Part shown: in pieces, positions 1 through 64,000 of the stretch
Numbering within the stretch: the first letter of the stretch is position 1
Layout: each line of letters begins with the position of its first letter
Virus record (IMG/VR): IMGVR_UViG_3300006151_000005
Coordinates: 41,516 to 105,515 of that record
DNA from: a virus
Taxonomy: Duplodnaviria; Caudoviricetes
Strand: one strand, 5' to 3'
Length of the DNA stretch: 64,000 nucleotides
Notes under the pieces: generated by a model
Told to the model about the DNA's origin: nothing
Database searches by the model: none
The model's input: the letters and a program-made list of their open reading frames with translations, nothing else
Position numbers and translations under genes: made by a program

Positions 1-1
1 G

Positions 2-1153
2 CATCTCCAGAAGTACGGCAAGGAAAGTCTTGAAAACTGCCTTAAAACCGCCAAAGAGGTCAAGGTTGAGGGCGTGTTCATGCTTGACGATTACGAAGAA
101 GAGCTTGATGCCATCTATCAGAACGGTCTTCAAAAAGGCTTCATGGTAGGACATCCCAATCTTGATGCGTTGATGAGTCTTGAAACCAAACGCCTTATGA
201 TTGTGACCGGCATACCAGGCAGCGGTAAATCGGAATTTATCGATGAGATGTGTGTTCGTCTGAATATCCTTTACGATTTCAAGGTCGGATTCTTCTCGCC
301 CGAAAACGTGCCGATTCAGCTTCATGCCGTAAAGCTGATAGAAAAGCTATGTGGAAAGAAATTTCAAGCCATAGACAACCGGGGTGAAAACATCACTCCA
401 CAGCAATATGCTCACGCCAAAGAATACTATCGTGAAAACTTCTTTCACGTATTACCGGAAGACGGTGCAACGATAGATAATATTCTGGCAAAGGCTAAAT
501 ACCTTGTACGTCGTAGGGGAATACGAATTTTTGTACTTGACCCATTTAACCGAATCGAGCATGAACAGTCAGGCGGCGAAACGGAAACCCAATACATCTC
601 GCGTCTTCTGAATAGAATGACGGCTTTTGCCCAGCAGAACGACCTCCTTTTCATCCTTATGGCGCATCCCACCAAGATTAAAAAGGATAACGGAAATGGC
701 GGTGTGCCTACCATGTACGACATCAGCGGCTCTGCGACATTCTTTGACAAAGCGGATTTCGGTCTTGTGGTACATCGTGAACGCGACGAAAGCAAGAATT
801 ACACCCTTGTGCGCGTGGAAAAGGTCAAGTTCAGACACCTCGGTGCGCCGGGCGACGCTACATTCAAGTTCAACGTCATCAATGGCCGATATATCCCGTG
901 GAAGCAAAGCGAAAGCGTAGCCGTGGATTTCAGGGCAGACATGGAGGATATGATTGTAGCCAAAGAACGGAACACTATAACGCAGCCATCCCTGCCGTCG
1001 GGACTGCCGTGGGAAGATGATGCGGATTCAATCCCATCACAGCCGCAAACGCCAGCCGGGATGAACTTCGCGCAAACGCCCATACAGATGCAGACGGATG
1101 ACCCAAACATGCCGTTTACGCCGATTGACCCCAACGAGCCATTACCTTTCTAA
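2..1153 (+). CDS. TOPRIM primase / DnaB-like (Twinkle/T7 gp4-type) helicase, 5' truncated by window
   Basis: Frame open from base 2 (HLQKYGKE...). Walker A TGIPGSGKS, hhhhDP Walker B, MAHP, DISGSATFFDKADFG. Confidence 0.85.
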   Translation, partial: HLQKYGKESLENCLKTAKEVKVEGVFMLDDYEEELDAIYQNGLQKGFMVGHPNLDALMSLETKRLMIVTGIPGSGKSEFIDEMCVRLNILYDFKVGFFSPENVPIQLHAVKLIEKLCGKKFQAIDNRGENITPQQYAHAKEYYRENFFHVLPEDGATIDNILAKAKYLVRRRGIRIFVLDPFNRIEHEQSGGETETQYISRLLNRMTAFAQQNDLLFILMAHPTKIKKDNGNGGVPTMYDISGSATFFDKADFGLVVHRERDESKNYTLVRVEKVKFRHLGAPGDATFKFNVINGRYIPWKQSESVAVDFRADMEDMIVAKERNTITQPSLPSGLPWEDDADSIPSQPQTPAGMNFAQTPIQMQTDDPNMPFTPIDPNEPLPF

Positions 1154-1174
1154 ACCAAGTAAATCATTATCACA

Positions 1175-2011
1175 ATGCAAAATATAGAGCTTTATAACGA
1201 CCATTTTCAGAATTGGAAGAGGTATCTGAGTTGCAAGGCGCAGCTTATTATCGCCGATGTGCCTTACAATCTCGGAATAAATGCCTACGCATCCAATCCC
1301 AAGTGGTATGTTGACGGCGACAATACCAATGGCGAAAGCGAACTCGCCGGCACACAATTCTTTGATACCGATGCCAATTTCAAGCCTGCGGAATTTATGC
1401 ACTTTTGCTCAAACTTGCTTATTAAAGAACCTAAAGAGGCGGGCAAAGCACCGTGTATGATTATCTTCTGCGCCTTTGAACAGATGATGTATTTCATTGA
1501 ACTCGGAAAGCGATACGGATTCAATCACTATATCCCGTTGGTCTTTCGTAAGAACTGGTCGGCACAGGTACTCAAGTCAAACATGAAGATTGTTGGAAAC
1601 TGCGAATACGGGCTGCTTCTGTACCGCGAAAAACTCCCTAAATTCAATAATGGCGGTCGTATGGTCTTTAACTGCATGGATTATCCCCGTGACACCAAGA
1701 CACCTAAAATCCATCCCACGCAAAAATCCGTGCCACTGCTGGAACAACTTATCCGCATTTTCACTGACCCCGGCGACGTAGTTATTGACCCTTGCGCCGG
1801 AAGTGGCACAACCTTGCTTGCTGCAAGAAATTGCGGTCGCCGTGCCTATGGATTTGAGATTAAGAAAGATTTTTATGCCGATGCCGTGAATCTGCTTAAA
1901 ACCTATCAGTCCACGCCGTCGATGTTTGACATCGCGGAATTGATAGAGCGCGAGTCGCGCCGGGATAAAGTCAAGGCAAGTAATAAACCAGAAAGCCTAT
2001 TTGCGGAATGA
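1175..2011 (+). CDS. DNA N6-adenine/N4-cytosine methyltransferase (beta class)
   Basis: DVPY catalytic motif, HPTQKSV, DPCAGSGTT SAM-binding motif, GFEI. Confidence 0.9.
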   Translation: MQNIELYNDHFQNWKRYLSCKAQLIIADVPYNLGINAYASNPKWYVDGDNTNGESELAGTQFFDTDANFKPAEFMHFCSNLLIKEPKEAGKAPCMIIFCAFEQMMYFIELGKRYGFNHYIPLVFRKNWSAQVLKSNMKIVGNCEYGLLLYREKLPKFNNGGRMVFNCMDYPRDTKTPKIHPTQKSVPLLEQLIRIFTDPGDVVIDPCAGSGTTLLAARNCGRRAYGFEIKKDFYADAVNLLKTYQSTPSMFDIAELIERESRRDKVKASNKPESLFAE

Positions 2012-2703
2012 CACCACGTAGCGAAATCATCCTCGGCGATAGCTTTGAGGTACTGAAATCAATGGCAGACAAAAGCGTTGACATCGCTTTATGCGATTGC
2101 CCTTACGGAATAGACATCTGCTCAAGTGGCAGACTGATGAAAGAAAAGGGTCGCGCATACAAGCCGTGGGATAAAGATGCTCCAAAAGCGGAATTTTTCA
2201 CGGAGTTGCTTCGCGTAAGCAAGAACGCCATCATCTTCGGCGCAAACCATTTCATAGACCGCATACCCATCAATTCAAAGTGTTGGATTGTGTGGGATAA
2301 GGAACAGCCAGAAACATTGTCATTCGCCATGTGTGAGCTTGCCCTCACTACATTTGACAGGTCGGCAAAGATATTCAGATATAGCGCGGCGCGTCAGAGT
2401 GTAAAGGAAACACGGATACACCCCACACAAAAGCCAGTCGCCTTGTACGCATGGATATTTCAGAACTTCGCCAATCCCGGCAACTTGATTCTCGATACCC
2501 ACCTCGGAAGCGGTAGTAGTCGCATTGCTGCCTATCGCATGGGCTTCGACTTCATAGGCTGCGAGATTGACCCGGAATATTACACAGCGCAAGAGGTGCG
2601 CTTTCGCCAAGAATGTATGGGCGAACAACGTCGTGGCAATGTCGTGCTGACACAATACGAATTATTCAATAATGACCAATATGGAAAAGATAACAGTCTT
2701 TGA
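2008..2703 (+). CDS. DNA N6-adenine/N4-cytosine methyltransferase (beta class)
   Basis: DCPY, HPTQKPV, DTHLGSGSS, GCEID. Confidence 0.9.
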   Translation: MTPRSEIILGDSFEVLKSMADKSVDIALCDCPYGIDICSSGRLMKEKGRAYKPWDKDAPKAEFFTELLRVSKNAIIFGANHFIDRIPINSKCWIVWDKEQPETLSFAMCELALTTFDRSAKIFRYSAARQSVKETRIHPTQKPVALYAWIFQNFANPGNLILDTHLGSGSSRIAAYRMGFDFIGCEIDPEYYTAQEVRFRQECMGEQRRGNVVLTQYELFNNDQYGKDNSL

Positions 2704-3511
2704 AGCCTTTGCCGGTTACGGCAGTCAGTCGATGGCTCTTGAACGCCTCAAGCAAGACATCGGGCTTGACTACACGGTTGTCGGAATATCCGAAATCGAT
2801 GCCACCGCAATCAAGGCTTACTATGCAGCCCGCGATGCCGAGTTGCTGTCACGTTGCCGCACAGTCGGCGATGTGGAAACCGCCATTAGGGGGGGGTACG
2901 AGCCTCCACAGGAACTTATCGACCGATACCCGAATTATGGCGACATCTGCAAAATCAACTGGGCGAATGTGCCGGATTTCAATCTGTTCACATACAGCTT
3001 TCCTTGTACCGACATCAGCAATGCCGGCTTACAGAAAGGACTCGCCGAGGGGTCTGGCACAAGGTCATCGCTTCTTTGGGAGTGCGCAAGGGCAATCGAA
3101 ACCAAATACCCCAAATACCTCTTGATGGAAAACGTCAAGGCTCTTGTAAGCGACAAATTCATGCCGGATTTCAAGCGATGGGCGATGTATCTGGAAAGCC
3201 TCGGTTACACGAACTATTACCAAGTGCTGAACTCAAAAGATTATGGCGTACCGCAGAACCGCGAGCGTGTCTTTATGGTCAGCATCCACGGCGAGGCTAT
3301 CTACTATTTCCCCAAACCCTTCAAGTTAGACCGCCGCCTCAAGCACGTATTGGAAACGAATGTAGATGAAAGCTACTATCTGTCTGATGCTAAGATTCAG
3401 GCAATCATAGACCATTGCGAGCGTAAGCAAGCTGAGGGTTGTGGCTTCAAGCCGAACTTCCAAAACGGGGGGGTATTGCGGAACCATCACCGGGAACTAC
3501 GGACAACGTGA
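2681..3511 (+). CDS. DNA C5-cytosine methyltransferase, N-terminal catalytic part (motifs I-VIII)
   Basis: FAGYG (I), SFPC (IV), ENV (VI), PQNRERVF (VIII). Contains G8 (2889-2896) and G7 (3467-3473). Confidence 0.9.
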   Translation: MEKITVFEAFAGYGSQSMALERLKQDIGLDYTVVGISEIDATAIKAYYAARDAELLSRCRTVGDVETAIRGGYEPPQELIDRYPNYGDICKINWANVPDFNLFTYSFPCTDISNAGLQKGLAEGSGTRSSLLWECARAIETKYPKYLLMENVKALVSDKFMPDFKRWAMYLESLGYTNYYQVLNSKDYGVPQNRERVFMVSIHGEAIYYFPKPFKLDRRLKHVLETNVDESYYLSDAKIQAIIDHCERKQAEGCGFKPNFQNGGVLRNHHRELRTT

Positions 3512-3822
3512 AACCGATACCTACATCCAAGAATGACGAAGACGGCATCATTGTGGTTGGTAAAATCAACAACTCGCAAGACGGCAAAATCGTGGACGCA
3601 GACGGCATCGCGCCGACACATACGTCAGGACACGGAAACTGCCCCAAAGTGCTTGTTGAAAATACCCCCCGGACAATCTGCATAAATTCAAAGGATGAGA
3701 ATGGCAAGCAGCCAAGTATCGCGGATAGAGTTTATGACAGTAACGGAATAGCCACAGCACTGACAACCGGATGGCATCCCTACATCATGGAATCGCAAAA
3801 CAACAATTCAGAAAATGAATAA
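3439..3822 (+). CDS. C5 methyltransferase variable-region segment, out of frame with the catalytic part
   Basis: Repeats GKIVDADGIAPTHTS and DRVYDSNGIATALTT. No convincing start of its own; joins upstream ORF if G7 becomes G8. Confidence 0.6.
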   Translation: MWLQAELPKRGGIAEPSPGTTDNVKPIPTSKNDEDGIIVVGKINNSQDGKIVDADGIAPTHTSGHGNCPKVLVENTPRTICINSKDENGKQPSIADRVYDSNGIATALTTGWHPYIMESQNNNSENE

Positions 3823-4990
3823 AGATAAAACCGCCCCAGAGCTTAAAATCATAGGCAATGTAATGCCGTCGGGTCACAATGTAGGTAACATCTACGACCC
3901 GGACGGAATATCGCCCACGATTATGCTCAATCACGGTTATCCGGCACTTATTCTTGAAGAAACAACCGACAACGACATGAATCAGCTTATACAGGTGGCG
4001 CAGATATACGACAAGGAAAAGAATCCTACCAACGGCAGGGTTTATGACCCCAGCGGCATCTCGCCTACGCTTACAACGCCAACAGGCGGCAACTCAATGC
4101 CCCTTATCCTCGCTATGGAACAGATACCTTTCAATACAGCCGACGAGGGATTAGCCTACACAATCACGACACGCTACGGCGCAATGTGCGCAAGCAATCT
4201 GATTGATGGCAATTTCCCTATGACCGGCATCCTTACAATCGAAAACCCAACAGAAGAAATGAAACGCCAGATAGAAGACGGAATCCTAAACTTCGACAAA
4301 GGGCTGCCAAAAGAAGCCAACCCCAAGTCATGCGCCATGCGTGGTCGCGGCAAGGGTGCGGATTACCATCAGGAACTTGAGATTGGCGACGATGTAGCCA
4401 ACGCCCTTACAACCGTCCAGAAAGACTCTATGATACTTGAGGGCGAAGACCCGTCAATCATCAGTCTTATGCCGTGGAATAGACCCGGCGGCGACGTGGG
4501 CGATGTGTCGCCGGCCATCACAACAAGCGCATGGGAGCAGAACAATTTTGTAAAGCTGCCCGACGGAGATACCCCTATGGTTATGGCTGACCCACGGAAG
4601 AATTACGGCAGATTGCAGCCATCGGCTGAATCCTCGCCCACGCTTCTCAGCACTGACTATAAATCGCCCCATCTTGTCGTGGAACGTGGCGACGGCGAAC
4701 TTGATATGTCTGACCCAGAAACGCGCATCATCAAGCGAGCCGTAGACCATGTGGCGCAGGAGTACGGAACGCAGACGCGCTTTCGCATACGCAAGCCGAC
4801 CCCACGCGAGTGCTACCGCCTTATGGACGTGCCGGAAGAATATATCGACCACCTGTTAGCGTCTGGCATATCCAAATCCCAACACTACAAACTGGCGGGA
4901 AATTCTATCGTGGTATCATGTCTTTATCACATCTTCAAGAATTTATTTACCAATGAAATCCCAGTTAATCAACAGCTATCCCTTTTCTGA
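3815..4990 (+). CDS. C5 methyltransferase C-terminal part (TRD-like repeats plus motifs IX-X)
   Basis: GNIYDPDGISPT and GRVYDPSGISPT repeats, RKPTPRECYRLM (IX), YKLAGNSIVV (X). Confidence 0.85.
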   Translation: MNKDKTAPELKIIGNVMPSGHNVGNIYDPDGISPTIMLNHGYPALILEETTDNDMNQLIQVAQIYDKEKNPTNGRVYDPSGISPTLTTPTGGNSMPLILAMEQIPFNTADEGLAYTITTRYGAMCASNLIDGNFPMTGILTIENPTEEMKRQIEDGILNFDKGLPKEANPKSCAMRGRGKGADYHQELEIGDDVANALTTVQKDSMILEGEDPSIISLMPWNRPGGDVGDVSPAITTSAWEQNNFVKLPDGDTPMVMADPRKNYGRLQPSAESSPTLLSTDYKSPHLVVERGDGELDMSDPETRIIKRAVDHVAQEYGTQTRFRIRKPTPRECYRLMDVPEEYIDHLLASGISKSQHYKLAGNSIVVSCLYHIFKNLFTNEIPVNQQLSLF

Positions 4991-4991
4991 T

Positions 4992-5729
4992 ATGCTTGAC
5001 GGCATAAAGCTCCCAGAATCGGTCATCGCCGAAATGGAAAAGCGAGGGATAAGTGCAAACCCCATACCCATAAAGCCGATGATTGACACCGGCATCCACT
5101 TCAAGAAGCGCGAACCAATGCGTGAACGCGACCTGTCAACAGAAGAATTTCTCAACCTGTTCGACAAGGCCGAATCACTCAAGATGGCGTATGTACCACA
5201 CTTCATTACGCAGTGCGTAATCTACTATCTTGACTTATTTGTGGAATATGCCCGCGACTGTCGGCTTTCAGACTTCAAGAAGCACACCCGGTTGCTCAAG
5301 GCAATCAAAGAGGAGTATCTTGCAGCCCTACGCCATGAAATGCCGCCGCACGTCTTTGAGAAATTCCTTACACAGCGCGATGAATACCTTGTGTCATGCG
5401 GCGCAAATCTGAGTCTTATGTATTTCACATTCGGAAATCAGATTTTGAAGAAATATGGCCGGATAGACCACGAAGCCCTATACTGTTACGCCAACATAAT
5501 CCTTGCTTTCATCAACTACGTGGAAGACTTTGACCGCAACGTCAACAAGCGTATCGCAGAAAAGCTGGGGATGCCCTGCCGTAATCACGGAGATGCGCGT
5601 CTGACCGCCATTAAAGGCGTATGCAACGACATCATCAAACCCTACCCGCTGGAAAAGAACAATGACACCGAGCTATGCGTCGGCGTAATGGCAAACAAAG
5701 CGGTCATAATGATAAACAACATGCTATAA
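4992..5729 (+). CDS. hypothetical protein
   Basis: Long ORF coupled to the upstream stop. Confidence 0.6.
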   Translation: MLDGIKLPESVIAEMEKRGISANPIPIKPMIDTGIHFKKREPMRERDLSTEEFLNLFDKAESLKMAYVPHFITQCVIYYLDLFVEYARDCRLSDFKKHTRLLKAIKEEYLAALRHEMPPHVFEKFLTQRDEYLVSCGANLSLMYFTFGNQILKKYGRIDHEALYCYANIILAFINYVEDFDRNVNKRIAEKLGMPCRNHGDARLTAIKGVCNDIIKPYPLEKNNDTELCVGVMANKAVIMINNML

Positions 5730-5745
5730 CAACCCTCATATCGCA

Positions 5746-6504
5746 ATGGAACAAGTAATCACTGACATCATCGACAAAAAGGCGGCGAAGCAGTTTAATA
5801 AGCTGACACCGACCAAGCGCAAGGCATACCGCGCAATGCTTTATGCAGGTGCGCAGATAACCATGAACGGCTATTCAGTAAGGGATATAGCCGCCGAAAT
5901 CGGATATTCAGAAAGCGGAACATCAAAGTTGGCGCAGAAGTGGATAGAGCTGATGCGTCAGGGCGATGTTACCGTCAATCTGATTATAGCAGCCATTCAG
6001 AAATTGCCTAAAAACAAACGTTTTCAGCACGGAAAGGAAATCGCGCCCCATGTCAAGCTAACACCCACTGTCGTAGCGGAAGAGCCAAAGGATGAAACTC
6101 CACGGCCCACACCGGCGCAGACCCCGGCACCAACGGAAAATAAGCGAAAGGGCAAGTATGTACTCGGCTTTTTCATTACACCGGAAGACGAAATGCGCGA
6201 AAGAGCCGCCATTCGTTCATCCATCCTGTTCTTTCAGACCTACGGCAAGGGCGCAAAACCGCGTATGCACGGCGAGTATTACACGCCCGGAACGCATCAG
6301 GCAAAAGACAGTGAAGATAGCAAGAAGTGGCTACCCCTTGATACAGCAGCCCTTTACTGCGGATGCAAAGCGGAAATCATCAGCAAAGCAGGTCAAAACG
6401 GCGTGATTGAACGACGTGTCTATAAGCGCAATGCCAACCGTAACTATTATGAGTATAACATCGCTGATTTAGACAAGTTTATACGCGACAATCATCTCCT
6501 CTAA
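5746..6504 (+). CDS. putative DNA-binding protein (N-terminal HTH, C-terminal excisionase-like HTH)
   Basis: SVRDIAAEIGYSESGTSK; WLPLDTAALYCGC...YNIADLDKFI. Confidence 0.55.
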   Translation: MEQVITDIIDKKAAKQFNKLTPTKRKAYRAMLYAGAQITMNGYSVRDIAAEIGYSESGTSKLAQKWIELMRQGDVTVNLIIAAIQKLPKNKRFQHGKEIAPHVKLTPTVVAEEPKDETPRPTPAQTPAPTENKRKGKYVLGFFITPEDEMRERAAIRSSILFFQTYGKGAKPRMHGEYYTPGTHQAKDSEDSKKWLPLDTAALYCGCKAEIISKAGQNGVIERRVYKRNANRNYYEYNIADLDKFIRDNHLL

Positions 6505-6581
6505 CAAAGGTAATCAACTCGCAATGTGGAAGATAGCTAAGAGCTAATAAGAGTTAAAAATCAAATTTGCCCGGCGATTTA

Positions 6582-6615
6582 ATTTGGATAATTAAAGTAA
6601 ATGCTTTAACTTTGC
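6582..6615 (+). promoter_or_regulatory. Bacteroidota-type promoter with overlapping TTAAAGTA-N2-TACTTTAA-like operator
   Basis: TTTG...TTAAAGTAAATGCTTTAACTTTG. Confidence 0.7.
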
Positions 6616-6660
6616 GACGTGGTTGTAAAAGTAAACACTTAAACAAATAAATATATCAAC

Positions 6661-6939
6661 ATGGATTTATCCTCAAATCAAGAGCCGACAACGCAGGCCA
6701 CAAAGGTCTGCACAAGATGCGGCAAAGAATTGCCGGTTGACCAGTTCAGCCGTCGCAGTAGCTCGGCTGACGGGTTGCAGATGTGGTGCAAGTCGTGCCA
6801 GCGTGAATCACAACGTATCTCGCGCAGTAATCGCCAATTACCCCCCCCCCTCAATCAAGGGCGACCATGCACGAAAGCAAAATCGAAGCCTTTCAGCGTG
6901 AATACTACGAGGCTACGCTTGACCGCCTTGACGGAATAG
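6661..6939 (+). CDS. zinc-finger protein (CxxC...CxxC) running through a C10 tract
   Basis: KVCTRCGKELP...WCKSCQ; C10 at 6841-6850. Confidence 0.6.
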   Translation: MDLSSNQEPTTQATKVCTRCGKELPVDQFSRRSSSADGLQMWCKSCQRESQRISRSNRQLPPPLNQGRPCTKAKSKPFSVNTTRLRLTALTE

Positions 6940-7433
6940 AATTGCTTGAGCAATACTATATCGTTGAAGAAAAGGGCAAATTGCCTTTCAAAGTCGGCGA
7001 CATTGTAGCCGTGGCACAAAGGTATTGCTCCATCCTTGACGAACTTGAAGACCCCCAAAATTTCTGTTGCATGGGGCATTGGGAGTCTGCAAAAGGAAAA
7101 CGTGCGCATTACGCCGGCTTTCTGCATCATCCCGGCTTTATGAACAAGATGTTTGTCGATGCCGAAGAAATGCCACACCAAATCAAAATCAAAAGGGTAT
7201 GGTTTGAACACCTGCAAGACATATCTAACGAGGATTGTCTGAAAGAGGGCATCGATAAATGGACTGCGCAAGGGAAACGTTACTATGGTTTCTTTGATAA
7301 CGATAAAGGCGTATTCTCGCATCATCCCACTCCACGCGATGCTTATGCCCATCTTATAGAGCGCATATCCGGCAAAGGAACTTGGGCGAGCAATCCCCTT
7401 GTTATAGCCTATGAATTTGAAAAGGTAAAGTAA
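6867..7433 (+). CDS. ASCH/PUA-like phage protein (C-terminal part)
   Basis: VGDIVAV, LQDISNEDCLKEGI, WASNPLVIAYEF. Confidence 0.55.
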   Translation: MHESKIEAFQREYYEATLDRLDGIELLEQYYIVEEKGKLPFKVGDIVAVAQRYCSILDELEDPQNFCCMGHWESAKGKRAHYAGFLHHPGFMNKMFVDAEEMPHQIKIKRVWFEHLQDISNEDCLKEGIDKWTAQGKRYYGFFDNDKGVFSHHPTPRDAYAHLIERISGKGTWASNPLVIAYEFEKVK

Positions 7434-8443
7434 TGGGAAGATACACGGCAAATTGCAGATGTGGCGGTGTGGTAGTCATCAGAACCAACAACGCTTTTCG
7501 CGTACCGGAACTGCTTACAAAGCATGGATGGCGTTTAATCGACCCATACAAAAGCTCCTACGATATTAAAACCAACTGGCGATGCCCTATGTGCGCGGCA
7601 GCTTACGAAAGTCTAAAGAAAGGAAAACTGATATGAAAGAACGTGTATTTTGCGACCTTGAGGGTCTGGCAGGCGTAAGACGGCGTAAAGTCGGTGCATA
7701 CGCTATTACGGAAGCCGATGCGTTGCAGATAAAGTCTATACTTGAAAGTAAACACGCTTGCACATCCGCAGGCAGTTATGGCGCAATCAATATCTGGAAG
7801 ACTGATGCCGGCGAAATTCGCGGCGAAGCCATGCAGAACCTTTGCTCCCTTGAAGTGTGCATCTTCGCCACCTACGCAAAAGCCGCAGAATGGGCGCAGA
7901 AATGGCTTGACAGGATAAACGGCAGAGATATAGTGGAAACGTCTTTTGACGAACCTAACTACGCTTTTAAGCGCGACGTGGAACGTATTATGATGGCTTC
8001 GCGTAAGAATATGCTTGATGCTTTCTGTACGGCGGTCTGCAACAACTGGCAGAACCATGACGGCAACGGCAACCCATGCCCTCGGAACTGCTGCCCTAAA
8101 TTCAACAAATTCGTAGAGCTGATAAAGACCACGCCTATACGTGGACTGGAAACAACCGAAGCCAAAGAAGCTGTAAACAAATACATCAACGACAATGAAC
8201 CCAGAAAGTGAAGAAATCCGTAAAACGGCCATCAATAACCTTTTGAACGCCGACTCTTTTGTCTGCGTCACGATAAAGAACGGAAGCCTGAATATGGCAA
8301 ATCTGACCAATCCGGAACGCCTCGGAATAATGCTGCTTGAAATCATGCGCAGCAATCCGGCTTTCGCCAATAGCGTCAATCTTGCTGCCCTCGCCTATGC
8401 GCAGGAACAACTACACCATAACACAAACCTAAATCAGCAATAA
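7433..8443 (+). other. three small coupled hypothetical CDSs (7433-7636, 7633-8211, 8195-8443)
   Basis: Abutting or overlapping start-stop chain. Confidence 0.55.
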
Positions 8444-8530
8444 TCAGTATTTAATAAGGCTTTTGTTTGGTGGAATAAAAGTAATTACTTAACTTTGCAC
8501 CTATAAAGACAAACCAAAAACTTATAACAG

Positions 8531-9274
8531 TTGAAAAAGAAAATCTACATCTCCCTCCCGATAAGCGGGCGTGACCTTGAGGCAGTGAAACAACGTGCTA
8601 ACTACATCAAGGAATCGGTTATTGCGGATGATTATGAGGGCGTAACGCCCTTTGACATCTGCCCGGATAGCACGTTGCCGTATTCTGAACTTATGGGGCG
8701 CGACATTGCCGGCTTAATGGAGTGTGATGGTGTCTTGTTTGATTTCGACTGGAACGAGTCAAAGGGTTGTCGCATTGAGATGGCGGTGGCTCGCAACTGC
8801 AATATCCCCGTCTATAAACTCGCCGATGAAAGGGTTGTGGAAGATGCCGACACACGGCTTTTCACAATCACACTGAATAAGCGTCAGCTTGAATTGTTAT
8901 CCGAGGCATCCGACTGCCATTCACGGAATACTTGCGGCCAGTTGGATGTAGGTCTTGAAGAAGTCATTGAAAAGGCTATCACAAGAACATACAGCACCGC
9001 CGATTTTGACAAACGCCATGAAATAAGCGAAAAGGTCAAGACACTCCTGCGCGAAGTCAAATCCCTTGCGTGGAATTTAGGCCCCGGAAGCAATAAAGGC
9101 GTGAAATACGATGATGGAGCTGACATCCTTTTCGACATCCATCAGGTAATCCGTCATCACTTATGGAAGATTAAACCCGAACCGAAATATCATTATACCA
9201 ATGATGCGGCAGAGGCTATAATCTTCGGAAGTCAACCGGCAATAACCATCAAGACCCTCGCAAGAAATGAATGA
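8531..9274 (+). CDS. DUF4406-like (nucleoside 2-deoxyribosyltransferase fold) fusion protein
   Basis: IYISLPISG...WNESKGCRIEMAVA; TTG start behind a TAACTTTG promoter. Confidence 0.6.
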   Translation: MKKKIYISLPISGRDLEAVKQRANYIKESVIADDYEGVTPFDICPDSTLPYSELMGRDIAGLMECDGVLFDFDWNESKGCRIEMAVARNCNIPVYKLADERVVEDADTRLFTITLNKRQLELLSEASDCHSRNTCGQLDVGLEEVIEKAITRTYSTADFDKRHEISEKVKTLLREVKSLAWNLGPGSNKGVKYDDGADILFDIHQVIRHHLWKIKPEPKYHYTNDAAEAIIFGSQPAITIKTLARNE

Positions 9275-10891
9275 CAATGTTATCGTAATCGCCGATGTCA
9301 GCTCGTCATATTTCTCGGTGGCGCGTTACAGCGGTGGCATAAAGTATAACGGAACGGTTTACATCTATTGCCGTGAACGTGATATTCTGGTAAGAGAAGA
9401 CTGGGAGAAGTTCTACCGCAAATTACCGTGGGAAACTTTCATCACGGCAGTCAAGACCGGCAAGAAACCCGAACTACCGAAAAAGCCTGCAAGGGTTAAG
9501 GCTCAGAGAAAAGAACAACCCGATAATCAACCATCATTATTTGACTAATGGACTTACTGAATCTTATACTCAAGCGGAAGAAATACCGCATGATAACGCT
9601 GCACACGATTAACGACGAGCCGATATTCGTTGTAGAGGTGCGCGGTCTGCTATTCTGGCACGTGGTAAAGTCGTTTGAAAGCGACGATGCCGTTTATGCG
9701 CGGAACTGCGCCGAGGAGCTTCTGGATACGCTTAACGAGGAAATCCTTTAGCCGATGCCACCGAAGAAAAAGAATCAGACCGTCATCCATGAATTTGCGT
9801 GTGAAATTTTCCCACGGAAATTGTGGATAGTCAAGAAGCCGCCACATGGGTATCTGGAGAAGCATTTTCAGACCGCCGACGGCGAAAAGCTCCACGAATA
9901 TGATGTTGAAGATGCAAAGGCTGTCACTTACAAGGAAATTTACAACATCGACACCGACAAGCTCGGCATCCTGATTGTCTTGCTTGAAAGCAACATCACC
10001 GTTTCGGACTGCGCCCATGAAGCTACGCACTTTGCAATGGAAATGTATGCGGCTATTGGCGAAGAAGTCAGCACCGAGCATCAGGAAGTCATGGCGTACC
10101 TTGTAGGCTACGCCACCGACTGCATCTATCAAGTAGTTACCAACAAATTCAGACCAATGTTCGATGGAAGCCGAGAAATATCCTAATACGCAGTTGCCGA
10201 CACTCGCCATACATTATCAGTTGGGCGACTGGGTACGCGAATATTCATCTATAACCGGAAAGGAATCGCCGGCGATGTATGTCGTGGCCATGTTCAAGGA
10301 TGTGCTATATCTTGAAATAGACCCCGAACAGGGCGACCCCTTTGAGGTTGATTATGAAGATGTGCGGCCTATCCCACTGACCAAAGAATTTCTCGTTGAA
10401 AGGGATATTTACGGAAAGCGCATTGTCAACGATGAACACGGCATAGAGGAAACAATACCCGGTGTTGCATCCAAATGGGATTTGAACGACTGGGTTGACA
10501 TTCACAAGTATAAAGACAAGTTCATTGCCAAATACCACGGAAGAGGCGATGAGTATCTTCACGTGGTCTATCTACGCTACGTTCACAACCTCCAGCACTT
10601 CTACCGGATGTTTGAAATCGATAAGCCTATAATCGTATGAGATGCCCGGTATGCAATGGTGTTGGAATGGTTGACAATCCGCGATTCTACAACAGGCCAT
10701 GCTGGGACGCATGGGAAAGCGGAATACCTACAAGAATACGATGCCGACACTGCGGTGGCTATGGCTTTATTATAGGCGAAATCAGCGACATCACCCCGGC
10801 ACTGCAAACGGCAGTAGATGAACATCGCGGGCTGACCGCAAAGGAAACAAAGCAAATACTAACGACACTTCTTAAAGAAAATGAATCTTAA
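9267..10891 (+). other. five small hypothetical CDSs (9267-9548, 9548-9751, 9755-10186 with HEATH, 10164-10640, 10637-10891 with CxxCxGxG)
   Basis: Tightly coupled ORF chain; HExxH and DnaJ-like Zn motifs. Confidence 0.55.
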
Positions 10892-11207
10892 CGAATATCA
10901 GGAAGCCGCCCTTAAAACGGCGATTTATCCCAACGACGGCAAGGTTAACTATCTTGCGCTTGCCATCTGTGGCGAAGCCGGAGAATTAGCCGATAAGGTC
11001 AAGAAAATCTTGCGCGACAAGGACGGCGAATACAAGGAAGCCGACAAACACGCCCTCGCGCTGGAGCTTGGCGATATTATGTGGTATGCCGCGAACCTGT
11101 CAAGTGTTCTCGGTTATAGTCTTTCTGAAATTGCGGAACTTAATATAGCAAAAATCGCCGGCAGAGTGGAACGTGGTACGATTCACGGAGTCGGCGACAA
11201 TAGATAA
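10881..11207 (+). CDS. MazG-like NTP pyrophosphohydrolase
   Basis: GEAGELADKVKK, LELGDIMWY, GVGDNR. Confidence 0.85.
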   Translation: MNLNEYQEAALKTAIYPNDGKVNYLALAICGEAGELADKVKKILRDKDGEYKEADKHALALELGDIMWYAANLSSVLGYSLSEIAELNIAKIAGRVERGTIHGVGDNR

Positions 11208-11212
11208 TCATC

Positions 11213-11716
11213 ATGGCTGCTGACACGACCTTATCAATAACGCAGATAGAGCTTGGACTCGCGCAATATTTCAATTTTCGGAACAATGTAATCGTGCCTA
11301 ACGTATCATGGGGCTTACTTAACCATGAAGCCGACCTGTTGATACTGAACAAAAGCGGTTATCTTACCGAAATTGAAATCAAACGAAGTTGGGCAGACTT
11401 TCTCGCAGACTTTCGGAAACGGCATACGCACGAAGACACAAAGGTATCGTGGCATTACTACGCAGTGCCGGAGTCAATCGTTGATAAATGCCGTGAAAAA
11501 CTTGCAGAAGTTGACCCCGGACACAGATGGGGTCTTATCAGCTATGCCGCGTCATGGGATGGCGAGTGCTGGCCTAAAATAGAATCGCAACCGTCAAACA
11601 TACACTATCATTGCAGTGAACGGAAATTGTATTTAGAGGAGCAATTTCAGCTTGCAAGACTTGGTGCAATGCGCACGTGGTCACTTAAAGAAAAAATCAT
11701 CAAAAATGGAAAATAA
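11213..11716 (+). CDS. PD-(D/E)xK nuclease-like (MmcB-type) protein
   Basis: EADLLIL...EIEIKRSWADFLAD. Confidence 0.6.
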   Translation: MAADTTLSITQIELGLAQYFNFRNNVIVPNVSWGLLNHEADLLILNKSGYLTEIEIKRSWADFLADFRKRHTHEDTKVSWHYYAVPESIVDKCREKLAEVDPGHRWGLISYAASWDGECWPKIESQPSNIHYHCSERKLYLEEQFQLARLGAMRTWSLKEKIIKNGK

Positions 11717-12350
11717 ACCCAATATCATTGTCAAGAAGCATACCGGCGTGGAGCTTGTTCAGCTTGCCGCCAGTTTTACATCCGGGCATGAAAGCAAGAT
11801 AACGCTTAAACGTGCCTATAAGACGGAACACTCCATAATCCGCACCCAGATATTCACTGTGGAATGTTATGGTATCCCCTTGTTCGTAAGCACCCATTTC
11901 ATCCGCCATCACGTAGGCTCGCAGCCCTATCAGCTTACATGTCGCATCGACCGACCCGGCGGCGGTAATCCACATCTCAAGGAGCGCATCGCCGAAGTCA
12001 ACGCCTTGCTTGCCGACGGAAAGATTGCGGAGGCTTGCGGTATTCTGGACTGGCTCGCTGATAATTCAGACCGCTACACAAAGGTCAATCTTCTGCTTTT
12101 CGCCAATGCACAAGGCTTGATAGACATGGCGAAATTACGCCTATGCACACAGGCATCGCCGGAAACACGTGAACTATTTCAGGCTATCAAGGCGAAGATT
12201 GCGGATGTTGACCCGGATTTAGCACCTTTCCTTGTCAGGAAGTGCGTTTACCGTGGCGGTATCTGCTGTGAACAGAAATGCTGCGGCTACAACAAGACAG
12301 AACTATTCAAAAAGGAACTGGAGCATTACAAGCTGCAATTCGTAAACTGA
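11706..12350 (+). CDS. thyX: FAD-dependent thymidylate synthase-like protein
   Basis: EHSIIR, IPLFVSTHFIRHH, RLC...ASPETR, C-terminal Cys cluster. Confidence 0.65.
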   Translation: MENKPNIIVKKHTGVELVQLAASFTSGHESKITLKRAYKTEHSIIRTQIFTVECYGIPLFVSTHFIRHHVGSQPYQLTCRIDRPGGGNPHLKERIAEVNALLADGKIAEACGILDWLADNSDRYTKVNLLLFANAQGLIDMAKLRLCTQASPETRELFQAIKAKIADVDPDLAPFLVRKCVYRGGICCEQKCCGYNKTELFKKELEHYKLQFVN

Positions 12351-12357
12351 TGCCGTT

Positions 12358-12801
12358 ATGGAAGAAGAGGGTTTACAATACATCGAATTTCAAGATGAAC
12401 TTTGTCGGCTACGCTACACAATCGCCAAATACAAGGAACACGACAAGAAGCGTAATCGGTACATGGCGCATCTTGAACGCCTGAACGATAGATATAGGCA
12501 AAAGGTTGAAAGCCTTGAAGCACTTACGGAACGTCAGCACGAAGAAATCGACGAGCTGATGGATGCCTATGATGGCGCAAAACCTCTTATCGCCGACCGG
12601 TCACATCGCGCCTATGTTTACGAACTGGTAAAACGCGCCAACGAAGCAAGAAAATTGAAGCGGAAATGCGACAACATCGAAGAAGAAAACAAAACGCTTC
12701 ACGACAAGAATAAGCGGCAGAAAGAACATATCCAGTCGCTGAAAGAAAAGATTGAAGCGTTGGAAAACGTAATCAAATCACTACACAATGGGAAACGATA
12801 A
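12358..12801 (+). CDS. coiled-coil hypothetical protein
   Basis: Heptad-rich, charged ORF. Confidence 0.5.
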   Translation: MEEEGLQYIEFQDELCRLRYTIAKYKEHDKKRNRYMAHLERLNDRYRQKVESLEALTERQHEEIDELMDAYDGAKPLIADRSHRAYVYELVKRANEARKLKRKCDNIEEENKTLHDKNKRQKEHIQSLKEKIEALENVIKSLHNGKR

Positions 12802-13144
12802 ACTTATAGATTTCAGTCAGGATGTCGAATTTGCAGACTGCATCGTCAATGAAGACGTCAGCCGGTATAAGGCAATCGTGGAAAACATGACGCAGAAATT
12901 CATCGCCAAGAACCACGACTACGGCAATTCATTCTCTGAGTCGGTACAGGAATTTGGTGCGACCTCCGGCCCGGTTATCGGCTTCGCGCCCATCATGCAC
13001 AAATTCAACCGCCTCAAGAACCTTATCAAAGGCGAGCAGGCTCTCGTTGCGGACGAAACAGCGGAAGATACGTTGCTGGATATGGCCAACTACTGTATCA
13101 TGTTTAAGATGGAACTTGATAAACTCAAAACGTCATGCAGTTAA
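12788..13144 (+). CDS. DUF1599 / nucleotide-modification-associated domain protein
   Basis: KNHDYGNSF, DTLLDMANY. Confidence 0.75.
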   Translation: MGNDKLIDFSQDVEFADCIVNEDVSRYKAIVENMTQKFIAKNHDYGNSFSESVQEFGATSGPVIGFAPIMHKFNRLKNLIKGEQALVADETAEDTLLDMANYCIMFKMELDKLKTSCS

Positions 13145-13747
13145 AAGGATTCAAGGTGTGGCTATGTGCCATAGTCTTCGCCATTATTCAGATGATAGCA
13201 GACGTTATCAAAGCCATCTATCAGGAAAATTATGTTATTATGATTCTTGAGGGCGCAACGCTTGTATGGATGTGTTGGCTTGGCAAGTGGGCATATCGTC
13301 AAAACAAAAGGAAGAAAGCCAATGGATGAACTCAGATACATAAAGCCAATTCAGCTATTCGCGGAAGCCGAAGAAAAGCGACTACGCGACATTATGGTTG
13401 ACATCCGGGAGTATGACTCACCACAAATGGTACGCGCCCGCTTCGATATGCGGAAAAGCGAATTGAAGTTAACACCCAGAATACCTCGGTTGGCATCCGA
13501 CGGCGCGGAAGAAGAATACATGAAGATTCTCAAGGAGGGCGGGCTATCCGGCTGCGAATTTGCGATTAACAACGGCATTGAGTCCATTATGACAACCTTT
13601 GTTAAGGAACTTATCAGGCAAGGATTAGTTGTTTGCGAAATCAAGGATGCAATGTATGACCCCAAAAGAATCTGCATAGAATTGTCGGCGGTTGTAGGTG
13701 TGCCGAAGAAAGCGCGTAAGCGATTTGACATAGATGTGACGGAATAA
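13135..13747 (+). other. small two-TM protein (13135-13329) and hypothetical CDS (13322-13747)
   Basis: Coupled ORFs. Confidence 0.5.
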
Positions 13748-13748
13748 G

Positions 13749-13784
13749 TTAAGGGCGAATGGTTTTGATACCGACCGCCCTTAA
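13749..13784. terminator. probable bidirectional terminator between convergent operons
   Basis: TTAAGGGCG...CGCCCTTAA inverted repeat. Confidence 0.55.
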
Positions 13785-13802
13785 TTCTGCGTCTATGTGG
13801 GA

Positions 13803-14237
13803 TTATAGGGTGCGCTTGCTTGGGTCTGGCTCTTCAAACTTGAGCATCATGTGGCAGAAAGTGCGTTGTGGATTTATGGAATAAACCGACCCTTTGCCAC
13901 GATAAATCAGATGGTACACGTCATCACTTTCTTGTGGGACTTGTAGCGTAATCTTGCCTTTATACATCAAGGCAAGAAAGGCGTTTTTCTTTGTGCGGAA
14001 ATCAGCCGGGGTCTTGCCGGTGATAGTAAAGTCAAGTATGACATCACGCGATGCGTATTTAGGCGCATCTTCCACGACAACGCGCTTGCCGTGTTCCAGT
14101 CTTGACTCGTTTTCGATGTTTTCTTTCAGCGACAGTGGCTCGGTTAATGCGTCCAGAAAGCCCTCGCCCATGCGCACACCGTAGTCTTGATATACGGTGC
14201 TGCTTCCGTTTATTCTTAATTCGGGTAGTGTTGCCAT
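13803..14237 (-). CDS. distal tail-like protein
   Basis: Directly after tape measure; YGVRMG, ENESRLEHGKRV, LKFEEPDP pattern. Confidence 0.6.
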   Translation of the reverse strand: MATLPELRINGSSTVYQDYGVRMGEGFLDALTEPLSLKENIENESRLEHGKRVVVEDAPKYASRDVILDFTITGKTPADFRTKKNAFLALMYKGKITLQVPQESDDVYHLIYRGKGSVYSINPQRTFCHMMLKFEEPDPSKRTL

Positions 14238-14238
14238 A

Positions 14239-17200
14239 TTAGATATTTTTCGTGTTCTTTTTGATTTCCGCTATATCAGCCTGCATGGTCTGTATCGGCT
14301 TCACAATCGCGCCAGTATTCTCGCTGATGGTTTGCAATTCGATGTAAATCTTTGCAAGCTGACGCTCGATGTTGTCCTGATGAACATTGAAGCGGCTATA
14401 TTCCATCGCTATCTGGAGCAATTCGTCAGTCATGTCGGCAAGCGATAATGTGTGCTGATTCTCGTTTGCACGGATAGATTCAACGGCTATCTGCAACGCC
14501 GTAAGTCTGCCCTCAATCGCATTGCCGGTGTCCTGTGACATTCCTTCAAGTGTTCGGCTTGATGACTGCTGCTCGGATGAGCCATCCCAGCCCATAGCCT
14601 TTTTAAGATTGTTGCGGTCATTGACGGCATCGCCTACAATGTTATCCCAGTCGCGCTTCAAGCGTTCCTGCTCTGCGGCGGTAAGACCATCTTGGTCATC
14701 CATAGCGGCGACAAAGTCTTCATACCACTGCTTGAGCTTTTCGTTGTACTTGGAGTTCATTAGGCTGTTAATAACGGCCTGTTGCATCATCTTTTCAAAG
14801 TTGTTGGCGAAGTCCTCGCTATCGGATTCCATGTCAAGAAGCATCGACTTAAACTCGTCCTTGACGCTATCAAACGACACGTCAGTCAGCGACTCACGGA
14901 ATGCGTTCTCAAGCTCTTCAAGTTCTTTGTAGTATTCGATGTATTCATCCATGAACTGCGCGGCATCCTTGTGGCCGTCATCGGCAAGACCTTTAATTTT
15001 GGCGTAAAGGTCAGGTGCGCTCTGTGCAACCTTTGCCATCTGCTCGGAAGTAAGATTCCAAAAGTCACCGGCACTGCGCACCGACTTGCCTACGATAGCA
15101 GAAATACGCGACCAATCATCGCCGCTCATGCCCTTATTTATCTTATGGTTTGAAGACTTGTATCCTCCAACACCCAAGAAGCCATTAGAATACGCCGCGC
15201 CGGAACGTGACATCATTTCCTGAGTATTCTTCATCGCCTTTTCTATATCGCCTTTCTGCTGCTGATATAGTGCGCCCATATCGGCAGTGGCGGCATCCCG
15301 CATTTCATCGGCAAGATTATACACGGCCTTGCGAAGTGCCTCGTTAGTAGCGGTCAAACGTTCAATGTCTTCCTCAAGATGCTTGTCGCTTTCGCCGTTA
15401 CCCCACCAATCAAACCAACCGCCAAGTGTGAAGATTGATTTGAAGATGCCGAGGATGCCTTTGTAAAGGCTTTCGCCAATCTGACGGAAAAGACCCTCCT
15501 TGAAGTTGAGTATGTTGCCGATAATGCCTGAAATAGCATTAAGGATTGAATCAAGAATCGCTGTAATAAGTGGCCCTAATCCATCTTTAAGAATATCAAG
15601 TATTTTAAGAATAGAAGCTATAAGTCCAGCTATAAGTCCAGCCTTTCCAAGACCTTTAGCCATGCTACCAACTGCTTGCGAGGCTTCGCCCACTGCATCC
15701 CCTGCTTCACTAACTACACCTGTGATTTCACTTGATAATTTATCGGCAGCGCCGGATGCCGAATCGCTAAAATCTTCAAAGGAAAGTTCAAGTTTTGTCA
15801 TTGCATCCTTAATTAACTGCGGTGAGTCTTCAAGTGCGGATGCAAATGCTTCTGCGCCCTCTGCTGCGGCATCTTTAAGGTCGGTAATCGCTTTGGATGC
15901 TTCCTCAAAAGCCGATAAACCTTTCAGACCATCGATAGCACCCTTTAAGGAGTCAAATGCGTCCCAAAGGTCTGCCAACTGCGAAAAGCCGGAATTGCTC
16001 AAGAATGTATAAATTTTGCTGACCGGCTTGATGACGTTCTTTGCAGTTTGCGACAACATCATGCCGGAGCTTTTTACTGTATTCTGCGCCTGCTGTAATG
16101 CGAGGTTGGAATTTGCCACGGTTGCACCATAGTTGTTGACCGCGATAGTCGCATTTTCATAAGCCTCTTGCGCAACCCTCAACTGTTCCGGTGATGTTTC
16201 TGGATTATTGCGCACTCTTTCAAGATTCCTCTGGGCTTCCGATTGGACTTGTGTAAGGCGACTTAATTCGGCAGTAACTCGTGTATCGTTTTCGGTAGCG
16301 ATGCGTAATTCATCAAGGGCTTTCTGATAAGCCATCAATGATGAAGACAAATCTTGCCACGATTGATTAGAGCCAAGCTGCTGACGCATACTTTCCATGG
16401 CCTCTATAACGGTTTGCTGATTCTCTGCACCGGATTGACGGAACGACTCGGTTTTTACATATTTCTGCAACTGCTCATAAAGCGGTTCAAGCTGACCGCG
16501 CATAATAACGCCAACGTTATCAAAGACAGTGTACCAGTCAATCTGATTCATTACCGCATTTGATTCAAACTGCTCTTCCTCGGCACGTTGCTGCCGTTGC
16601 AAGGCAAGACGCTCGCCCTCGCTTTGGGCGTTTCTTATTTTTTCTGCATATTCTTCTGCGATAGCAAGTTTTTTCTGCTGAAAAGACCCAAATTCTTTCA
16701 GATAGTCACGCATAGCAGCAAAGTCTTCCTTAAACCTTGCTTCAAGGTCAGTTGATCCATTGACATCAATCAACTGGCTCTGTGTGTCAAAGCCTATGTT
16801 GTCTTTAGCCTGTGTAAGCCAATCCTCGCGCATCTTCTTCAACTGTTCGTCGGAGAATTGTGCATAATACTGATATTCCTTGCGACCTTTGCCACCCTTG
16901 AGCCATTCCTGCAAGGCGTTCTTTTCAAGTGTCTGCGCCTCCCTTTCGGCTTCTTTCAAAAGAGCCTGACGCTTCTTTTCGGCAGTAAATTTGATAGTGG
17001 CTATTTCCTTTTCGGAATTATCCTCCAACTGTGCGATTTCAAGCTCACGCTGATTGTTTCTTTCTTCCTGTAAAAGTTCAGCGGTTCGACGCTCCTCTTC
17101 CAACTGCATCTTACGAAGCTCGTATGCCCTTTGCTTAGGGTCATCCTTACTGCCGCCTTTCTTATTTCCTTTCTTGGATTTATCGCGCTTATCAAGTGCT

Positions 17201-20200
17201 TTAAGCTGCTGCTCGTAGTATTTATACAATGCGCTTGACTGGTCAACCTTTTGCATCTGCGAGTTGATAGACTTGCGGATTTCAGAAAATTCCTCGGTTG
17301 TTTTGGCGTTCTGAATCTGGCTTTCAAGGGCGGTCTTGATAGACTGCATAGCCTGACTCTGATTGCCTTTATTTCGGTTGTATTCGCCCACCATTAAGTC
17401 GTTTTTTAACTGACGATACAATCGCTTATCAACATCAGACATTGCACCCTCGCCCAACTGCGTACCATAACGGTCAATAAACTGCTGCAATAGTGCCGAC
17501 TGCTCGGAATTAAGATGGTAGTTCTTGCCGCCCATCTTGAAATTGCTTCGTAGACGGGCGTTCCGTACAATCGCGTTATAGGCATCCAAATCGGCTTTTG
17601 CCATCTTTGTGCCGGGAGTGATTTTGCCGTTCTTTCCATACTTGGCAAGAAGATTCTGCAAGGTCTGACGTTCTGCGCCGGTCGTATTCAAGACCTGACC
17701 GCCCACATCACGGAGCGTAATCTTGATTTTGTCAAGTGTATTTAGTGCAATATCAAGATATTTGGTGTCAATGTAAGGCGTGGCTACGGCGTTGTCAACG
17801 TCTTTCATCTTGTCTTCCGCTTGCGCTGCCTTAACCGACGTTTCATCCAGCGCAGTGTTGTCGGTTGTCGGCGTAGCTGACGATTCATCGACATCGCCAA
17901 TCTTGCCTTCCGTTTGTTCGGCGGCTTCAAAAAGTTCATGTATGTTGATAGGGTCTGCCAAAGGTTTGACCGGTTTTGCATTGATTTCATCAACCTCTTT
18001 CGATACCTTTGTCAGCTCCTCGGTCAATTTCTTGGAATCAAAGGTGGAATAATCAATTTCCGGCTGTGCCGCAGCCGCACGTTCAGCGGCATCCGCAGCG
18101 GCATTTGCTTGGGCTTGCGTCTTCTCGGTCAGTTTATCAAGCGTATTGGTTTTGTTAATAAGCTCGGAAACAAGTTTGGATGTATCCTTGATGTCAAGAA
18201 CATACTGCTCGGCAAATCCCATCTGTTTCGCCAGTGCCTTTGCATCCATGTTTGCGGTTTGGGCAATTTCCGTCTGCAAGCGGGCAATTTCTTGACGTGC
18301 CTTTACAGCGGCTGCGTTTTCAATCTTTTGACCATTCTCGGTATAGGTTACATTAGCGGCATATTCCTTTTCAGCATCCTCAAGGAGTTTGACCATTTCA
18401 GTAAGTTCAGCCTTTTTGTTTTCCACCGTACTTGCTATGGTGTCGGCCATAATCTTGGATACTTCGGCAGCTTCCCCGGATGAATCGTTTTCAATGATTT
18501 CTTTCATTTCATCCTTGAAAGATGTAGTGGCGGCATCCTTTTCTTCCTGAATAGTTGCAAGACGATTGGCGGTCTGTCGTGCTTCGCCCTCTGCCAGAAT
18601 CAGTTGGTTAAGCTGCGCACGGGCTTCATTTAACTGCTCAATCTTATCCTTTTCCTTGTCGATGTGGATACCGTATTCTTCCGCCATCTTGATAAGCTCC
18701 TCTACGGCATCCTTGTGTACCCGGCTATCCTTGTTCACGGAGTTCATTACGGCGTATAGCGTATCGATGTTGTTTTTCAGCTTCAACGTGGATTCGCCAA
18801 ATCTTTCAGACATAGCGGATGATTCCTCAGCTTCGTCCTTAAACGACATAAATAGACCGATGACGGTTGTCAGGGCGGTAATTATCATGCCGAAGGGATT
18901 GGTCATAAAAGCGACCTTGAGGCTATTCCATGCGTTCTTGCAGGCGTTGGTGGCCGCAGTCAGCGCATACTTTCCGATGGTCAATGCTTTATCCTTTGCC
19001 GTGGCAAGTGCGGTCACGATTGTGCCGCGACTGGTTGCGGCGGTATTTACGTTTGTGGCCGCAGTATTGGCGGTGGTTGCGGTTGTTTCTCCAATGACGG
19101 CGGCTGTGGCGGTCTGTTTCTGCACGGCTTGCTGTGCGGTAATCGCGCCATTCAGTTCCTTTTCTGCTGTGTTTATACCCTCGGCTGCTGACTGCTGGGC
19201 GGTTATAGCGGAAGCCTGCTCCTCTACTGCCGCCATGTATTCTTCGGCGGCGGCTTTCTTATCGTCGGCATCGCCGGCGGCTTCTGCCATCTCCATCAGT
19301 TCTTTTGCAGACTCAACGCGCCTTTCCGCAGCTTCTACAAGTTGGTCGCTTGCGGCTTTCTGCATGTTCGCGCTTTCAAGTGCCGCCTGCTTTGTATCAA
19401 CGAGTGCCTGTGCATAGTCGCGCTCATTCTGCAAGCGTTCAGCGGTATCATTCGTGATTATTCCGTTGGCATTGGAGTCGTTGATGTCGGCATCAAGGCC
19501 ACGCCCGGCTTCTTCGCGCTGGGTCTGCATGTCCTTGAGGTGCGTTTCATAGGTCTTCTGCGCCTCTTCTGCGATACGGCGTTCATTCTCGGCGATGCGC
19601 TGCTGTTCCTGCTGCCATAAACGCCCCTGCTGGATTGAGTCGGCATACGTCTGGTCGATAGACCCTTCCTCAAGAGCCTTGCGTATGTCATCGTCGTAAC
19701 CCTCCATCATCTTGGCGTTCTGCATTTCCTGTATCTTGGCAAGTTCGGCATTGAAGCCATCCACGATGCCCTTTGAAGCGTCGATAACGGATTGCTTGGC
19801 TGCGAAATTGGAAAGCATCACGGAGGTCTTGTAAACACCGAAAGCCGCCGCAGCGGTGGCGAGTACCGGAATGATTCTGCCGATATTGTCAACAATAGTG
19901 GAAGCCGCGTCAATAACGCCCACAAGCGCACCCTCCATATTCTGACCCATGTCATTAAACATCAAGTCCATCGAGTCATTCAGCTTGGCGATTGCACCCG
20001 GTATGGTCTTCGATGCCGTTTCCGACATCTTGTAGTATTTGCCTCCCTCGCTTGTTGCGTCAAGAAAAGCCTGCTGAACCATCTCGGCTGAAATCTTGCC
20101 CTGCGACATTTCTCCCTTGAGCGCACCGATAGATTTGCCGGTCTTTTCGGATATGACCTGCAATGGCTGGAAGCCTGCGTTTACCATCTGCATCAAGTCC

Positions 20201-20835
20201 TGACCCATCAGCTTGCCCGCTGCCGACATCTGCGAAAACGCAAGCGAAAGCGACTGAAAGCGGCGGGTATCGCCCATAGCAATATCGCCGATAGCCTGCA
20301 AGTATCGCGGAACTTTGTCAGCGTCGATGCCGAAGCCGAGCATCATCTGTGCAGTGGAAACAGTAGGTGCAAATTCAAGCGGCGATATTTTGGCAAACTC
20401 CTGTAATTCGGCGTTCAGCTTCTCGCCCTTACGCTTGCCAATCATCGTTTCGATAGATGCGTTCATCTGCTGGAACTGACCGCGTATGCTTGTGATTTTG
20501 GTAAGGAACTCACCCAGACCATACACGCCGGCAAGACCGCCCACGGCCATCATCGGTCGCGTCAGTAAGTCCTGTATGCGGTTGACCTCGGTAAATATTC
20601 CACTGAGGTTTTTCTTGATGCCAAATTCCATTTCCGCACCACTGCGCATTGCGGCCTGTGCAAGCTGACGATAACGCGCCGTGCTTTCGGCGAGTTTCTT
20701 GTTCAGTGCATCAATCGACGCGCCGGCCTGCCCCGGCCTAAAATTCTGAATTTGGGTCTTGGTCTTTGCGATTTCCTGTTGTAAACGTATCAGTTCGGAG
20801 TAATCCGCATCTACGTCAAATGCTAAATATGGCAT
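14239..20835 (-). CDS. tail tape measure protein (~2198 aa)
   Basis: Tape-measure core (SAAGKLMGQDLMQMVNAGFQPL), long Ala-rich helical regions, hydrophobic stretches. Start moved to the ATG of MPYLAF, downstream of the predicted promoter. Confidence 0.9.
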   Translation of the reverse strand: MPYLAFDVDADYSELIRLQQEIAKTKTQIQNFRPGQAGASIDALNKKLAESTARYRQLAQAAMRSGAEMEFGIKKNLSGIFTEVNRIQDLLTRPMMAVGGLAGVYGLGEFLTKITSIRGQFQQMNASIETMIGKRKGEKLNAELQEFAKISPLEFAPTVSTAQMMLGFGIDADKVPRYLQAIGDIAMGDTRRFQSLSLAFSQMSAAGKLMGQDLMQMVNAGFQPLQVISEKTGKSIGALKGEMSQGKISAEMVQQAFLDATSEGGKYYKMSETASKTIPGAIAKLNDSMDLMFNDMGQNMEGALVGVIDAASTIVDNIGRIIPVLATAAAAFGVYKTSVMLSNFAAKQSVIDASKGIVDGFNAELAKIQEMQNAKMMEGYDDDIRKALEEGSIDQTYADSIQQGRLWQQEQQRIAENERRIAEEAQKTYETHLKDMQTQREEAGRGLDADINDSNANGIITNDTAERLQNERDYAQALVDTKQAALESANMQKAASDQLVEAAERRVESAKELMEMAEAAGDADDKKAAAEEYMAAVEEQASAITAQQSAAEGINTAEKELNGAITAQQAVQKQTATAAVIGETTATTANTAATNVNTAATSRGTIVTALATAKDKALTIGKYALTAATNACKNAWNSLKVAFMTNPFGMIITALTTVIGLFMSFKDEAEESSAMSERFGESTLKLKNNIDTLYAVMNSVNKDSRVHKDAVEELIKMAEEYGIHIDKEKDKIEQLNEARAQLNQLILAEGEARQTANRLATIQEEKDAATTSFKDEMKEIIENDSSGEAAEVSKIMADTIASTVENKKAELTEMVKLLEDAEKEYAANVTYTENGQKIENAAAVKARQEIARLQTEIAQTANMDAKALAKQMGFAEQYVLDIKDTSKLVSELINKTNTLDKLTEKTQAQANAAADAAERAAAAQPEIDYSTFDSKKLTEELTKVSKEVDEINAKPVKPLADPINIHELFEAAEQTEGKIGDVDESSATPTTDNTALDETSVKAAQAEDKMKDVDNAVATPYIDTKYLDIALNTLDKIKITLRDVGGQVLNTTGAERQTLQNLLAKYGKNGKITPGTKMAKADLDAYNAIVRNARLRSNFKMGGKNYHLNSEQSALLQQFIDRYGTQLGEGAMSDVDKRLYRQLKNDLMVGEYNRNKGNQSQAMQSIKTALESQIQNAKTTEEFSEIRKSINSQMQKVDQSSALYKYYEQQLKALDKRDKSKKGNKKGGSKDDPKQRAYELRKMQLEEERRTAELLQEERNNQRELEIAQLEDNSEKEIATIKFTAEKKRQALLKEAEREAQTLEKNALQEWLKGGKGRKEYQYYAQFSDEQLKKMREDWLTQAKDNIGFDTQSQLIDVNGSTDLEARFKEDFAAMRDYLKEFGSFQQKKLAIAEEYAEKIRNAQSEGERLALQRQQRAEEEQFESNAVMNQIDWYTVFDNVGVIMRGQLEPLYEQLQKYVKTESFRQSGAENQQTVIEAMESMRQQLGSNQSWQDLSSSLMAYQKALDELRIATENDTRVTAELSRLTQVQSEAQRNLERVRNNPETSPEQLRVAQEAYENATIAVNNYGATVANSNLALQQAQNTVKSSGMMLSQTAKNVIKPVSKIYTFLSNSGFSQLADLWDAFDSLKGAIDGLKGLSAFEEASKAITDLKDAAAEGAEAFASALEDSPQLIKDAMTKLELSFEDFSDSASGAADKLSSEITGVVSEAGDAVGEASQAVGSMAKGLGKAGLIAGLIASILKILDILKDGLGPLITAILDSILNAISGIIGNILNFKEGLFRQIGESLYKGILGIFKSIFTLGGWFDWWGNGESDKHLEEDIERLTATNEALRKAVYNLADEMRDAATADMGALYQQQKGDIEKAMKNTQEMMSRSGAAYSNGFLGVGGYKSSNHKINKGMSGDDWSRISAIVGKSVRSAGDFWNLTSEQMAKVAQSAPDLYAKIKGLADDGHKDAAQFMDEYIEYYKELEELENAFRESLTDVSFDSVKDEFKSMLLDMESDSEDFANNFEKMMQQAVINSLMNSKYNEKLKQWYEDFVAAMDDQDGLTAAEQERLKRDWDNIVGDAVNDRNNLKKAMGWDGSSEQQSSSRTLEGMSQDTGNAIEGRLTALQIAVESIRANENQHTLSLADMTDELLQIAMEYSRFNVHQDNIERQLAKIYIELQTISENTGAIVKPIQTMQADIAEIKKNTKNI

Positions 20836-20862
20836 GGCTGTTGAGTTGTTATTTTCAATCAG

Positions 20863-20938
20863 CCAATTTACCATGAAAGAGGGTGTTACACATTATTTTC
20901 CGCGCACGTATAACGTACTATCAGAAAAAAGTCGTAAC
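20863..20938 (-). promoter_or_regulatory. putative late promoter with TTACGAC box (tail operon)
   Basis: GTTACGAC-N33-AATAATGTG, same spacing as at 55109. Confidence 0.55.
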
Positions 20939-21010
20939 TTTGTGCTTTGAAAGGCTAAAGGGTGTGCGCAGAAAGGGAATGATAAACCAAATATCACCCC
21001 TACTGCCAAG

Positions 21011-21463
21011 ATGAACGAAAGTGCAAAAATCAACATTGGAAAGGTAGCAGCGTTGAAGAAGCTGCGAGAAAAAGTGAGCGAGCTTTCCGATGTAATGAAA
21101 GAATTGGGCGAGCCGATTCTTGATGACCTTGCTCTACTACCAGCAATCTACGAAGCATACAAACGTGTGTTCCAACGTCGCGGATGCCCGGATGAAGCCA
21201 CAAGCGTCCGCAACCGCAAGAAATTTCTCATGGTCGTGTTGTATCTCTATTCGCCGAAAGCACTCGCCGGCGACAGGATGCGCATGGGATTACGAAAAAA
21301 AGTGTCGGAATTGTTCGGCTTGACTACAAGCACCCCAATATCCGACAACTGCGCGGGTCTTATCGTGCAATATCACGCTTATGCGGATTTCAGACGCGAC
21401 GTTGACCTTATTTTCCAAGAGGTTCTGAATACTCTTGAAGATAAACTCATTGTTACTGACTAA
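21011..21463 (+). CDS. phage protein, candidate transcription regulator
   Basis: Divergent from tape measure; its TAACTTTG element overlaps the GTCGTAA box. Confidence 0.45.
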   Translation: MNESAKINIGKVAALKKLREKVSELSDVMKELGEPILDDLALLPAIYEAYKRVFQRRGCPDEATSVRNRKKFLMVVLYLYSPKALAGDRMRMGLRKKVSELFGLTTSTPISDNCAGLIVQYHAYADFRRDVDLIFQEVLNTLEDKLIVTD

Positions 21464-21756
21464 ATAGCGGAATACGCCGGCATCTTGATAGCATCTGCCG
21501 GATAGCCTACCATCGCTAACGCCTCGGAAAGATAAGCATCCATATTGGCGATAGCGGTGCGCCCCGACATACCCAGTCGCCAGAAGTACGACTGATATTC
21601 TTCCATGCTTTGATTAAGGTCAAGATGATACTTGTCAAAAAGTCCCTTAATGACGGCGCAATCCTCGTATCGTTCAGTGGATAAGGCGTATTGGAAAATG
21701 ACGGTCAAAATCTGATTGCCGTAATCCATCAGTGCCTTTTCAAACTTATTCTCCAT
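21460..21756 (-). CDS. hypothetical protein
   Basis: Coupled downstream of the HTH gene. Confidence 0.55.
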   Translation of the reverse strand: MENKFEKALMDYGNQILTVIFQYALSTERYEDCAVIKGLFDKYHLDLNQSMEEYQSYFWRLGMSGRTAIANMDAYLSEALAMVGYPADAIKMPAYSAI

Positions 21757-22045
21757 CGACGGGAACAACTTTAAGCTGCGCTCCGCATTTGGGGCAAAGG
21801 AACTCGTCCGCAGGTCTTTCTTTATTCGGCGCGGTGGCACGGATAGCGTCAAGCTCTTCATCTGACAAGAGCAGACTCCATGCCGGAACACCGAGGGCTT
21901 CGGCAATCTTCACAAAGGTTTCAACTTTGGGCATCGTGCCACGGATAAGCTGATTAAGACCTACGGTGGTCATGCCCAGTCTTTCCGCAAGGTCTTTCTG
22001 CGTCACACCGGCTTCAATGATGCGCTCTCTGATTCTGTTCTCCAT
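21746..22045 (-). CDS. Cro/CI-like HTH repressor with C-terminal CPxCG
   Basis: GVTQKDLAERLGMT...KIAEALGV; CPKCG. Confidence 0.85.
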   Translation of the reverse strand: MENRIRERIIEAGVTQKDLAERLGMTTVGLNQLIRGTMPKVETFVKIAEALGVPAWSLLLSDEELDAIRATAPNKERPADEFLCPKCGAQLKVVPVDGE

Positions 22046-22225
22046 TTCCTATTTTTCGGGTTAAAGTAAACTGTTTGCAAAGTTAACAAAAGAGGAATAC
22101 AATTAAAGTATTCACTATGTTAAATAGTGTTAAGACAAAGCAAAAACTTATATTGTTATTTGGTGGATTAAATTATTTACTTTAACTTTGCATCGTAATC
22201 AATAACACCAATAAAAGTAAAAGGC

Positions 22226-22561
22226 ATGAAACTGATAACAAAAGCACTTGAAAAGACCTTTGCAAAATATCCCATGTATTCGCAGGATGGCAAAGGCAAC
22301 GATGCGGTAGTAATCGCAAAATTCTTTCTGCCGGGTAGCGGCTTCACATGGTACGTCACAGAAGCAGAAAAGCAGGCCAACGGCGACTACATGTTCTTTG
22401 GCTATGTAGAGGGCTTGGATAGCGAGCTTGGCTACTTCACACTATCGCAGCTTCAAAACGTGCGCGGTCGTTTTGGCTTGCGCGTTGAACGCGACATGTA
22501 TTTCAACAACGGCAAGACCACACTTGCTCAAGTGAAACGCGAAAACGAAATGGCATACTAA
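22226..22561 (+). CDS. DUF2958-like protein
   Basis: KFFLPGSGFTWYVTE, FFGYVEG, ELGYFTLSQL, VERDMYF. Confidence 0.75.
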   Translation: MKLITKALEKTFAKYPMYSQDGKGNDAVVIAKFFLPGSGFTWYVTEAEKQANGDYMFFGYVEGLDSELGYFTLSQLQNVRGRFGLRVERDMYFNNGKTTLAQVKRENEMAY

Positions 22562-22627
22562 ACAACATCGACGGGCGAGCCGGTCATTAGATGGCATGGC
22601 TTGCCCGCCCTAACACCCACAAAAGCA

Positions 22628-23193
22628 ATGATACTCAAACTTAAATATATCGGCGTTAACGACTGGAGCTATCGCGTGTATGAAGACCAGAATGGCCGTC
22701 GCTACGGCAATATAGAATTAGAAGATAGCAACGACATTAGCGCAATCTATCTCTTGACGGCTGACTACGAAGAGCCACTTTGCCCCATAACTGACTGCAA
22801 AGATTTGGAGGCGGTTGAAATCACGCACCGCGATGGCAGTGTAAACACAATCACAATCCCCAACAAATAAAATCCGAAAGCTATGGCAACAAGTCAGGAA
22901 CTACCGGAATGGATGACCGAGGCGCAGATGGATGAACTTGCTGGCATCATCGACAATATCATCGGCGAGGGCGAAGAAGCCAACGCACCGCAATGGCGAA
23001 TTGACAACGAGGTCAATAAAGCCACGGCGCGGTATATCGCCAAACATCACCCCAACGATTAAGCAGCAGAACCATGAGAACGATTAAATACAATAGCTTT
23101 GAAGAGGCATTTGCCGCGATGCTTGAATTTATCGACAAGGGAATCAAGTGCAAAGGCATCGGTCTGACAACCCTCGCTGTTTGGGATGACTGA
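22628..23193 (+). other. three small hypothetical CDSs (22628-22870, 22883-23062, 23074-23193)
   Basis: ATG starts with A/C-rich leaders; two are below the ORF-track cutoff. Confidence 0.5.
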
Positions 23194-23208
23194 CGGAAAA
23201 AGACCTAT

Positions 23209-23282
23209 TTACGACTTTGTGTAATAGGTCGTAAGAGAACGACACCGAAATGTTTTGCGATGCGGAAATAACAGTAATTTAG
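23209..23282 (+). promoter_or_regulatory. putative late promoter: TTACGAC-N12-GTCGTAA palindrome plus degenerate -7 (TAATTTAG)
   Basis: Perfect 7-bp inverted repeat; -7 spacing identical to 55110. Confidence 0.6.
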
Positions 23283-23295
23283 CATCGTAAAACAT

Positions 23296-23368
23296 CGCGG
23301 GTTGGAGCAGTTGGAAGCTCGCCAGTTTAACTTGCTGGAGGTCGTCGGTTCGAGTCCGACACCCGCTA
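23296..23368 (+). tRNA. initiator-type tRNA with anticodon AAC (reads GTT)
   Basis: Cloverleaf: CGCGGGT/ACCCGCT acceptor with C1xU72, GAGC/GCTC D stem, CCAGT-TTAACTT-GCTGG anticodon arm, GTCGG-TTCGAGT-CCGAC T arm, A73. CCA not encoded. Confidence 0.9.
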
Positions 23369-23396
23369 CAAATAAAATCACTTACAAACAAAATCA

Positions 23397-23768
23397 ATGA
23401 AAAAGTTAACCCTACAAATTGACAAAAAGTGCTTTCAGGCAATTCTGAAAGGCGAGCAGAAAGTCGAGCATCGGAACGTGTATCCCAATAACGCCAAGAA
23501 GTATGTCATCGAAGAAGACAAGACTGATGAAAACGGCGAAGCCATCACGGTTGTAACACCGGTTCACTACGATGCCCTCACCCTTATCAATGGTCGCCGC
23601 AAGGATGCGCCCCGTCTGACCGTGGAGGTCGTATCGGCTGAATTTGTCGTACTGACCGACGAAGACGGCAATGATTTGACCTTTGAAGAGAATGGCGAAG
23701 TGTACTATGTTTGTCAGGTATGGTACACCCTCGGAAAGGTTCTTGAAACCGCCAACATCAACGAATAA
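23397..23768 (+). CDS. ASCH domain protein
   Basis: LTLQIDKKCFQAILKGEQKVEHR (GxKxxExR-like), YDAL.LINGR. Confidence 0.7.
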   Translation: MKKLTLQIDKKCFQAILKGEQKVEHRNVYPNNAKKYVIEEDKTDENGEAITVVTPVHYDALTLINGRRKDAPRLTVEVVSAEFVVLTDEDGNDLTFEENGEVYYVCQVWYTLGKVLETANINE

Positions 23769-23795
23769 TCATTAACCCTTTAACACTATAAGTGA

Positions 23796-23996
23796 GTTAG
23801 ACGTAGAATTGATAACAACTATGGCCCCCGTCGGAACATGAACGGTGCCGGTGCCGGTGGCCGACTCGTAGCCCGTCGCACCCCTGCGGGCGTAGTTGCT
23901 GGTCGTAGCCAGCTCGGAAATCGTGAACAGCGTCGCGCTGACCTCCGCGCAGCCTTTGCTGACCAAATCCGCGCCGCTGGTGGAACAACCGGCTAA
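23796..23996 (+). CDS. 66-aa Arg/Gly-rich protein, probable GTT start (not in ORF track)
   Basis: TGA-GTT-AGA-CGT-AGA...TAA after an A/C-rich leader; internal ATG at 23838. Confidence 0.65.
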   Translation, partial: VRRRIDNNYGPRRNMNGAGAGGRLVARRTPAGVVAGRSQLGNREQRRADLRAAFADQIRAAGGTTG

Positions 23997-24006
23997 ACCC
24001 TAAATC

Positions 24007-24792
24007 ATGGCAACGCAGAATGTAAACAAGTACGCAGAAACCATGTCAATAATTCGGCGTATCCGTCAACAGACGGATACTGCCGTTTTATATTATTCAG
24101 CCGGCGGAAAGGACGGCATCGCTTTGCTTGATATGTTAGCCCCGGTTTTCAAAAAGGTTATCTGCTATTACATGTGGCTCGTGCCGGGTCTTGACCATGT
24201 GAAGCCCTATCTGCAATGGGCGGTACGGAAATACCCCAACGTTGAGGTTCGCCAGATTCAGCACTATCAGCGCGACTATTACGACCGCTTCGGATTTTTT
24301 CAGGATGGCGAGGGCGACCCAAGCATCAAGCCCCGAAAGGTAGGCGAGCTTGAGGAGGAGGTCAGACAGGAAACCGGCATCAAATGGGCGTTCAGCGGAA
24401 TGAAAGGCGTTGACGGTTACATGAAGCGTATGCGCCTTTTGACTTTCAAGAAGCGCAACGGCACATACATGACAGACAAAGGAATGGTTTACCCCCTTGC
24501 CGTCTGGACGAACAAGGAGGTGCTTCGCTATATCGAAATGCGGAATCTTATCAAGCCTTTTGTCTATAGCCCCAAAGATGTAAGTCAGGGCTTCGGCATC
24601 GATTTGCGCTCCTTGCTTGTGCTTCGGAAACGTTTCCCCCGCGACTACGAGCGCACCATCCGCGAATTTCCCTTTTGCGAAAAACTCATCTTCGACTATG
24701 AAAACGGCATACTGCCATACGGTCAGGAGAAAGAGGTCATGGAAATCATCAAGCGCATAGAAACCGAATCAGAAGAATCAGACGAAGTATGA
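24007..24792 (+). CDS. PAPS-reductase-like PP-loop protein
   Basis: YSAGGKDG PP-loop variant, SGMKGVDG, YPLAVWTNKEV. Confidence 0.7.
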   Translation: MATQNVNKYAETMSIIRRIRQQTDTAVLYYSAGGKDGIALLDMLAPVFKKVICYYMWLVPGLDHVKPYLQWAVRKYPNVEVRQIQHYQRDYYDRFGFFQDGEGDPSIKPRKVGELEEEVRQETGIKWAFSGMKGVDGYMKRMRLLTFKKRNGTYMTDKGMVYPLAVWTNKEVLRYIEMRNLIKPFVYSPKDVSQGFGIDLRSLLVLRKRFPRDYERTIREFPFCEKLIFDYENGILPYGQEKEVMEIIKRIETESEESDEV

Positions 24793-25673
24793 AGCCGAAC
24801 AAAATCAAACAGGCAGAACAGCGCACCGTCAAGCGAAGCGAAATCAACTTTGCTTCCTATAATCCACGTACCATCAGTGACGAGGCGCGAAAAAAGCTCA
24901 AGAAAAACTTACAGACCGTCGGCCTGCTGGGTGGCGTAGTCTGGAACATACGCTCCGGCAATCTTGTATCGGGTCATCAGAAAGTCAGCATCATGGATGC
25001 CGTGAACCGGTACGACGCGGAAACGGGCGCAAATGATTACGAATTTCGTGTTGAGGTCGTTGACTTCGACGATAAGACGGAAAAAGAGCAGAACCTTTTT
25101 ATGAACAACCGAGCCGTGCAGGGTACATACGACGATGATATGCTGCGCGAGCTTCTTCAAGGAATAGACTATACCAATGCCGGCTTCGACGATACCGATA
25201 TGCAGCTCCTCGGTCTTGGCGATTTCGGCGACTATGATATGGGCGATATGTTCGGCGACGATGGCAACGATGCCACGGATGGCGGCGATGCTGACGAGCC
25301 GGGCGAATCGACGGAAATCAAAGACTGGTCAAAAGATAATGTCGTTGGCGAGCGTGAAGACCTTGCAATCCACGATGAAATGACAAAGGAAAGCGGCGAG
25401 AATCATAAGCTCGACCGCAGCGCGGATTTTTATCAGGATAGCGAGGCCAACCAGATAGCCCGCCACAACGAAGTGCAGAAAATCAAAGACCGCATCGCAA
25501 GTCAGAACGATGTGAACAAGGACGGCGGCATGTTGTCCTATGTTGTCATCAGCTTCAAAACTCCGAGCGAGAAAGTGCGCTTCATGGAAGACTACGGATT
25601 TGACCCTATGGCAAAGTACATCAACGGCGAAGAATTTGTAAACAAATTGGAATTTGGCGATGATGAAGATTAA
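24789..25673 (+). CDS. ParB/sulfiredoxin-like domain protein
   Basis: YNPRTI...LKKNLQTVG...VWN..SGNLVSGHQ; acidic C-terminal half. Confidence 0.75.
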   Translation: MKPNKIKQAEQRTVKRSEINFASYNPRTISDEARKKLKKNLQTVGLLGGVVWNIRSGNLVSGHQKVSIMDAVNRYDAETGANDYEFRVEVVDFDDKTEKEQNLFMNNRAVQGTYDDDMLRELLQGIDYTNAGFDDTDMQLLGLGDFGDYDMGDMFGDDGNDATDGGDADEPGESTEIKDWSKDNVVGEREDLAIHDEMTKESGENHKLDRSADFYQDSEANQIARHNEVQKIKDRIASQNDVNKDGGMLSYVVISFKTPSEKVRFMEDYGFDPMAKYINGEEFVNKLEFGDDED

Positions 25674-25766
25674 CGCAAAAATTTAACTTTATTCTTTAAT
25701 TTAGTATTGCGCAATTAAAGAATTTTGTTTAACTTTGCATATTATACAGACACTGACAACAGAGAT

Positions 25767-26222
25767 ATGAACTACCGATTTTTAAGCAGCATAACCGACG
25801 CGGAGGTTGCGGATTTTCGCAACAGGCTCGCGGCTGAACTGGCGACACGCATGACCGGCGACGGCAAGCGTGTTATCAGTGACGAGGCCATCGGGCAGGA
25901 GGTCAACCTTAACATCTCCACGGAAGATGCGAAGAAATATCTGCAAAGCAACGACGCGGAGAATTATGACTACGCGCAGCTTGCAGACGTTATCGCGGCC
26001 AAGTACCGCACATTCAGCGATGAAGACATCATGGCCACGCGCAAGGCGATGGTCGATAAATTCATGGCTCTTGCCGATGAGTATGGCTGGGATAAAGAAC
26101 AGGCACGACGCGATGCCAAAAAGGAGTTTTACGACAACCTTTCTGACGGAACTATCCTTGAACTTCTGCGCAATGGCGAGTCGATTGAGGATTATGTCGA
26201 ATATGTAAGTATTTACGACTGA
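25767..26222 (+). CDS. hypothetical protein with its own promoter (moron-like)
   Basis: TAACTTTG promoter and operator-like site at 25715-25737. Confidence 0.55.
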   Translation: MNYRFLSSITDAEVADFRNRLAAELATRMTGDGKRVISDEAIGQEVNLNISTEDAKKYLQSNDAENYDYAQLADVIAAKYRTFSDEDIMATRKAMVDKFMALADEYGWDKEQARRDAKKEFYDNLSDGTILELLRNGESIEDYVEYVSIYD

Positions 26223-26228
26223 TAGCGA

Positions 26229-26915
26229 GTTAAAAAGCCACGTAAGACAGATTATAACGCGAGAGTCACAAAGGCACTCAAGGGAAAGGGCGTACCTCAC
26301 CTTGAAGAGCCGATGTACCGCGTATCCGCGTCGGCTTTTATAAAGGCTATAAGACGCGGCAAGGCATCGCAAGGCAGGAACGGCTGGATGGTTGACCTGC
26401 ATAGCAAAAGCGAATACAAGCGGATGCGATGCTTTCTTACTCCGGACGGAAAGACAGGTGTAGCGATAAAACGCGATGGGGATGTAGTGTCTGTATTCTC
26501 CACCAGCGGAAAACGAGGCGCAATGGCAAAAATCATACCGTTTGCGGTCGCTAATGGTGGTCGCAAACTGGATTGTTATGCTTTCTCGGATGGCCGCAGT
26601 TCACTTCACAACATGTACGGAAGATTCGGCGCAAAGGCTCACGGCAAAATGACCTTTGACCCGCAATATAATCCTGTTTTCCAACGCACGGCGCAGGCCA
26701 ATCCCGGTATGCGCAGACCCTCTCATGTCGTGGCGATGACGCTGCCGGGCAGTCTTGCCGGTGTCATGCGGGCTTACAACGCTGACAGGAAGATTGACCT
26801 TGGGCGCGTGAGGTCGTATAATGATTACGACAAGATGATGGATGACCGAAACGCGCATCTTGCACTACGCGGAAAGTCAAGCGGTGTCAGAGGCGCACTT
26901 GGCGGCGGTAAATAA
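26229..26915 (+). CDS. basic protein with possible GNAT-like domain, probable GTT start
   Basis: TAG-CGA-GTT-AAA, in frame with ATG 26313; DGKTGVAIK.DGDVVSVFS, GGRKLDCY, LHNMYGRFG. Confidence 0.6.
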   Translation, partial: VKKPRKTDYNARVTKALKGKGVPHLEEPMYRVSASAFIKAIRRGKASQGRNGWMVDLHSKSEYKRMRCFLTPDGKTGVAIKRDGDVVSVFSTSGKRGAMAKIIPFAVANGGRKLDCYAFSDGRSSLHNMYGRFGAKAHGKMTFDPQYNPVFQRTAQANPGMRRPSHVVAMTLPGSLAGVMRAYNADRKIDLGRVRSYNDYDKMMDDRNAHLALRGKSSGVRGALGGGK

Positions 26916-26937
26916 CCAACCCTAACACTACAAGAAT

Positions 26938-27531
26938 ATGGCAAAGATTGAAGAAATCATCCCGTTCATCCTTTACTTTGAAGCCGGCGTAAACAAACGC
27001 TATCTTTCACTTCCTCCCGAACAGATATTTGAGCAGGCGAAAAAGACGGGCTTCGCAAATGACCCCGACGATGCCGGCGGCGCGACCATGTGCGGTATCA
27101 CGATAGCGACCTACAAGGCGTACGGCAAGCGGAAAGGCTATCCCGTACCTACGGTGTTCAGCCTGCGTAACATCACATACAAGCGTTGGCGCGACGTACT
27201 CAAGACGCTTTTCTGGGACAGATGGAAAGCCGATGAAATCAAAAGCCAAGCCCTTGCGAACAACCTCGTCGATTGGGTGTGGGCAAGCGGCGTGAACGGC
27301 ATCAAGATACCGCAGAGGCTTCTCGGCGTGACACAGGACGGAATTGTCGGCCCAAAGACGATAGCCGCAGTCAACGCAGCCAACGAAGCGGAACTATTCA
27401 CGAAGATTTACGAAGCCCGCATCAATTTCGTGGATGGCATCGTGCGCAGAAAGCCGAGCCAGAAGAAATTCATCAAGGGCTGGAAACGACGCATCAACGC
27501 TATCACCCTATCCGGGCTGAAATTCACATAA
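26938..27531 (+). CDS. endolysin, glycosyl hydrolase family 108 with PG-binding region
   Basis: FEAG...NDPDDAGGATMCGIT, QRLLGVTQDGIVGPKT, KFIKGWKRRI. Confidence 0.85.
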   Translation: MAKIEEIIPFILYFEAGVNKRYLSLPPEQIFEQAKKTGFANDPDDAGGATMCGITIATYKAYGKRKGYPVPTVFSLRNITYKRWRDVLKTLFWDRWKADEIKSQALANNLVDWVWASGVNGIKIPQRLLGVTQDGIVGPKTIAAVNAANEAELFTKIYEARINFVDGIVRRKPSQKKFIKGWKRRINAITLSGLKFT

Positions 27532-27562
27532 TGCTAAAACCGCAGAAAGGAGGTGTTCTAAA

Positions 27563-27622
27563 ATGAAATCGCGCAAATCGTGTGGAGGCAAGAAGAAGCC
27601 CGGAAAGGGCGGTAAGTGTTGA
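27563..27622 (+). CDS. 19-aa Lys/Gly/Cys micropeptide MKSRKSCGGKKKPGKGGKC
   Basis: Strong SD AGAAAGGAGGTG at 27544-27555, 7 nt before ATG. Confidence 0.45.
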   Translation: MKSRKSCGGKKKPGKGGKC

Positions 27623-27690
27623 AAACCCTAAAACAACAACGGTCAGTCGGAATAAACCCCGGCTGACCATCACCCTTAAAATACAAGATA

Positions 27691-27978
27691 GTTAGACGCA
27701 GACGTACACCATCAACAAGAACTATGGCATACTACACCGGTAGCTATGCAGACCAGAACATGATGTCACCATACGGAATGGGATATTCTCAGTCACAGGT
27801 GGCAATCAACAATCGCGCACAGGCTCTCCGTCGTCGTGTTGGCGATATGAACGTTTCATCATCCCAACGGCAAAGGTATTACGATATAATAGGCCGAGCC
27901 AATGGCAATATGTTTCAGGCAATAAGAACTGCAACGGGGGGGCAAATGACCACTTCCCAATTAGGTTATGCGTGTTAG
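27691..27978 (+). CDS. small basic protein, probable GTT start (VRRRR...)
   Basis: ATA-GTT-AGA-CGC-AGA, in frame with ATG 27724; N-terminus parallels the 23796 ORF. Confidence 0.55.
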   Translation, partial: VRRRRTPSTRTMAYYTGSYADQNMMSPYGMGYSQSQVAINNRAQALRRRVGDMNVSSSQRQRYYDIIGRANGNMFQAIRTATGGQMTTSQLGYAC

Positions 27979-28038
27979 AGAACCGGTCATCTCGCCGTCA
28001 CATGACGGAAATAGCAAGTTCGACTCTTGCACACGCAG
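27969..28038 (+). ncRNA. tRNA-like element with 4-nt anticodon loop (ACAT)
   Basis: TGCGTGT/ACACGCA, GAGA/TCTC, CCGTC-ACAT-GACGG, GCAAG-TTCGACT-CTTGC. Confidence 0.7.
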
Positions 28039-28069
28039 CATAGAAGATTAAAATTTCATTATCACGACG

Positions 28070-28741
28070 ATGCCGAAGAAGCGAATTAGTAGCAAAACAC
28101 CGCGCAAGCCCAAAGCCACACCCTCGTTTGATTATGAGAGTGAGGAATTTTTGTCGCAGGTCGATGCACTTGCTTTTGAGGGCTTTTACAATACGGAAAT
28201 TGCTGACGAACTGAACATTAGCCGATACGAATTGGAAATGGCGATTTCACAATGCGAAAAATTGCGCAACACGATAGCGTCTGCACGCGAGCGTGCGCGT
28301 GCGCGAGGCGCAGAAATGCCATCTCCGGCTATGTTTGCAAAGGTCTGGGCGAAGTGTAACGGAAAGCGCACTCAGCTGATGAAAGAATTTGGAATCGGCT
28401 GGACGAAGCTACAATCGTGGCTGGCACAAGAACCTATTTTCGTCGATATTATGGCGGAACGCGACCTTGAATTTCTGGAACAGATAGATGTCGCCAGTCG
28501 CATCCTTGCCTTGGGTGGCGTAAAAGGAAAAGACAATTTCGCCGGCTGGAGCAGATACCCCGATAGTTGGATGATTCGCTTTCATCTGAATACACTCGGA
28601 AGACGCTACGGCTATGGCGAGAATCCCATACAACCGGAAGTTGAAGATGACGGTATTCCAAAAAATGTTGAGCAGGGCATCGACATTGATAGCTGGATAA
28701 AGCAAGAAGTGGAACAGAAGAAACGGGATAAAGAAGAATGA
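28070..28741 (+). CDS. probable terminase small subunit
   Basis: HTH (NTEIADELNIS); coupled directly upstream of TerL. Confidence 0.6.
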   Translation: MPKKRISSKTPRKPKATPSFDYESEEFLSQVDALAFEGFYNTEIADELNISRYELEMAISQCEKLRNTIASARERARARGAEMPSPAMFAKVWAKCNGKRTQLMKEFGIGWTKLQSWLAQEPIFVDIMAERDLEFLEQIDVASRILALGGVKGKDNFAGWSRYPDSWMIRFHLNTLGRRYGYGENPIQPEVEDDGIPKNVEQGIDIDSWIKQEVEQKKRDKEE

Positions 28742-30036
28742 TTATCAACCATGAGATATATTACCCCCTCTATACTGACAAGGAACATTTCATCATCCTT
28801 GTCACGGGTGGTCGTGGCTCTGGTAAATCATTCGGAATCGGCGGTTTCTTGGAACGCCTATCATTTGAGCTGAAACGCAAGGGTCTATCCAAAGCGGAAT
28901 CAGACAAGATTGTGCATAAAATCCTCTATACGCGCTACACTATGACCAGTGCGAGCATTTCCATTATACCTGAATTTTTGGAAAAGATAGAGCTTGACGG
29001 CACGACCCGGTACTTCCATACGACCAAAACCGACATCATAAACAAGATGACCGGTAGCCGTATTATGTTCCGTGGCATCAAAACATCATCTGGCAATCAG
29101 ACCGCAAAGCTGAAATCCATCCACGGCATCACGACCTTTGTATGCGATGAGGCCGAGGAGTGGACTTCCGATAGGGAATTTGAAACAATCGCCTTTTCAA
29201 TCCGTCAGGTTGGAATCCAGAACAGGATTATCATCATTATGAACCCTACGGATAGCAACCACTTCATCTATCAGAAATACATCAAGGACACGCACAGGAT
29301 AGAATACTTTGACGGAGTGCCGGTGCAGATTTCCACGCATCCTCAAGTGCTTCATATCCATACAACGTATCTTGACAATAAGGAAAATCTTTCGGAAGAA
29401 TTTATCAGGTCGGCTCAAGAAATGAAAGAGCGCGACCCGGAACGCTACGGCCACATCTTCATGGGCAGATGGGCAGACGTAGCCGAGGGTGCGGTCTTCA
29501 AGAAATGGGGCATTGTCAGCGAATTTCCAAAGAACTGCAAGCATGTTGCTCGCGGTCTGGACTTCGGATATACCAACGATGTCAGCGCGTGTGTAAAATG
29601 CGGCGTAATCGGCAACGACCTTTACATCGACGAACAGATATTTGAAACCGGACTACTTTCCAAAGACCTCATAAGGAAATTAAGCGAGGATGATTCATTC
29701 GTTTACGCCGATAGTGCAGACCCGCGACTGATTGACGAAATAGCTCTCGGCGGCATAATCATCTACCCCGTGGCGAAGCCAGCCGGAAGCATCATTGCCG
29801 GTATTGAGAAGATGAAATCCTTTGACAACATCTTTGTTACGAAGCGGTCACTGAACGTGCAGGAAGAATTGCGCAACTATGTATGGGCGAAAGATAAGGA
29901 TGGCAATTACATCAACATGCCGGAAGATGCCAATAACCACTCTATCGACGCAACCCGGTATTATGTGCTTGGCTGCATCCTCGGCAAGATTCTCAAGCCG
30001 AAGAAAGTCAAGAAGTCAGATTTAGGAATATTCTAA
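28738..30036 (+). CDS. terL: terminase large subunit (PBSX family)
   Basis: TGGRGSGKS, CDEAEE, MNP, GLDFGY, DSADP, NHSIDATRY. Confidence 0.95.
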   Translation: MIINHEIYYPLYTDKEHFIILVTGGRGSGKSFGIGGFLERLSFELKRKGLSKAESDKIVHKILYTRYTMTSASISIIPEFLEKIELDGTTRYFHTTKTDIINKMTGSRIMFRGIKTSSGNQTAKLKSIHGITTFVCDEAEEWTSDREFETIAFSIRQVGIQNRIIIIMNPTDSNHFIYQKYIKDTHRIEYFDGVPVQISTHPQVLHIHTTYLDNKENLSEEFIRSAQEMKERDPERYGHIFMGRWADVAEGAVFKKWGIVSEFPKNCKHVARGLDFGYTNDVSACVKCGVIGNDLYIDEQIFETGLLSKDLIRKLSEDDSFVYADSADPRLIDEIALGGIIIYPVAKPAGSIIAGIEKMKSFDNIFVTKRSLNVQEELRNYVWAKDKDGNYINMPEDANNHSIDATRYYVLGCILGKILKPKKVKKSDLGIF

Positions 30037-30047
30037 CAACACCAGAT

Positions 30048-31505
30048 ATGAATAACTACTTACAGCAAATCTTAACCTATTTCCGAAACCTCACGCTAAA
30101 TGCGTCCGGGGTTAGCCGCGACCTGTATCAGCTTTTGCAGGATAAGGACATCAGCCGCGCATTGGATATGCTCCAGAACCGCGATGATGAAGTTGACCAA
30201 GCAATCAAGGAGTATAATCCGCAGACGCATGACGTGATGAAACGCCCCAACAAATTCCGTAAAGGCGATGACCCCTATATCACGGAAAAGTTGCCACGCA
30301 CACGCGCCCGCTACATCAACGACATCGAGCTATTCTTCTTGCTCGGCAATCCTATTGAATGGAAGAAAGAAGAGGGCGACGATGAAGCCTTTTCGCTATT
30401 CACAGATTTTCTGGAAGAGCAGCACTTCAATTCACGCATCCGTCAGGCGAAACGACTTGCCGGCGCGGAAACCGAGTCAGCCCTTATCGCGCACATCTAC
30501 CGCGATGATGATACAGGCGAGCGTCGCGTCAAGCTGAATGTATTGGCGCGTTCCAAAGGCTATCGCCTGCGCCCACTGTTCGACACCATCGGCAACATGA
30601 TCGCCTTTGCATACGGATACGTGACGAAAGAACATGGCCGCAGTATTCAGCACTGGGATTTCCAAACACCCAAAATCCTTGCTTACTGCCGTAAGGCGCA
30701 AATCGGATGGGAAGTCGAAATCTATCCCAATCCCACCGGCAAGATAAACGTCATCTACTTTCAGCAGCCAAAGGCATGGGATGGCGCGGAAGCCCGCATC
30801 AACCGCGAGGAGATGCTTGACAGTAAGACCGGCGACACCAACAATTACTTTTCCGACCCCATCGCCGCCGCCACTGCCGACGTCATTCAGACCATGACCG
30901 ACCCCAACAAGCCCGGAAAGCTCATTCAGCTTACAGGCGAAAAGTCAAGGTTTGAGTACGTCAACCCACCGCAGGCATCGCAGACACGCGACGCGGAAAA
31001 ATCCGACCTTTCAAAGAGCATCCTTTTTGATACCTACACCCCGGATTTTGACACCGAGGCCATGCGTGGCTTCGGCACGCTTTCCGGTGTGGCAATCCGC
31101 AACGCTTTCATTCTTGGCTACATCAAGCGCGACAACCGCAAAGAAATCTACGATGAACTTGTGGGCCGTTTCCGCAATATCGTTATCGCCATACTTGCAT
31201 ACGAGCATCCCGATAAGAGAAAAGCTCTGGAGTCACTCAAAATCAAATTTGAATTTGCGGAACCATTCGCCGATGACAAGCAGGCGAAGTGGCAGTCCAT
31301 CGCAAGCCTGTATCAAGCCGGTCTGATTTCGTTGGAAACCGCCGTGACCATGTTGTCGCTGACCGATGCACCAGAAGAAGAAATCGCTCGCCTCCTCGCG
31401 GCTTCCGCACAGAAGCAACAGCAGGGTCAGCAGCCTTCCGCAAACAAAGAAGACAATCCGGCACAACCCCCTGTAAATATTCCGCGAGAACCTATATCAG
31501 CATAA
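30048..31505 (+). CDS. portal protein (SPP1 gp6-like)
   Basis: Follows TerL; 485 aa; FLLGNP, LSGVAI, GLISLETAV. Confidence 0.85.
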   Translation: MNNYLQQILTYFRNLTLNASGVSRDLYQLLQDKDISRALDMLQNRDDEVDQAIKEYNPQTHDVMKRPNKFRKGDDPYITEKLPRTRARYINDIELFFLLGNPIEWKKEEGDDEAFSLFTDFLEEQHFNSRIRQAKRLAGAETESALIAHIYRDDDTGERRVKLNVLARSKGYRLRPLFDTIGNMIAFAYGYVTKEHGRSIQHWDFQTPKILAYCRKAQIGWEVEIYPNPTGKINVIYFQQPKAWDGAEARINREEMLDSKTGDTNNYFSDPIAAATADVIQTMTDPNKPGKLIQLTGEKSRFEYVNPPQASQTRDAEKSDLSKSILFDTYTPDFDTEAMRGFGTLSGVAIRNAFILGYIKRDNRKEIYDELVGRFRNIVIAILAYEHPDKRKALESLKIKFEFAEPFADDKQAKWQSIASLYQAGLISLETAVTMLSLTDAPEEEIARLLAASAQKQQQGQQPSANKEDNPAQPPVNIPREPISA

Positions 31506-32000
31506 TATCTGCCATTGTTGTCATATCTGGATGCGTCACGTCTGAGTTAAAGGCGTGGCGCATTGTTTTACGCTATCAGCGCAAAATCAGCGCGTTAAAG
31601 CAAACACTTTTATTAACAATAGTTAAAAGTAAGTATTTACTTTAATATTTTCGCTAAAATATTTGGTGGATAAAAGTAAAAGCATTAACTTTGCATCGTA
31701 ATCAATAACAAACCCCAATAAGTAAGAAGTTATGAAACTTAAAGACAATGGCCAAATCGCAATCGACTCGGCAGACATACTGAAACAGAATCGCTATCGT
31801 TTTGAAATCGATACAGAAGACATCGTGATGGGCTTCGCTAAAACGATGAAAACGACAACGCGCAACGTTCAAAAAGCAATCAACATGATTAAAAAGGTGT
31901 GCAACGACTGCGGCACTTTCATCTCGCCCAGTGTGCGCATTGTAAGCGTCAGAATGTATCAGAACAACGAACTCGTTAAATCCCTTAACGCTTAATCAGT

Positions 32001-32225
32001 ATGGCAAGAAAACACGACTACATGCTATTAGGTCGCCTTTTGTGCGACTGCAAGTATTATCTTGGCAACGGCAATCGTAAGGCCAAACATCTATGGGCTG
32101 GCGACGAGCAAGAGCAGATAGATAAGATGCGCGAGCTATGGGATGCAATGCCGGCAGACGGCAAACCAGAATGGCTCACAAGAGAACAGATTGACAACTA
32201 CGCCAAACAGATGGGCGTTAAATGA
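32001..32225 (+). CDS. LPD11-like (large polyvalent protein-associated domain) protein
   Basis: YMLLGRL.CDCKYYLGNG...HLWAG...KPEWLT.EQID.Y. Confidence 0.7.
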   Translation: MARKHDYMLLGRLLCDCKYYLGNGNRKAKHLWAGDEQEQIDKMRELWDAMPADGKPEWLTREQIDNYAKQMGVK

Positions 32226-32759
32226 TATGGCTATGGCAAAAGCAAAATACAACCTCGTTACAACGACAAGAACAACCGCCGGCGCGGAGTCGCAGTACGT
32301 CAACCCGCTTGGCTCGGTTGAAACCGACGGAATGGAAGATGTTATCCTTGCATGGTGCATCATCGACTATTCAAATGCCCTTATGAAGAAGCTCAGGAGT
32401 GAGGGCTACAAGGTCGCCAACGTTGAAGACTATCAAGATTTTCAATGGCGCAAAATTACCCTGTCTGACGGCACGACAATGACCATAACCACTCAAGCAG
32501 CGTAATATGTTAGCCACGGATAAGCAAATCAACTATCTGCAACAGTTAGCGGATAAGGTAGAGCGGATGCACAAGGCGCACCCCGGCGCGGTCAAGTGCA
32601 AAACCCCATACATCGACTGGCATACGGAACGACACAAGGGCGTGACAACACTGGATGCCTCAATCAGAATCAAGGCATACAAGACCATAATCCGGGAAAC
32701 CAATTTTACTTTCATGCTTCTTGGCTTCGCCCAGATGTAACCCCAAAGAATAGCGAATA

Positions 32760-33020
32760 ATGGCAACACTTATAAAGGCAGACGGAACGCAGACCGTCGT
32801 ACACCCACAAGCCGGCATCGGCAAAAAGTTTACCCTCAAAGAAATGCAGACCTTTGTTGATGGCTACGTGCAATACATCTACCTTGAAAGCGGAAAGATA
32901 GCCGTGGTCAATGAAGAGGGGCGCATCATAGGGCTTAAACCTAACGCCCGCGCAAGCCTTGTAACCGGCTACAATCTTGTTGGCGATGTCTTAATTTGCG
33001 ATAATGGCGAATTAGATTAG
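32760..33020 (+). CDS. DUF3846-like protein
   Basis: FTLKEMQTFVDGYV, VVNEEGR, PNARAS, LVGDVL. Confidence 0.7.
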   Translation: MATLIKADGTQTVVHPQAGIGKKFTLKEMQTFVDGYVQYIYLESGKIAVVNEEGRIIGLKPNARASLVTGYNLVGDVLICDNGELD

Positions 33021-33840
33021 GTCAAGAGCAAGAAAATCACTAATTTTGCAGTACAACTAAACGAGAAAAGTACAATCATGGTAACAATCAAGATAGAATT
33101 TGAATACGAGGGCAAGCAGCACAACCTCAAGGCGATGCTTAACAACGACCTGTCAAAGTTAAGTAAAAGTAAAAATAACAACGCCACGGAAATTGTTGAT
33201 GACTTCGGCGATGATGGGCGGTGGTCTTTGTATTTTGCCGATTTCGATGATGAGCATGATGTCGAAGTGATGATGTATCGTGATGCTGATGGCGATAAAC
33301 AGCTTGAGGCTGATTATGCAATTATTTGGAACAAAGGCAATAATGGTGTCATAGAAGATGAGATTGATGTAAAATCCAGCGTTAAACACACCTAAAGCAT
33401 ATCATGGAATCCGAGAATTATTACGAGGTGTTTACCAATGTCAATCATGCTGCAAGTAAGCTCTATGTGGTTGAAATGGCTTTTTCGCTTGAAGAAGCAC
33501 ACGAAACGCTTAAAGGCATGAAATCAAAGGTATGCGGAAAGCGACCTCGCAAATTCAAAGGTACATACGCCGATGATGAAGATGCGCCACTCGTTAACTT
33601 TGAAATTGTGCGCGTTATTGATGGCTGCGCCGAAGAAGATGCCACGTATCAGACAGATTGGTATCACGCATTACGAAAATAGAATTACTTGATGAAACAA
33701 AGATATTGATTACAAGCGTCTTCATACGCACTTATTGGGTAGCCTCGGCACTGCGCCGGGGCTTTTCTTTTGCACTGGCGTTCCGCGATTAAATTTGATG
33801 CTTATTTTTCTTGAAAAAAGTTGCTGAAAAATTTGTACAA

Positions 33841-33858
33841 TTAAAGTAATTACTTTAA
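33841..33858. promoter_or_regulatory. perfect 18-bp palindromic operator TTAAAGTAATTACTTTAA overlapping the -7 element
   Basis: Variants at 6592, 8476, 22168, 25715, 31671, 35058. Confidence 0.75.
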
Positions 33859-36800
33859 CTTTGCGGTGTAATCAATAACACCAATATAAGTGAACAGTAT
33901 GGATACGACTAAAGAACTGAACGCAAGACTTGAGATAGTAAACCTCAAGGGATACAGATTCAACACGCCCAAAGGCATCTGTACGATGCGCGGCTTCGCC
34001 TTTTACATCAAGGGCAAAGGCTTTGTTAGATTCAAGCACGACCTCCCCGGCATACCTTATGCGCCCTGTGGTGGCAGAAAGGCGTTGCTTTCAATCCTGA
34101 ACAGTGGCGGCTTCGTGAACTATGACAGCTTAGAATTTACCAACCCCATCAGCGAAAACTAACACGACCATGACAACAGAACAGCGCAAAGCGATAGCTG
34201 CGGAAGCAAAGATACCATTCTGTAACGTGGCAGCTTTCAGAAATCCCGACAATGCAAAGAGTTATCTTCGGCACACGGTCAAGATGAACATGATGATGCG
34301 CGTCAAGGGCGAATACTGGATAGTGTCGCCTGCGGAAGCTGAACGCCTCAATATACTTGGTTACGAATACGCTAAATTTTAATCGCCATGACAGCAAAGC
34401 AATCCCTTAAAAATTACATAGCCTATCTTATCGGCAAGGGTCAGAGTATCGGCTTACTTGAAGCAGTCAAGGCAGACGTACCACGCACCGACGGCATCGC
34501 CGGCACACGCGAATTTGAAATCACGGAACTTTACCGCGATGGTCGCGGTGTTTGCCACATCAGCGACGGCATCAATCGCCGCAGTGTTCACGAACTTACG
34601 GAAAGCCAGTGCAAGCATATTCTTGTTAACCTTTAATCAGCAGCATCATGGGTATATTAAGACTTAAACGAGTTCACGGAACGGATTACGAAAATTTCAA
34701 TGCCGGCTATGCGCTCTACGAGGATGAAGCCGGTCGCCAGTATAGCGGATATGTAGGTCGCGGAAACACGCCAGACCCTCGCTTCTGGGCTACACTAAAT
34801 CAATATTGGGAACGTGACCTCAGTATCTTCACACGCGAATATTGCGAATATCAGGGCATCGACCACCAACAGTACACGCAGATTGAAATCATCGCCTAAC
34901 AATCTCGCCATCAGTGAAAAGTGGAAGCCGACGGCTCTAATCGGCTTATAATAGGCATGTAGCTACGTTTGCCGGGATTTGAATAGCAAAAGTTAAAGCA
35001 TTTACTTTGTTAAATAATCTTAAATAAAAGTATTTTCTTATATTATTATTTGGTAGATTAAAGTATTTACTATAACTTTGTAACCGTAATCAAAACCCAA
35101 TAAGATATGAAGACTACAAACAACCCCTACAAGATTGAACATGTCAGCGATTTTGGCATGGCCTATTATCAGGTAGTGCGCAAGCGCGATGAAGCCATTC
35201 TCTACGCCAATAGCAACATTGACAACATCGCCTCTTTCATTCTTGACGAGGGCATCGACGTGGCCGGCTTTGACGCAGTGCCAGAATTTGCAAACAATCA
35301 CGTTTTCTAAATATGAACGACCATGAACGCTACAATAGAACTTATACAGGAGCCCACCCCAAGGGGCGAATACAAGCCGACAACGCTTGACGAGCAAAAG
35401 GCTAAAGCTGACATTCTCGTTACGGCGATTGACAGCCACTATGAAATCGTGGTAAAGAACCCAAGTATAAAGCTCAAGGGGCGCGGCATAAAGCGCAGCA
35501 AGTATATCGGCAACATCTTCTATGTGACCGAGCACGTCTATGAACAGCTATGCAAAGAATACAACGTAATGTGTGACTTCTAAATCATCCCGGCTATGAC
35601 ATCAAAAGAGAAGATATACGTGCAAATCCTTGAAACACGGAACGCGATAGACGAGCTGAACGGCAAAGAGCCACGCTACGACATCGACAAGTGCCTACGC
35701 ACCAACTATGCGCAGACGCACACAAGGGCAGAACTTAACGCAGAACTGGGCATCGCCCAATCGTGCCTACGGAACGACCGGAGCAAAAAGGCGATTGAAA
35801 AATGGTACGGAACACCCGCCGGCATCGCCTACCGCGAAGAGCGCGAGGCCAAAATCAAGAACCTACGGCGCGAAGTCTTGAATACCCACCGCGATACTAC
35901 AAGCGACGTGCATCGCTTCATTTATCAGCATCTCGGCAAGCAGTGGCGTGTGCGCGTCATCGGCGAAAGAGCCATGACGATAGAACTACTTAATAAGGAC
36001 GGAAAGAGCCAATTCGGTTACGACATCGAGCTTTACTACGGTCACGAAACACGCGACCCGGATAAGTTTGAAATCAGTTGCTCAAGTGTCGGCGGCTACG
36101 ACCCCACACAGGACTCAAGCAGACTTGACTATTTCATAGGCCTGACCACGCTTTCAAAGTATGACGTGGCCACGGAACTAAAAAGCCTCTTGAAGTCTTT
36201 CTCGGATTATTGCTACCGACAGGGCAATGAAATCTACCGACTTGAAAACGAACTTGAAAACCCACCTTACAATGGCTAAAAAGAAAGAACCGGTATTATG
36301 CTACTTTCATTTCATGTATAACCAGTGGAATGAACAGACGGCACAAAAGGTATTTGCAGACGCTTCGTGCGGCTGGGAGTACCTATGGCAGAAGTGGATG
36401 CGTTTCTGCGATGAATACGGCTACTACGGTGCGATAATGATGTATTACACCGAGGGTCTTGACTACGGACTACAAGAAAAATTATCAACAGCAGCATACG
36501 AGTACTACAATGACAAATAAAACCAACTTACCACCCATCGACCTCAAGCAATTTGAGGCCGACACACGGTTTGACATTCGCGACGCGATGCCCGAACTTG
36601 CCGTGTTCACAATCTTATGGCATAACATGGGCTACGGAACCGACCCCGTAGGAGTCGCCGAAACTACAAAGGCGCACATGCTGACGCTGCCCTTTGTCTT
36701 CGCAATACGCGACCGACTGCGCGAAGACGGCAGATGGCCGGAAGCGCACAACCTTGAGAACTGTGGCATCCTTACGTCGATACTGATGCTCAAGGCCGCG

Positions 36801-37569
36801 AAGATTGAACCGGTAAAGCTGAAAGAAATGCGCGACACAATCTCGCGTGAGGCAATCGCCCATAGATTCTTTTAACGCCCATGTTCAACGAATTTCAAAC
36901 CATAAAGACGCTTGCGGAAGTAAGGGCTTTCGCAAGCTATCTTTACTTTGACCTTTCGACCACGTTTCATCCTGACAATGATTTTGCGGAATACGTGACC
37001 CAAGACGGTAATCCGGCGTTTACGCCAATCCGCGCATCCCGGCTTAACGAGCGCATGTCCGAATGTCGTGAGGTCTGCGAGGCTTTCGGTGTCGACGTTT
37101 GCGACTTCATGGATGTTGCCGGCATCTATTTTGAAGCCATCGCATCCGGGCAAGATGTAGAACAGGCAAGAAACGCCGCTTATTTCGCGTCTGACGGCTC
37201 GGAATAGGTCAAAACGATAAGATGTACCACTCGCACGTCAAACGCCGTTTATTGCGCTTCTTTCGCGCTGATACGGCTATTTTATCCCGTCGCCCACATA
37301 CGACATAACGATAACCGCAACAAAAAACCGACATAGATATGACATTAGATAAATTTCAGCAGCAATCAATTGCCCACGTCAAATGGGGCTGGACTGGCGA
37401 CTACGCCGCGCACTTGTTAAGCCGGTTCAATGACCGCAAGGAATGTAGCAAGATATTCAGCCGTTGCCGACTGGTCGCATATCGCAACTGCATTTCAATC
37501 GGTGATGCCCGTCATCATCTGATAAGTGCCGGCAAGATTTGAAACGCCTGAACAAAGACGGAAAAAGTG

Positions 37570-38000
37570 ACGTTATATTTCTTTCATTCTTTCATTCTTT
37601 ATTATACTCTCTATATTCTTTATTCTTGTTTATGGCTGTAAAACCCGATTTAAGTAAAATAGCACCTTTGGAACGCGCTGATTATTAAGGTGTTGAACGG
37701 ATATTTTGCTGGCGGCTTGTTGGCTATTGGATGTTTCTTTGATGGCTGGCGTGTTTAAGTAAACATAGCCTACTGCACTGAAAATAAAAGAGTTTGTCGA
37801 TGTATTTTGTTGGTCATTGACTCCGATTTACTTAATAAGGTTTATTAAGTAAAAACGCACAAAAATCGCGGAAAAATCGCCTTGATGGTTGTCTGATGTT
37901 GCTTTGATGGCTATTTGTTGGCTATAAAATTAAGTAATTTGTTATAATATGCTGATATACAGATTAAAACAAATATATTTTGTTGGCTGAAAAAATGCGC
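37570..38000. repeat. AT-rich non-coding region with TATTTTGYTGG / TTGWTGGY and TTAAGTAA repeats (possible origin)
   Basis: Copies at 37702, 37803, 37976 plus several shorter ones. Confidence 0.4.
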
Positions 38001-38049
38001 CGAGTTATGTCGTAACCGGCGCATCGTGATTTTGCTGAAATATAAGGAT

Positions 38050-38670
38050 TTACGGCTTTCGTTTCCCAAGGATAAACGAATGGTAGTCACCGAACTTCCG
38101 GCGCACGATATACGCTCCTTTTTCAAGTCGTTCCCATCCAGCTTTCACATCTTTGATGTCGATTCCGAGCGCCTTTGATACCATGATGTCAGTTACACAG
38201 AAAGGCGCGTCACCGGCTGATTTTATTCCATTCCGAAGATAGGCGTATATCGCTACATCGTAGGCGGTTAACGAGATATTCGGAATGGGTAACACCTTGC
38301 CATCGGCAAGCTCTTGGCGCATCTGGTCGGCCAGTCGTTTTGACTCCGCGAATACGGATTCAAGGCTTTCAACCGGTCGATGCGCCTGCTGACGTTCAAG
38401 TTCCATCCAGCGCAACACAAGTCGCGCACGAGATTCATCGTTGAACTTGGTGGCGATGTAGAGGCACTCTTCTTTCGTTAGATTGTAGCAAGGGAGGACG
38501 CGCCCGGTTGGGTCGGTGTATTCACTAAGCGTAAAATTGCGCCCAGTAACCTTATACCACGCTTCTTCCATTTTGCGGATTGAACGCATCAGGTCTTTAT
38601 GACGTTTCTCCGCTACTTCTGCAATTAAGAGCGATGTCATTGTGGGTTGTTGAATTGGTAATGTTTCCAT
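38050..38670 (-). CDS. Rha family regulatory protein with C-terminal wHTH-like region
   Basis: MTSLLIAEV.EKRHKDLMRSIR, YNLTKEECLYIATKFNDE.RARLV.RW.ELE. Confidence 0.85.
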   Translation of the reverse strand: METLPIQQPTMTSLLIAEVAEKRHKDLMRSIRKMEEAWYKVTGRNFTLSEYTDPTGRVLPCYNLTKEECLYIATKFNDESRARLVLRWMELERQQAHRPVESLESVFAESKRLADQMRQELADGKVLPIPNISLTAYDVAIYAYLRNGIKSAGDAPFCVTDIMVSKALGIDIKDVKAGWERLEKGAYIVRRKFGDYHSFILGKRKP

Positions 38671-38719
38671 TTGTTGTCGGTTTGTGGACGACCCATGTTT
38701 CAGAGTCGCCCGGATTAAT

Positions 38720-38983
38720 TTAAGCTGCGGCTACTGATTCTATCAGTTCCGTATCTATAGCTGCGAATGGTACGTCAATTTCATTGCCGTCCTCATCGCA
38801 CGTCCATACATTGTAGCTGAATATCTCAAGAGTGGGTTTGTTCTGCGCGTACACGGATACGGTGATGTCATTACCGACCTCTATCGTGAGGTTGAAATAT
38901 CCATGCACAACCGGGTTGAGGGCGGCCACGGCTGCGGCTACGGCAAGCGATGCCGTTTTTGAGTCGAATTTGATTGCTTGCAT
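38720..38983 (-). CDS. hypothetical protein
   Basis: ORF in leftward operon. Confidence 0.5.
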   Translation of the reverse strand: MQAIKFDSKTASLAVAAAVAALNPVVHGYFNLTIEVGNDITVSVYAQNKPTLEIFSYNVWTCDEDGNEIDVPFAAIDTELIESVAAA

Positions 38984-39011
38984 AGTCTTTGATTTTATGG
39001 GGTTGATGTTG

Positions 39012-39341
39012 TTATACAATTTTCACAAGATTGCACTTCTTGAAAGAGCGAAATTCCTGTTTGTCGGTGTCGAAGTACACCTGAACGGTTTCGTTGGCTC
39101 TGCGGCCTGTGCCTTGCGTTTCTGGCAGACGGTGAGGGTCAAGTGTGCCAAGCGCTTGTCTTAACGTGCCGTCGATTTTCTGAAAGAAGAATTGCACGAT
39201 ACCGCCACGCATAGCCTTTGTTACTTTGGCGTTGAGCCATGCTACCTTGAGGGCTTCTGCCATCGTGTAACCGTTACGTCTGACGAACATCCACGCGGTC
39301 TGCATGATTTGTCGCAATTTTGATTTTCTATCGTTGCTCAT
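39012..39341 (-). CDS. SH3-fold / WYL_2 (DUF2693-like) protein
   Basis: FQKIDGTLRQALGTL, VYFDTDKQEFRSFK. Confidence 0.75.
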   Translation of the reverse strand: MSNDRKSKLRQIMQTAWMFVRRNGYTMAEALKVAWLNAKVTKAMRGGIVQFFFQKIDGTLRQALGTLDPHRLPETQGTGRRANETVQVYFDTDKQEFRSFKKCNLVKIV

Positions 39342-39551
39342 ATTCTTGGTCTTTAATTGTTGTTTAACTTTGATGATGCAAAGATATAGGATAAAATCTA
39401 TATCTCAAAATAAATTATAGGGTAAATTCTATTTCTTAACAAAGATTAACAATAGGTTAAACTCTATGCTTTAATTAAAAATATAGAATATAAGTTGTGA
39501 GTTTAATTATTTCTTCTTAACTTTGCGCCGTAAAATTATAGAACAAACCCT

Positions 39552-39821
39552 ATGGATATAAAACAAAAAATCAAAATGCAGGGCTTCACCATTAGTGAAG
39601 TCGCATCAAAGATGCCAAATGGCAATGGCGGATTAGGGATAAGCCAACCATCCCTGTCGGCTATTATCAACGGAAATCCCACGGTCAATAAGTTGAAAGA
39701 CATCGCCGACATAATTGGACTTACCTTATCTGAACTTGTTTCAGAAGATGATGGAATGAATATGATAGCGGCTTGCCCTCATTGTGGAAAGCCAATAACA
39801 ATCAAAACTACAATAGAATGA
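39552..39821 (+). CDS. Cro/CI-like HTH regulator with CPHCG
   Basis: ISQPSLSAIINGNPTV.KLKDIADIIG. Confidence 0.8.
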   Translation: MDIKQKIKMQGFTISEVASKMPNGNGGLGISQPSLSAIINGNPTVNKLKDIADIIGLTLSELVSEDDGMNMIAACPHCGKPITIKTTIE

Positions 39822-40540
39822 AACATTTACTTAAACCAGCAATCATCCTTGTTTTGGGAATGATTGTCTTATATCTCCAATCATGCGACCGACCTAATCA
39901 AGTTGATAATACGCTATTTGGGTTTCGTTTTGGGCAAACACAAATGGAGGTTGATAGCGTTGCGTCTAATAGAGGTTTCCGAAAACTTGCATGGGTCAAT
40001 TCCACCGGTTATGAGGGACGACTTGATACGCTTGGTGTTAGATGGATGCAGATAGAAGCAAGGTTTGAAAAAGATTCTCTCTGTTCCATTGCACTACTCG
40101 CGCATAAGGATTCGGAAGATGATGGTCGTGTTTTCGAGAGTAAGATTAACGATGTGCTGGAAAACCATTTTCATGTATTCGGAAAGCGGTTAGAGCAAGA
40201 ACCGTATGAAGAATATGGAGCATGGATTTTTGGCAATTACGTTGTTTCGTTTATCCCCAAAGGAGAATATTTTGCAGTTTTGCAAATATGCCCATATTCC
40301 AAAGATAATGCTAAAACGGCAAGGCTTGAATACATCGACTATAAAATAGACGAGAACTTAAAGAAGCTCGCTAACGCTATGGCTGGTTATATTAAGGCAA
40401 GAGAAAGTGGTCAATCTACCATGAGGGAAGTTTATGTGGATGATGTACGCTCTGCAAATGGTTTTCTAAATAAACATTACGACCTTATGACCCCCAGACA
40501 AAAGGAACTCTTTGACAAACTAAGGAATATTACTTATTGA
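39818..40540 (+). CDS. putative lipoprotein
   Basis: Signal peptide ending LQS-C; lower GC than flanks. Confidence 0.6.
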   Translation: MKHLLKPAIILVLGMIVLYLQSCDRPNQVDNTLFGFRFGQTQMEVDSVASNRGFRKLAWVNSTGYEGRLDTLGVRWMQIEARFEKDSLCSIALLAHKDSEDDGRVFESKINDVLENHFHVFGKRLEQEPYEEYGAWIFGNYVVSFIPKGEYFAVLQICPYSKDNAKTARLEYIDYKIDENLKKLANAMAGYIKARESGQSTMREVYVDDVRSANGFLNKHYDLMTPRQKELFDKLRNITY

Positions 40541-40660
40541 TTTATTTGGAATAAGCAAATAAGCGCATCAGTCATCACGACCGGTGCGCTTTCTTTGTTT
40601 ATAAAAAAGGCGACACGCCTCTCAGCGCATCGCCACAGGAAAGGGTGTGTGAAAAAGGGG

Positions 40661-41941
40661 TCATTGTTGTTTGATTTCAGCAGTCACGCCGTCAGTGCCG
40701 GTCACGTCTGCCGGATTAATCGCTTTCGCGGAATCGGGATTTTCAACAGCCATCGACAATTCTAAATCGCAGAAGCCTTTGCAAGCTCCGCGATAGCCGT
40801 TGAAAAATTCAATGGCGGTCATGCGTCGCTTGTTCGGCATCTGCAATTCAAGCACGGAAATAAGCTCGTCGCCACAGGCGATGTATAACTTGCGGTCTTG
40901 CCAGAACAACTCGCCGGGTGCATGATAGCCACGCGGTATGCCGGTCTTTTCCGTCTTGAATATCTTGACGCTTATTGCCTGCTTTCCAAGCATTGCCAGC
41001 GAAGTCCATGCCGATGGGATGGGCGTAAGTGCGCGTATGAAGTCATAGACGTAATTGGCAGGCTTGAGCCACGGAATGATGCAGTCCTTTCGGTGTAGCT
41101 TCGGCGCGTAGCAGGGCTGGATGAAGTCGCAGATAAGCTCCGATTGTGGGATGGGTCTGCAAGAATGGGCTATGCGCTGAATTGCATCGTCCATCATTTC
41201 CGCACCGGCTATGCGCAATTTGATGTGAACGTCTTCCGCGTTGTCATCCTCATCGATGCCGATGGCGAGATTGTTGATGATGCCGCCAGTATCGATTTTG
41301 TCTTCAAGCATGAACGTAGTCACGCCGGTCATGCTGTTACCGTCCTTGATAGCGGATGCGATGGTGGAAGCACCGCGATACATGGGCAGCATGGACGAAT
41401 GGAGATTGATTGTTCCCCACTTCGGAATGGTGTATAGCGCACGTGGCAGTATTCTGAACTCCACCACTACGCCAAGCGTAGCATGAAGATTGTGGATGTG
41501 CCGCAGAAACCTGTTGGAGTCGAGCTTCCGTGGCTGAAAAACAAGGATACCCATAGACTCTGCATAGACCTTGACCGCAGACTTGCGCACGACCTTTCCG
41601 CGACCGAAGGGCTTATCCTCCATCGTTACCACGGCGGCGACATCATAGCCGCGCTCTACAAGTATCTTGAGGGTTGGTAGGGCGAACTGTCCGTTTCCGA
41701 AAAACACGATGCGGATGCCCTTCCGTTCTACCGGCTTGGACGAGTCGTATTCCGGATAGGCTACGATTTCCGTTTCATCAGCAGCCGTGTAACCGCCATT
41801 ACGCAGACGCACCAAGTATGAGCCATCTTCTACCGGGTATAGAATCTGACCCTGACTTAGTATTCCTTTGTCTTCATTCGCGCATAACAGGCTTGATGGA
41901 ACTTGTACCGATTGCCCTACGCGATAGATGGGCGTTTTCAT
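40661..41941 (-). CDS. fmt: methionyl-tRNA formyltransferase-like protein with extra ~75-aa N-terminal domain
   Basis: RIVFFGNGQFA, DKPFGRG, INLHSSMLPMYRGA, IDTG, YAPKL, IRALTP.PSAW, ELQMPNKRRM..IEFFNG. Confidence 0.9.
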   Translation of the reverse strand: MKTPIYRVGQSVQVPSSLLCANEDKGILSQGQILYPVEDGSYLVRLRNGGYTAADETEIVAYPEYDSSKPVERKGIRIVFFGNGQFALPTLKILVERGYDVAAVVTMEDKPFGRGKVVRKSAVKVYAESMGILVFQPRKLDSNRFLRHIHNLHATLGVVVEFRILPRALYTIPKWGTINLHSSMLPMYRGASTIASAIKDGNSMTGVTTFMLEDKIDTGGIINNLAIGIDEDDNAEDVHIKLRIAGAEMMDDAIQRIAHSCRPIPQSELICDFIQPCYAPKLHRKDCIIPWLKPANYVYDFIRALTPIPSAWTSLAMLGKQAISVKIFKTEKTGIPRGYHAPGELFWQDRKLYIACGDELISVLELQMPNKRRMTAIEFFNGYRGACKGFCDLELSMAVENPDSAKAINPADVTGTDGVTAEIKQQ

Positions 41942-53013: not shown

Positions 53014-53590
53014 ATATCGCGGTAAATGCTTGCAAACCCATGAGTGGGTTTACGGCTCGCTTATCCAAGGAAAAGTGGACGATGGAACGATTCTATCATT
53101 TATCGTTCCCGGTTTGCCATGCGCACAAGAATCCAATGATTTCTGGACTACAAAAATGTATCCGGTAGATACGAAAACAGTAGGACAATTTACGGGCGTA
53201 TTCGATGTAAAAGGTACACCCATCTACGAGAATGATTTGGTTTTGGCAGCAGAGGATTTATCCGGAAGTATTATTCAATGGGGTTTATGCGAGGTCTTTT
53301 ATTTCTGCGAAGATAAGGATGACCCAACTGGCGATGTTGGCTTTTGGTTGGAAGTTGGTTATCCATCGGGCTATCGATATAATCAACTATCGGCTTACAA
53401 ATTGAATTACCATCGCGTTGTTGGAAACATTCACGACGATGACCATCTTTTTCATCAAGATTTTATAGATGTTTATGGCAAATGTATATTCTACCTCGGC
53501 GATTGGTGGGCAAGCGAGAATGATGATAGCGACCATAAGCTCCAAAAGCATCTTAAAGAACTTAAACAAAAGAATCGGAAAAACAAATGA
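53000..53590 (+). CDS. YopX family protein
   Basis: YRGK, WVYGSL, TVGQFTG, IYENDL, VVGNIHD. Confidence 0.8.
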   Translation: MKTNKYRGKCLQTHEWVYGSLIQGKVDDGTILSFIVPGLPCAQESNDFWTTKMYPVDTKTVGQFTGVFDVKGTPIYENDLVLAAEDLSGSIIQWGLCEVFYFCEDKDDPTGDVGFWLEVGYPSGYRYNQLSAYKLNYHRVVGNIHDDDHLFHQDFIDVYGKCIFYLGDWWASENDDSDHKLQKHLKELKQKNRKNK

Positions 53591-54033
53591 TAGCAAATAA
53601 AGACCTTGTAAGTGGTGATTACGTCAATCTTGATGCTGCTATTGCCTTGAGTAAGGTTGGCTATGACGTGCCGACGCATACTCATTACACCGGATATAAG
53701 GGTTACGGAAGCGTCAGCCTTACATCCAACACTGAAAAGCTGACAGGTGTAGGCAGTATGGTTGATAGACCCATCTTGCAAAAGGCGGTGGAATGGCTGC
53801 GCGAGCGTCGCAACATCTGCCTACGCATCAACTACGTCATGCAGACGCGCAAGTGGTTTTTCGACTACCTGAATATGAAAGATGGGAGCTATGACGATAG
53901 CACATCCACCTACGATGACACAACGGGCTATTACGATAGTTACAACGATGCCGTCAACGCCGGAATAGTTGCCATCTGCGAACACATCAAGGACAATGAA
54001 GATACGACAGGCGAAGAAAATCCTATTGGGTAA
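53587..54033 (+). CDS. hypothetical protein
   Basis: ORF; P.LQKAVEWLRE motif. Confidence 0.5.
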   Translation: MIANKDLVSGDYVNLDAAIALSKVGYDVPTHTHYTGYKGYGSVSLTSNTEKLTGVGSMVDRPILQKAVEWLRERRNICLRINYVMQTRKWFFDYLNMKDGSYDDSTSTYDDTTGYYDSYNDAVNAGIVAICEHIKDNEDTTGEENPIG

Positions 54034-54176
54034 GAATACATCCCGCGACTGCTACCGCCGTACGCGCCCCGCCTATGAACGCGAAGACGGCACTATGGTA
54101 TTTCCATCATGGCATGACATTCCACGGATAGCAAGGGTGAACAAACGACTACTCAGATACATTAACCGATTAAGCA

Positions 54177-55010
54177 ATGAAGACAAAGAAAAACTTCTTT
54201 AAGGGTAAATCCTTATACCGACCCACCGGCAAGGCTGGCGAATATTCCGCTTGGGCTTGCAACTTCTATACCGGGTGTTCAAATAACTGTTCATAATGCT
54301 ACTGCAAGCGTGGCGTTATGAGCCATGTATGGAGCGAAGAGCCGATGTTTAAAAAATGCTTCAAGGACAACGACCATGCCATAGCGGTGTTTGAAAAGGA
54401 AATGCTCGCAAACATCGACGAACTGCGTAAGACGGGCATCTTTTTCAGCTTCACTACCGACCCCATGATACCCGGCAAGACGCTTGAGCTTACGATGGAA
54501 GCGGTCAGCCTTGAGCTGCGTAATGACGTGCCGGTGCAGATACTTACCAAACGTGCGGATTGGCTTGATGCCGAGACGTGGAAAGCCATGTGCGCTACCA
54601 TCAATCCCGACTACAAGAAAATCGCCATTGGCTTCACACTGACAAGGCGTGATGACCTTGAGCCGGGTGCAAGTCCGCATACGGAACGCATAGCCGCCAT
54701 GAAGCGTTGTCACGAACTGGGATGTCACACTTTCGCAAGTATTGAGCCGATTGTCGATATAGCCAATTCGGAATGGGCGATGAGTGATGCCTATCCCTAC
54801 TGCGAACTGTTCAAGGTTGGTCTGATGAGCGGCGGCGCGAAACCCGACAAGCACGAACTGAAAACACTTGTTGACAGATGGAATAGCACACTTGACAAGT
54901 CAGGCAAGAAGATATATTGGAAGCAGAGCGTAGTTGACTATCTGGGCGATGATTTCAAGTTCTGGATGGACTCCTGCGTAGATGCCGACTACAACATATT
55001 CGACTATTAG
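54177..55010 (+). pseudogene. radical SAM protein with in-frame TAA inside the CxxxCxxC motif
   Basis: ATG 54177...NFYTGCSNNCS*CYC (TAA 54294-54296), then FSFTTDP, ILTK, ASIEP. Confidence 0.75.
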
Positions 55011-55109
55011 TATTGTTTTAAGGTAAATAAGATTGTTATTATAAATTGTACTTTTGCGGAGCGTGTCGTTGTGAAACGGTGCGCTTTTTTCGTTCTATTC
55101 CGTAGAAAG

Positions 55110-55183
55110 TTACGACCAAATAAATAAAGTCGTGAGTGTGCGTTTCCTTAATAATGTGGTTGCTTTATTTAGTCGTAGTTTTG
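55110..55183 (+). promoter_or_regulatory. putative late promoter: TTACGAC-N12-GTCGTGA plus -7 TAGTTTTG
   Basis: Same layout as 23209 and 20938. Confidence 0.65.
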
Positions 55184-55214
55184 CGTAGAATACTTAAACC
55201 CCAAACTACATCCA

Positions 55215-55961
55215 ATGAAAGCTAAAATCTTTGCAAAACTAAAACAGGAGTATTCCTCTCTTGGGTTAGGCGATGAATATCTGATGTCAAAAGCCGATTC
55301 CCTTGCAGCGACCGGTCTTGTGACTGACGATAACATCGATGCTGTCGTGGCTTGCCAGCGTAAGGAGCTTGAGGGTCTTCAGAAAGCCAACGATAAGCGC
55401 GTCACTGATGCGCTTGAAAAAGAGCGTAAGAAGCATGAAGAAGAAACTCGCAAAAAGGAGCAGGAAGCCGAAGAAGCCCGTCGCAAAGCCGAGGAAGAAG
55501 CCGCCGCCAAAAAGAAAGGCGAGCATACCGACCCGGTTACAAACCCCGACGTTGAAGCCCTCCGCAAGCAGGTGGAAGAGCTGACCGCCGCCGGCAAGAA
55601 GCGCGACGAAGAATATGCGGCCAACCTGAAAACGCTTACCGAATCACGTGACAGTCTTGGAAAGCAGGTCAAGGAACTTGTTGACAAGAACGCCGCATCG
55701 GAAGCAGCCGCAGCCAAGGCAGCACGCAATGCGATGATAATGGCGAAAGCCAAAGAGTTGGGCGTTCCCCAGTGGCGTATCGACGAGGGCTTCACAATCG
55801 CGGAAGACGCGAGCGAGGAGGTCATCACCGAAACGCTGACAAAGGTTGCGAACAATATCAACACAAACATCCTGCCGGGTAGTCGTGGCGGATTCCCCCT
55901 CGCCGGCAACGAGCCGACTAAGGAAGACCTCGCTTCGATAGCTGCAAGCCTTGTTAAGTAA
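55215..55961 (+). CDS. capsid scaffolding protein
   Basis: Charged coiled coil at the start of the head operon. Confidence 0.65.
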   Translation: MKAKIFAKLKQEYSSLGLGDEYLMSKADSLAATGLVTDDNIDAVVACQRKELEGLQKANDKRVTDALEKERKKHEEETRKKEQEAEEARRKAEEEAAAKKKGEHTDPVTNPDVEALRKQVEELTAAGKKRDEEYAANLKTLTESRDSLGKQVKELVDKNAASEAAAAKAARNAMIMAKAKELGVPQWRIDEGFTIAEDASEEVITETLTKVANNINTNILPGSRGGFPLAGNEPTKEDLASIAASLVK

Positions 55962-55983
55962 CAACTAAACCCCAACGAGAATT

Positions 55984-56430
55984 ATGAAAAATGACATCTC
56001 ACCCAACAAGGAAACGGTTGTCTTCGGTAATGATTCCTCAGTAATCCGCAAGTACATTGCCGGCATCGCCGGTGGTCGTACACTGGACTGCTCGGATTTT
56101 GTCGATGACACTGTTCTCGCCGGCCACGTCATCATCAAAAAGGCCGACGGAAAGTATGCCCCGATGCCCGTCATCGCGGCTGTTCCCGCGAAGCCCGCAC
56201 AGGGCGAAAACCCTACTGTTGCGGCTCAGCCCGCCAAGTACGGCACACTCCCTACCGGCGCATCCTACGCCGGCGTTCTCTATCGCTCAATCAGTAAGAA
56301 AAACCCCGCTGCTTCCATTATGACGATAGGTATTGTCAATCCCGACATGACCCCCTATCCCATGACAGACATCCTGACCGCGTTCACGGCTGCCTGCAAA
56401 ATTTCCTTTGAAAAGGACGAAGAAGCATAA
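55984..56430 (+). CDS. head decoration protein
   Basis: Between scaffold and capsid; GGRTLD, AGHVII, GVL. Confidence 0.6.
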   Translation: MKNDISPNKETVVFGNDSSVIRKYIAGIAGGRTLDCSDFVDDTVLAGHVIIKKADGKYAPMPVIAAVPAKPAQGENPTVAAQPAKYGTLPTGASYAGVLYRSISKKNPAASIMTIGIVNPDMTPYPMTDILTAFTAACKISFEKDEEA

Positions 56431-56445
56431 AAACCGAGTATCTGA

Positions 56446-57534
56446 GTTAAACAGTCATTCTATTTCGATTACGCGCAGAAATACTTCCCCGGCCTCGTTC
56501 TGGCCGTGGTTGAACGTCTGAACGAAAAGCGCAACAACTCCGCGCAGACGTATCTCTACAAAGAGAAACTTCGCCCCCAGTTCTCGCTTGATGGTCGCTG
56601 GGCTTCCATTCTTGCCGAATACACCCGTGTAGCCGCCGACGTTGTGGCACTTGACTCCGAGCTTCCGCTCAAGAGCCGTGACACGCTGGAGGTTGCTTCC
56701 GGCACTATCCCCAAGATAGGTATGAAGCTCTACCTGACCGAAAAGCAGATGAAGGACGTTGATTCGATGATTGCACAGGGTCTTCCCCTTGAAACCATCA
56801 TCAACAACATATTCGCCGACACCCCCCGTTGCATCGAGGGCATCTGGGAGCGCATCGAAGACATCTTCCTTTCCGAGCTTTCGTCCGGCGTGGGCATTTC
56901 CGAACGTAACAACGGCACCGGCGTGCGCATCAACATGAACTTCTATGAGGCCAATCAGTTCCTCGTATCGGCTCTGTGGAGCGCAACTACCGCCACACCG
57001 CTTGACGACATTCAGAAAGTCGTTGACAAGTCCATCGAAGACTCCAACACCATCATCGACGCATACGCCGACGATACCGCCCTCCAGCTTCTTTACAAGA
57101 ACGGTCAGGTGCGTGCGCAGTTTGCCTTTGACCAAGGCATCGCCATGACTGCATCAACAGCCATCCCCGTGCTTGACCTTTCCAAGCTCCAGCAGCTTTT
57201 CCTCACCAAGTGGAACATCCGTCTGCACCGCGTTTCGCGCCGTGTGAAGACCGAGCTTAACGGAGTTAAGCAGAACCACAACCCGTGGAAGAAAGGCACT
57301 ATTACCTTTGTCTGCGATGAAGAGCTTGGCTCGCTTGTATGGACTAACGTCGCCGAAGTCAACCGCCGTGTTGATGGTGTAGTCTATCAGGTAGCCGACG
57401 AATACATCCTTGCAAAGAAGTATTCCAAGACAGACCCCCTCCGCGAGTTCACCGCTTCCGAGGCTATGGTTGTCCCCGTGTTGAACAACGTTGACCGTAT
57501 CTATACGCTCGACTCTCAGACCGTTCAGGAATGA
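56446..57534 (+). CDS. major capsid protein, probable GTT start (VKQSFYFDY...)
   Basis: Position and size (362 aa); AADVVALDSELPLKSR, GTIPKIG. In-frame TGA directly precedes GTT; first GTG is 20 codons in. Confidence 0.85.
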   Translation, partial: VKQSFYFDYAQKYFPGLVLAVVERLNEKRNNSAQTYLYKEKLRPQFSLDGRWASILAEYTRVAADVVALDSELPLKSRDTLEVASGTIPKIGMKLYLTEKQMKDVDSMIAQGLPLETIINNIFADTPRCIEGIWERIEDIFLSELSSGVGISERNNGTGVRINMNFYEANQFLVSALWSATTATPLDDIQKVVDKSIEDSNTIIDAYADDTALQLLYKNGQVRAQFAFDQGIAMTASTAIPVLDLSKLQQLFLTKWNIRLHRVSRRVKTELNGVKQNHNPWKKGTITFVCDEELGSLVWTNVAEVNRRVDGVVYQVADEYILAKKYSKTDPLREFTASEAMVVPVLNNVDRIYTLDSQTVQE

Positions 57535-59234
57535 AAGCAACCATCCTCGTACCTTTCCGCGACAAATACGACCATGCAGTCGTGTATGCGCCCGGAGATG
57601 TAAAGGAATTTGACAATGACCGCGCAGTGGCACTGGTCGCTCGCGGTCTTGTCGAACCCCTTGCAGAAGCTCCCAAAGAACCCGAAGAAAAGGCAGAAGC
57701 CGACGCGAAGCCCGCCAAGCCTAAAGGTAAGGGCAAAGGTAAATCCACCAAAAAGGAAAAGGAAGTCGCCGATGCAGCTCCCGAAGCCGATAAGGTAGAA
57801 GCCGATGCCGACACCGAAGCTGACGCGCCCGAAGAAGCAGAAGCCGAAGATTCCAACGATAACGAATAATACCGATGACAATACGCGCTTACATAACCGA
57901 TAAGTTGAAAGCCTACGGAATCACGGAGGCGCAGCTTGTCGATTTGTCTATTTCGTCCGGGTTGAAACTTGACTCCGATGTCATGGATAACGACCCCACC
58001 GCAGTAGGCATTGCACTGACGCAGACGCTTGAGGAGTGCATCCTTGCGCCGCGACTGTCAAGTGTAAGCGAAAGCGGGTTTTCGATGTCGTGGAACTACG
58101 ACTCCGTGGGCAAGTATTACCTTTGGCTTTGTCGTAAATGGGGCGTGACCCCTAACGATGATGTCTTGGGTATGCTTGGCATTTCCACTATTATAGACCG
58201 CACCGATAATTGGTAAAAGCATGTACTACGCACCCCACATATTGCAGAAGCGCATTATCGCCGAGGAGAAGTCGGATGAATTTGGAAGACCTATTCCAGA
58301 AGAAGCTGGCGACTCTTGGGTGGAAGTGTGCCGATGCAGATGTGACCACAATGGGGATAAAGAAGTCAAGATGCCCGATGGCACGGTCGTAACGCCGGAA
58401 TATCATGTTGTCCTTGAGGACAACGAACCGGATATTGAAGTCGGCGATTACGTGCGTTGTCTGAAAGCAGACGGAACTATCCGTGGCGAGGGTCGTGTCA
58501 TTAAGCCGAAAACATTAAACTATCTGCCTTATGCGGAGATCTATCTGTAAGTTTGACTTTAGCGACGTGCGCCCGGCTTTAGCTCGCTTTCATCGTGATA
58601 TGCGCAAACAAGTTGAGCGCGTAGGTCAGGAAGCCGTGGATTACGCAGTTGAGCATGGCGATTACCATGATGTCACCGGCGAAACACGCGCCAGCAATCG
58701 TTACAAGGTTGATGCCAACAACAATCTGACCATCTATAACGAGTGCGACCACGCCGCAGAACTTGAGGCAAACGGCAAAGATGTTATTGGAAACGCGGCT
58801 TTATTCGCAGAACAACGACTTAAAGAGATTTTTGAATGATTACCACCACTGACGCAGCAAACATCCTTTACACCGCCTGCAAAAATATCTTCGGGATGCC
58901 AGTTTATCAGGCCGGCAATATTCCCGCCGGTAAGGTAGGCAAGGATGGTCGCGTAGTTATCCACACCAAAGAGCATAGCCCCGGCTCCACATGGAAGAAA
59001 GGATTCATCGAAGTCAATTTATTTGTCGCTGACACACCACAGGGCAACGCCAATCTAACCCGGCTTAACGAGCTTGAACGTATGGCGACCAAATCCCTCA
59101 AGGATATGGGATGGCATGACGGAACGGCTTACCGCTTTGAAGTGGCTTCTACGATACCGATGGAAAATGTCAATCTGAAAGCCCACTACATTAACACCAA
59201 AGTGCTTTTCAAAGTGCTTAATACAATGGAATAA
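57531..59234 (+). other. head-tail connector and tail completion genes (57531-57869, 57875-58216, 58221-58550, 58531-58839, 58836-59234)
   Basis: Typical size and order between capsid and major tail; SVSESGFSMSW adaptor motif. Confidence 0.7.
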
Positions 59235-59259
59235 TTAACCCCTTAACACCCATACACGA

Positions 59260-59805
59260 GTTGAAAATTCACCTAAAGTTTGCGCAGTAGGCATCAAAAA
59301 ACTGTACTATGCTGACCCCAGCAAAGTGACCGCAGACCTTACCGGCGCACTCCTTGCCGCCCTGCTCAAAGACGCGGCCACAAAGGAGGTCAAAAACATC
59401 CATCAGGACACGTGGACTATCGAGGAAAGCGAGTCGTCGCAGGACGGCTATCGCAACCAGCTTACCGGCTCGATTTACCGCATGGGAACAAAGACAATGG
59501 GCGACGTAACGTTCAACTGGACTATCGGCCAGTACGACTACGCCACTAAAGCCGAGTTCCTTGGTGGTGTAGCTACCGCTAAGTCGTGGAAACGTCCTCG
59601 CGGCATCGTCGAAATCCACAAGACCCTCATCGCGCTGACCGAAGACAATCAGTATTGCGTACTTCCGTATGCCAATATCGCCGGTCGTGAGGCAAACACT
59701 GACGGCGCAGTCGGCATCGGCATCGTCGGCACAGCAATGGAGCCGGAAAACGATGCAGTATCGTCCGAATACTGGTTTGACTCCTCCGAGGTAGTATCCG
59801 CGTAA
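59260..59805 (+). CDS. major tail protein, probable GTT start (VENSPKVCAVGIKKLYYAD...)
   Basis: In-frame TAA at 59236; no in-frame ATG/GTG/TTG until 59326. NIHQDTW, FNWTIGQYD; hairpin terminator ~59842-59872. Confidence 0.75.
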   Translation, partial: VENSPKVCAVGIKKLYYADPSKVTADLTGALLAALLKDAATKEVKNIHQDTWTIEESESSQDGYRNQLTGSIYRMGTKTMGDVTFNWTIGQYDYATKAEFLGGVATAKSWKRPRGIVEIHKTLIALTEDNQYCVLPYANIAGREANTDGAVGIGIVGTAMEPENDAVSSEYWFDSSEVVSA

Positions 59806-59893
59806 GCGAAACCGATTCATCCGATAAGTTTGTAAGTGATATGGGGTGCGCTGACAACGTACCCCATTCTTTTATAAATCCAAAGTAAATCAA

Positions 59894-60501
59894 ATGGAAA
59901 CAGATTACACAGGCAAGAACGAGGGCGCACGGATGGTAGCAAGTGCTATCGTCGGTCTTGACTATCGCATCATAGTTGTAAATGATAAGTCATACATCAT
60001 TCATCCACCCACAATCGCAAAAATAGCCGGGGCAACATACTGGCTATGTGAAGCCGGCGATGGAAAGACGTTGCGCGAAATCCTTGTATCGCTATCCAAA
60101 AGCGAGAATCTGACAAAGGCGTTATCATGGTTCATTCAAGGTAACGAAGACCTCGGCGAAGAATTGACAAAAGGAACGTTGGACGAAATTGTAAATGGGA
60201 TTGAAGCCGCCTTTTCCATGATTGAAGCCCAAAATTTTATGAAGCTATCAGCTTTACAGAAGAGCGCAAGTCTGCTGGTAGCAAAACCGAAATGATTGGC
60301 AACGAGTGTATGCTCGGCCAAATCGCGTCTTTTATGGAAGCTCTCTGCCTCACTTACGATGAGGTTGTCTATAAAATACCATACCGCAATCTGCTCGTCA
60401 TGCAGAAAGACAAGATACATCCATGTACCGGAACTATCATAAGTAAAACAACGGGTAAAGATATGGCTTCGCGCCGCCGTCAGAACAAGCGCAGCAATTA
60501 A
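59894..60501 (+). other. probable tail assembly chaperone pair (59894-60295, 60292-60501)
   Basis: Two overlapping ORFs after the major tail gene. Confidence 0.55.
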
Positions 60502-61070
60502 GCCATCGACCTTTCCAGTGCAAACATATCATCCTGCGTCATAAACGTGGATAGATAGCGATAATCCACTTGGAAATTAGCCGGCAATAAGTCGGCTAAT
60601 GTTTTTTTGTAGTATTCTGCCCATTCATCCGGGTTCATGCAACGCGAAAGGTTAGCCATCAATTCTGATATTATGGCGTTATCCTTTCCGCTGGGGAAAC
60701 GAAGCATACGCTCAAGAGTGCGCTTCATAAGTTCCGTGGCGTTGTTTGCGCGATTGGAGAGTGTGTTGACCACATCCTGCAATTCATTCAGGCTGGATGC
60801 CGTAAAGATACCGCGTCGGCACTTGACCATCGCCACAAATTCATTCTCAAAGGGTGTGTTTGGCGTAAAGGAAGAAACGAACAGGTCGCCGAACTGAACA
60901 CCGAGCGCGTCCGCGACTTTCACAAGCGCGTTTACCGAAAGACTCCTGCCGTTGAGTATATTTGAAACATGTTGCGGAAGCACCCCCATCTTATCGGCGA
61001 GTGCCTTGTTTGTCATCCCTTTCTGGGCTAAAATCTCGCGTATGCGTAGCTTGATATTCTTTCTGCTCAT
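60498..61070 (-). CDS. Cro/CI-like HTH regulator with C-terminal extension
   Basis: GMTNKALADKMGVLPQHVSNILNG...KVADALGV. Confidence 0.8.
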   Translation of the reverse strand: MSRKNIKLRIREILAQKGMTNKALADKMGVLPQHVSNILNGRSLSVNALVKVADALGVQFGDLFVSSFTPNTPFENEFVAMVKCRRGIFTASSLNELQDVVNTLSNRANNATELMKRTLERMLRFPSGKDNAIISELMANLSRCMNPDEWAEYYKKTLADLLPANFQVDYRYLSTFMTQDDMFALERSMA

Positions 61071-61226
61071 TACTGTTTCTTAATTCCACTGCAAAGATAA
61101 CAATTCCGAACCAAAACTAAACTATATTGGTGTATTAAATAATGTTAAATACTTACTATAATCAGTATTTAATTTTGTAGATACATTATTATTGTTTATC
61201 TTTGCGATGTAAATCCTTATTAAGAT

Positions 61227-61881
61227 ATGGCGAGATACGCACTACGAAATAAAGACAAGATAGCCGACAAACTCGGTAAGGCGCGGCTTGATATGCTACT
61301 GGCGACAATCAAGGGCGACAACGCCCATCCGGTTGAAGTCGGTGTGCAAGGTGGCTATAAAATCCTTGAGTTTACGGATGCCACATTCAGCAAGGCGAAA
61401 CACTTGTTTGCGGTTGTCGGTGGAATGTATGACGTGGTTCAGTTGGCGTACATATCAAGTTCGGGATTAAAATGAAAAGAGTAAACCAATGAAAAAGGAA
61501 ATCTTAAATTGCCTGACCTACATGGCAAACAAGACGGCAGAAACGATAGCCTACGGCGATAGCTGGGGTGTAGAGTTCTGCCAAAAGCAAATCAAGGAAG
61601 CCCACAAGAAGATGGTGGAGGAGCTTCGCAAGCACATTGATTGGAACAATCTGACCGTGGCCGACTGTAAGGAGCTACGCTTCAATCAGTGGTCTGACGA
61701 ATTACCGATATGGCTTATCCCGATATGGCTGCTTGATGTAATCCCCGCCGGAACGGAATTAACGTGCATCAGCGGCGAAAAGGTTGTCTTCAACTCTAAA
61801 GAAGATATTGACATAGACACGCGCTTCGGTTGTCTTGCATACGGAATAATACCCAAAAACGTTGAAGATGGCGCCGAGTGA
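61227..61881 (+). other. two hypothetical CDSs (61227-61475, 61489-61881)
   Basis: Behind a TATCTTTG promoter. Confidence 0.55.
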
Positions 61882-62302
61882 AATTCTATTCAGGGCAAAG
61901 CACCTCAGAGATGAGTTTTATCTTGGAAAAATCATCCCTAAAGGGAAGTGGTTGAAAGGATGGTACTTTTTGAATCAGCGAAAACAAGAAACCGAGCATT
62001 GCCTTATCATGCCATACATGAATGGCGAGAAAGGCAGAGCGGAATTGGTTATTGACCCTGATACACTTTGCCAGTTTACAGGCTTGCGTGACGTGAACAA
62101 GAAGCCGATTTATCAAGGCGACATCATCAAAGATGAGGTCGGCGAAATCTACGAGGTGTGTTGGTATGATGATTTGGCTGCTTTTATAGCTGAAATAGTC
62201 TGCAATAAAAAGCCTTTTATGATGATGGATATAGACCCTGACAAATGCGAAATAATCGGAAACATCTACGATAATCCCGAACTATTGAAAATAACAATCT
62301 AA
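61868..62302 (+). CDS. YopX family protein
   Basis: FRAK, CQFTGL.D, IYQGDII, EIIGNIYDNPELL. Confidence 0.85.
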   Translation: MAPSEILFRAKHLRDEFYLGKIIPKGKWLKGWYFLNQRKQETEHCLIMPYMNGEKGRAELVIDPDTLCQFTGLRDVNKKPIYQGDIIKDEVGEIYEVCWYDDLAAFIAEIVCNKKPFMMMDIDPDKCEIIGNIYDNPELLKITI

Positions 62303-62314
62303 TAAACCAACAAC

Positions 62315-63019
62315 ATGTTACCCAAGCAAGAAATCTTATTGTCGCCTATTCAGCAGGTACGACTGGAACTCTACCGCGAGTTTGGCGATGAAGCGAAAGA
62401 AGCGCTTGACTTCATCATCGGCAATGATGCCGTCTGTGGAGTCGCAACCCCGGAAAGCGTTACACCCGTAAATCCCGACAAGGATGCGGATGGCGTTTAT
62501 ATCATCTACAAGGATGGCTCGTATGAGCTGTTTACCGGTCACAATAGCAAGGAAAACGTCAAGTATGTAGGCTTAATCTACAATGGCCGACATATCGCCG
62601 TCGCTCTTAATAACCTCGGTGGCGAAGACAAAGAATATCAATTCTTGAAAGACGGTGCAAGCGCACCAGAAGAATCGGTTTACTATACACGTCAGATGGG
62701 CATCTGCGCCTTTGAAGACTTCGCCGGCAAAGCCAACACCGAACACATCAAGAATGAATACGACTCGGAAATCCCGTTTGACTTGCTTGAGGATGGCGAA
62801 TACATCCCGGCTATGGGCGAATGGGGCTTATTGATGATGTTTGCTTCACGCATCAATGAAGCACTTGTGTACGTCGGTGGAACGCCCTTAAAGGGTTGGC
62901 TTTGGTCATCCACCGAGTACAGTCAGAACTACGCTTGGGTCGTTTACTTCAATGATGGCAACACCGGCATCTACAGCAAGTACATCAGCGGCTCGGTGAG
63001 GGCGGTCGCCGCATTTTAA
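62315..63019 (+). CDS. DUF1566/C-type-lectin-fold protein with DGR variable-region-like C-terminus
   Basis: YIPAMGE, WSSTEYS..YAW.V.F..G......K.....VRAVAAF; 11-bp hairpin at 63028-63053. Confidence 0.75.
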   Translation: MLPKQEILLSPIQQVRLELYREFGDEAKEALDFIIGNDAVCGVATPESVTPVNPDKDADGVYIIYKDGSYELFTGHNSKENVKYVGLIYNGRHIAVALNNLGGEDKEYQFLKDGASAPEESVYYTRQMGICAFEDFAGKANTEHIKNEYDSEIPFDLLEDGEYIPAMGEWGLLMMFASRINEALVYVGGTPLKGWLWSSTEYSQNYAWVVYFNDGNTGIYSKYISGSVRAVAAF

Positions 63020-63078
63020 TTGTGTACGTGGGCAGTCGTTTTCGACTGCCCACCTAACGGAAATCAACCCTATAAGCA

Positions 63079-63981
63079 ATGACTGTCTTTGAACAAATAA
63101 TATACAACATCGTAAAGGAACTGCATGACAAGTGCGTGGCCGAACACCGCGCACCTGTCTGCGTATCCATGCACGAAATCAACAAGGCTTTGATGGAACA
63201 CGCTAAAACTGCCCTGAATAGCTTTGTCGCAGACGGAACAATGACGTGGCATCAGAATCTTAATAAAATCCCGATGTTCACAATCCAAAACCCGAAAGAC
63301 TGATGGCTTACCTCGGCAAATGTGCTATTCACGCAAGCAGTCCACGGATATGGCGTAGGCTGATAAACTTCGGTCTGCATCCCAATCCGTGCGGAACTAC
63401 AATGATAGCCAGAAACGCGAAAAACCGTATCTGCACCGTCGCGAAAAATGGCTCTTTCTTCAACGCCACGGAAGACGAAATAAGCGACGGCATACATGAC
63501 TGCAAGGATAACGACGGTCTTTTCTTCGCTCTTGCAGCCCTGCGTGATGATAGCGACATAAATCAGTGGTTCATCTATGATAATCGGTCGTGGAATGATG
63601 ACAACCCCACCCGGTGTTGGTTCATCTGCAAACAAGAAAGCATTGAGGATGATATGTGCTACGATTGCATGTTTGCAGACTGTGAAAAGGCCACGGAACG
63701 CGAGCTTATACTACACTTCAACGGTGATGATGACGAAATCGTAACTAATCAGCAATAACATGGCGCAAGAAGAAAAGAAAGACGGAAAGCAGGTAGTGTT
63801 GCCATACGATGAATATCAGGAAATGGCACGAAAGATTGCTGAAAATTCATTTGAATTGTCAGTGAAATTGAGGTATGAAGATGACTATCCGATTGCCACT
63901 CTTAAAGATATTGTTAGTAACGGCAATACTTCGGTTATTTTTTGTGAGTTTGTTAACGGCTCCGAGGAGCCAAGTGTTTAA
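63079..63981 (+). other. three hypothetical CDSs (63079-63303, 63303-63758, 63760-63981)
   Basis: Coupled ORF chain. Confidence 0.5.
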
Positions 63982-64000
63982 TCCGTTAAAAATCTGATGC

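Follow-up and report, generated by a model that had tools for sequence, protein, structure and literature searches.

A phage-encoded initiator-type tRNA with anticodon AAC as the probable basis of GUU translation starts in a Muribaculaceae phage

Herein we report that a ~105-kb phage of mouse-gut Muribaculaceae (105,515-bp genome, with two tRNA-like genes only) very probably uses an initiator tRNA(AAC) of its own to start its capsid, tail tube and other genes at GUU with valine or formyl-valine. Our analysis concerned a 64,000-nucleotide stretch of this genome (the window), for which an original prediction had put forward a phage-private initiation code consisting of this tRNA, a phage methionyl-tRNA formyltransferase (Fmt) and five late genes opening at GTT, and this core reading is supported at the level of sequence comparison. 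The tRNA has the anatomy of an initiator, its anticodon co-varies with the start codon among related phages, GTT stands at N-termini that are defined by homology, and fmt co-occurs with capsid genes that start with GTN (Table 1). The whole has the appearance of a natural private start codon, a thing seen before as a laboratory design: in the literature we found no natural one, which agrees with what the prediction had supposed, and met only with engineered Escherichia coli i-tRNA(AAC)/GUU systems.

Table 1 Features located in the window, with positions counted from its first nucleotide.
Feature	Position	Strand	Evidence or relation
Initiator-derived tRNA, anticodon AAC	23296..23368	+	ARAGORN, Rfam, 19-sequence alignment
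Leader motif, TTAACCC-TTAACAC type	23772..23786	+	Ends 9 nt before GTT 23796
Small Arg-rich protein, 66 aa, opens TGA-GTT	23796..23996	+	~430 nt downstream of tRNA
228-aa protein, weak phrog_2563 match, opens CGA-GTT	26229..26915	+	V1-to-V1 orthologue alignment
95-aa basic protein, opens ATA-GTT	27691..27978	+	Start context and orthologues
Long-form methionyl-tRNA formyltransferase homologue, 426 aa	40661..41941	-	Pfam, TIGR00460, alignments
XRE/Cro-type HTH gene overlapping fmt start	41938..42252	-	Pfam HTH_3, 53.6 bits
Major capsid protein, 362 aa, opens TGA-GTT	56446..57534	+	Pfam Phage_cap_E, phrog_29
Leader motif, exact copy	59235..59249	+	Ends 10 nt before GTT 59260
Tail tube-like protein, 181 aa, phrog_14600, opens CGA-GTT	59260..59805	+	PHROG profile

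An initiator body with a replaced anticodon arm

The predicted AAC tRNA with initiator and formylation hallmarks was recovered both by ARAGORN, as a tRNA-Val(AAC) at 23296-23369, and by the Rfam tRNA model (48.6 bits over 23296-23368). The tRNA closely resembles the host Muribaculaceae tRNAfMet in the acceptor, D, variable and T arms, while the anticodon arm has been swapped, and the gene encodes no CCA end. With the tRNAfMet of the host and of E. coli (metZWV/metY) it shares an unpaired C1 (here opposite U72), G2:C71, C3:G70, A11:U24 and A73. These hallmarks hold over an alignment of 19 sequences, in which all 20 cloverleaf pairs show 100% pairing, 12 of them with compensatory changes. Position 1:72 is unpaired in 19/19, with U, C or A and never G at position 72; one sequence has U1 opposite U72, and the remaining acceptor pairs are kept in all 19. 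Among the formylation determinants, A11:U24 and G2:C71 are present in 19/19 and C3:G70 in 18/19 (U:G in one). An unpaired 1:72 disfavours elongation, whereas a paired 1:72 goes with the use of EF-Tu.

The anticodon arm departs from that of tRNAfMet in its AAC instead of CAU (loop UUAACUU), in having U37 instead of A37, and in the stem, where the three consecutive G:C pairs (29-31 with 39-41) present in the host tRNAfMet are missing from the window tRNA and are replaced by A29:U41, G30:C40 and a closing U31.G39. In E. coli the three G:C pairs of the initiator are needed for P-site selection and IF3 proofreading, and a U at position 37 is abnormal in any tRNA. All phage copies have U37, and U31.G39 is found in 17/17 phage tRNAs. 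An ordinary tRNAfMet charged by MetRS was rejected on the anticodon and the absent G:C pairs, and an elongator tRNA-Val on the unpaired 1:72 together with U37 in all phage copies. The ValRS identity elements A35, C36 and A73 are invariant alignment columns; that they would suffice for ValRS in Bacteroidota is carried over from work in E. coli.

GTT openings of the capsid, tail tube and small proteins

The five GTT openings originally listed are all present, with in-frame stops 0, 1, 8, 0 and 7 codons upstream of the GTTs at 23796, 26229, 27691, 56446 and 59260, respectively, and with no ATG, GTG or TTG between stop and GTT at any of the five sites. The first canonical start follows, in the same order, 14, 28, 11, 20 (GTG at 56506) and 22 (GTG at 59326) codons downstream. 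One further GTT start, the sixth, is found beyond the window, and the remaining genes of the phage start with ATG. Since a naive genome-wide tally of open frames without a canonical start did not single out GTT, the case for GTT starts is comparative and not compositional.

For the capsid, the prediction had asked whether GTT would align with the Met1 of homologues, and it does so exactly, facing the ATG of Met1 in seven relatives at 49-64% identity. Every relative at 72-100% identity has GTT as its capsid start, as do two distant fmt-bearing contigs (L173 and L174, both opening CGA-GTT); in a contig with a TAC tRNA the codon is GTA. Public gene callers put the starts of the L173 and L174 capsids at a downstream GTG or ATG. 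For the tail tube, positions 4-177 of the 178 in the phrog_14600 profile span residues 7-180, the orthologues in the related phages G001 and G002 open with CGA-GTT and have their first canonical start 38 and 76 codons in, respectively, and in G003, which lacks the tRNA, the orthologue has an ATG no more than two residues from the GTT position.

The smaller proteins behave similarly. The N-terminal 14 residues of the 23796 protein are conserved, with synonymous changes in their Arg, Gly and Pro codons. The 228-aa protein has an orthologue in G001 (40% identity) that aligns V1 on V1, opens AGA-GTT and has its first canonical start 16 codons in. The least supported of the five sites is 27691, with its ATG 11 codons downstream; its orthologue in a Lepagella muris prophage opens TGA-GTT with identical N-terminal residues, a small protein of G001 at the equivalent position, beginning VRRR-, likewise opens with GTT, and the start context GTT-AGA-CG is common to 27691 and 23796.

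It could be argued that the true starts are the downstream GTG or ATG codons, that the sequence upstream is a non-coding leader and that the tRNA is an odd elongator tRNA-Val, as the choices of the public callers for the two distant capsids and the proximity of the ATG at 27691 would suggest. However, the segments before the first canonical start are conserved at the protein level with synonymous changes, and correspond residue for residue to the N-termini of ATG-starting relatives, while the PHROG profile spans the tail N-terminus and the G002 tail would be 76 residues shorter; we find downstream starts scarcely credible.

The GTT starts that we favour also have a context of their own. Position -1 is A at 6/6 GTT sites versus 34% at 73 ATG starts of this phage, and position -2 is G at 5/6 versus 15%. 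The leader motif, in turn, precedes ATG and GTT starts alike at a distance of 8-10 nt, and the genome yields seven hits where shuffling predicts 2.25.

Co-variation of anticodon and start codon in related phages

A tRNA search in which the anticodon was left open returned 78 GAC, 12 AAC and 4 TAC. Both the co-occurrence of tRNA, fmt and unusual starts in related phages and the co-variation of anticodon and start codon, which the original prediction had offered as checks on itself, were borne out. Over more than 90 loci, which represent related phages and not independent events, AAC goes with GTT, GAC with GTC and TAC with GTA, and no mismatch between anticodon and start codon was found. Orthologues of the 23796 gene beside the tRNA start with GTT in 10/10 AAC loci and with GTC in 54/54 GAC loci; the capsid and small genes of TAC-tRNA contigs start with GTA, and relatives without the tRNA use ATG. 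The start codon thus follows the resident initiator-type anticodon, as a natural, tRNA-matched private start codon would.

Were GUU read as a start by the host initiator tRNA, or through context-driven non-canonical initiation, the phage tRNA would be unrelated, for instance an elongator supplement or a defence decoy. Rare natural non-canonical starts do exist (e.g., the GTC of Streptomyces sigR), and several of the phage starts have a conserved leader motif before them. This explanation is nevertheless very unlikely, given that GUU and AUG differ at two positions, that the start tracks the resident anticodon in three states with no exception found, and that the unpaired 1:72 is conserved. Nor does valine codon use give any reason for an elongator supplement, GTT accounting for 23% of valine codons in the AAC phage G000 and GTC being the rarest, at 13%, in the GAC phage G004.

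Phage Fmt and a proposed route to GUU initiation

The divergent fmt of the original prediction was recognised by Pfam (Formyl_trans_N, 99 bits; Formyl_trans_C, 64.5 bits) and, marginally, by NCBIfam TIGR00460 (202.8 bits versus a cut-off of 201.5), and homologue alignment backs the ATG at 41941 as its start. The protein comprises a 75-aa N-terminal beta-barrel, a catalytic domain and a C-terminal tRNA-binding domain. It shares with E. coli Fmt (PDB 1FMT/2FMT; TIGR00460) the two-domain core, the catalytic Asn, His and Asp and the Arg loop (GRG) that reads the acceptor end, residues that are conserved over 17 sequences, and differs from it in being ~100 aa longer, in the small N-terminal beta-barrel and in family-specific motif changes. 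The long-form phage family (391-434 aa) is 40-45% identical to the Muribaculaceae host Fmt, and its changes fall in motifs lining the active site that are conserved in the host enzymes.

The fmt gene is present in the AAC phages G000, G001, G002, G006, G007 and G010, in the TAC phages G011 and G012 and in L173 and L174. Six complete GAC proviruses, whose capsids start with ATG and other genes with GTC, lack it, as do G008 (AAC lineage) and G013 and G014 (TAC lineage); Fmt is therefore not essential to the system. Among the sampled phages, it occurs only where the capsid starts with GTT or GTA, down to 42% Fmt identity. Separated from the tRNA by 17 kb and apart from the late genes, the gene forms an operon with the HTH regulator, an arrangement that fits poorly with a simple 'late module'; the HTH_3-fmt pairing is conserved in the distant relatives L172-L174.

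These observations leave some room, as a minority possibility, for a private GUU start that is real and an Fmt with no specialised role in it, being instead a general formylation booster where host one-carbon supply or Fmt is limiting, a marker of a ~100-kb phage lineage, or an enzyme for another substrate. The fmt-less phages use matched non-AUG starts all the same, the gene is remote from the tRNA, and in its catalytic residues and tRNA-binding loop the enzyme is an ordinary Fmt. On the other side stand the restriction to GTT/GTA capsids, the altered active-site-lining motifs and extra beta-barrel of the long form, and the fact that formylation limits initiation by i-tRNA(AAC) in E. coli.

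In the route that we propose, a host-type tRNAfMet would have become a dedicated phage initiator by replacement of its anticodon arm, and so would read GUU. Host enzymes would process the tRNA and add CCA, and host ValRS would charge it with valine through A35, C36 and A73. The Val-tRNA could then be formylated, most likely by the phage's own long-form Fmt; formylation is possible because the determinants (unpaired 1:72, G2:C71, C3:G70 and A11:U24) have been kept. IF2 would deliver the tRNA to GUU start codons in the P site of the 30S subunit, where the conserved G-A before GTT could bring U37 and U38 of the loop into the pairing. In the window, at least five genes (capsid, tail tube, both small basic proteins and the 228-aa protein), and one gene outside it, would consequently begin with valine or formyl-valine. 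Loading with fMet, by analogy, is unlikely, since the engineered E. coli i-tRNA(AAC) from the Jaschke laboratory initiates at GUU only and with valine and formyl-valine; charging and formylation are its bottlenecks, and over-expression of ValRS and Fmt helps (bioRxiv 10.1101/2021.05.25.445580; 10.64898/2025.12.21.695813).

The phage and engineered versions have in common an initiator body, anticodon AAC and a GUU start, with valine or formyl-valine proposed here. Unlike the engineered one, the phage version is natural, virus-encoded and conserved over a phage clade; it has the whole anticodon arm replaced (no three G:C pairs, U37/U38, U31.G39) where the engineered tRNA has three changed bases, and adds a divergent Fmt with an extra domain and the G-A start-site context. 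A further parallel is the stop-codon recoding of crAss-like and Lak phages, in which (PMC10879173) a phage tRNA likewise alters the meaning of a codon in a mostly late subset of genes in a Bacteroidota host, although there stop codons are read in elongation and here a sense codon would be used for initiation. Stop-codon recoding itself was not seen in our phage: table 11 gives intact frames in the window, and we found no suppressor tRNA.

As to the role of the system, our guess is that it ties virion-protein synthesis to the phage and keeps it private to the phage; the tRNA may be late, and a lock against premature expression or a bypass of defence may be among the functions of the system, as the original prediction had raised. 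A stronger version, which we hold tentatively and consider doubtful, is a self-contained module of three parts, in which the entire anticodon loop pairs with a 5-7-nt context in place of the three-G:C/IF3 checkpoint, a valine-adapted Fmt has a Tudor/SH3-like domain that helps in selecting the tRNA, and a set of highly expressed virion genes is started solely by the module. If this were true, virion genes would be silent in the lysogen, and virion output would persist through a shutdown of AUG initiation or of the host tRNAfMet, whether the phage or a host defence had caused it.

Initiator body and anticodon arm of the phage tRNA

Host-type tRNAfMet genes were found in Muribaculaceae and Bacteroides genomes that bear related prophages, and compared with these the phage tRNA has nearly the same acceptor, D, variable and T arms, the anticodon stem-loop alone being different. 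In an alignment of 17 distinct phage copies and two host initiators, all 20 cloverleaf pairs are formed in each of the 19 sequences (12 of them via compensatory changes), positions 1 and 72 are unpaired throughout (position 72 is U, C or A, never G) and A11:U24 is invariant. Unlike canonical initiators, the phage tRNA does not have three G:C pairs in its anticodon stem; in all phage copies the stem is closed by U31.G39, and the loop reads U-U-N-A-C-U-U, with a U at position 37. Judged by its sequence, the molecule is an initiator with a new anticodon arm. It would carry valine and be formylated, as its identity elements and the engineered E. coli initiator that reads GUU (i-tRNA(AAC), Jaschke laboratory) suggest. 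A role as a codon supplement was also considered, and the valine codon use of the phage gives it no support.

The tRNA is followed by a phrog_625 gene, the small Arg-rich ORF, a PAPS-reductase-like gene, a ParB/methylase-like gene, an unnamed 165-aa ORF, the 228-aa ORF, the endolysin, a small basic ORF, a second tRNA-like element, a 223-aa ORF without known family, the large terminase and the portal. This order, together with the position of the capsid, connector and tail genes, places the GTT-opening genes among packaging, lysis and virion genes. The window makes up the final 64 kb of the 105,515-bp virus record. Its frames are intact under the standard bacterial code, and since the ORFs are well formed (table 11), stop-codon recoding was ruled out as the cause of the odd frame openings.

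Features of the phage genome and of related contigs (window positions unless stated)
Feature	Position	Strand	Remark
2211-aa ORF	14239-20874	-	
tRNA, anticodon AAC	23296-23368		tRNA-like gene 1 of 2 in the whole 105,515-bp genome
Leader motif copies	23772-23786, 31977-31991, 45472-45486, 51322-51336, 59235-59249		15 nt
Small Arg-rich ORF	23796 (start)		GTT
165-aa ORF	25725-26222		
228-aa ORF	26229 (start)		GTT
Site 3 gene	27691-27978		GTT
tRNA-like element	27969-28039	+	tRNA-like gene 2 of 2
223-aa ORF	28070-28741		
Formyltransferase (Fmt)	40661-41941	-	
Radical SAM protein	44693-45475	+	Pfam Radical_SAM, 38 bits
Capsid, connector, tail genes	55-60 kb		
Capsid	56446 (start)		GTT
Tail tube	59260 (start)		GTT
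Sixth GTT-opening gene	20981 (genome position)		20,534 nt ahead of window start
Capsid call, related contig	L173:382-1443		public annotation
Capsid call, related contig	L174:4285-5274		public annotation
tRNA-like sequence	L031:1501-1602 (= G001:15028-15129)		102 nt
Cluster of five tRNAs	L001:5678-6113		MT835576.1

The second tRNA-like element has good acceptor, D and T arms and an anticodon loop of just 6 nt; it overlaps the stop of the site 3 gene, lies shortly 5' of the 223-aa ORF and is kept in two related loci (L005 and L007). Its homologue on the related contig L174 has three more loop bases and a C at position 33, is called Cys GCA by ARAGORN, and co-varies in its stems with the window copy. 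The L031 sequence scores 48.9 bits with the Rfam tRNA model without an ARAGORN call, and looks like a tRNA with a ~30-nt insertion in the anticodon region. One tRNA of the cluster in L001, an ATG-capsid relative from human faeces, has a four-base anticodon (tggt) according to ARAGORN. Elsewhere in the genome, the 2211-aa ORF shares 58% identity with a protein of the AAC-tRNA relative G002 and a distant likeness with ~1650-aa proteins in the related phages G004 and G005; upstream of the window the genome has two further giant ORFs, of 2276 and 1966 codons.

Probable GTT starts and their co-variation with the anticodon

The capsid frame opens TGA-GTT and its protein aligns with relatives from residue 1 (tblastn). 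As originally predicted, the capsid GTT falls on the Met1 ATG of seven relatives at 49-64% identity; the relatives at 72-100% identity all have GTT there, despite a differing second codon and upstream sequence. For the tail tube, the PHROG profile spans residues 7-180 of the GTT-started protein, the orthologues in the AAC-tRNA relatives G001 and G002 open CGA-GTT with their first canonical start 38 and 76 codons in, and in the tRNA-less relative G003 an ATG lies no more than two residues away from the corresponding site. The 228-aa protein aligns V1 to V1 with its G001 orthologue (40% identity), and in the small Arg-rich gene the opening codon immediately follows a TGA in all four genomes under comparison, the 14 residues ahead of its first ATG being conserved with synonymous changes. 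Site 3 is the weakest case because an ATG lies only 11 codons in; an orthologue in Lepagella muris shares its N-terminal residues, in a frame opening TGA-GTT, and the positional counterpart in G001 was discarded as an orthologue since homology ends after the first six residues. The sixth gene (84 codons) opens AGA-GTT, 25 codons ahead of its first ATG; a variant of the leader motif described below precedes it, and its conserved G001 counterpart opens CGA-GTT.

The GTT sites share a start context, with A at -1 in 6/6 and G at -2 in 5/6, against 34% and 15%, respectively, at 73 confident ATG starts of the same genome (chance ~0.0015 and ~0.0004, sites taken as independent), and G-A likewise stands just ahead of GTC and GTA starts in related phages. 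This G-A could pair with U37 and U38 of the tRNA loop, and such extended pairing would make up for the missing anticodon-stem G:C pairs. PMC10018350 reports that the E. coli initiator pairs with mRNA over four bases. At 8-10 nt ahead of several ATG starts stands a 15-nt leader motif of the TTAACCCCTTAACAC type, and it keeps this distance ahead of the GTT of the small Arg-rich and tail tube genes. The leaders are A-rich and lack a Shine-Dalgarno sequence, as is usual in Bacteroidota. A genome-wide count over all codons of open frames lacking a canonical start near the upstream stop did not single out GTT (10 versus a mean of 14.6; with G-A context, 6 versus a median of 2, level with other codons), a count that is uninformative because shadow frames dominate.

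IMG/VR was searched with the tRNA body, leaving the anticodon open, and only valine anticodons were returned (GAC 78, AAC 12, TAC 4; 18 distinct sequences). The orthologue of the small Arg-rich gene adjoining the tRNA starts with GTT in 10/10 AAC loci and with GTC in 54/54 GAC loci, counts that come from related phages and are not independent events. On TAC-tRNA contigs GTA starts are present on several small basic genes, and a capsid orthologue there opens TGA-GTA. In two more AAC lineages, L120 and an Algoriella MAG, GTT opens a small gene whose counterpart in a TAC lineage starts with GTA. Capsids of GAC phages in the same family keep ATG, and the tRNA-less G003 has ATG on both capsid and tail. 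A GTC start of the portal gene in the GAC phage G004 was rejected, as its downstream ATG aligns with the window portal ATG and the G-A context is missing. The expectation that anticodon and start codon co-vary was thus borne out (AAC/GTT, GAC/GTC, TAC/GTA) with zero exceptions, and a pattern of three codon states across several genes is hard to explain otherwise. We consider it likely that these genes truly start at GTT and that the phage tRNA reads this codon.

A long-form formyltransferase alongside the proposed GTN starts

The Fmt ORF contains both Fmt domains and scores barely over the fmt equivalog cut-off. Alignment to E. coli Fmt shows that the catalytic residues (Asn, His, Asp) are kept, as is the loop that bears Arg. 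Database searches returned two populations: a long form (391-434 aa), on phage-like contigs or prophages where looked at, and the ordinary Bacteroidales Fmt (304-329 aa, 40-45% identity). Three motifs that do not vary among host enzymes show conserved changes in the long form. Its 75-aa N-terminal domain is modelled as a small beta-barrel (pLDDT 84). A fold search matched this domain to small beta-barrels in a generic way only (Z up to 8), with a likeness to Tudor, SH3, KOW and PWWP domains from which a function cannot be inferred, and an ESM Atlas look-up gave no usable match. In the window and in distant relatives alike, the start of fmt overlaps an XRE-type HTH gene. A radical SAM gene lies near the HTH-fmt pair in L174, and another a few kb off in the related contig L173. 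A peptide deformylase was searched for in the phage and none was found.

As predicted, tRNA, fmt and odd starts co-occur in related phages. Fmt is present in six AAC and two TAC phages of the capsid lineage and, at 42% and 52% Fmt identity, on two distant contigs with capsid frames opening CGA-GTT, but it is absent from six CheckV-complete GAC proviruses, one AAC lineage and one TAC lineage. Since matched starts occur in some lineages that lack it, a private start codon (a GTN start matched to a phage-encoded initiator tRNA) does not depend on Fmt. In the phages sampled, Fmt accompanies the private start codon on the most abundant virion proteins, a link drawn from lineages with this capsid family; other tRNA-bearing lineages (G008, G013-15, G020) lie outside it, and a capsid search there found nothing, their capsids being unrelated. 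Initiation by i-tRNA(AAC) in E. coli is limited by formylation and charging (bioRxiv 10.1101/2021.05.25.445580; 10.64898/2025.12.21.695813), a limit that fits the presence of Fmt alongside GTN-start virion genes. We favour, with modest confidence, the phage Fmt being a dedicated formylase.

Host, novelty and possible roles

The Muribaculaceae bacterium Isolate-036 (Harlan) carries an identical tRNA and a 95%-identical Fmt on one contig; this isolate is a lysogen available in culture. Related prophages occur in Lepagella muris, Paramuribaculum intestinale and other Bacteroidota. For annotation, the consequence is that gene callers shorten or miss major virion genes: the public capsid calls on L173 and L174 begin 10 and 33 codons into a frame opening CGA-GTT, at an internal GTG or ATG, which indicates that pipelines truncate these proteins systematically.

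In the textbook view, one universal initiator tRNA(CAU) sets start-codon identity. To our knowledge, natural code variation is known for stop codons and for sense codons in elongation, not for initiation, and a literature search for natural private initiator tRNAs returned engineered systems only. If true, natural recoding would gain a new class: a virus-borne initiator tRNA for GUU, with GUC and GUA taking its place in sister lineages. In part of the lineages, the recoded initiator would be accompanied by a matching formyltransferase. For synthetic biology, the tRNA, Fmt and start context would offer evolved parts for orthogonal initiation. Any role as a timing lock or a way round defences is speculative, given that fmt shares an operon with the HTH gene and that the tRNA is a putative late gene. 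For phage biology, it would provide a concrete mechanism by which a phage could control late translation.

Follow-up and report, generated by a model that had tools for sequence, protein, structure and literature searches.

A phage-encoded, initiator-derived tRNA with the anticodon AAC probably reads GTT start codons in the capsid gene and other genes of a gut phage family

The major capsid gene of the phage very probably starts at a GTT codon (56446..56448, + strand). A tRNA encoded by the phage, with the body of an initiator and the anticodon AAC (23296..23368, + strand), would decode this codon in the ribosomal P site. Positions refer to the window, the whole stretch of 64,000 nucleotides that was analyzed (positions 41,516 to 105,515 of the IMG/VR record IMGVR_UViG_3300006151_000005, Caudoviricetes). 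The evidence for the reading of GTT by tRNA(AAC) is comparative throughout, and comes from capsid homologues, the tRNA family, the covariation of anticodons and start codons among related phages, and further genes with the same type of start.

The capsid coding sequence (56446..57534, + strand) consists of 362 codons counted from GTT and ends with a TGA at 57532-57534. Another TGA (56443-56445) closes the frame upstream and is directly followed by GTT 56446, which lies 15 nt past the TAA (56428-56430) of the upstream gene. ATG, GTG, and TTG are all absent from the 20 codons at 56446-56505, which precede the GTG used by ORF callers (56506..56508, + strand). These coordinates confirm the initial annotation, which had described a capsid frame opening at TGA-GTT, 15 nt after a stop and without a canonical start. 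Its assignment of the ORF to the major capsid protein also stands, as the product matches Pfam PF03864 (24.7 bits, cut-off 22.9) and phrog_29 (1.4e-30) and has lambda gpE, an HK97-fold capsid protein, as its best match by fold (Foldseek; 7vi9, 8k39, and 7sj5; E 2e-10); searching PDB sequences with the profile of the capsid gave zero matches, and the fold search was used instead. The open 20-codon extension is uninformative by itself because approximately 38% of random stretches of 20 codons are open, and its significance comes from homology.

A protein search with the capsid retrieved 559 relatives. More than 100 homologue clusters with lengths of 361-363 aa place their start ATG exactly at GTT 56446 in the alignment, and distant relatives (61-71% identity; 357-366 aa, mostly 361-363) cover 99-100% of the GTT-extended protein, with the N-terminus M-E-K-S-L-Y-F-E-Y in these homologues corresponding residue for residue to V-K-Q-S-F-Y-F-D-Y in the window. 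At the DNA level, the comparison covered 15 distinct lineages with 67-100% identity, drawn from isolate genomes, viral contigs, and metagenomes, and all 15 carry GTT where the homologues have ATG. In these lineages, the internal valine codon 18 is GTT, GTG, or GTA, and the third base of codon 1 is therefore constrained beyond that of ordinary valine codons. Codons 2-21 contain many synonymous changes but no indels or stops in the 15 lineages (pN/pS 0.43), and the 30 nt upstream of GTT are close to random between lineages. Judging from these substitutions, the 20 codons after GTT are under purifying selection. The initial annotation had taken GTT 56446 as the true start and the 20 codons as protein-like, and had tied this view to the conservation of these codons in homologues; the protein search found them conserved, and both proposals agree with the alignment to ATG-started N-termini and with the pN/pS value.

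The capsid could alternatively start at the downstream GTG 56506, with the 20 codons being an untranslated and decaying remnant of an ancestral N-terminus. The product would then be 342 aa long, which is near the length of lambda gpE, and the first pair in the Pfam alignment is profile position 43 with residue 60 of the GTT-extended protein. However, the downstream start lacks conservation: 12 of the 15 lineages have ATC or ATT in place of GTG 56506, and the first canonical in-frame start is found at codon 16, 18, 19, 21, 22, 40, 54, or 67, depending on the lineage. In L075, L077, and L081, where it is codon 40, 54, or 67, the conserved capsid core would be lost. A decaying remnant is also at odds with 15 lineages free of stops and indels and with the many synonymous changes at a pN/pS of 0.43, and in the structure model residues 5-31 form one continuous N-terminal helix, which a start at GTG 56506 would halve. 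We consider this explanation very improbable, in line with the initial annotation, which had already rejected the GTG of the ORF callers. The closest capsid relatives in public protein sets have at least six different downstream called starts, and such scatter is the signature of a gene caller without a real start to find. An artefact of sequencing or assembly at the GTT is less probable still and can practically be dismissed, as nothing was counted in its favor and the identical GTT context occurs in independent assemblies, among them many metagenomes and the genomes of the isolates Muribaculaceae Isolate-036 (Harlan) and Lepagella muris NM04_E33.

The upstream gene (55984..56430, + strand; 148 aa) had been called a decoration gene, but this label could not be maintained, as the gene has zero Pfam matches and its sole match is phrog_38330, a family of unknown function. 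In the window it shares the frame of the capsid gene, with TAA, four sense codons, and TGA between the two, and the capsid might thus arise as a fusion with the upstream gene, or from it by frameshift or readthrough. Readthrough would have to pass two stops, however, and in relatives the spacing between the upstream gene and GTT is 6, 8, 10, or 15 nt with a variable frame relation, while the capsid gene of L081 follows a different upstream gene altogether. Given such variation, which extends to the upstream gene itself, fusion and frameshift are effectively excluded, and we give this explanation only a minimal chance.

Initiation at ATC 56440, two codons upstream of GTT, has a similarly minimal chance, and would involve a TGA recoded as sense, or AGA in relatives. 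The capsid lineage retains this ATC (-6 to -4) fairly well, and five lineages have ATC AGA GTT without a stop. Yet TGA occupies the intervening position in 8 of the 15 lineages, other genes with a GTT start do not have the ATC, and TGA is the stop codon of 53 of the 119 long ORFs in a genome without signs of recoding. A suppressor tRNA was not found in the phage genome.

The tRNA(AAC) at 23296..23368 was identified by ARAGORN and by Rfam (RF00005, 48.6 bits) and is the single bona fide tRNA of the 105.5-kb phage genome. It has a C1xU72 mismatch, A11:U24, A73, and the anticodon loop UUAACUU, in which AAC is complementary to GUU. In the Muribaculaceae host genomes (G006-G008), its sole full-length relative is the initiator tRNAfMet, and the similarity matches include tRNAfMet only and no host tRNA-Val. 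The two tRNAs are near-identical outside the anticodon arm (acceptor stem, D arm, variable loop, and T arm), whereas the anticodon stem-loop is wholly different. Based on this pattern, tRNA(AAC) is evidently descended from a bacterial initiator tRNA in which the anticodon arm was replaced.

In an alignment of 24 sequences, comprising members of the tRNA family and relatives, 20 of the 21 cloverleaf pairs hold throughout, and compensatory changes were seen at 14 pairs. The 1:72 mismatch, a hallmark of initiators, is found in 24 of 24 sequences (as CxA, CxU, CxC, UxU, or AxA), and the formylation determinants are kept as well, with A11:U24 in 24/24, G2:C71 in 24/24, C3:G70 in 23/24, and an invariant A73. 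EF-Tu needs a Watson-Crick 1:72 pair, and a mismatch at this position is unfavorable for its binding. The unpaired 1:72 together with A11:U24, G2:C71, and A73 therefore forms an initiator signature that is unfavorable for an elongator. An elongator tRNA-Val is matched at A35, C36, and A73 but not at 1:72, which is mismatched in all members, nor at position 37, which is U instead of a purine.

Other features depart from a canonical initiator. The anticodon is AAC and not the CAU associated with methionine charging, and of the three consecutive G:C pairs at 29-31:39-41, which are an initiator hallmark for IF3 and P-site selection, the middle one alone is kept (A29:U41, G30:C40, and U31:G39). A34 is unusual in bacterial tRNAs. 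The loss of two of the three G:C pairs, along with the unusual A34 and U37, would count against an initiator role. In E. coli, the middle G30:C40 pair alone is enough for a tRNA to act as an initiator (PMC5389676). In the relatives with the anticodon GAC, this middle pair is C30:G40 instead.

Several other tRNA-like elements were observed. A second ARAGORN prediction in the window (27969-28039, + strand) was rejected as a tRNA, as it scores below the Rfam gathering threshold; the element combines a good T arm with an anticodon loop of 6 nt, includes the last bases of the gene at 27691, and may be a degenerate tRNA or a remnant of an attachment site. In L022 (G001:15028-15129), a match of approximately 100 nt to the Rfam tRNA model contains a long insertion in the region of the anticodon arm, and ARAGORN makes no call there. 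L143 (10610-10683) is an initiator tRNA of a phage and has the standard anticodon CAU, three G:C pairs, and the same U32 U33 and U37 U38 flanks, indicating that the UU..UU loop is a family trait independent of the valine anticodon. In GenBank phages, the nearest tRNAs among the matches listed were ordinary tRNA-Met (one of the 146 was inspected directly).

A different explanation of the GTT start is that the host tRNAfMet reads it weakly as a near-cognate codon, possibly coupled to translation of the upstream gene, with tRNA(AAC) serving as an elongator or in an accessory role. The native initiator of E. coli supports a low level of methionine initiation at GUU (10.64898/2025.12.21.695813), and the stop of the upstream gene is just 6-15 nt from GTT. 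On the other hand, GUU and CAU form two mismatches, and yet the capsid must be the most abundant protein of the virion. The elongator role would fall to a tRNA with an initiator body and the EF-Tu-unfavorable mismatch throughout its family. Moreover, reading by a host tRNA does not predict that start codons track the phage anticodon (GTC with GAC, GTT with AAC) against codon bias, as described below. We therefore regard this explanation as improbable, although it is the strongest of the alternatives, and favor the reading of GTT by tRNA(AAC).

The tRNA(AAC) is found on the same contig in all eight searchable genomes with a GTT-start capsid, a count made without the metagenome records L073-L081. 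The relatives G005 and G010 have an ATG-start capsid and a sister tRNA with the anticodon GAC. Because the relatives with tRNA(GAC) keep ATG in the capsid gene, the tRNA (AAC or GAC) does not appear to serve the capsid gene alone. A pattern scan of IMG/VR identified at least 106 initiator-bodied tRNAs of this family, and the 80 that were read consist of 64 with GAC, 13 with AAC, 2 with CAT, and 1 with CCT. A small gene is located approximately 430 nt downstream of the tRNA. Among the matches listed, this gene starts with GTC in 35 of 35 GAC loci and with GTT in 8 of 11 AAC loci, the other three having ATG, and the crossed combinations AAC/GTC and GAC/GTT were never seen in these 46 IMG/VR loci, which are largely from related phages and hence represent far fewer independent events than loci. 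GTT accounts for 25% of valine codons in the phage genome itself (G000, AAC) and GTC for 15% in G005 (GAC). The match between start codon and anticodon thus runs against codon bias, which argues against a role of the tRNA in codon supplementation.

Based on the sequence of the anticodon stem, there are at least 3-4 distinct lineages of AAC tRNA. L148 is such an independent lineage, with a tRNA at 5426-5499 that has U1xU72 and a different anticodon stem, and its genomic context is one in which Shine-Dalgarno sequences are used. Two consecutive ORFs on this contig (L148:6937-7698 and 7709-8158) open with TGA-GTT 4-6 nt after the Shine-Dalgarno sequence AAGGAGG, and the first of them is ParB-like and covers the phrog_9353 profile almost from its first residue. 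L156 carries an initiator-bodied tRNA with C1xU72 and the anticodon CCT (2941-3014). A tape-measure-like ORF (L156:3060-3629) opens at TAA-AGG 46 nt past this tRNA and matches phrog_1533 from profile position 200. The AGG ORF may represent a second kind of private start codon or an interrupted gene.

Besides the capsid gene, at least four further genes of the window open at GTT according to the comparison with their orthologues, one of them with weaker evidence. The small gene downstream of the tRNA (23796..23996, + strand; 66 codons) encodes a Gly/Arg-rich protein and opens with TGA-GTT, and its orthologues have TGA-GTT in G003 and TGA-GTC in G005, in which the tRNA anticodon is GAC; the codons ahead of its first ATG are conserved and vary synonymously in sequences down to 59% identity. 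A gene of 228 codons (26229..26915, + strand) opens with TAG CGA-GTT and has its first canonical start at codon 28, while the alignment to the orthologue in G001 (40% identity over 210 aa) begins at residue 1, and this orthologue has a GTT start likewise preceded by GA. In the tail region, a gene of 181 codons (59260..59805, + strand) opens with CGA-GTT, a start kept in G000, G001, and G003, whereas the caller’s GTG at 59326 is not conserved; positions 4-177 of the 178 in the phrog_14600 profile fall on residues 7-180. The gene with weaker evidence is an Arg-rich gene of 95 codons (27691..27978, + strand) with a candidate GTT start, whose paralogues and orthologues open with TGA-GTT and CGA-GTT in G003 and with CGA-GTC in G005 and share the N-terminus V-R-R-[RK]. 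Outside the window, 20.5 kb before its first position, a sixth candidate, the gene of a predicted membrane protein of 83 codons (G000:20981-21232), opens with TAA AGA-GTT and has its first ATG at codon 25; its orthologue in G001 (89% identity) opens with TAA CGA-GTT.

Some candidates were discarded. A GTT at 39368 (- strand) was rejected as a start, since an ATG nine codons downstream is conserved in all orthologues, and this gene serves as a negative control. An all-against-all comparison of stop-to-stop ORFs from G000, G001, G003, and G005 was too noisy, as close genomes conserve every frame, and an apparent match from it, the portal gene (30048), has a clear conserved ATG. Longest-ORF logic selects the antisense ORFs 23772-23966 (- strand) and 25782-26402 (- strand) over the genes at 23796 and 26229 because the true genes on the + strand are without canonical starts, which constitutes an annotation trap.

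The capsid GTT is embedded in a seven-base context of G, A, GTT, A, and A (56444..56450, + strand). The loop of the tRNA, U32 U33-anticodon-U37 U38, is fully complementary to these seven bases if one G:U pair is allowed. In the capsid lineages, A is found at -1 in 15/15, G at -2 in 14/15, and A at +4 in 15/15. Across six gene families with GTY starts, A is present at -1 in 17 of 17 starts and GA in 16 of 17, compared to GA in 2 of 21 canonical starts. The conserved context and its complementarity to the loop suggest an extended codon-anticodon interaction. A separate leader motif, consisting of an A/C run followed by TTAA or CAA (approximately AACCCC, T/A, A), was observed 8-20 nt before several late genes (59233-59256, 23766-23790, 55190-55214, and 55960-55983); it precedes both ATG and GTT starts and is hence not specific to GTT.

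The phage also encodes a homologue of methionyl-tRNA formyltransferase (40661..41941, - strand; 426 aa from ATG 41941). It has the two-domain architecture of Formyl_trans_N (3.5e-28) and Formyl_trans_C (1.1e-17) in Pfam, with an extra N-terminal region of approximately 75 aa, and its best full-length PDB sequence matches are the bacterial Fmt structures 4iqf (6e-45) and 1fmt/2fmt (1e-40). The catalytic Asn, His, and Asp are kept relative to 4iqf, in an N-x-H motif and a K-x-D-x-G segment. The presence of a phage Fmt would fit the formylation limit observed for initiation at GUU by i-tRNA(AAC) in E. coli. The homologue is present in G001 and G003, which have tRNA(AAC), and absent from G005, which has tRNA(GAC) and is 100% complete, indicating that it is not essential to the system. 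A gene with a Cro/CI-type HTH domain (PF01381; 41938-42252, - strand) overlaps the start of the formyltransferase gene by 4 nt in the ATGA style, and the overlap suggests that the two genes are co-expressed. Neither a peptide deformylase nor a ValRS was found in the phage genome (G000).

By analogy to the anticodon-mutant initiators of E. coli, tRNA(AAC) would be charged with valine by the host ValRS through A35, C36, and A73. The charged tRNA would then be formylated by the phage and/or host formyltransferase, which would act on the 1:72 mismatch, G2:C71, and C3:G70, and be delivered by IF2, leaving Val or fVal as the first residue of the capsid protein. The unusual U37 and U38 may in turn pair with the conserved A (-1) and G (-2), which would extend the anticodon interaction. 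Translation of late and structural genes might in this way depend on a tRNA made by the phage, providing a control of timing or a lock on lysogeny, or the genes might be insulated from host nucleases that cut the anticodon arm of tRNAfMet; both purposes are speculative. More generally, this gut phage family likely runs a natural orthogonal initiation code, in which initiator tRNAs with AAC or GAC (and possibly CCU, reading AGG) start chosen genes at GUU or GUC and either make them dependent on the phage tRNA or keep them translatable under attack on the host initiator tRNA. The chosen genes would include those of the capsid, the tail-region protein, and small basic proteins, accompanied by a formyltransferase of the phage in some lineages.

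A natural initiator tRNA with a non-CAU anticodon was not found in a search of open-access papers and preprints, and we know of none. If confirmed, tRNA(AAC) would be the first known natural example, and its use would constitute a natural reassignment of the start codon. The tRNA, the start context, and the formyltransferase would then also provide a ready-made orthogonal initiation system. For annotation, the consequence is that genes with GTT starts are systematically given wrong starts by gene callers, and small ones are missed or placed on the wrong strand. The findings suggest a new mechanism by which temperate phages would gate the translation of late genes or evade defenses that target tRNAfMet. 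Muribaculaceae Isolate-036 (Harlan) and Lepagella muris NM04_E33 are cultured hosts that carry such prophages.

The closest known counterpart is an engineered tRNA, the i-tRNA(AAC) of E. coli from the Jaschke laboratory, which reportedly builds on earlier anticodon-mutant initiators by Schulman and RajBhandary. The engineered i-tRNA(AAC) initiates at GUU only, with Val at 59% and fVal at 30% of starts, and is limited by charging and formylation, which are helped by extra ValRS and Fmt (10.64898/2025.12.21.695813; 10.1101/2021.05.25.445580). The phage tRNA likewise combines an initiator body with the anticodon AAC and the cognate start GUU, and by analogy would be charged by ValRS through the same three bases. 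The formylation bottleneck of i-tRNA(AAC) is relieved by extra Fmt, and the phage carries an Fmt homologue of its own. Unlike the engineered tRNA, the phage tRNA is natural and phage-encoded, keeps one of the three G:C pairs, has U37 and U38 in the loop, matched by a conserved GA ahead of the start codon, appears to be used for a defined gene set, and has a sister version that pairs GAC with GUC.

Compared to tRNAfMet, including the phage tRNA-Met(CAU) of Erwinia phage phiEa21-4, the phage tRNA has the same 1:72 mismatch, G2:C71, C3:G70, A11:U24, and A73 and a near-identical D arm, variable loop, and T arm, but differs in the anticodon AAC, the loss of two G:C pairs, and the pyrimidine at position 37. 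Stop-codon-recoded phages are said to use suppressor tRNAs in late genes (attributed to Borges et al. 2022). As in those phages, a phage tRNA would alter codon reading in late and structural genes and could gate late translation; in contrast to them, initiation and not termination would be reassigned, and internal GUU codons would still be read as valine. The capsid protein itself resembles lambda gpE (PF03864; 7vi9, 8k39, and 7sj5) in its HK97 fold and similar size, but shares only approximately 15% identity with it and differs in an N-terminus that is approximately 17 residues longer and in its non-canonical start.

Follow-up and report, generated by a model that had tools for sequence, protein, structure and literature searches.

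Start codons in bacteria are treated as a fixed set, comprising ATG, GTG, TTG and a few rare near-cognates, with one initiator tRNA. The AUU of infC is a non-canonical start of this kind, read by the ordinary initiator. Phages, for their part, reportedly use suppressor tRNAs for the stop-codon recoding of late genes, as Borges and colleagues are said to have described in 2022. The closest described counterpart of the locus reported here is an artificial one: in E. coli, an engineered initiator tRNA carrying the anticodon AAC (i-tRNA(AAC)) raised initiation at GUU 8- to 10-fold, and at no other codon, yielding Val and fVal N-termini (Hutvagner et al., 10.1101/2021.05.25.445580; also 10.64898/2025.12.21.695813), with formylation and deformylation being the inefficient steps (10.1101/2021.05.25.445580). 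A search of the literature (open-access papers and preprints) returned only this engineered tRNA and non-canonical starts read by the normal initiator, and found no natural case of GUU initiation with an initiator tRNA(AAC). A private start codon has so far been known only as a laboratory design, and the phage described here, judging from its sequence, appears to use one.

The phage comes from the mouse gut (Muribaculaceae), and copies of it lie as prophages in Muribaculaceae genomes, in that of Isolate-036 (Harlan) at 98% identity (L082). Its virus record (IMG/VR IMGVR_UViG_3300006151_000005) comprises 105,515 bp, of which we analysed the stretch of 64,000 nucleotides from position 41,516 to 105,515, referred to below as the window; all coordinates are those of the window. 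The gene of interest, encoding the major tail (tube) protein, a member of phrog_14600, occupies positions 59260-59805 of the plus strand (181 codons and a TAA) when read from GTT 59260-59262, its proposed initiation codon. Upstream on the same strand is a separate gene of unassigned function (phrog_5597, 58836-59234) whose own TAA (59232-59234) is followed by a second stop, the TAA at 59236-59238 that closes the tail frame upstream, and then by an A/C-rich leader, CCCCTTAACACCCATACACGA (59239-59259), whose last three positions are conserved in the clade. From 59260 the sequence reads GTT GAA AAT TCA CCT AAA GTT TGC, and the first in-frame ATG, GTG or TTG is the GTG at 59326-59328; this is the codon picked by ORF callers, which miss the 22-codon N-terminal segment VENSPKVCAVGIKKLYYADPSK (59260-59325). 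The original prediction had described this layout, i.e. an in-frame TAA at 59236, an A/C-rich leader, GTT GAA AAT, 22 codons before the first in-frame GTG and a TTG at 59261 out of frame, and the letters agree with it throughout; the TTG belongs to a different frame that runs into a TAG at 59288. Since the chance of an open stretch as long as 29 codons is about 0.25, i.e. not improbable, the weight of the argument rests on comparison. A blastn search of the tail locus against a phage GenBank collection gave no match.

The comparison indicates that the 22 codons before the GTG code for protein, with purifying selection in the tail frame only. Positions 4-177 of the 178 in phrog_14600, a family without an assigned function, align to residues 14-187 of the stop-to-stop reading (E 3.8e-63), and full-length homologues, from a search run exhaustively over 1.8 billion representatives, match residues 4-10 of the query with their own residues 2-8. 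When 45 sequences are aligned, the GTT-encoded valine lies where the homologues have their initiator methionines. Distant homologues of about 181 aa (65-75% identity) start with MAxxKxISAVDIKRLWYA, and for the closest ones (76-88%) the gene calls begin at various codons further downstream (MYYAD, MAVGIK, MGIKR, MTADLTG, MLAALL, MKNIHQ, MHQDTW), the public calls for the tail protein showing at least eight different wrong start positions. This scatter is best read as the trace of an entire clade that has no canonical start. We collected DNA of 14 distinct clade members (68-100% protein identity) from IMG/VR, NCBI, ENA and Logan assemblies, which are kin and represent roughly nine lineages rather than 14 independent events. 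Across these (n=14), in the 17 codons free of gaps that precede the GTG column, the synonymous share of codon differences is 0.47 in frame versus 0.07 and 0.14 in the other frames; within the segment the tail frame has no stops and its indels are all multiples of three, while the other two frames contain stops. The remainder of the gene, downstream of the segment, has 4890 synonymous versus 2839 non-synonymous codon differences, pointing to purifying selection.

Structure prediction places the same segment within the fold. In an AlphaFold2 model (pLDDT 94.9) residues 14-18 (KLYYA), inside the segment, form a strand with a pLDDT of about 96, and Foldseek matches of the model in the PDB are the tube proteins of Bxb1, Douge, lambda gpV, HFTV1, YSD1 and T5 (E down to 1e-7). 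With 13.3 bits, the match to the Pfam family PF18906 (Phage_tube_2) stays below its cut-off of 27. Siphophage tail-tube proteins (lambda gpV 7t2e, Bxb1 9d93, Douge 8zdj) are alike in predicted fold (Foldseek E 1e-7 to 1e-3, probability 1.0), and their genes are likewise found downstream of head and connector genes, but their sequence identity to the phage protein is only 9-16%. If, instead, the annotated GTG 59326 were the true start, the product would be a protein of 159 aa lacking the N-terminal strand. This codon is indeed the first of the standard set in frame, and public calls for close relatives also begin downstream, yet those calls are scattered and show no conserved downstream start, the GTG column holds GTA, ATC, ATA or GTT in other lineages, and the protein sequence encoded by the 22 upstream codons is conserved and contributes to the predicted fold. 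We consider this reading highly improbable, with the GTG being an internal valine codon that is not conserved as a start.

The evidence for the GTT itself is of a different kind. It is the first codon in all 14 distinct sequences, always with an A at -1 (the G at -2 and the C at -3 are found in 13 and 12 of the 14, respectively), and the codons flanking it vary. Three internal columns that are valine throughout each use all four valine codons in these 14 sequences; since the start never does, the third base of GTT seems to be constrained as a nucleotide. In particular, it never becomes GTG, a one-base change to a canonical start, either in the 14 tail sequences or in five sequences of the capsid gene (see below). 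The GTT aligns with the ATG of L105, the closest ATG-type relative (75% identity), and with that of other relatives. An in-frame TAA directly precedes CGA GTT in L102/L103 and L140, so the start can lie at most that one codon further upstream, and the tail gene has none of ATG, GTG, TTG, CTG, ATT, ATC and ATA from its in-frame stop up to the conserved P-K-[VIL]-[CS]-A-V-G. To go by these alignments, GTT is conserved at the nucleotide level at the N-terminus of the family.

One may also consider a start inside the extension at a rare codon of translation table 11, ATC 59293 (Ile12) or CTG 59302 (Leu15), in which case the earlier codons would be untranslated leader. The Ile12 column is ATC or ATT in 14/14, as such a start would have it, but ATG-type homologues keep this isoleucine just as strictly, at an internal position, and Leu15 is CTT or TTG elsewhere. 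The codons before Ile12 (P5, K6, A9, V10, G11) show mostly third-position changes and in-frame indels of 3 nt, as coding sequence does, and the invariant A-GTT would be left unexplained, all of which renders an internal ATC or CTG start very unlikely. Recoding, in the form of either initiation at the out-of-frame TTG 59261 (MKIHLK...) with a -1 slip or read-through or bypass from the upstream gene, is scarcely credible: the TTG does overlap the GTT, and L009 and L011 have a slippery-type heptamer (C_CCA_AAG), but most lineages lack the TTG (GTTA instead) and the heptamer position reads CCTAAAG here and CCTAAGA in L004-L008. A slip at CTA_AAG was accordingly rejected, neither TTG nor slippery site being conserved. 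Fusion, read-through or bypass was rejected as well, because the upstream gene and the tail gene stand in no constant frame relation across relatives (L099 has them in the same frame, this phage at +1) and between one and three stops separate them, among these the TAA right before CGA GTT.

A start at the GTT thus remains the preferred reading, and the original prediction, by which the major tail ORF opens at CGA-GTT, is upheld by the invariance of GTT (14/14), by the TAA one codon upstream in two relatives and by the ATG-type homologues, which align there and start within a few residues of GTT rather than at the equivalent of 59326. Its further proposals, that the segment before the GTG belongs to the protein and that it is beta-strand-like, are supported by homologues covering it across the family, by synonymous changes that dominate in frame only, and by the confident beta-strand of the tail-tube fold that the model places there.

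GTT also appears to open other genes of this phage. The major capsid gene (56446-57534, plus strand) opens with TGA GTT AAA CAG, its next canonical start being 20 codons on and its next ATG 92 codons on; in relatives the corresponding sequence is AGA GTT or CGA GTT (also TAA CGA GTT), and both the GTT and the N-terminus VxQSFYFDY are conserved. On the same strand, an ORF for a basic protein of 66 aa (23796-23996) opens with TGA GTT AGA, a 228-codon ORF (26229-26915) with TAG CGA GTT AAA, its next ATG coming 28 codons later, and a 95-codon ORF for another basic protein (27691-27978) with ATA GTT AGA, where its counterpart in G013 has TGA GTT AGA. One more GTT-opening ORF is located outside the window. 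A count of codon enrichment over all 'orphan' ORF heads was too noisy to reveal GTT enrichment alone and was used for picking candidates. A GTT at 46917 (TGA GTT TCT) was rejected as an additional start, since an ATGA-coupled ATG at 46959 explains the gene.

The capsid gene also bears on the idea that the tail gene has lost its start and is decaying as a pseudogene in a defective prophage, or that the GTT is an assembly error. Beyond the absence of a canonical start nothing speaks for this, and against it stand the presence of the same codon in independent assemblies (IMG/VR, NCBI isolates and MAGs, ENA, Logan), the purifying selection on the entire gene and the same feature in the capsid gene, so that it is barely conceivable.

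As for the sequences preceding the GTT starts, the leaders at 23772-23795 and 59235-59259 have TTAACCCYTT(T)AACAC in common, some 10 nt ahead of GA-GTT. This motif, partly retained in relatives (CCCTTTAAC), could be a translation enhancer, a late-promoter signal or a processing signal. A generic leader common to all GTT starts was considered and rejected, as only 23796 and 59260 have TTAACCCYTTAACAC.

The window further contains, 36 kb from the tail gene and just upstream of the ORF for the 66-aa protein, a tRNA gene with the anticodon AAC, which complements GUU (23296-23369, plus strand; found by both ARAGORN and Rfam). It has the loop UUAACUU, a C1xU72 mismatch, A11:U24, G30:C40 and A73. In the host genome it matches over its full length the initiator tRNA-Met(CAU) alone (L108 1501-1573, 73% identity), and no tRNA-Val in that genome matches it at E<=10; with 1x72 mismatched and a body that is not valine-like, it does not resemble an elongator tRNA-Val. 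We compared seven phage variants with two host initiators. Position 1:72 is unpaired in 9/9 (CxU, CxC or UxU in 7/7 phage variants, CxU or CxC in the host initiators), A11:U24, G30:C40 and G2:C71 are present in 9/9 and C3:G70 in 8/9 (one has U3.G70), and A73 is invariant. Across the nine tRNAs 95% of cells pair, and nine pairs show compensatory double changes. G2:C71 and C3:G70 are formylase determinants in E. coli. The host initiator tRNA-fMet (Muribaculaceae) shares with the phage tRNA the 1x72 mismatch, G2:C71, C3:G70, A11:U24, G30:C40, A73 and similar T and D arms, but has CAU and A37 where the phage tRNA has AAC and U37, and two of its three anticodon-stem G:C pairs are replaced in the phage tRNA. 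By all these features the phage tRNA is an initiator-type body with an anticodon matching GTT.

Two features of its anticodon arm deserve comment. The stem (A29:U41, G30:C40, U31.G39) retains one of the three initiator G:C pairs, the middle one, which is invariant. In E. coli, tRNAs with only one of the three pairs initiate less well. G30:C40 is the essential pair and suffices alone, and natural initiators with au/GC/gu stems exist (Shetty et al. 2016, PMC5389676). The loop has an unusual U37. In initiators the base at 37 pairs with the mRNA base at -1, and exchanging A37 for U creates a preference for A there (Höllerer and Jeschek, PMC10018350), which fits the invariant A before every GTT start. 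A matching initiator-type tRNA(AAC) in the same genome thus offers a mechanism for the GTT start, and we hold with good confidence that translation of the tail tube would begin at GTT 59260, not at GTG 59326, the GUU being read by this tRNA, and that the capsid gene and at least three other ORFs use the same device. The reduced anticodon stem, the odd U37 and the 36 kb between tRNA and tail gene weigh against this reading.

Several other features in the vicinity of the tRNA, or resembling it, were noted. A 2211-aa ORF (14239-20874, minus strand) lies upstream of tRNA(AAC). A tRNA-like gene at 27969-28039 (plus strand) overlaps the 3' end of the GTT-start ORF at 27691-27978; its acceptor, D and T arms are intact, its anticodon loop is shortened (CACAUG; identical in L124, CACAAG in L128), ARAGORN labels it 'tRNA-??? 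(ca)', and it cannot decode normally. Rfam tRNA matches of 100-125 nt with long inserts in the anticodon region were found in related phages, in L117 (G003:15028-15129), L120 (G005:3077-3200) and L153-L157, among them a tRNA-Gly(UCC)-like gene of the ATG-type relatives with an insert of roughly 40 nt.

The phage also encodes a homologue of methionyl-tRNA-formyltransferase (Fmt; 40661-41980, minus strand), which travels with the GTT clade. It contains the domains PF00551 (3.5e-28) and PF02911 (1.1e-17), and, at 202.8 bits, lies just above the TIGR00460 cut-off of 201.5. These domains are preceded by an N-terminal extension of about 90 residues that has no Pfam match; the gene overlaps an HTH gene (41938-42252), and its true start may be slightly downstream of 41980. 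No peptide deformylase was found in the phage genome.

Across phages, the tRNA and the GTT starts co-occur: among the records compared, tRNA(AAC) is present in every GTT-type record that is long enough (G000, G003, G005, G008, G013 and L136) and absent from four complete ATG-type relatives (G014, G015, G016 and G018). This pattern bears on the possibility that GTT 59260 is the start but is read weakly by the host tRNA-fMet, giving an N-terminal Met, with tRNA(AAC) serving some other purpose. Natural non-canonical starts via the normal initiator do exist, for example the GTC of Streptomyces sigR, with its control by IF3 (PMC5472188), and a GUU-start reporter tested in E. coli in the absence of i-tRNA(AAC) shows low expression, with Met only (10.1101/2021.05.25.445580). 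Some GUU initiation by the host initiator may take place. However, GUU mismatches CAU at two positions and is a very weak start in E. coli, whereas the genes in question encode the two most abundant virion proteins; the GTT is never swapped for the far better GTG in the 14 tail and five capsid sequences; and the matching initiator-type tRNA not only co-occurs but also co-varies with the GTT starts. Reading by the host initiator is therefore an improbable account of these starts, and reading by the phage tRNA the preferred one.

The covariation emerges from more distant phages. A second, diverged lineage of tRNA(AAC), with U1xU72, a compensated anticodon stem and the same loop, is found in unrelated phage contigs of 20-40 kb. 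One of these, G009, an independent lineage, has TGA GTT starts on genes other than virion genes, including one for a ParB-like protein whose residues 6-253 align to positions 3-245 of the 245 in phrog_9353. In L146/L147 (G009), TGA GTT AAx starts at 38403, 34723 and 33951 (minus strand) are on genes for amidoligase, ParB-like and LPD3-domain proteins. No Fmt homologue was seen in G009, the record of which is incomplete. A pattern search of viral contigs for initiator-type bodies with a UUNNNUU loop yielded many with the anticodon GAC (C1xA72) and a few with CCU. The GAC-type carriers (loop UUGACUU; L158, L161, L163, L165, L167, L169-L177 and L179-L181) have GTC or GTT starts on genes for small basic proteins. 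In L161 the orthologue of the 23796 protein (62% identity) has a TGA GTC start beside an initiator-type tRNA(GAC), and L171 has CGA GTC together with tRNA(GAC); other GAC phages use GTT, which G:U wobble permits. In AAC genomes, all candidate starts in a GA-GTN-A context are GTT, with isolated GTC matches lacking that context. Anticodon and start codon, as far as these genomes go, co-vary between phage groups, with AAC/GTT here, in G013 and in G009, and GAC/GTC in L161 and L171. Since the second AAC lineage (G009-G012) and GAC-type phages (G019, G020, G022) start their tail-tube gene at ATG, the set of genes with the private codon seems to differ between lineages. Initiator-type tRNAs with CCU (C1xU72) were seen in L162, L164 and L166, and in L164 and L166 a 67-codon ORF without any ATG, GTG or TTG opens with TGA AGG AAG about 110 nt downstream of tRNA(CCU).

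The following scheme can be proposed. If tRNA(AAC) behaves like the engineered i-tRNA(AAC) of E. coli, the host ValRS would load it with valine through A35/C36. A formyl group would next be added, probably by the phage's Fmt homologue, and the tRNA would be delivered for initiation, its mismatched 1x72 end presumably barring it from elongation. In the ribosomal P site it would read the GUU at 59260, and U37 could pair with the invariant A at -1, extending the contact to four bases (AGUU:AACU). Synthesis of the most abundant virion proteins would in this way depend on a tRNA supplied by the phage, possibly for regulatory purposes, and the need for formylation is perhaps the reason for the phage Fmt. 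More broadly, we regard it as reasonably likely that this is a natural, phage-private initiation code, in which an AAC-swapped copy of the host initiator and the phage Fmt would place formyl-valine, by initiation at GUU, at the head of the capsid, the tail tube and a few further proteins, gating virion synthesis, and that it belongs to a wider, hitherto undescribed family of initiator tRNAs in phages whose anticodons differ from CAU (GAC and CCU as well).

If true, this would be a new layer of gene control. A practical consequence is that every gene caller truncates or misses such genes, so that capsid and tail proteins of this phage group are mis-annotated in all databases. Among known systems, sigR (GTC) and infC (AUU) likewise have a conserved codon other than ATG, GTG or TTG at the start of a real gene, but these are weak starts, associated with down-regulation by IF3 and without a dedicated tRNA, whereas the phage starts belong to abundant virion proteins and have a matching tRNA. 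The suppressor tRNAs of phages also alter the meaning of a codon in structural genes and make translation phage-dependent; they reassign stop codons in elongation, whereas tRNA(AAC) would reassign a sense codon for initiation, as the initiation counterpart of stop-codon recoding. The engineered i-tRNA(AAC) of E. coli shares with the phage tRNA the initiator body, the anticodon changed to AAC and the cognate GUU start. In contrast to it, the phage tRNA is natural, phage-encoded and conserved in a clade, has the loop UUAACUU (U37, U38) and an altered anticodon stem, is accompanied by an Fmt homologue, and would serve capsid and tail genes in a Bacteroidales host that lacks Shine-Dalgarno pairing. 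If the proposed reading is correct, the phage may thus possess in natural form an orthogonal translation system of a kind that had to be built in synthetic biology, and its U37 and U38, its fewer anticodon-stem G:C pairs and its dedicated Fmt homologue are features that could improve the engineered ones.
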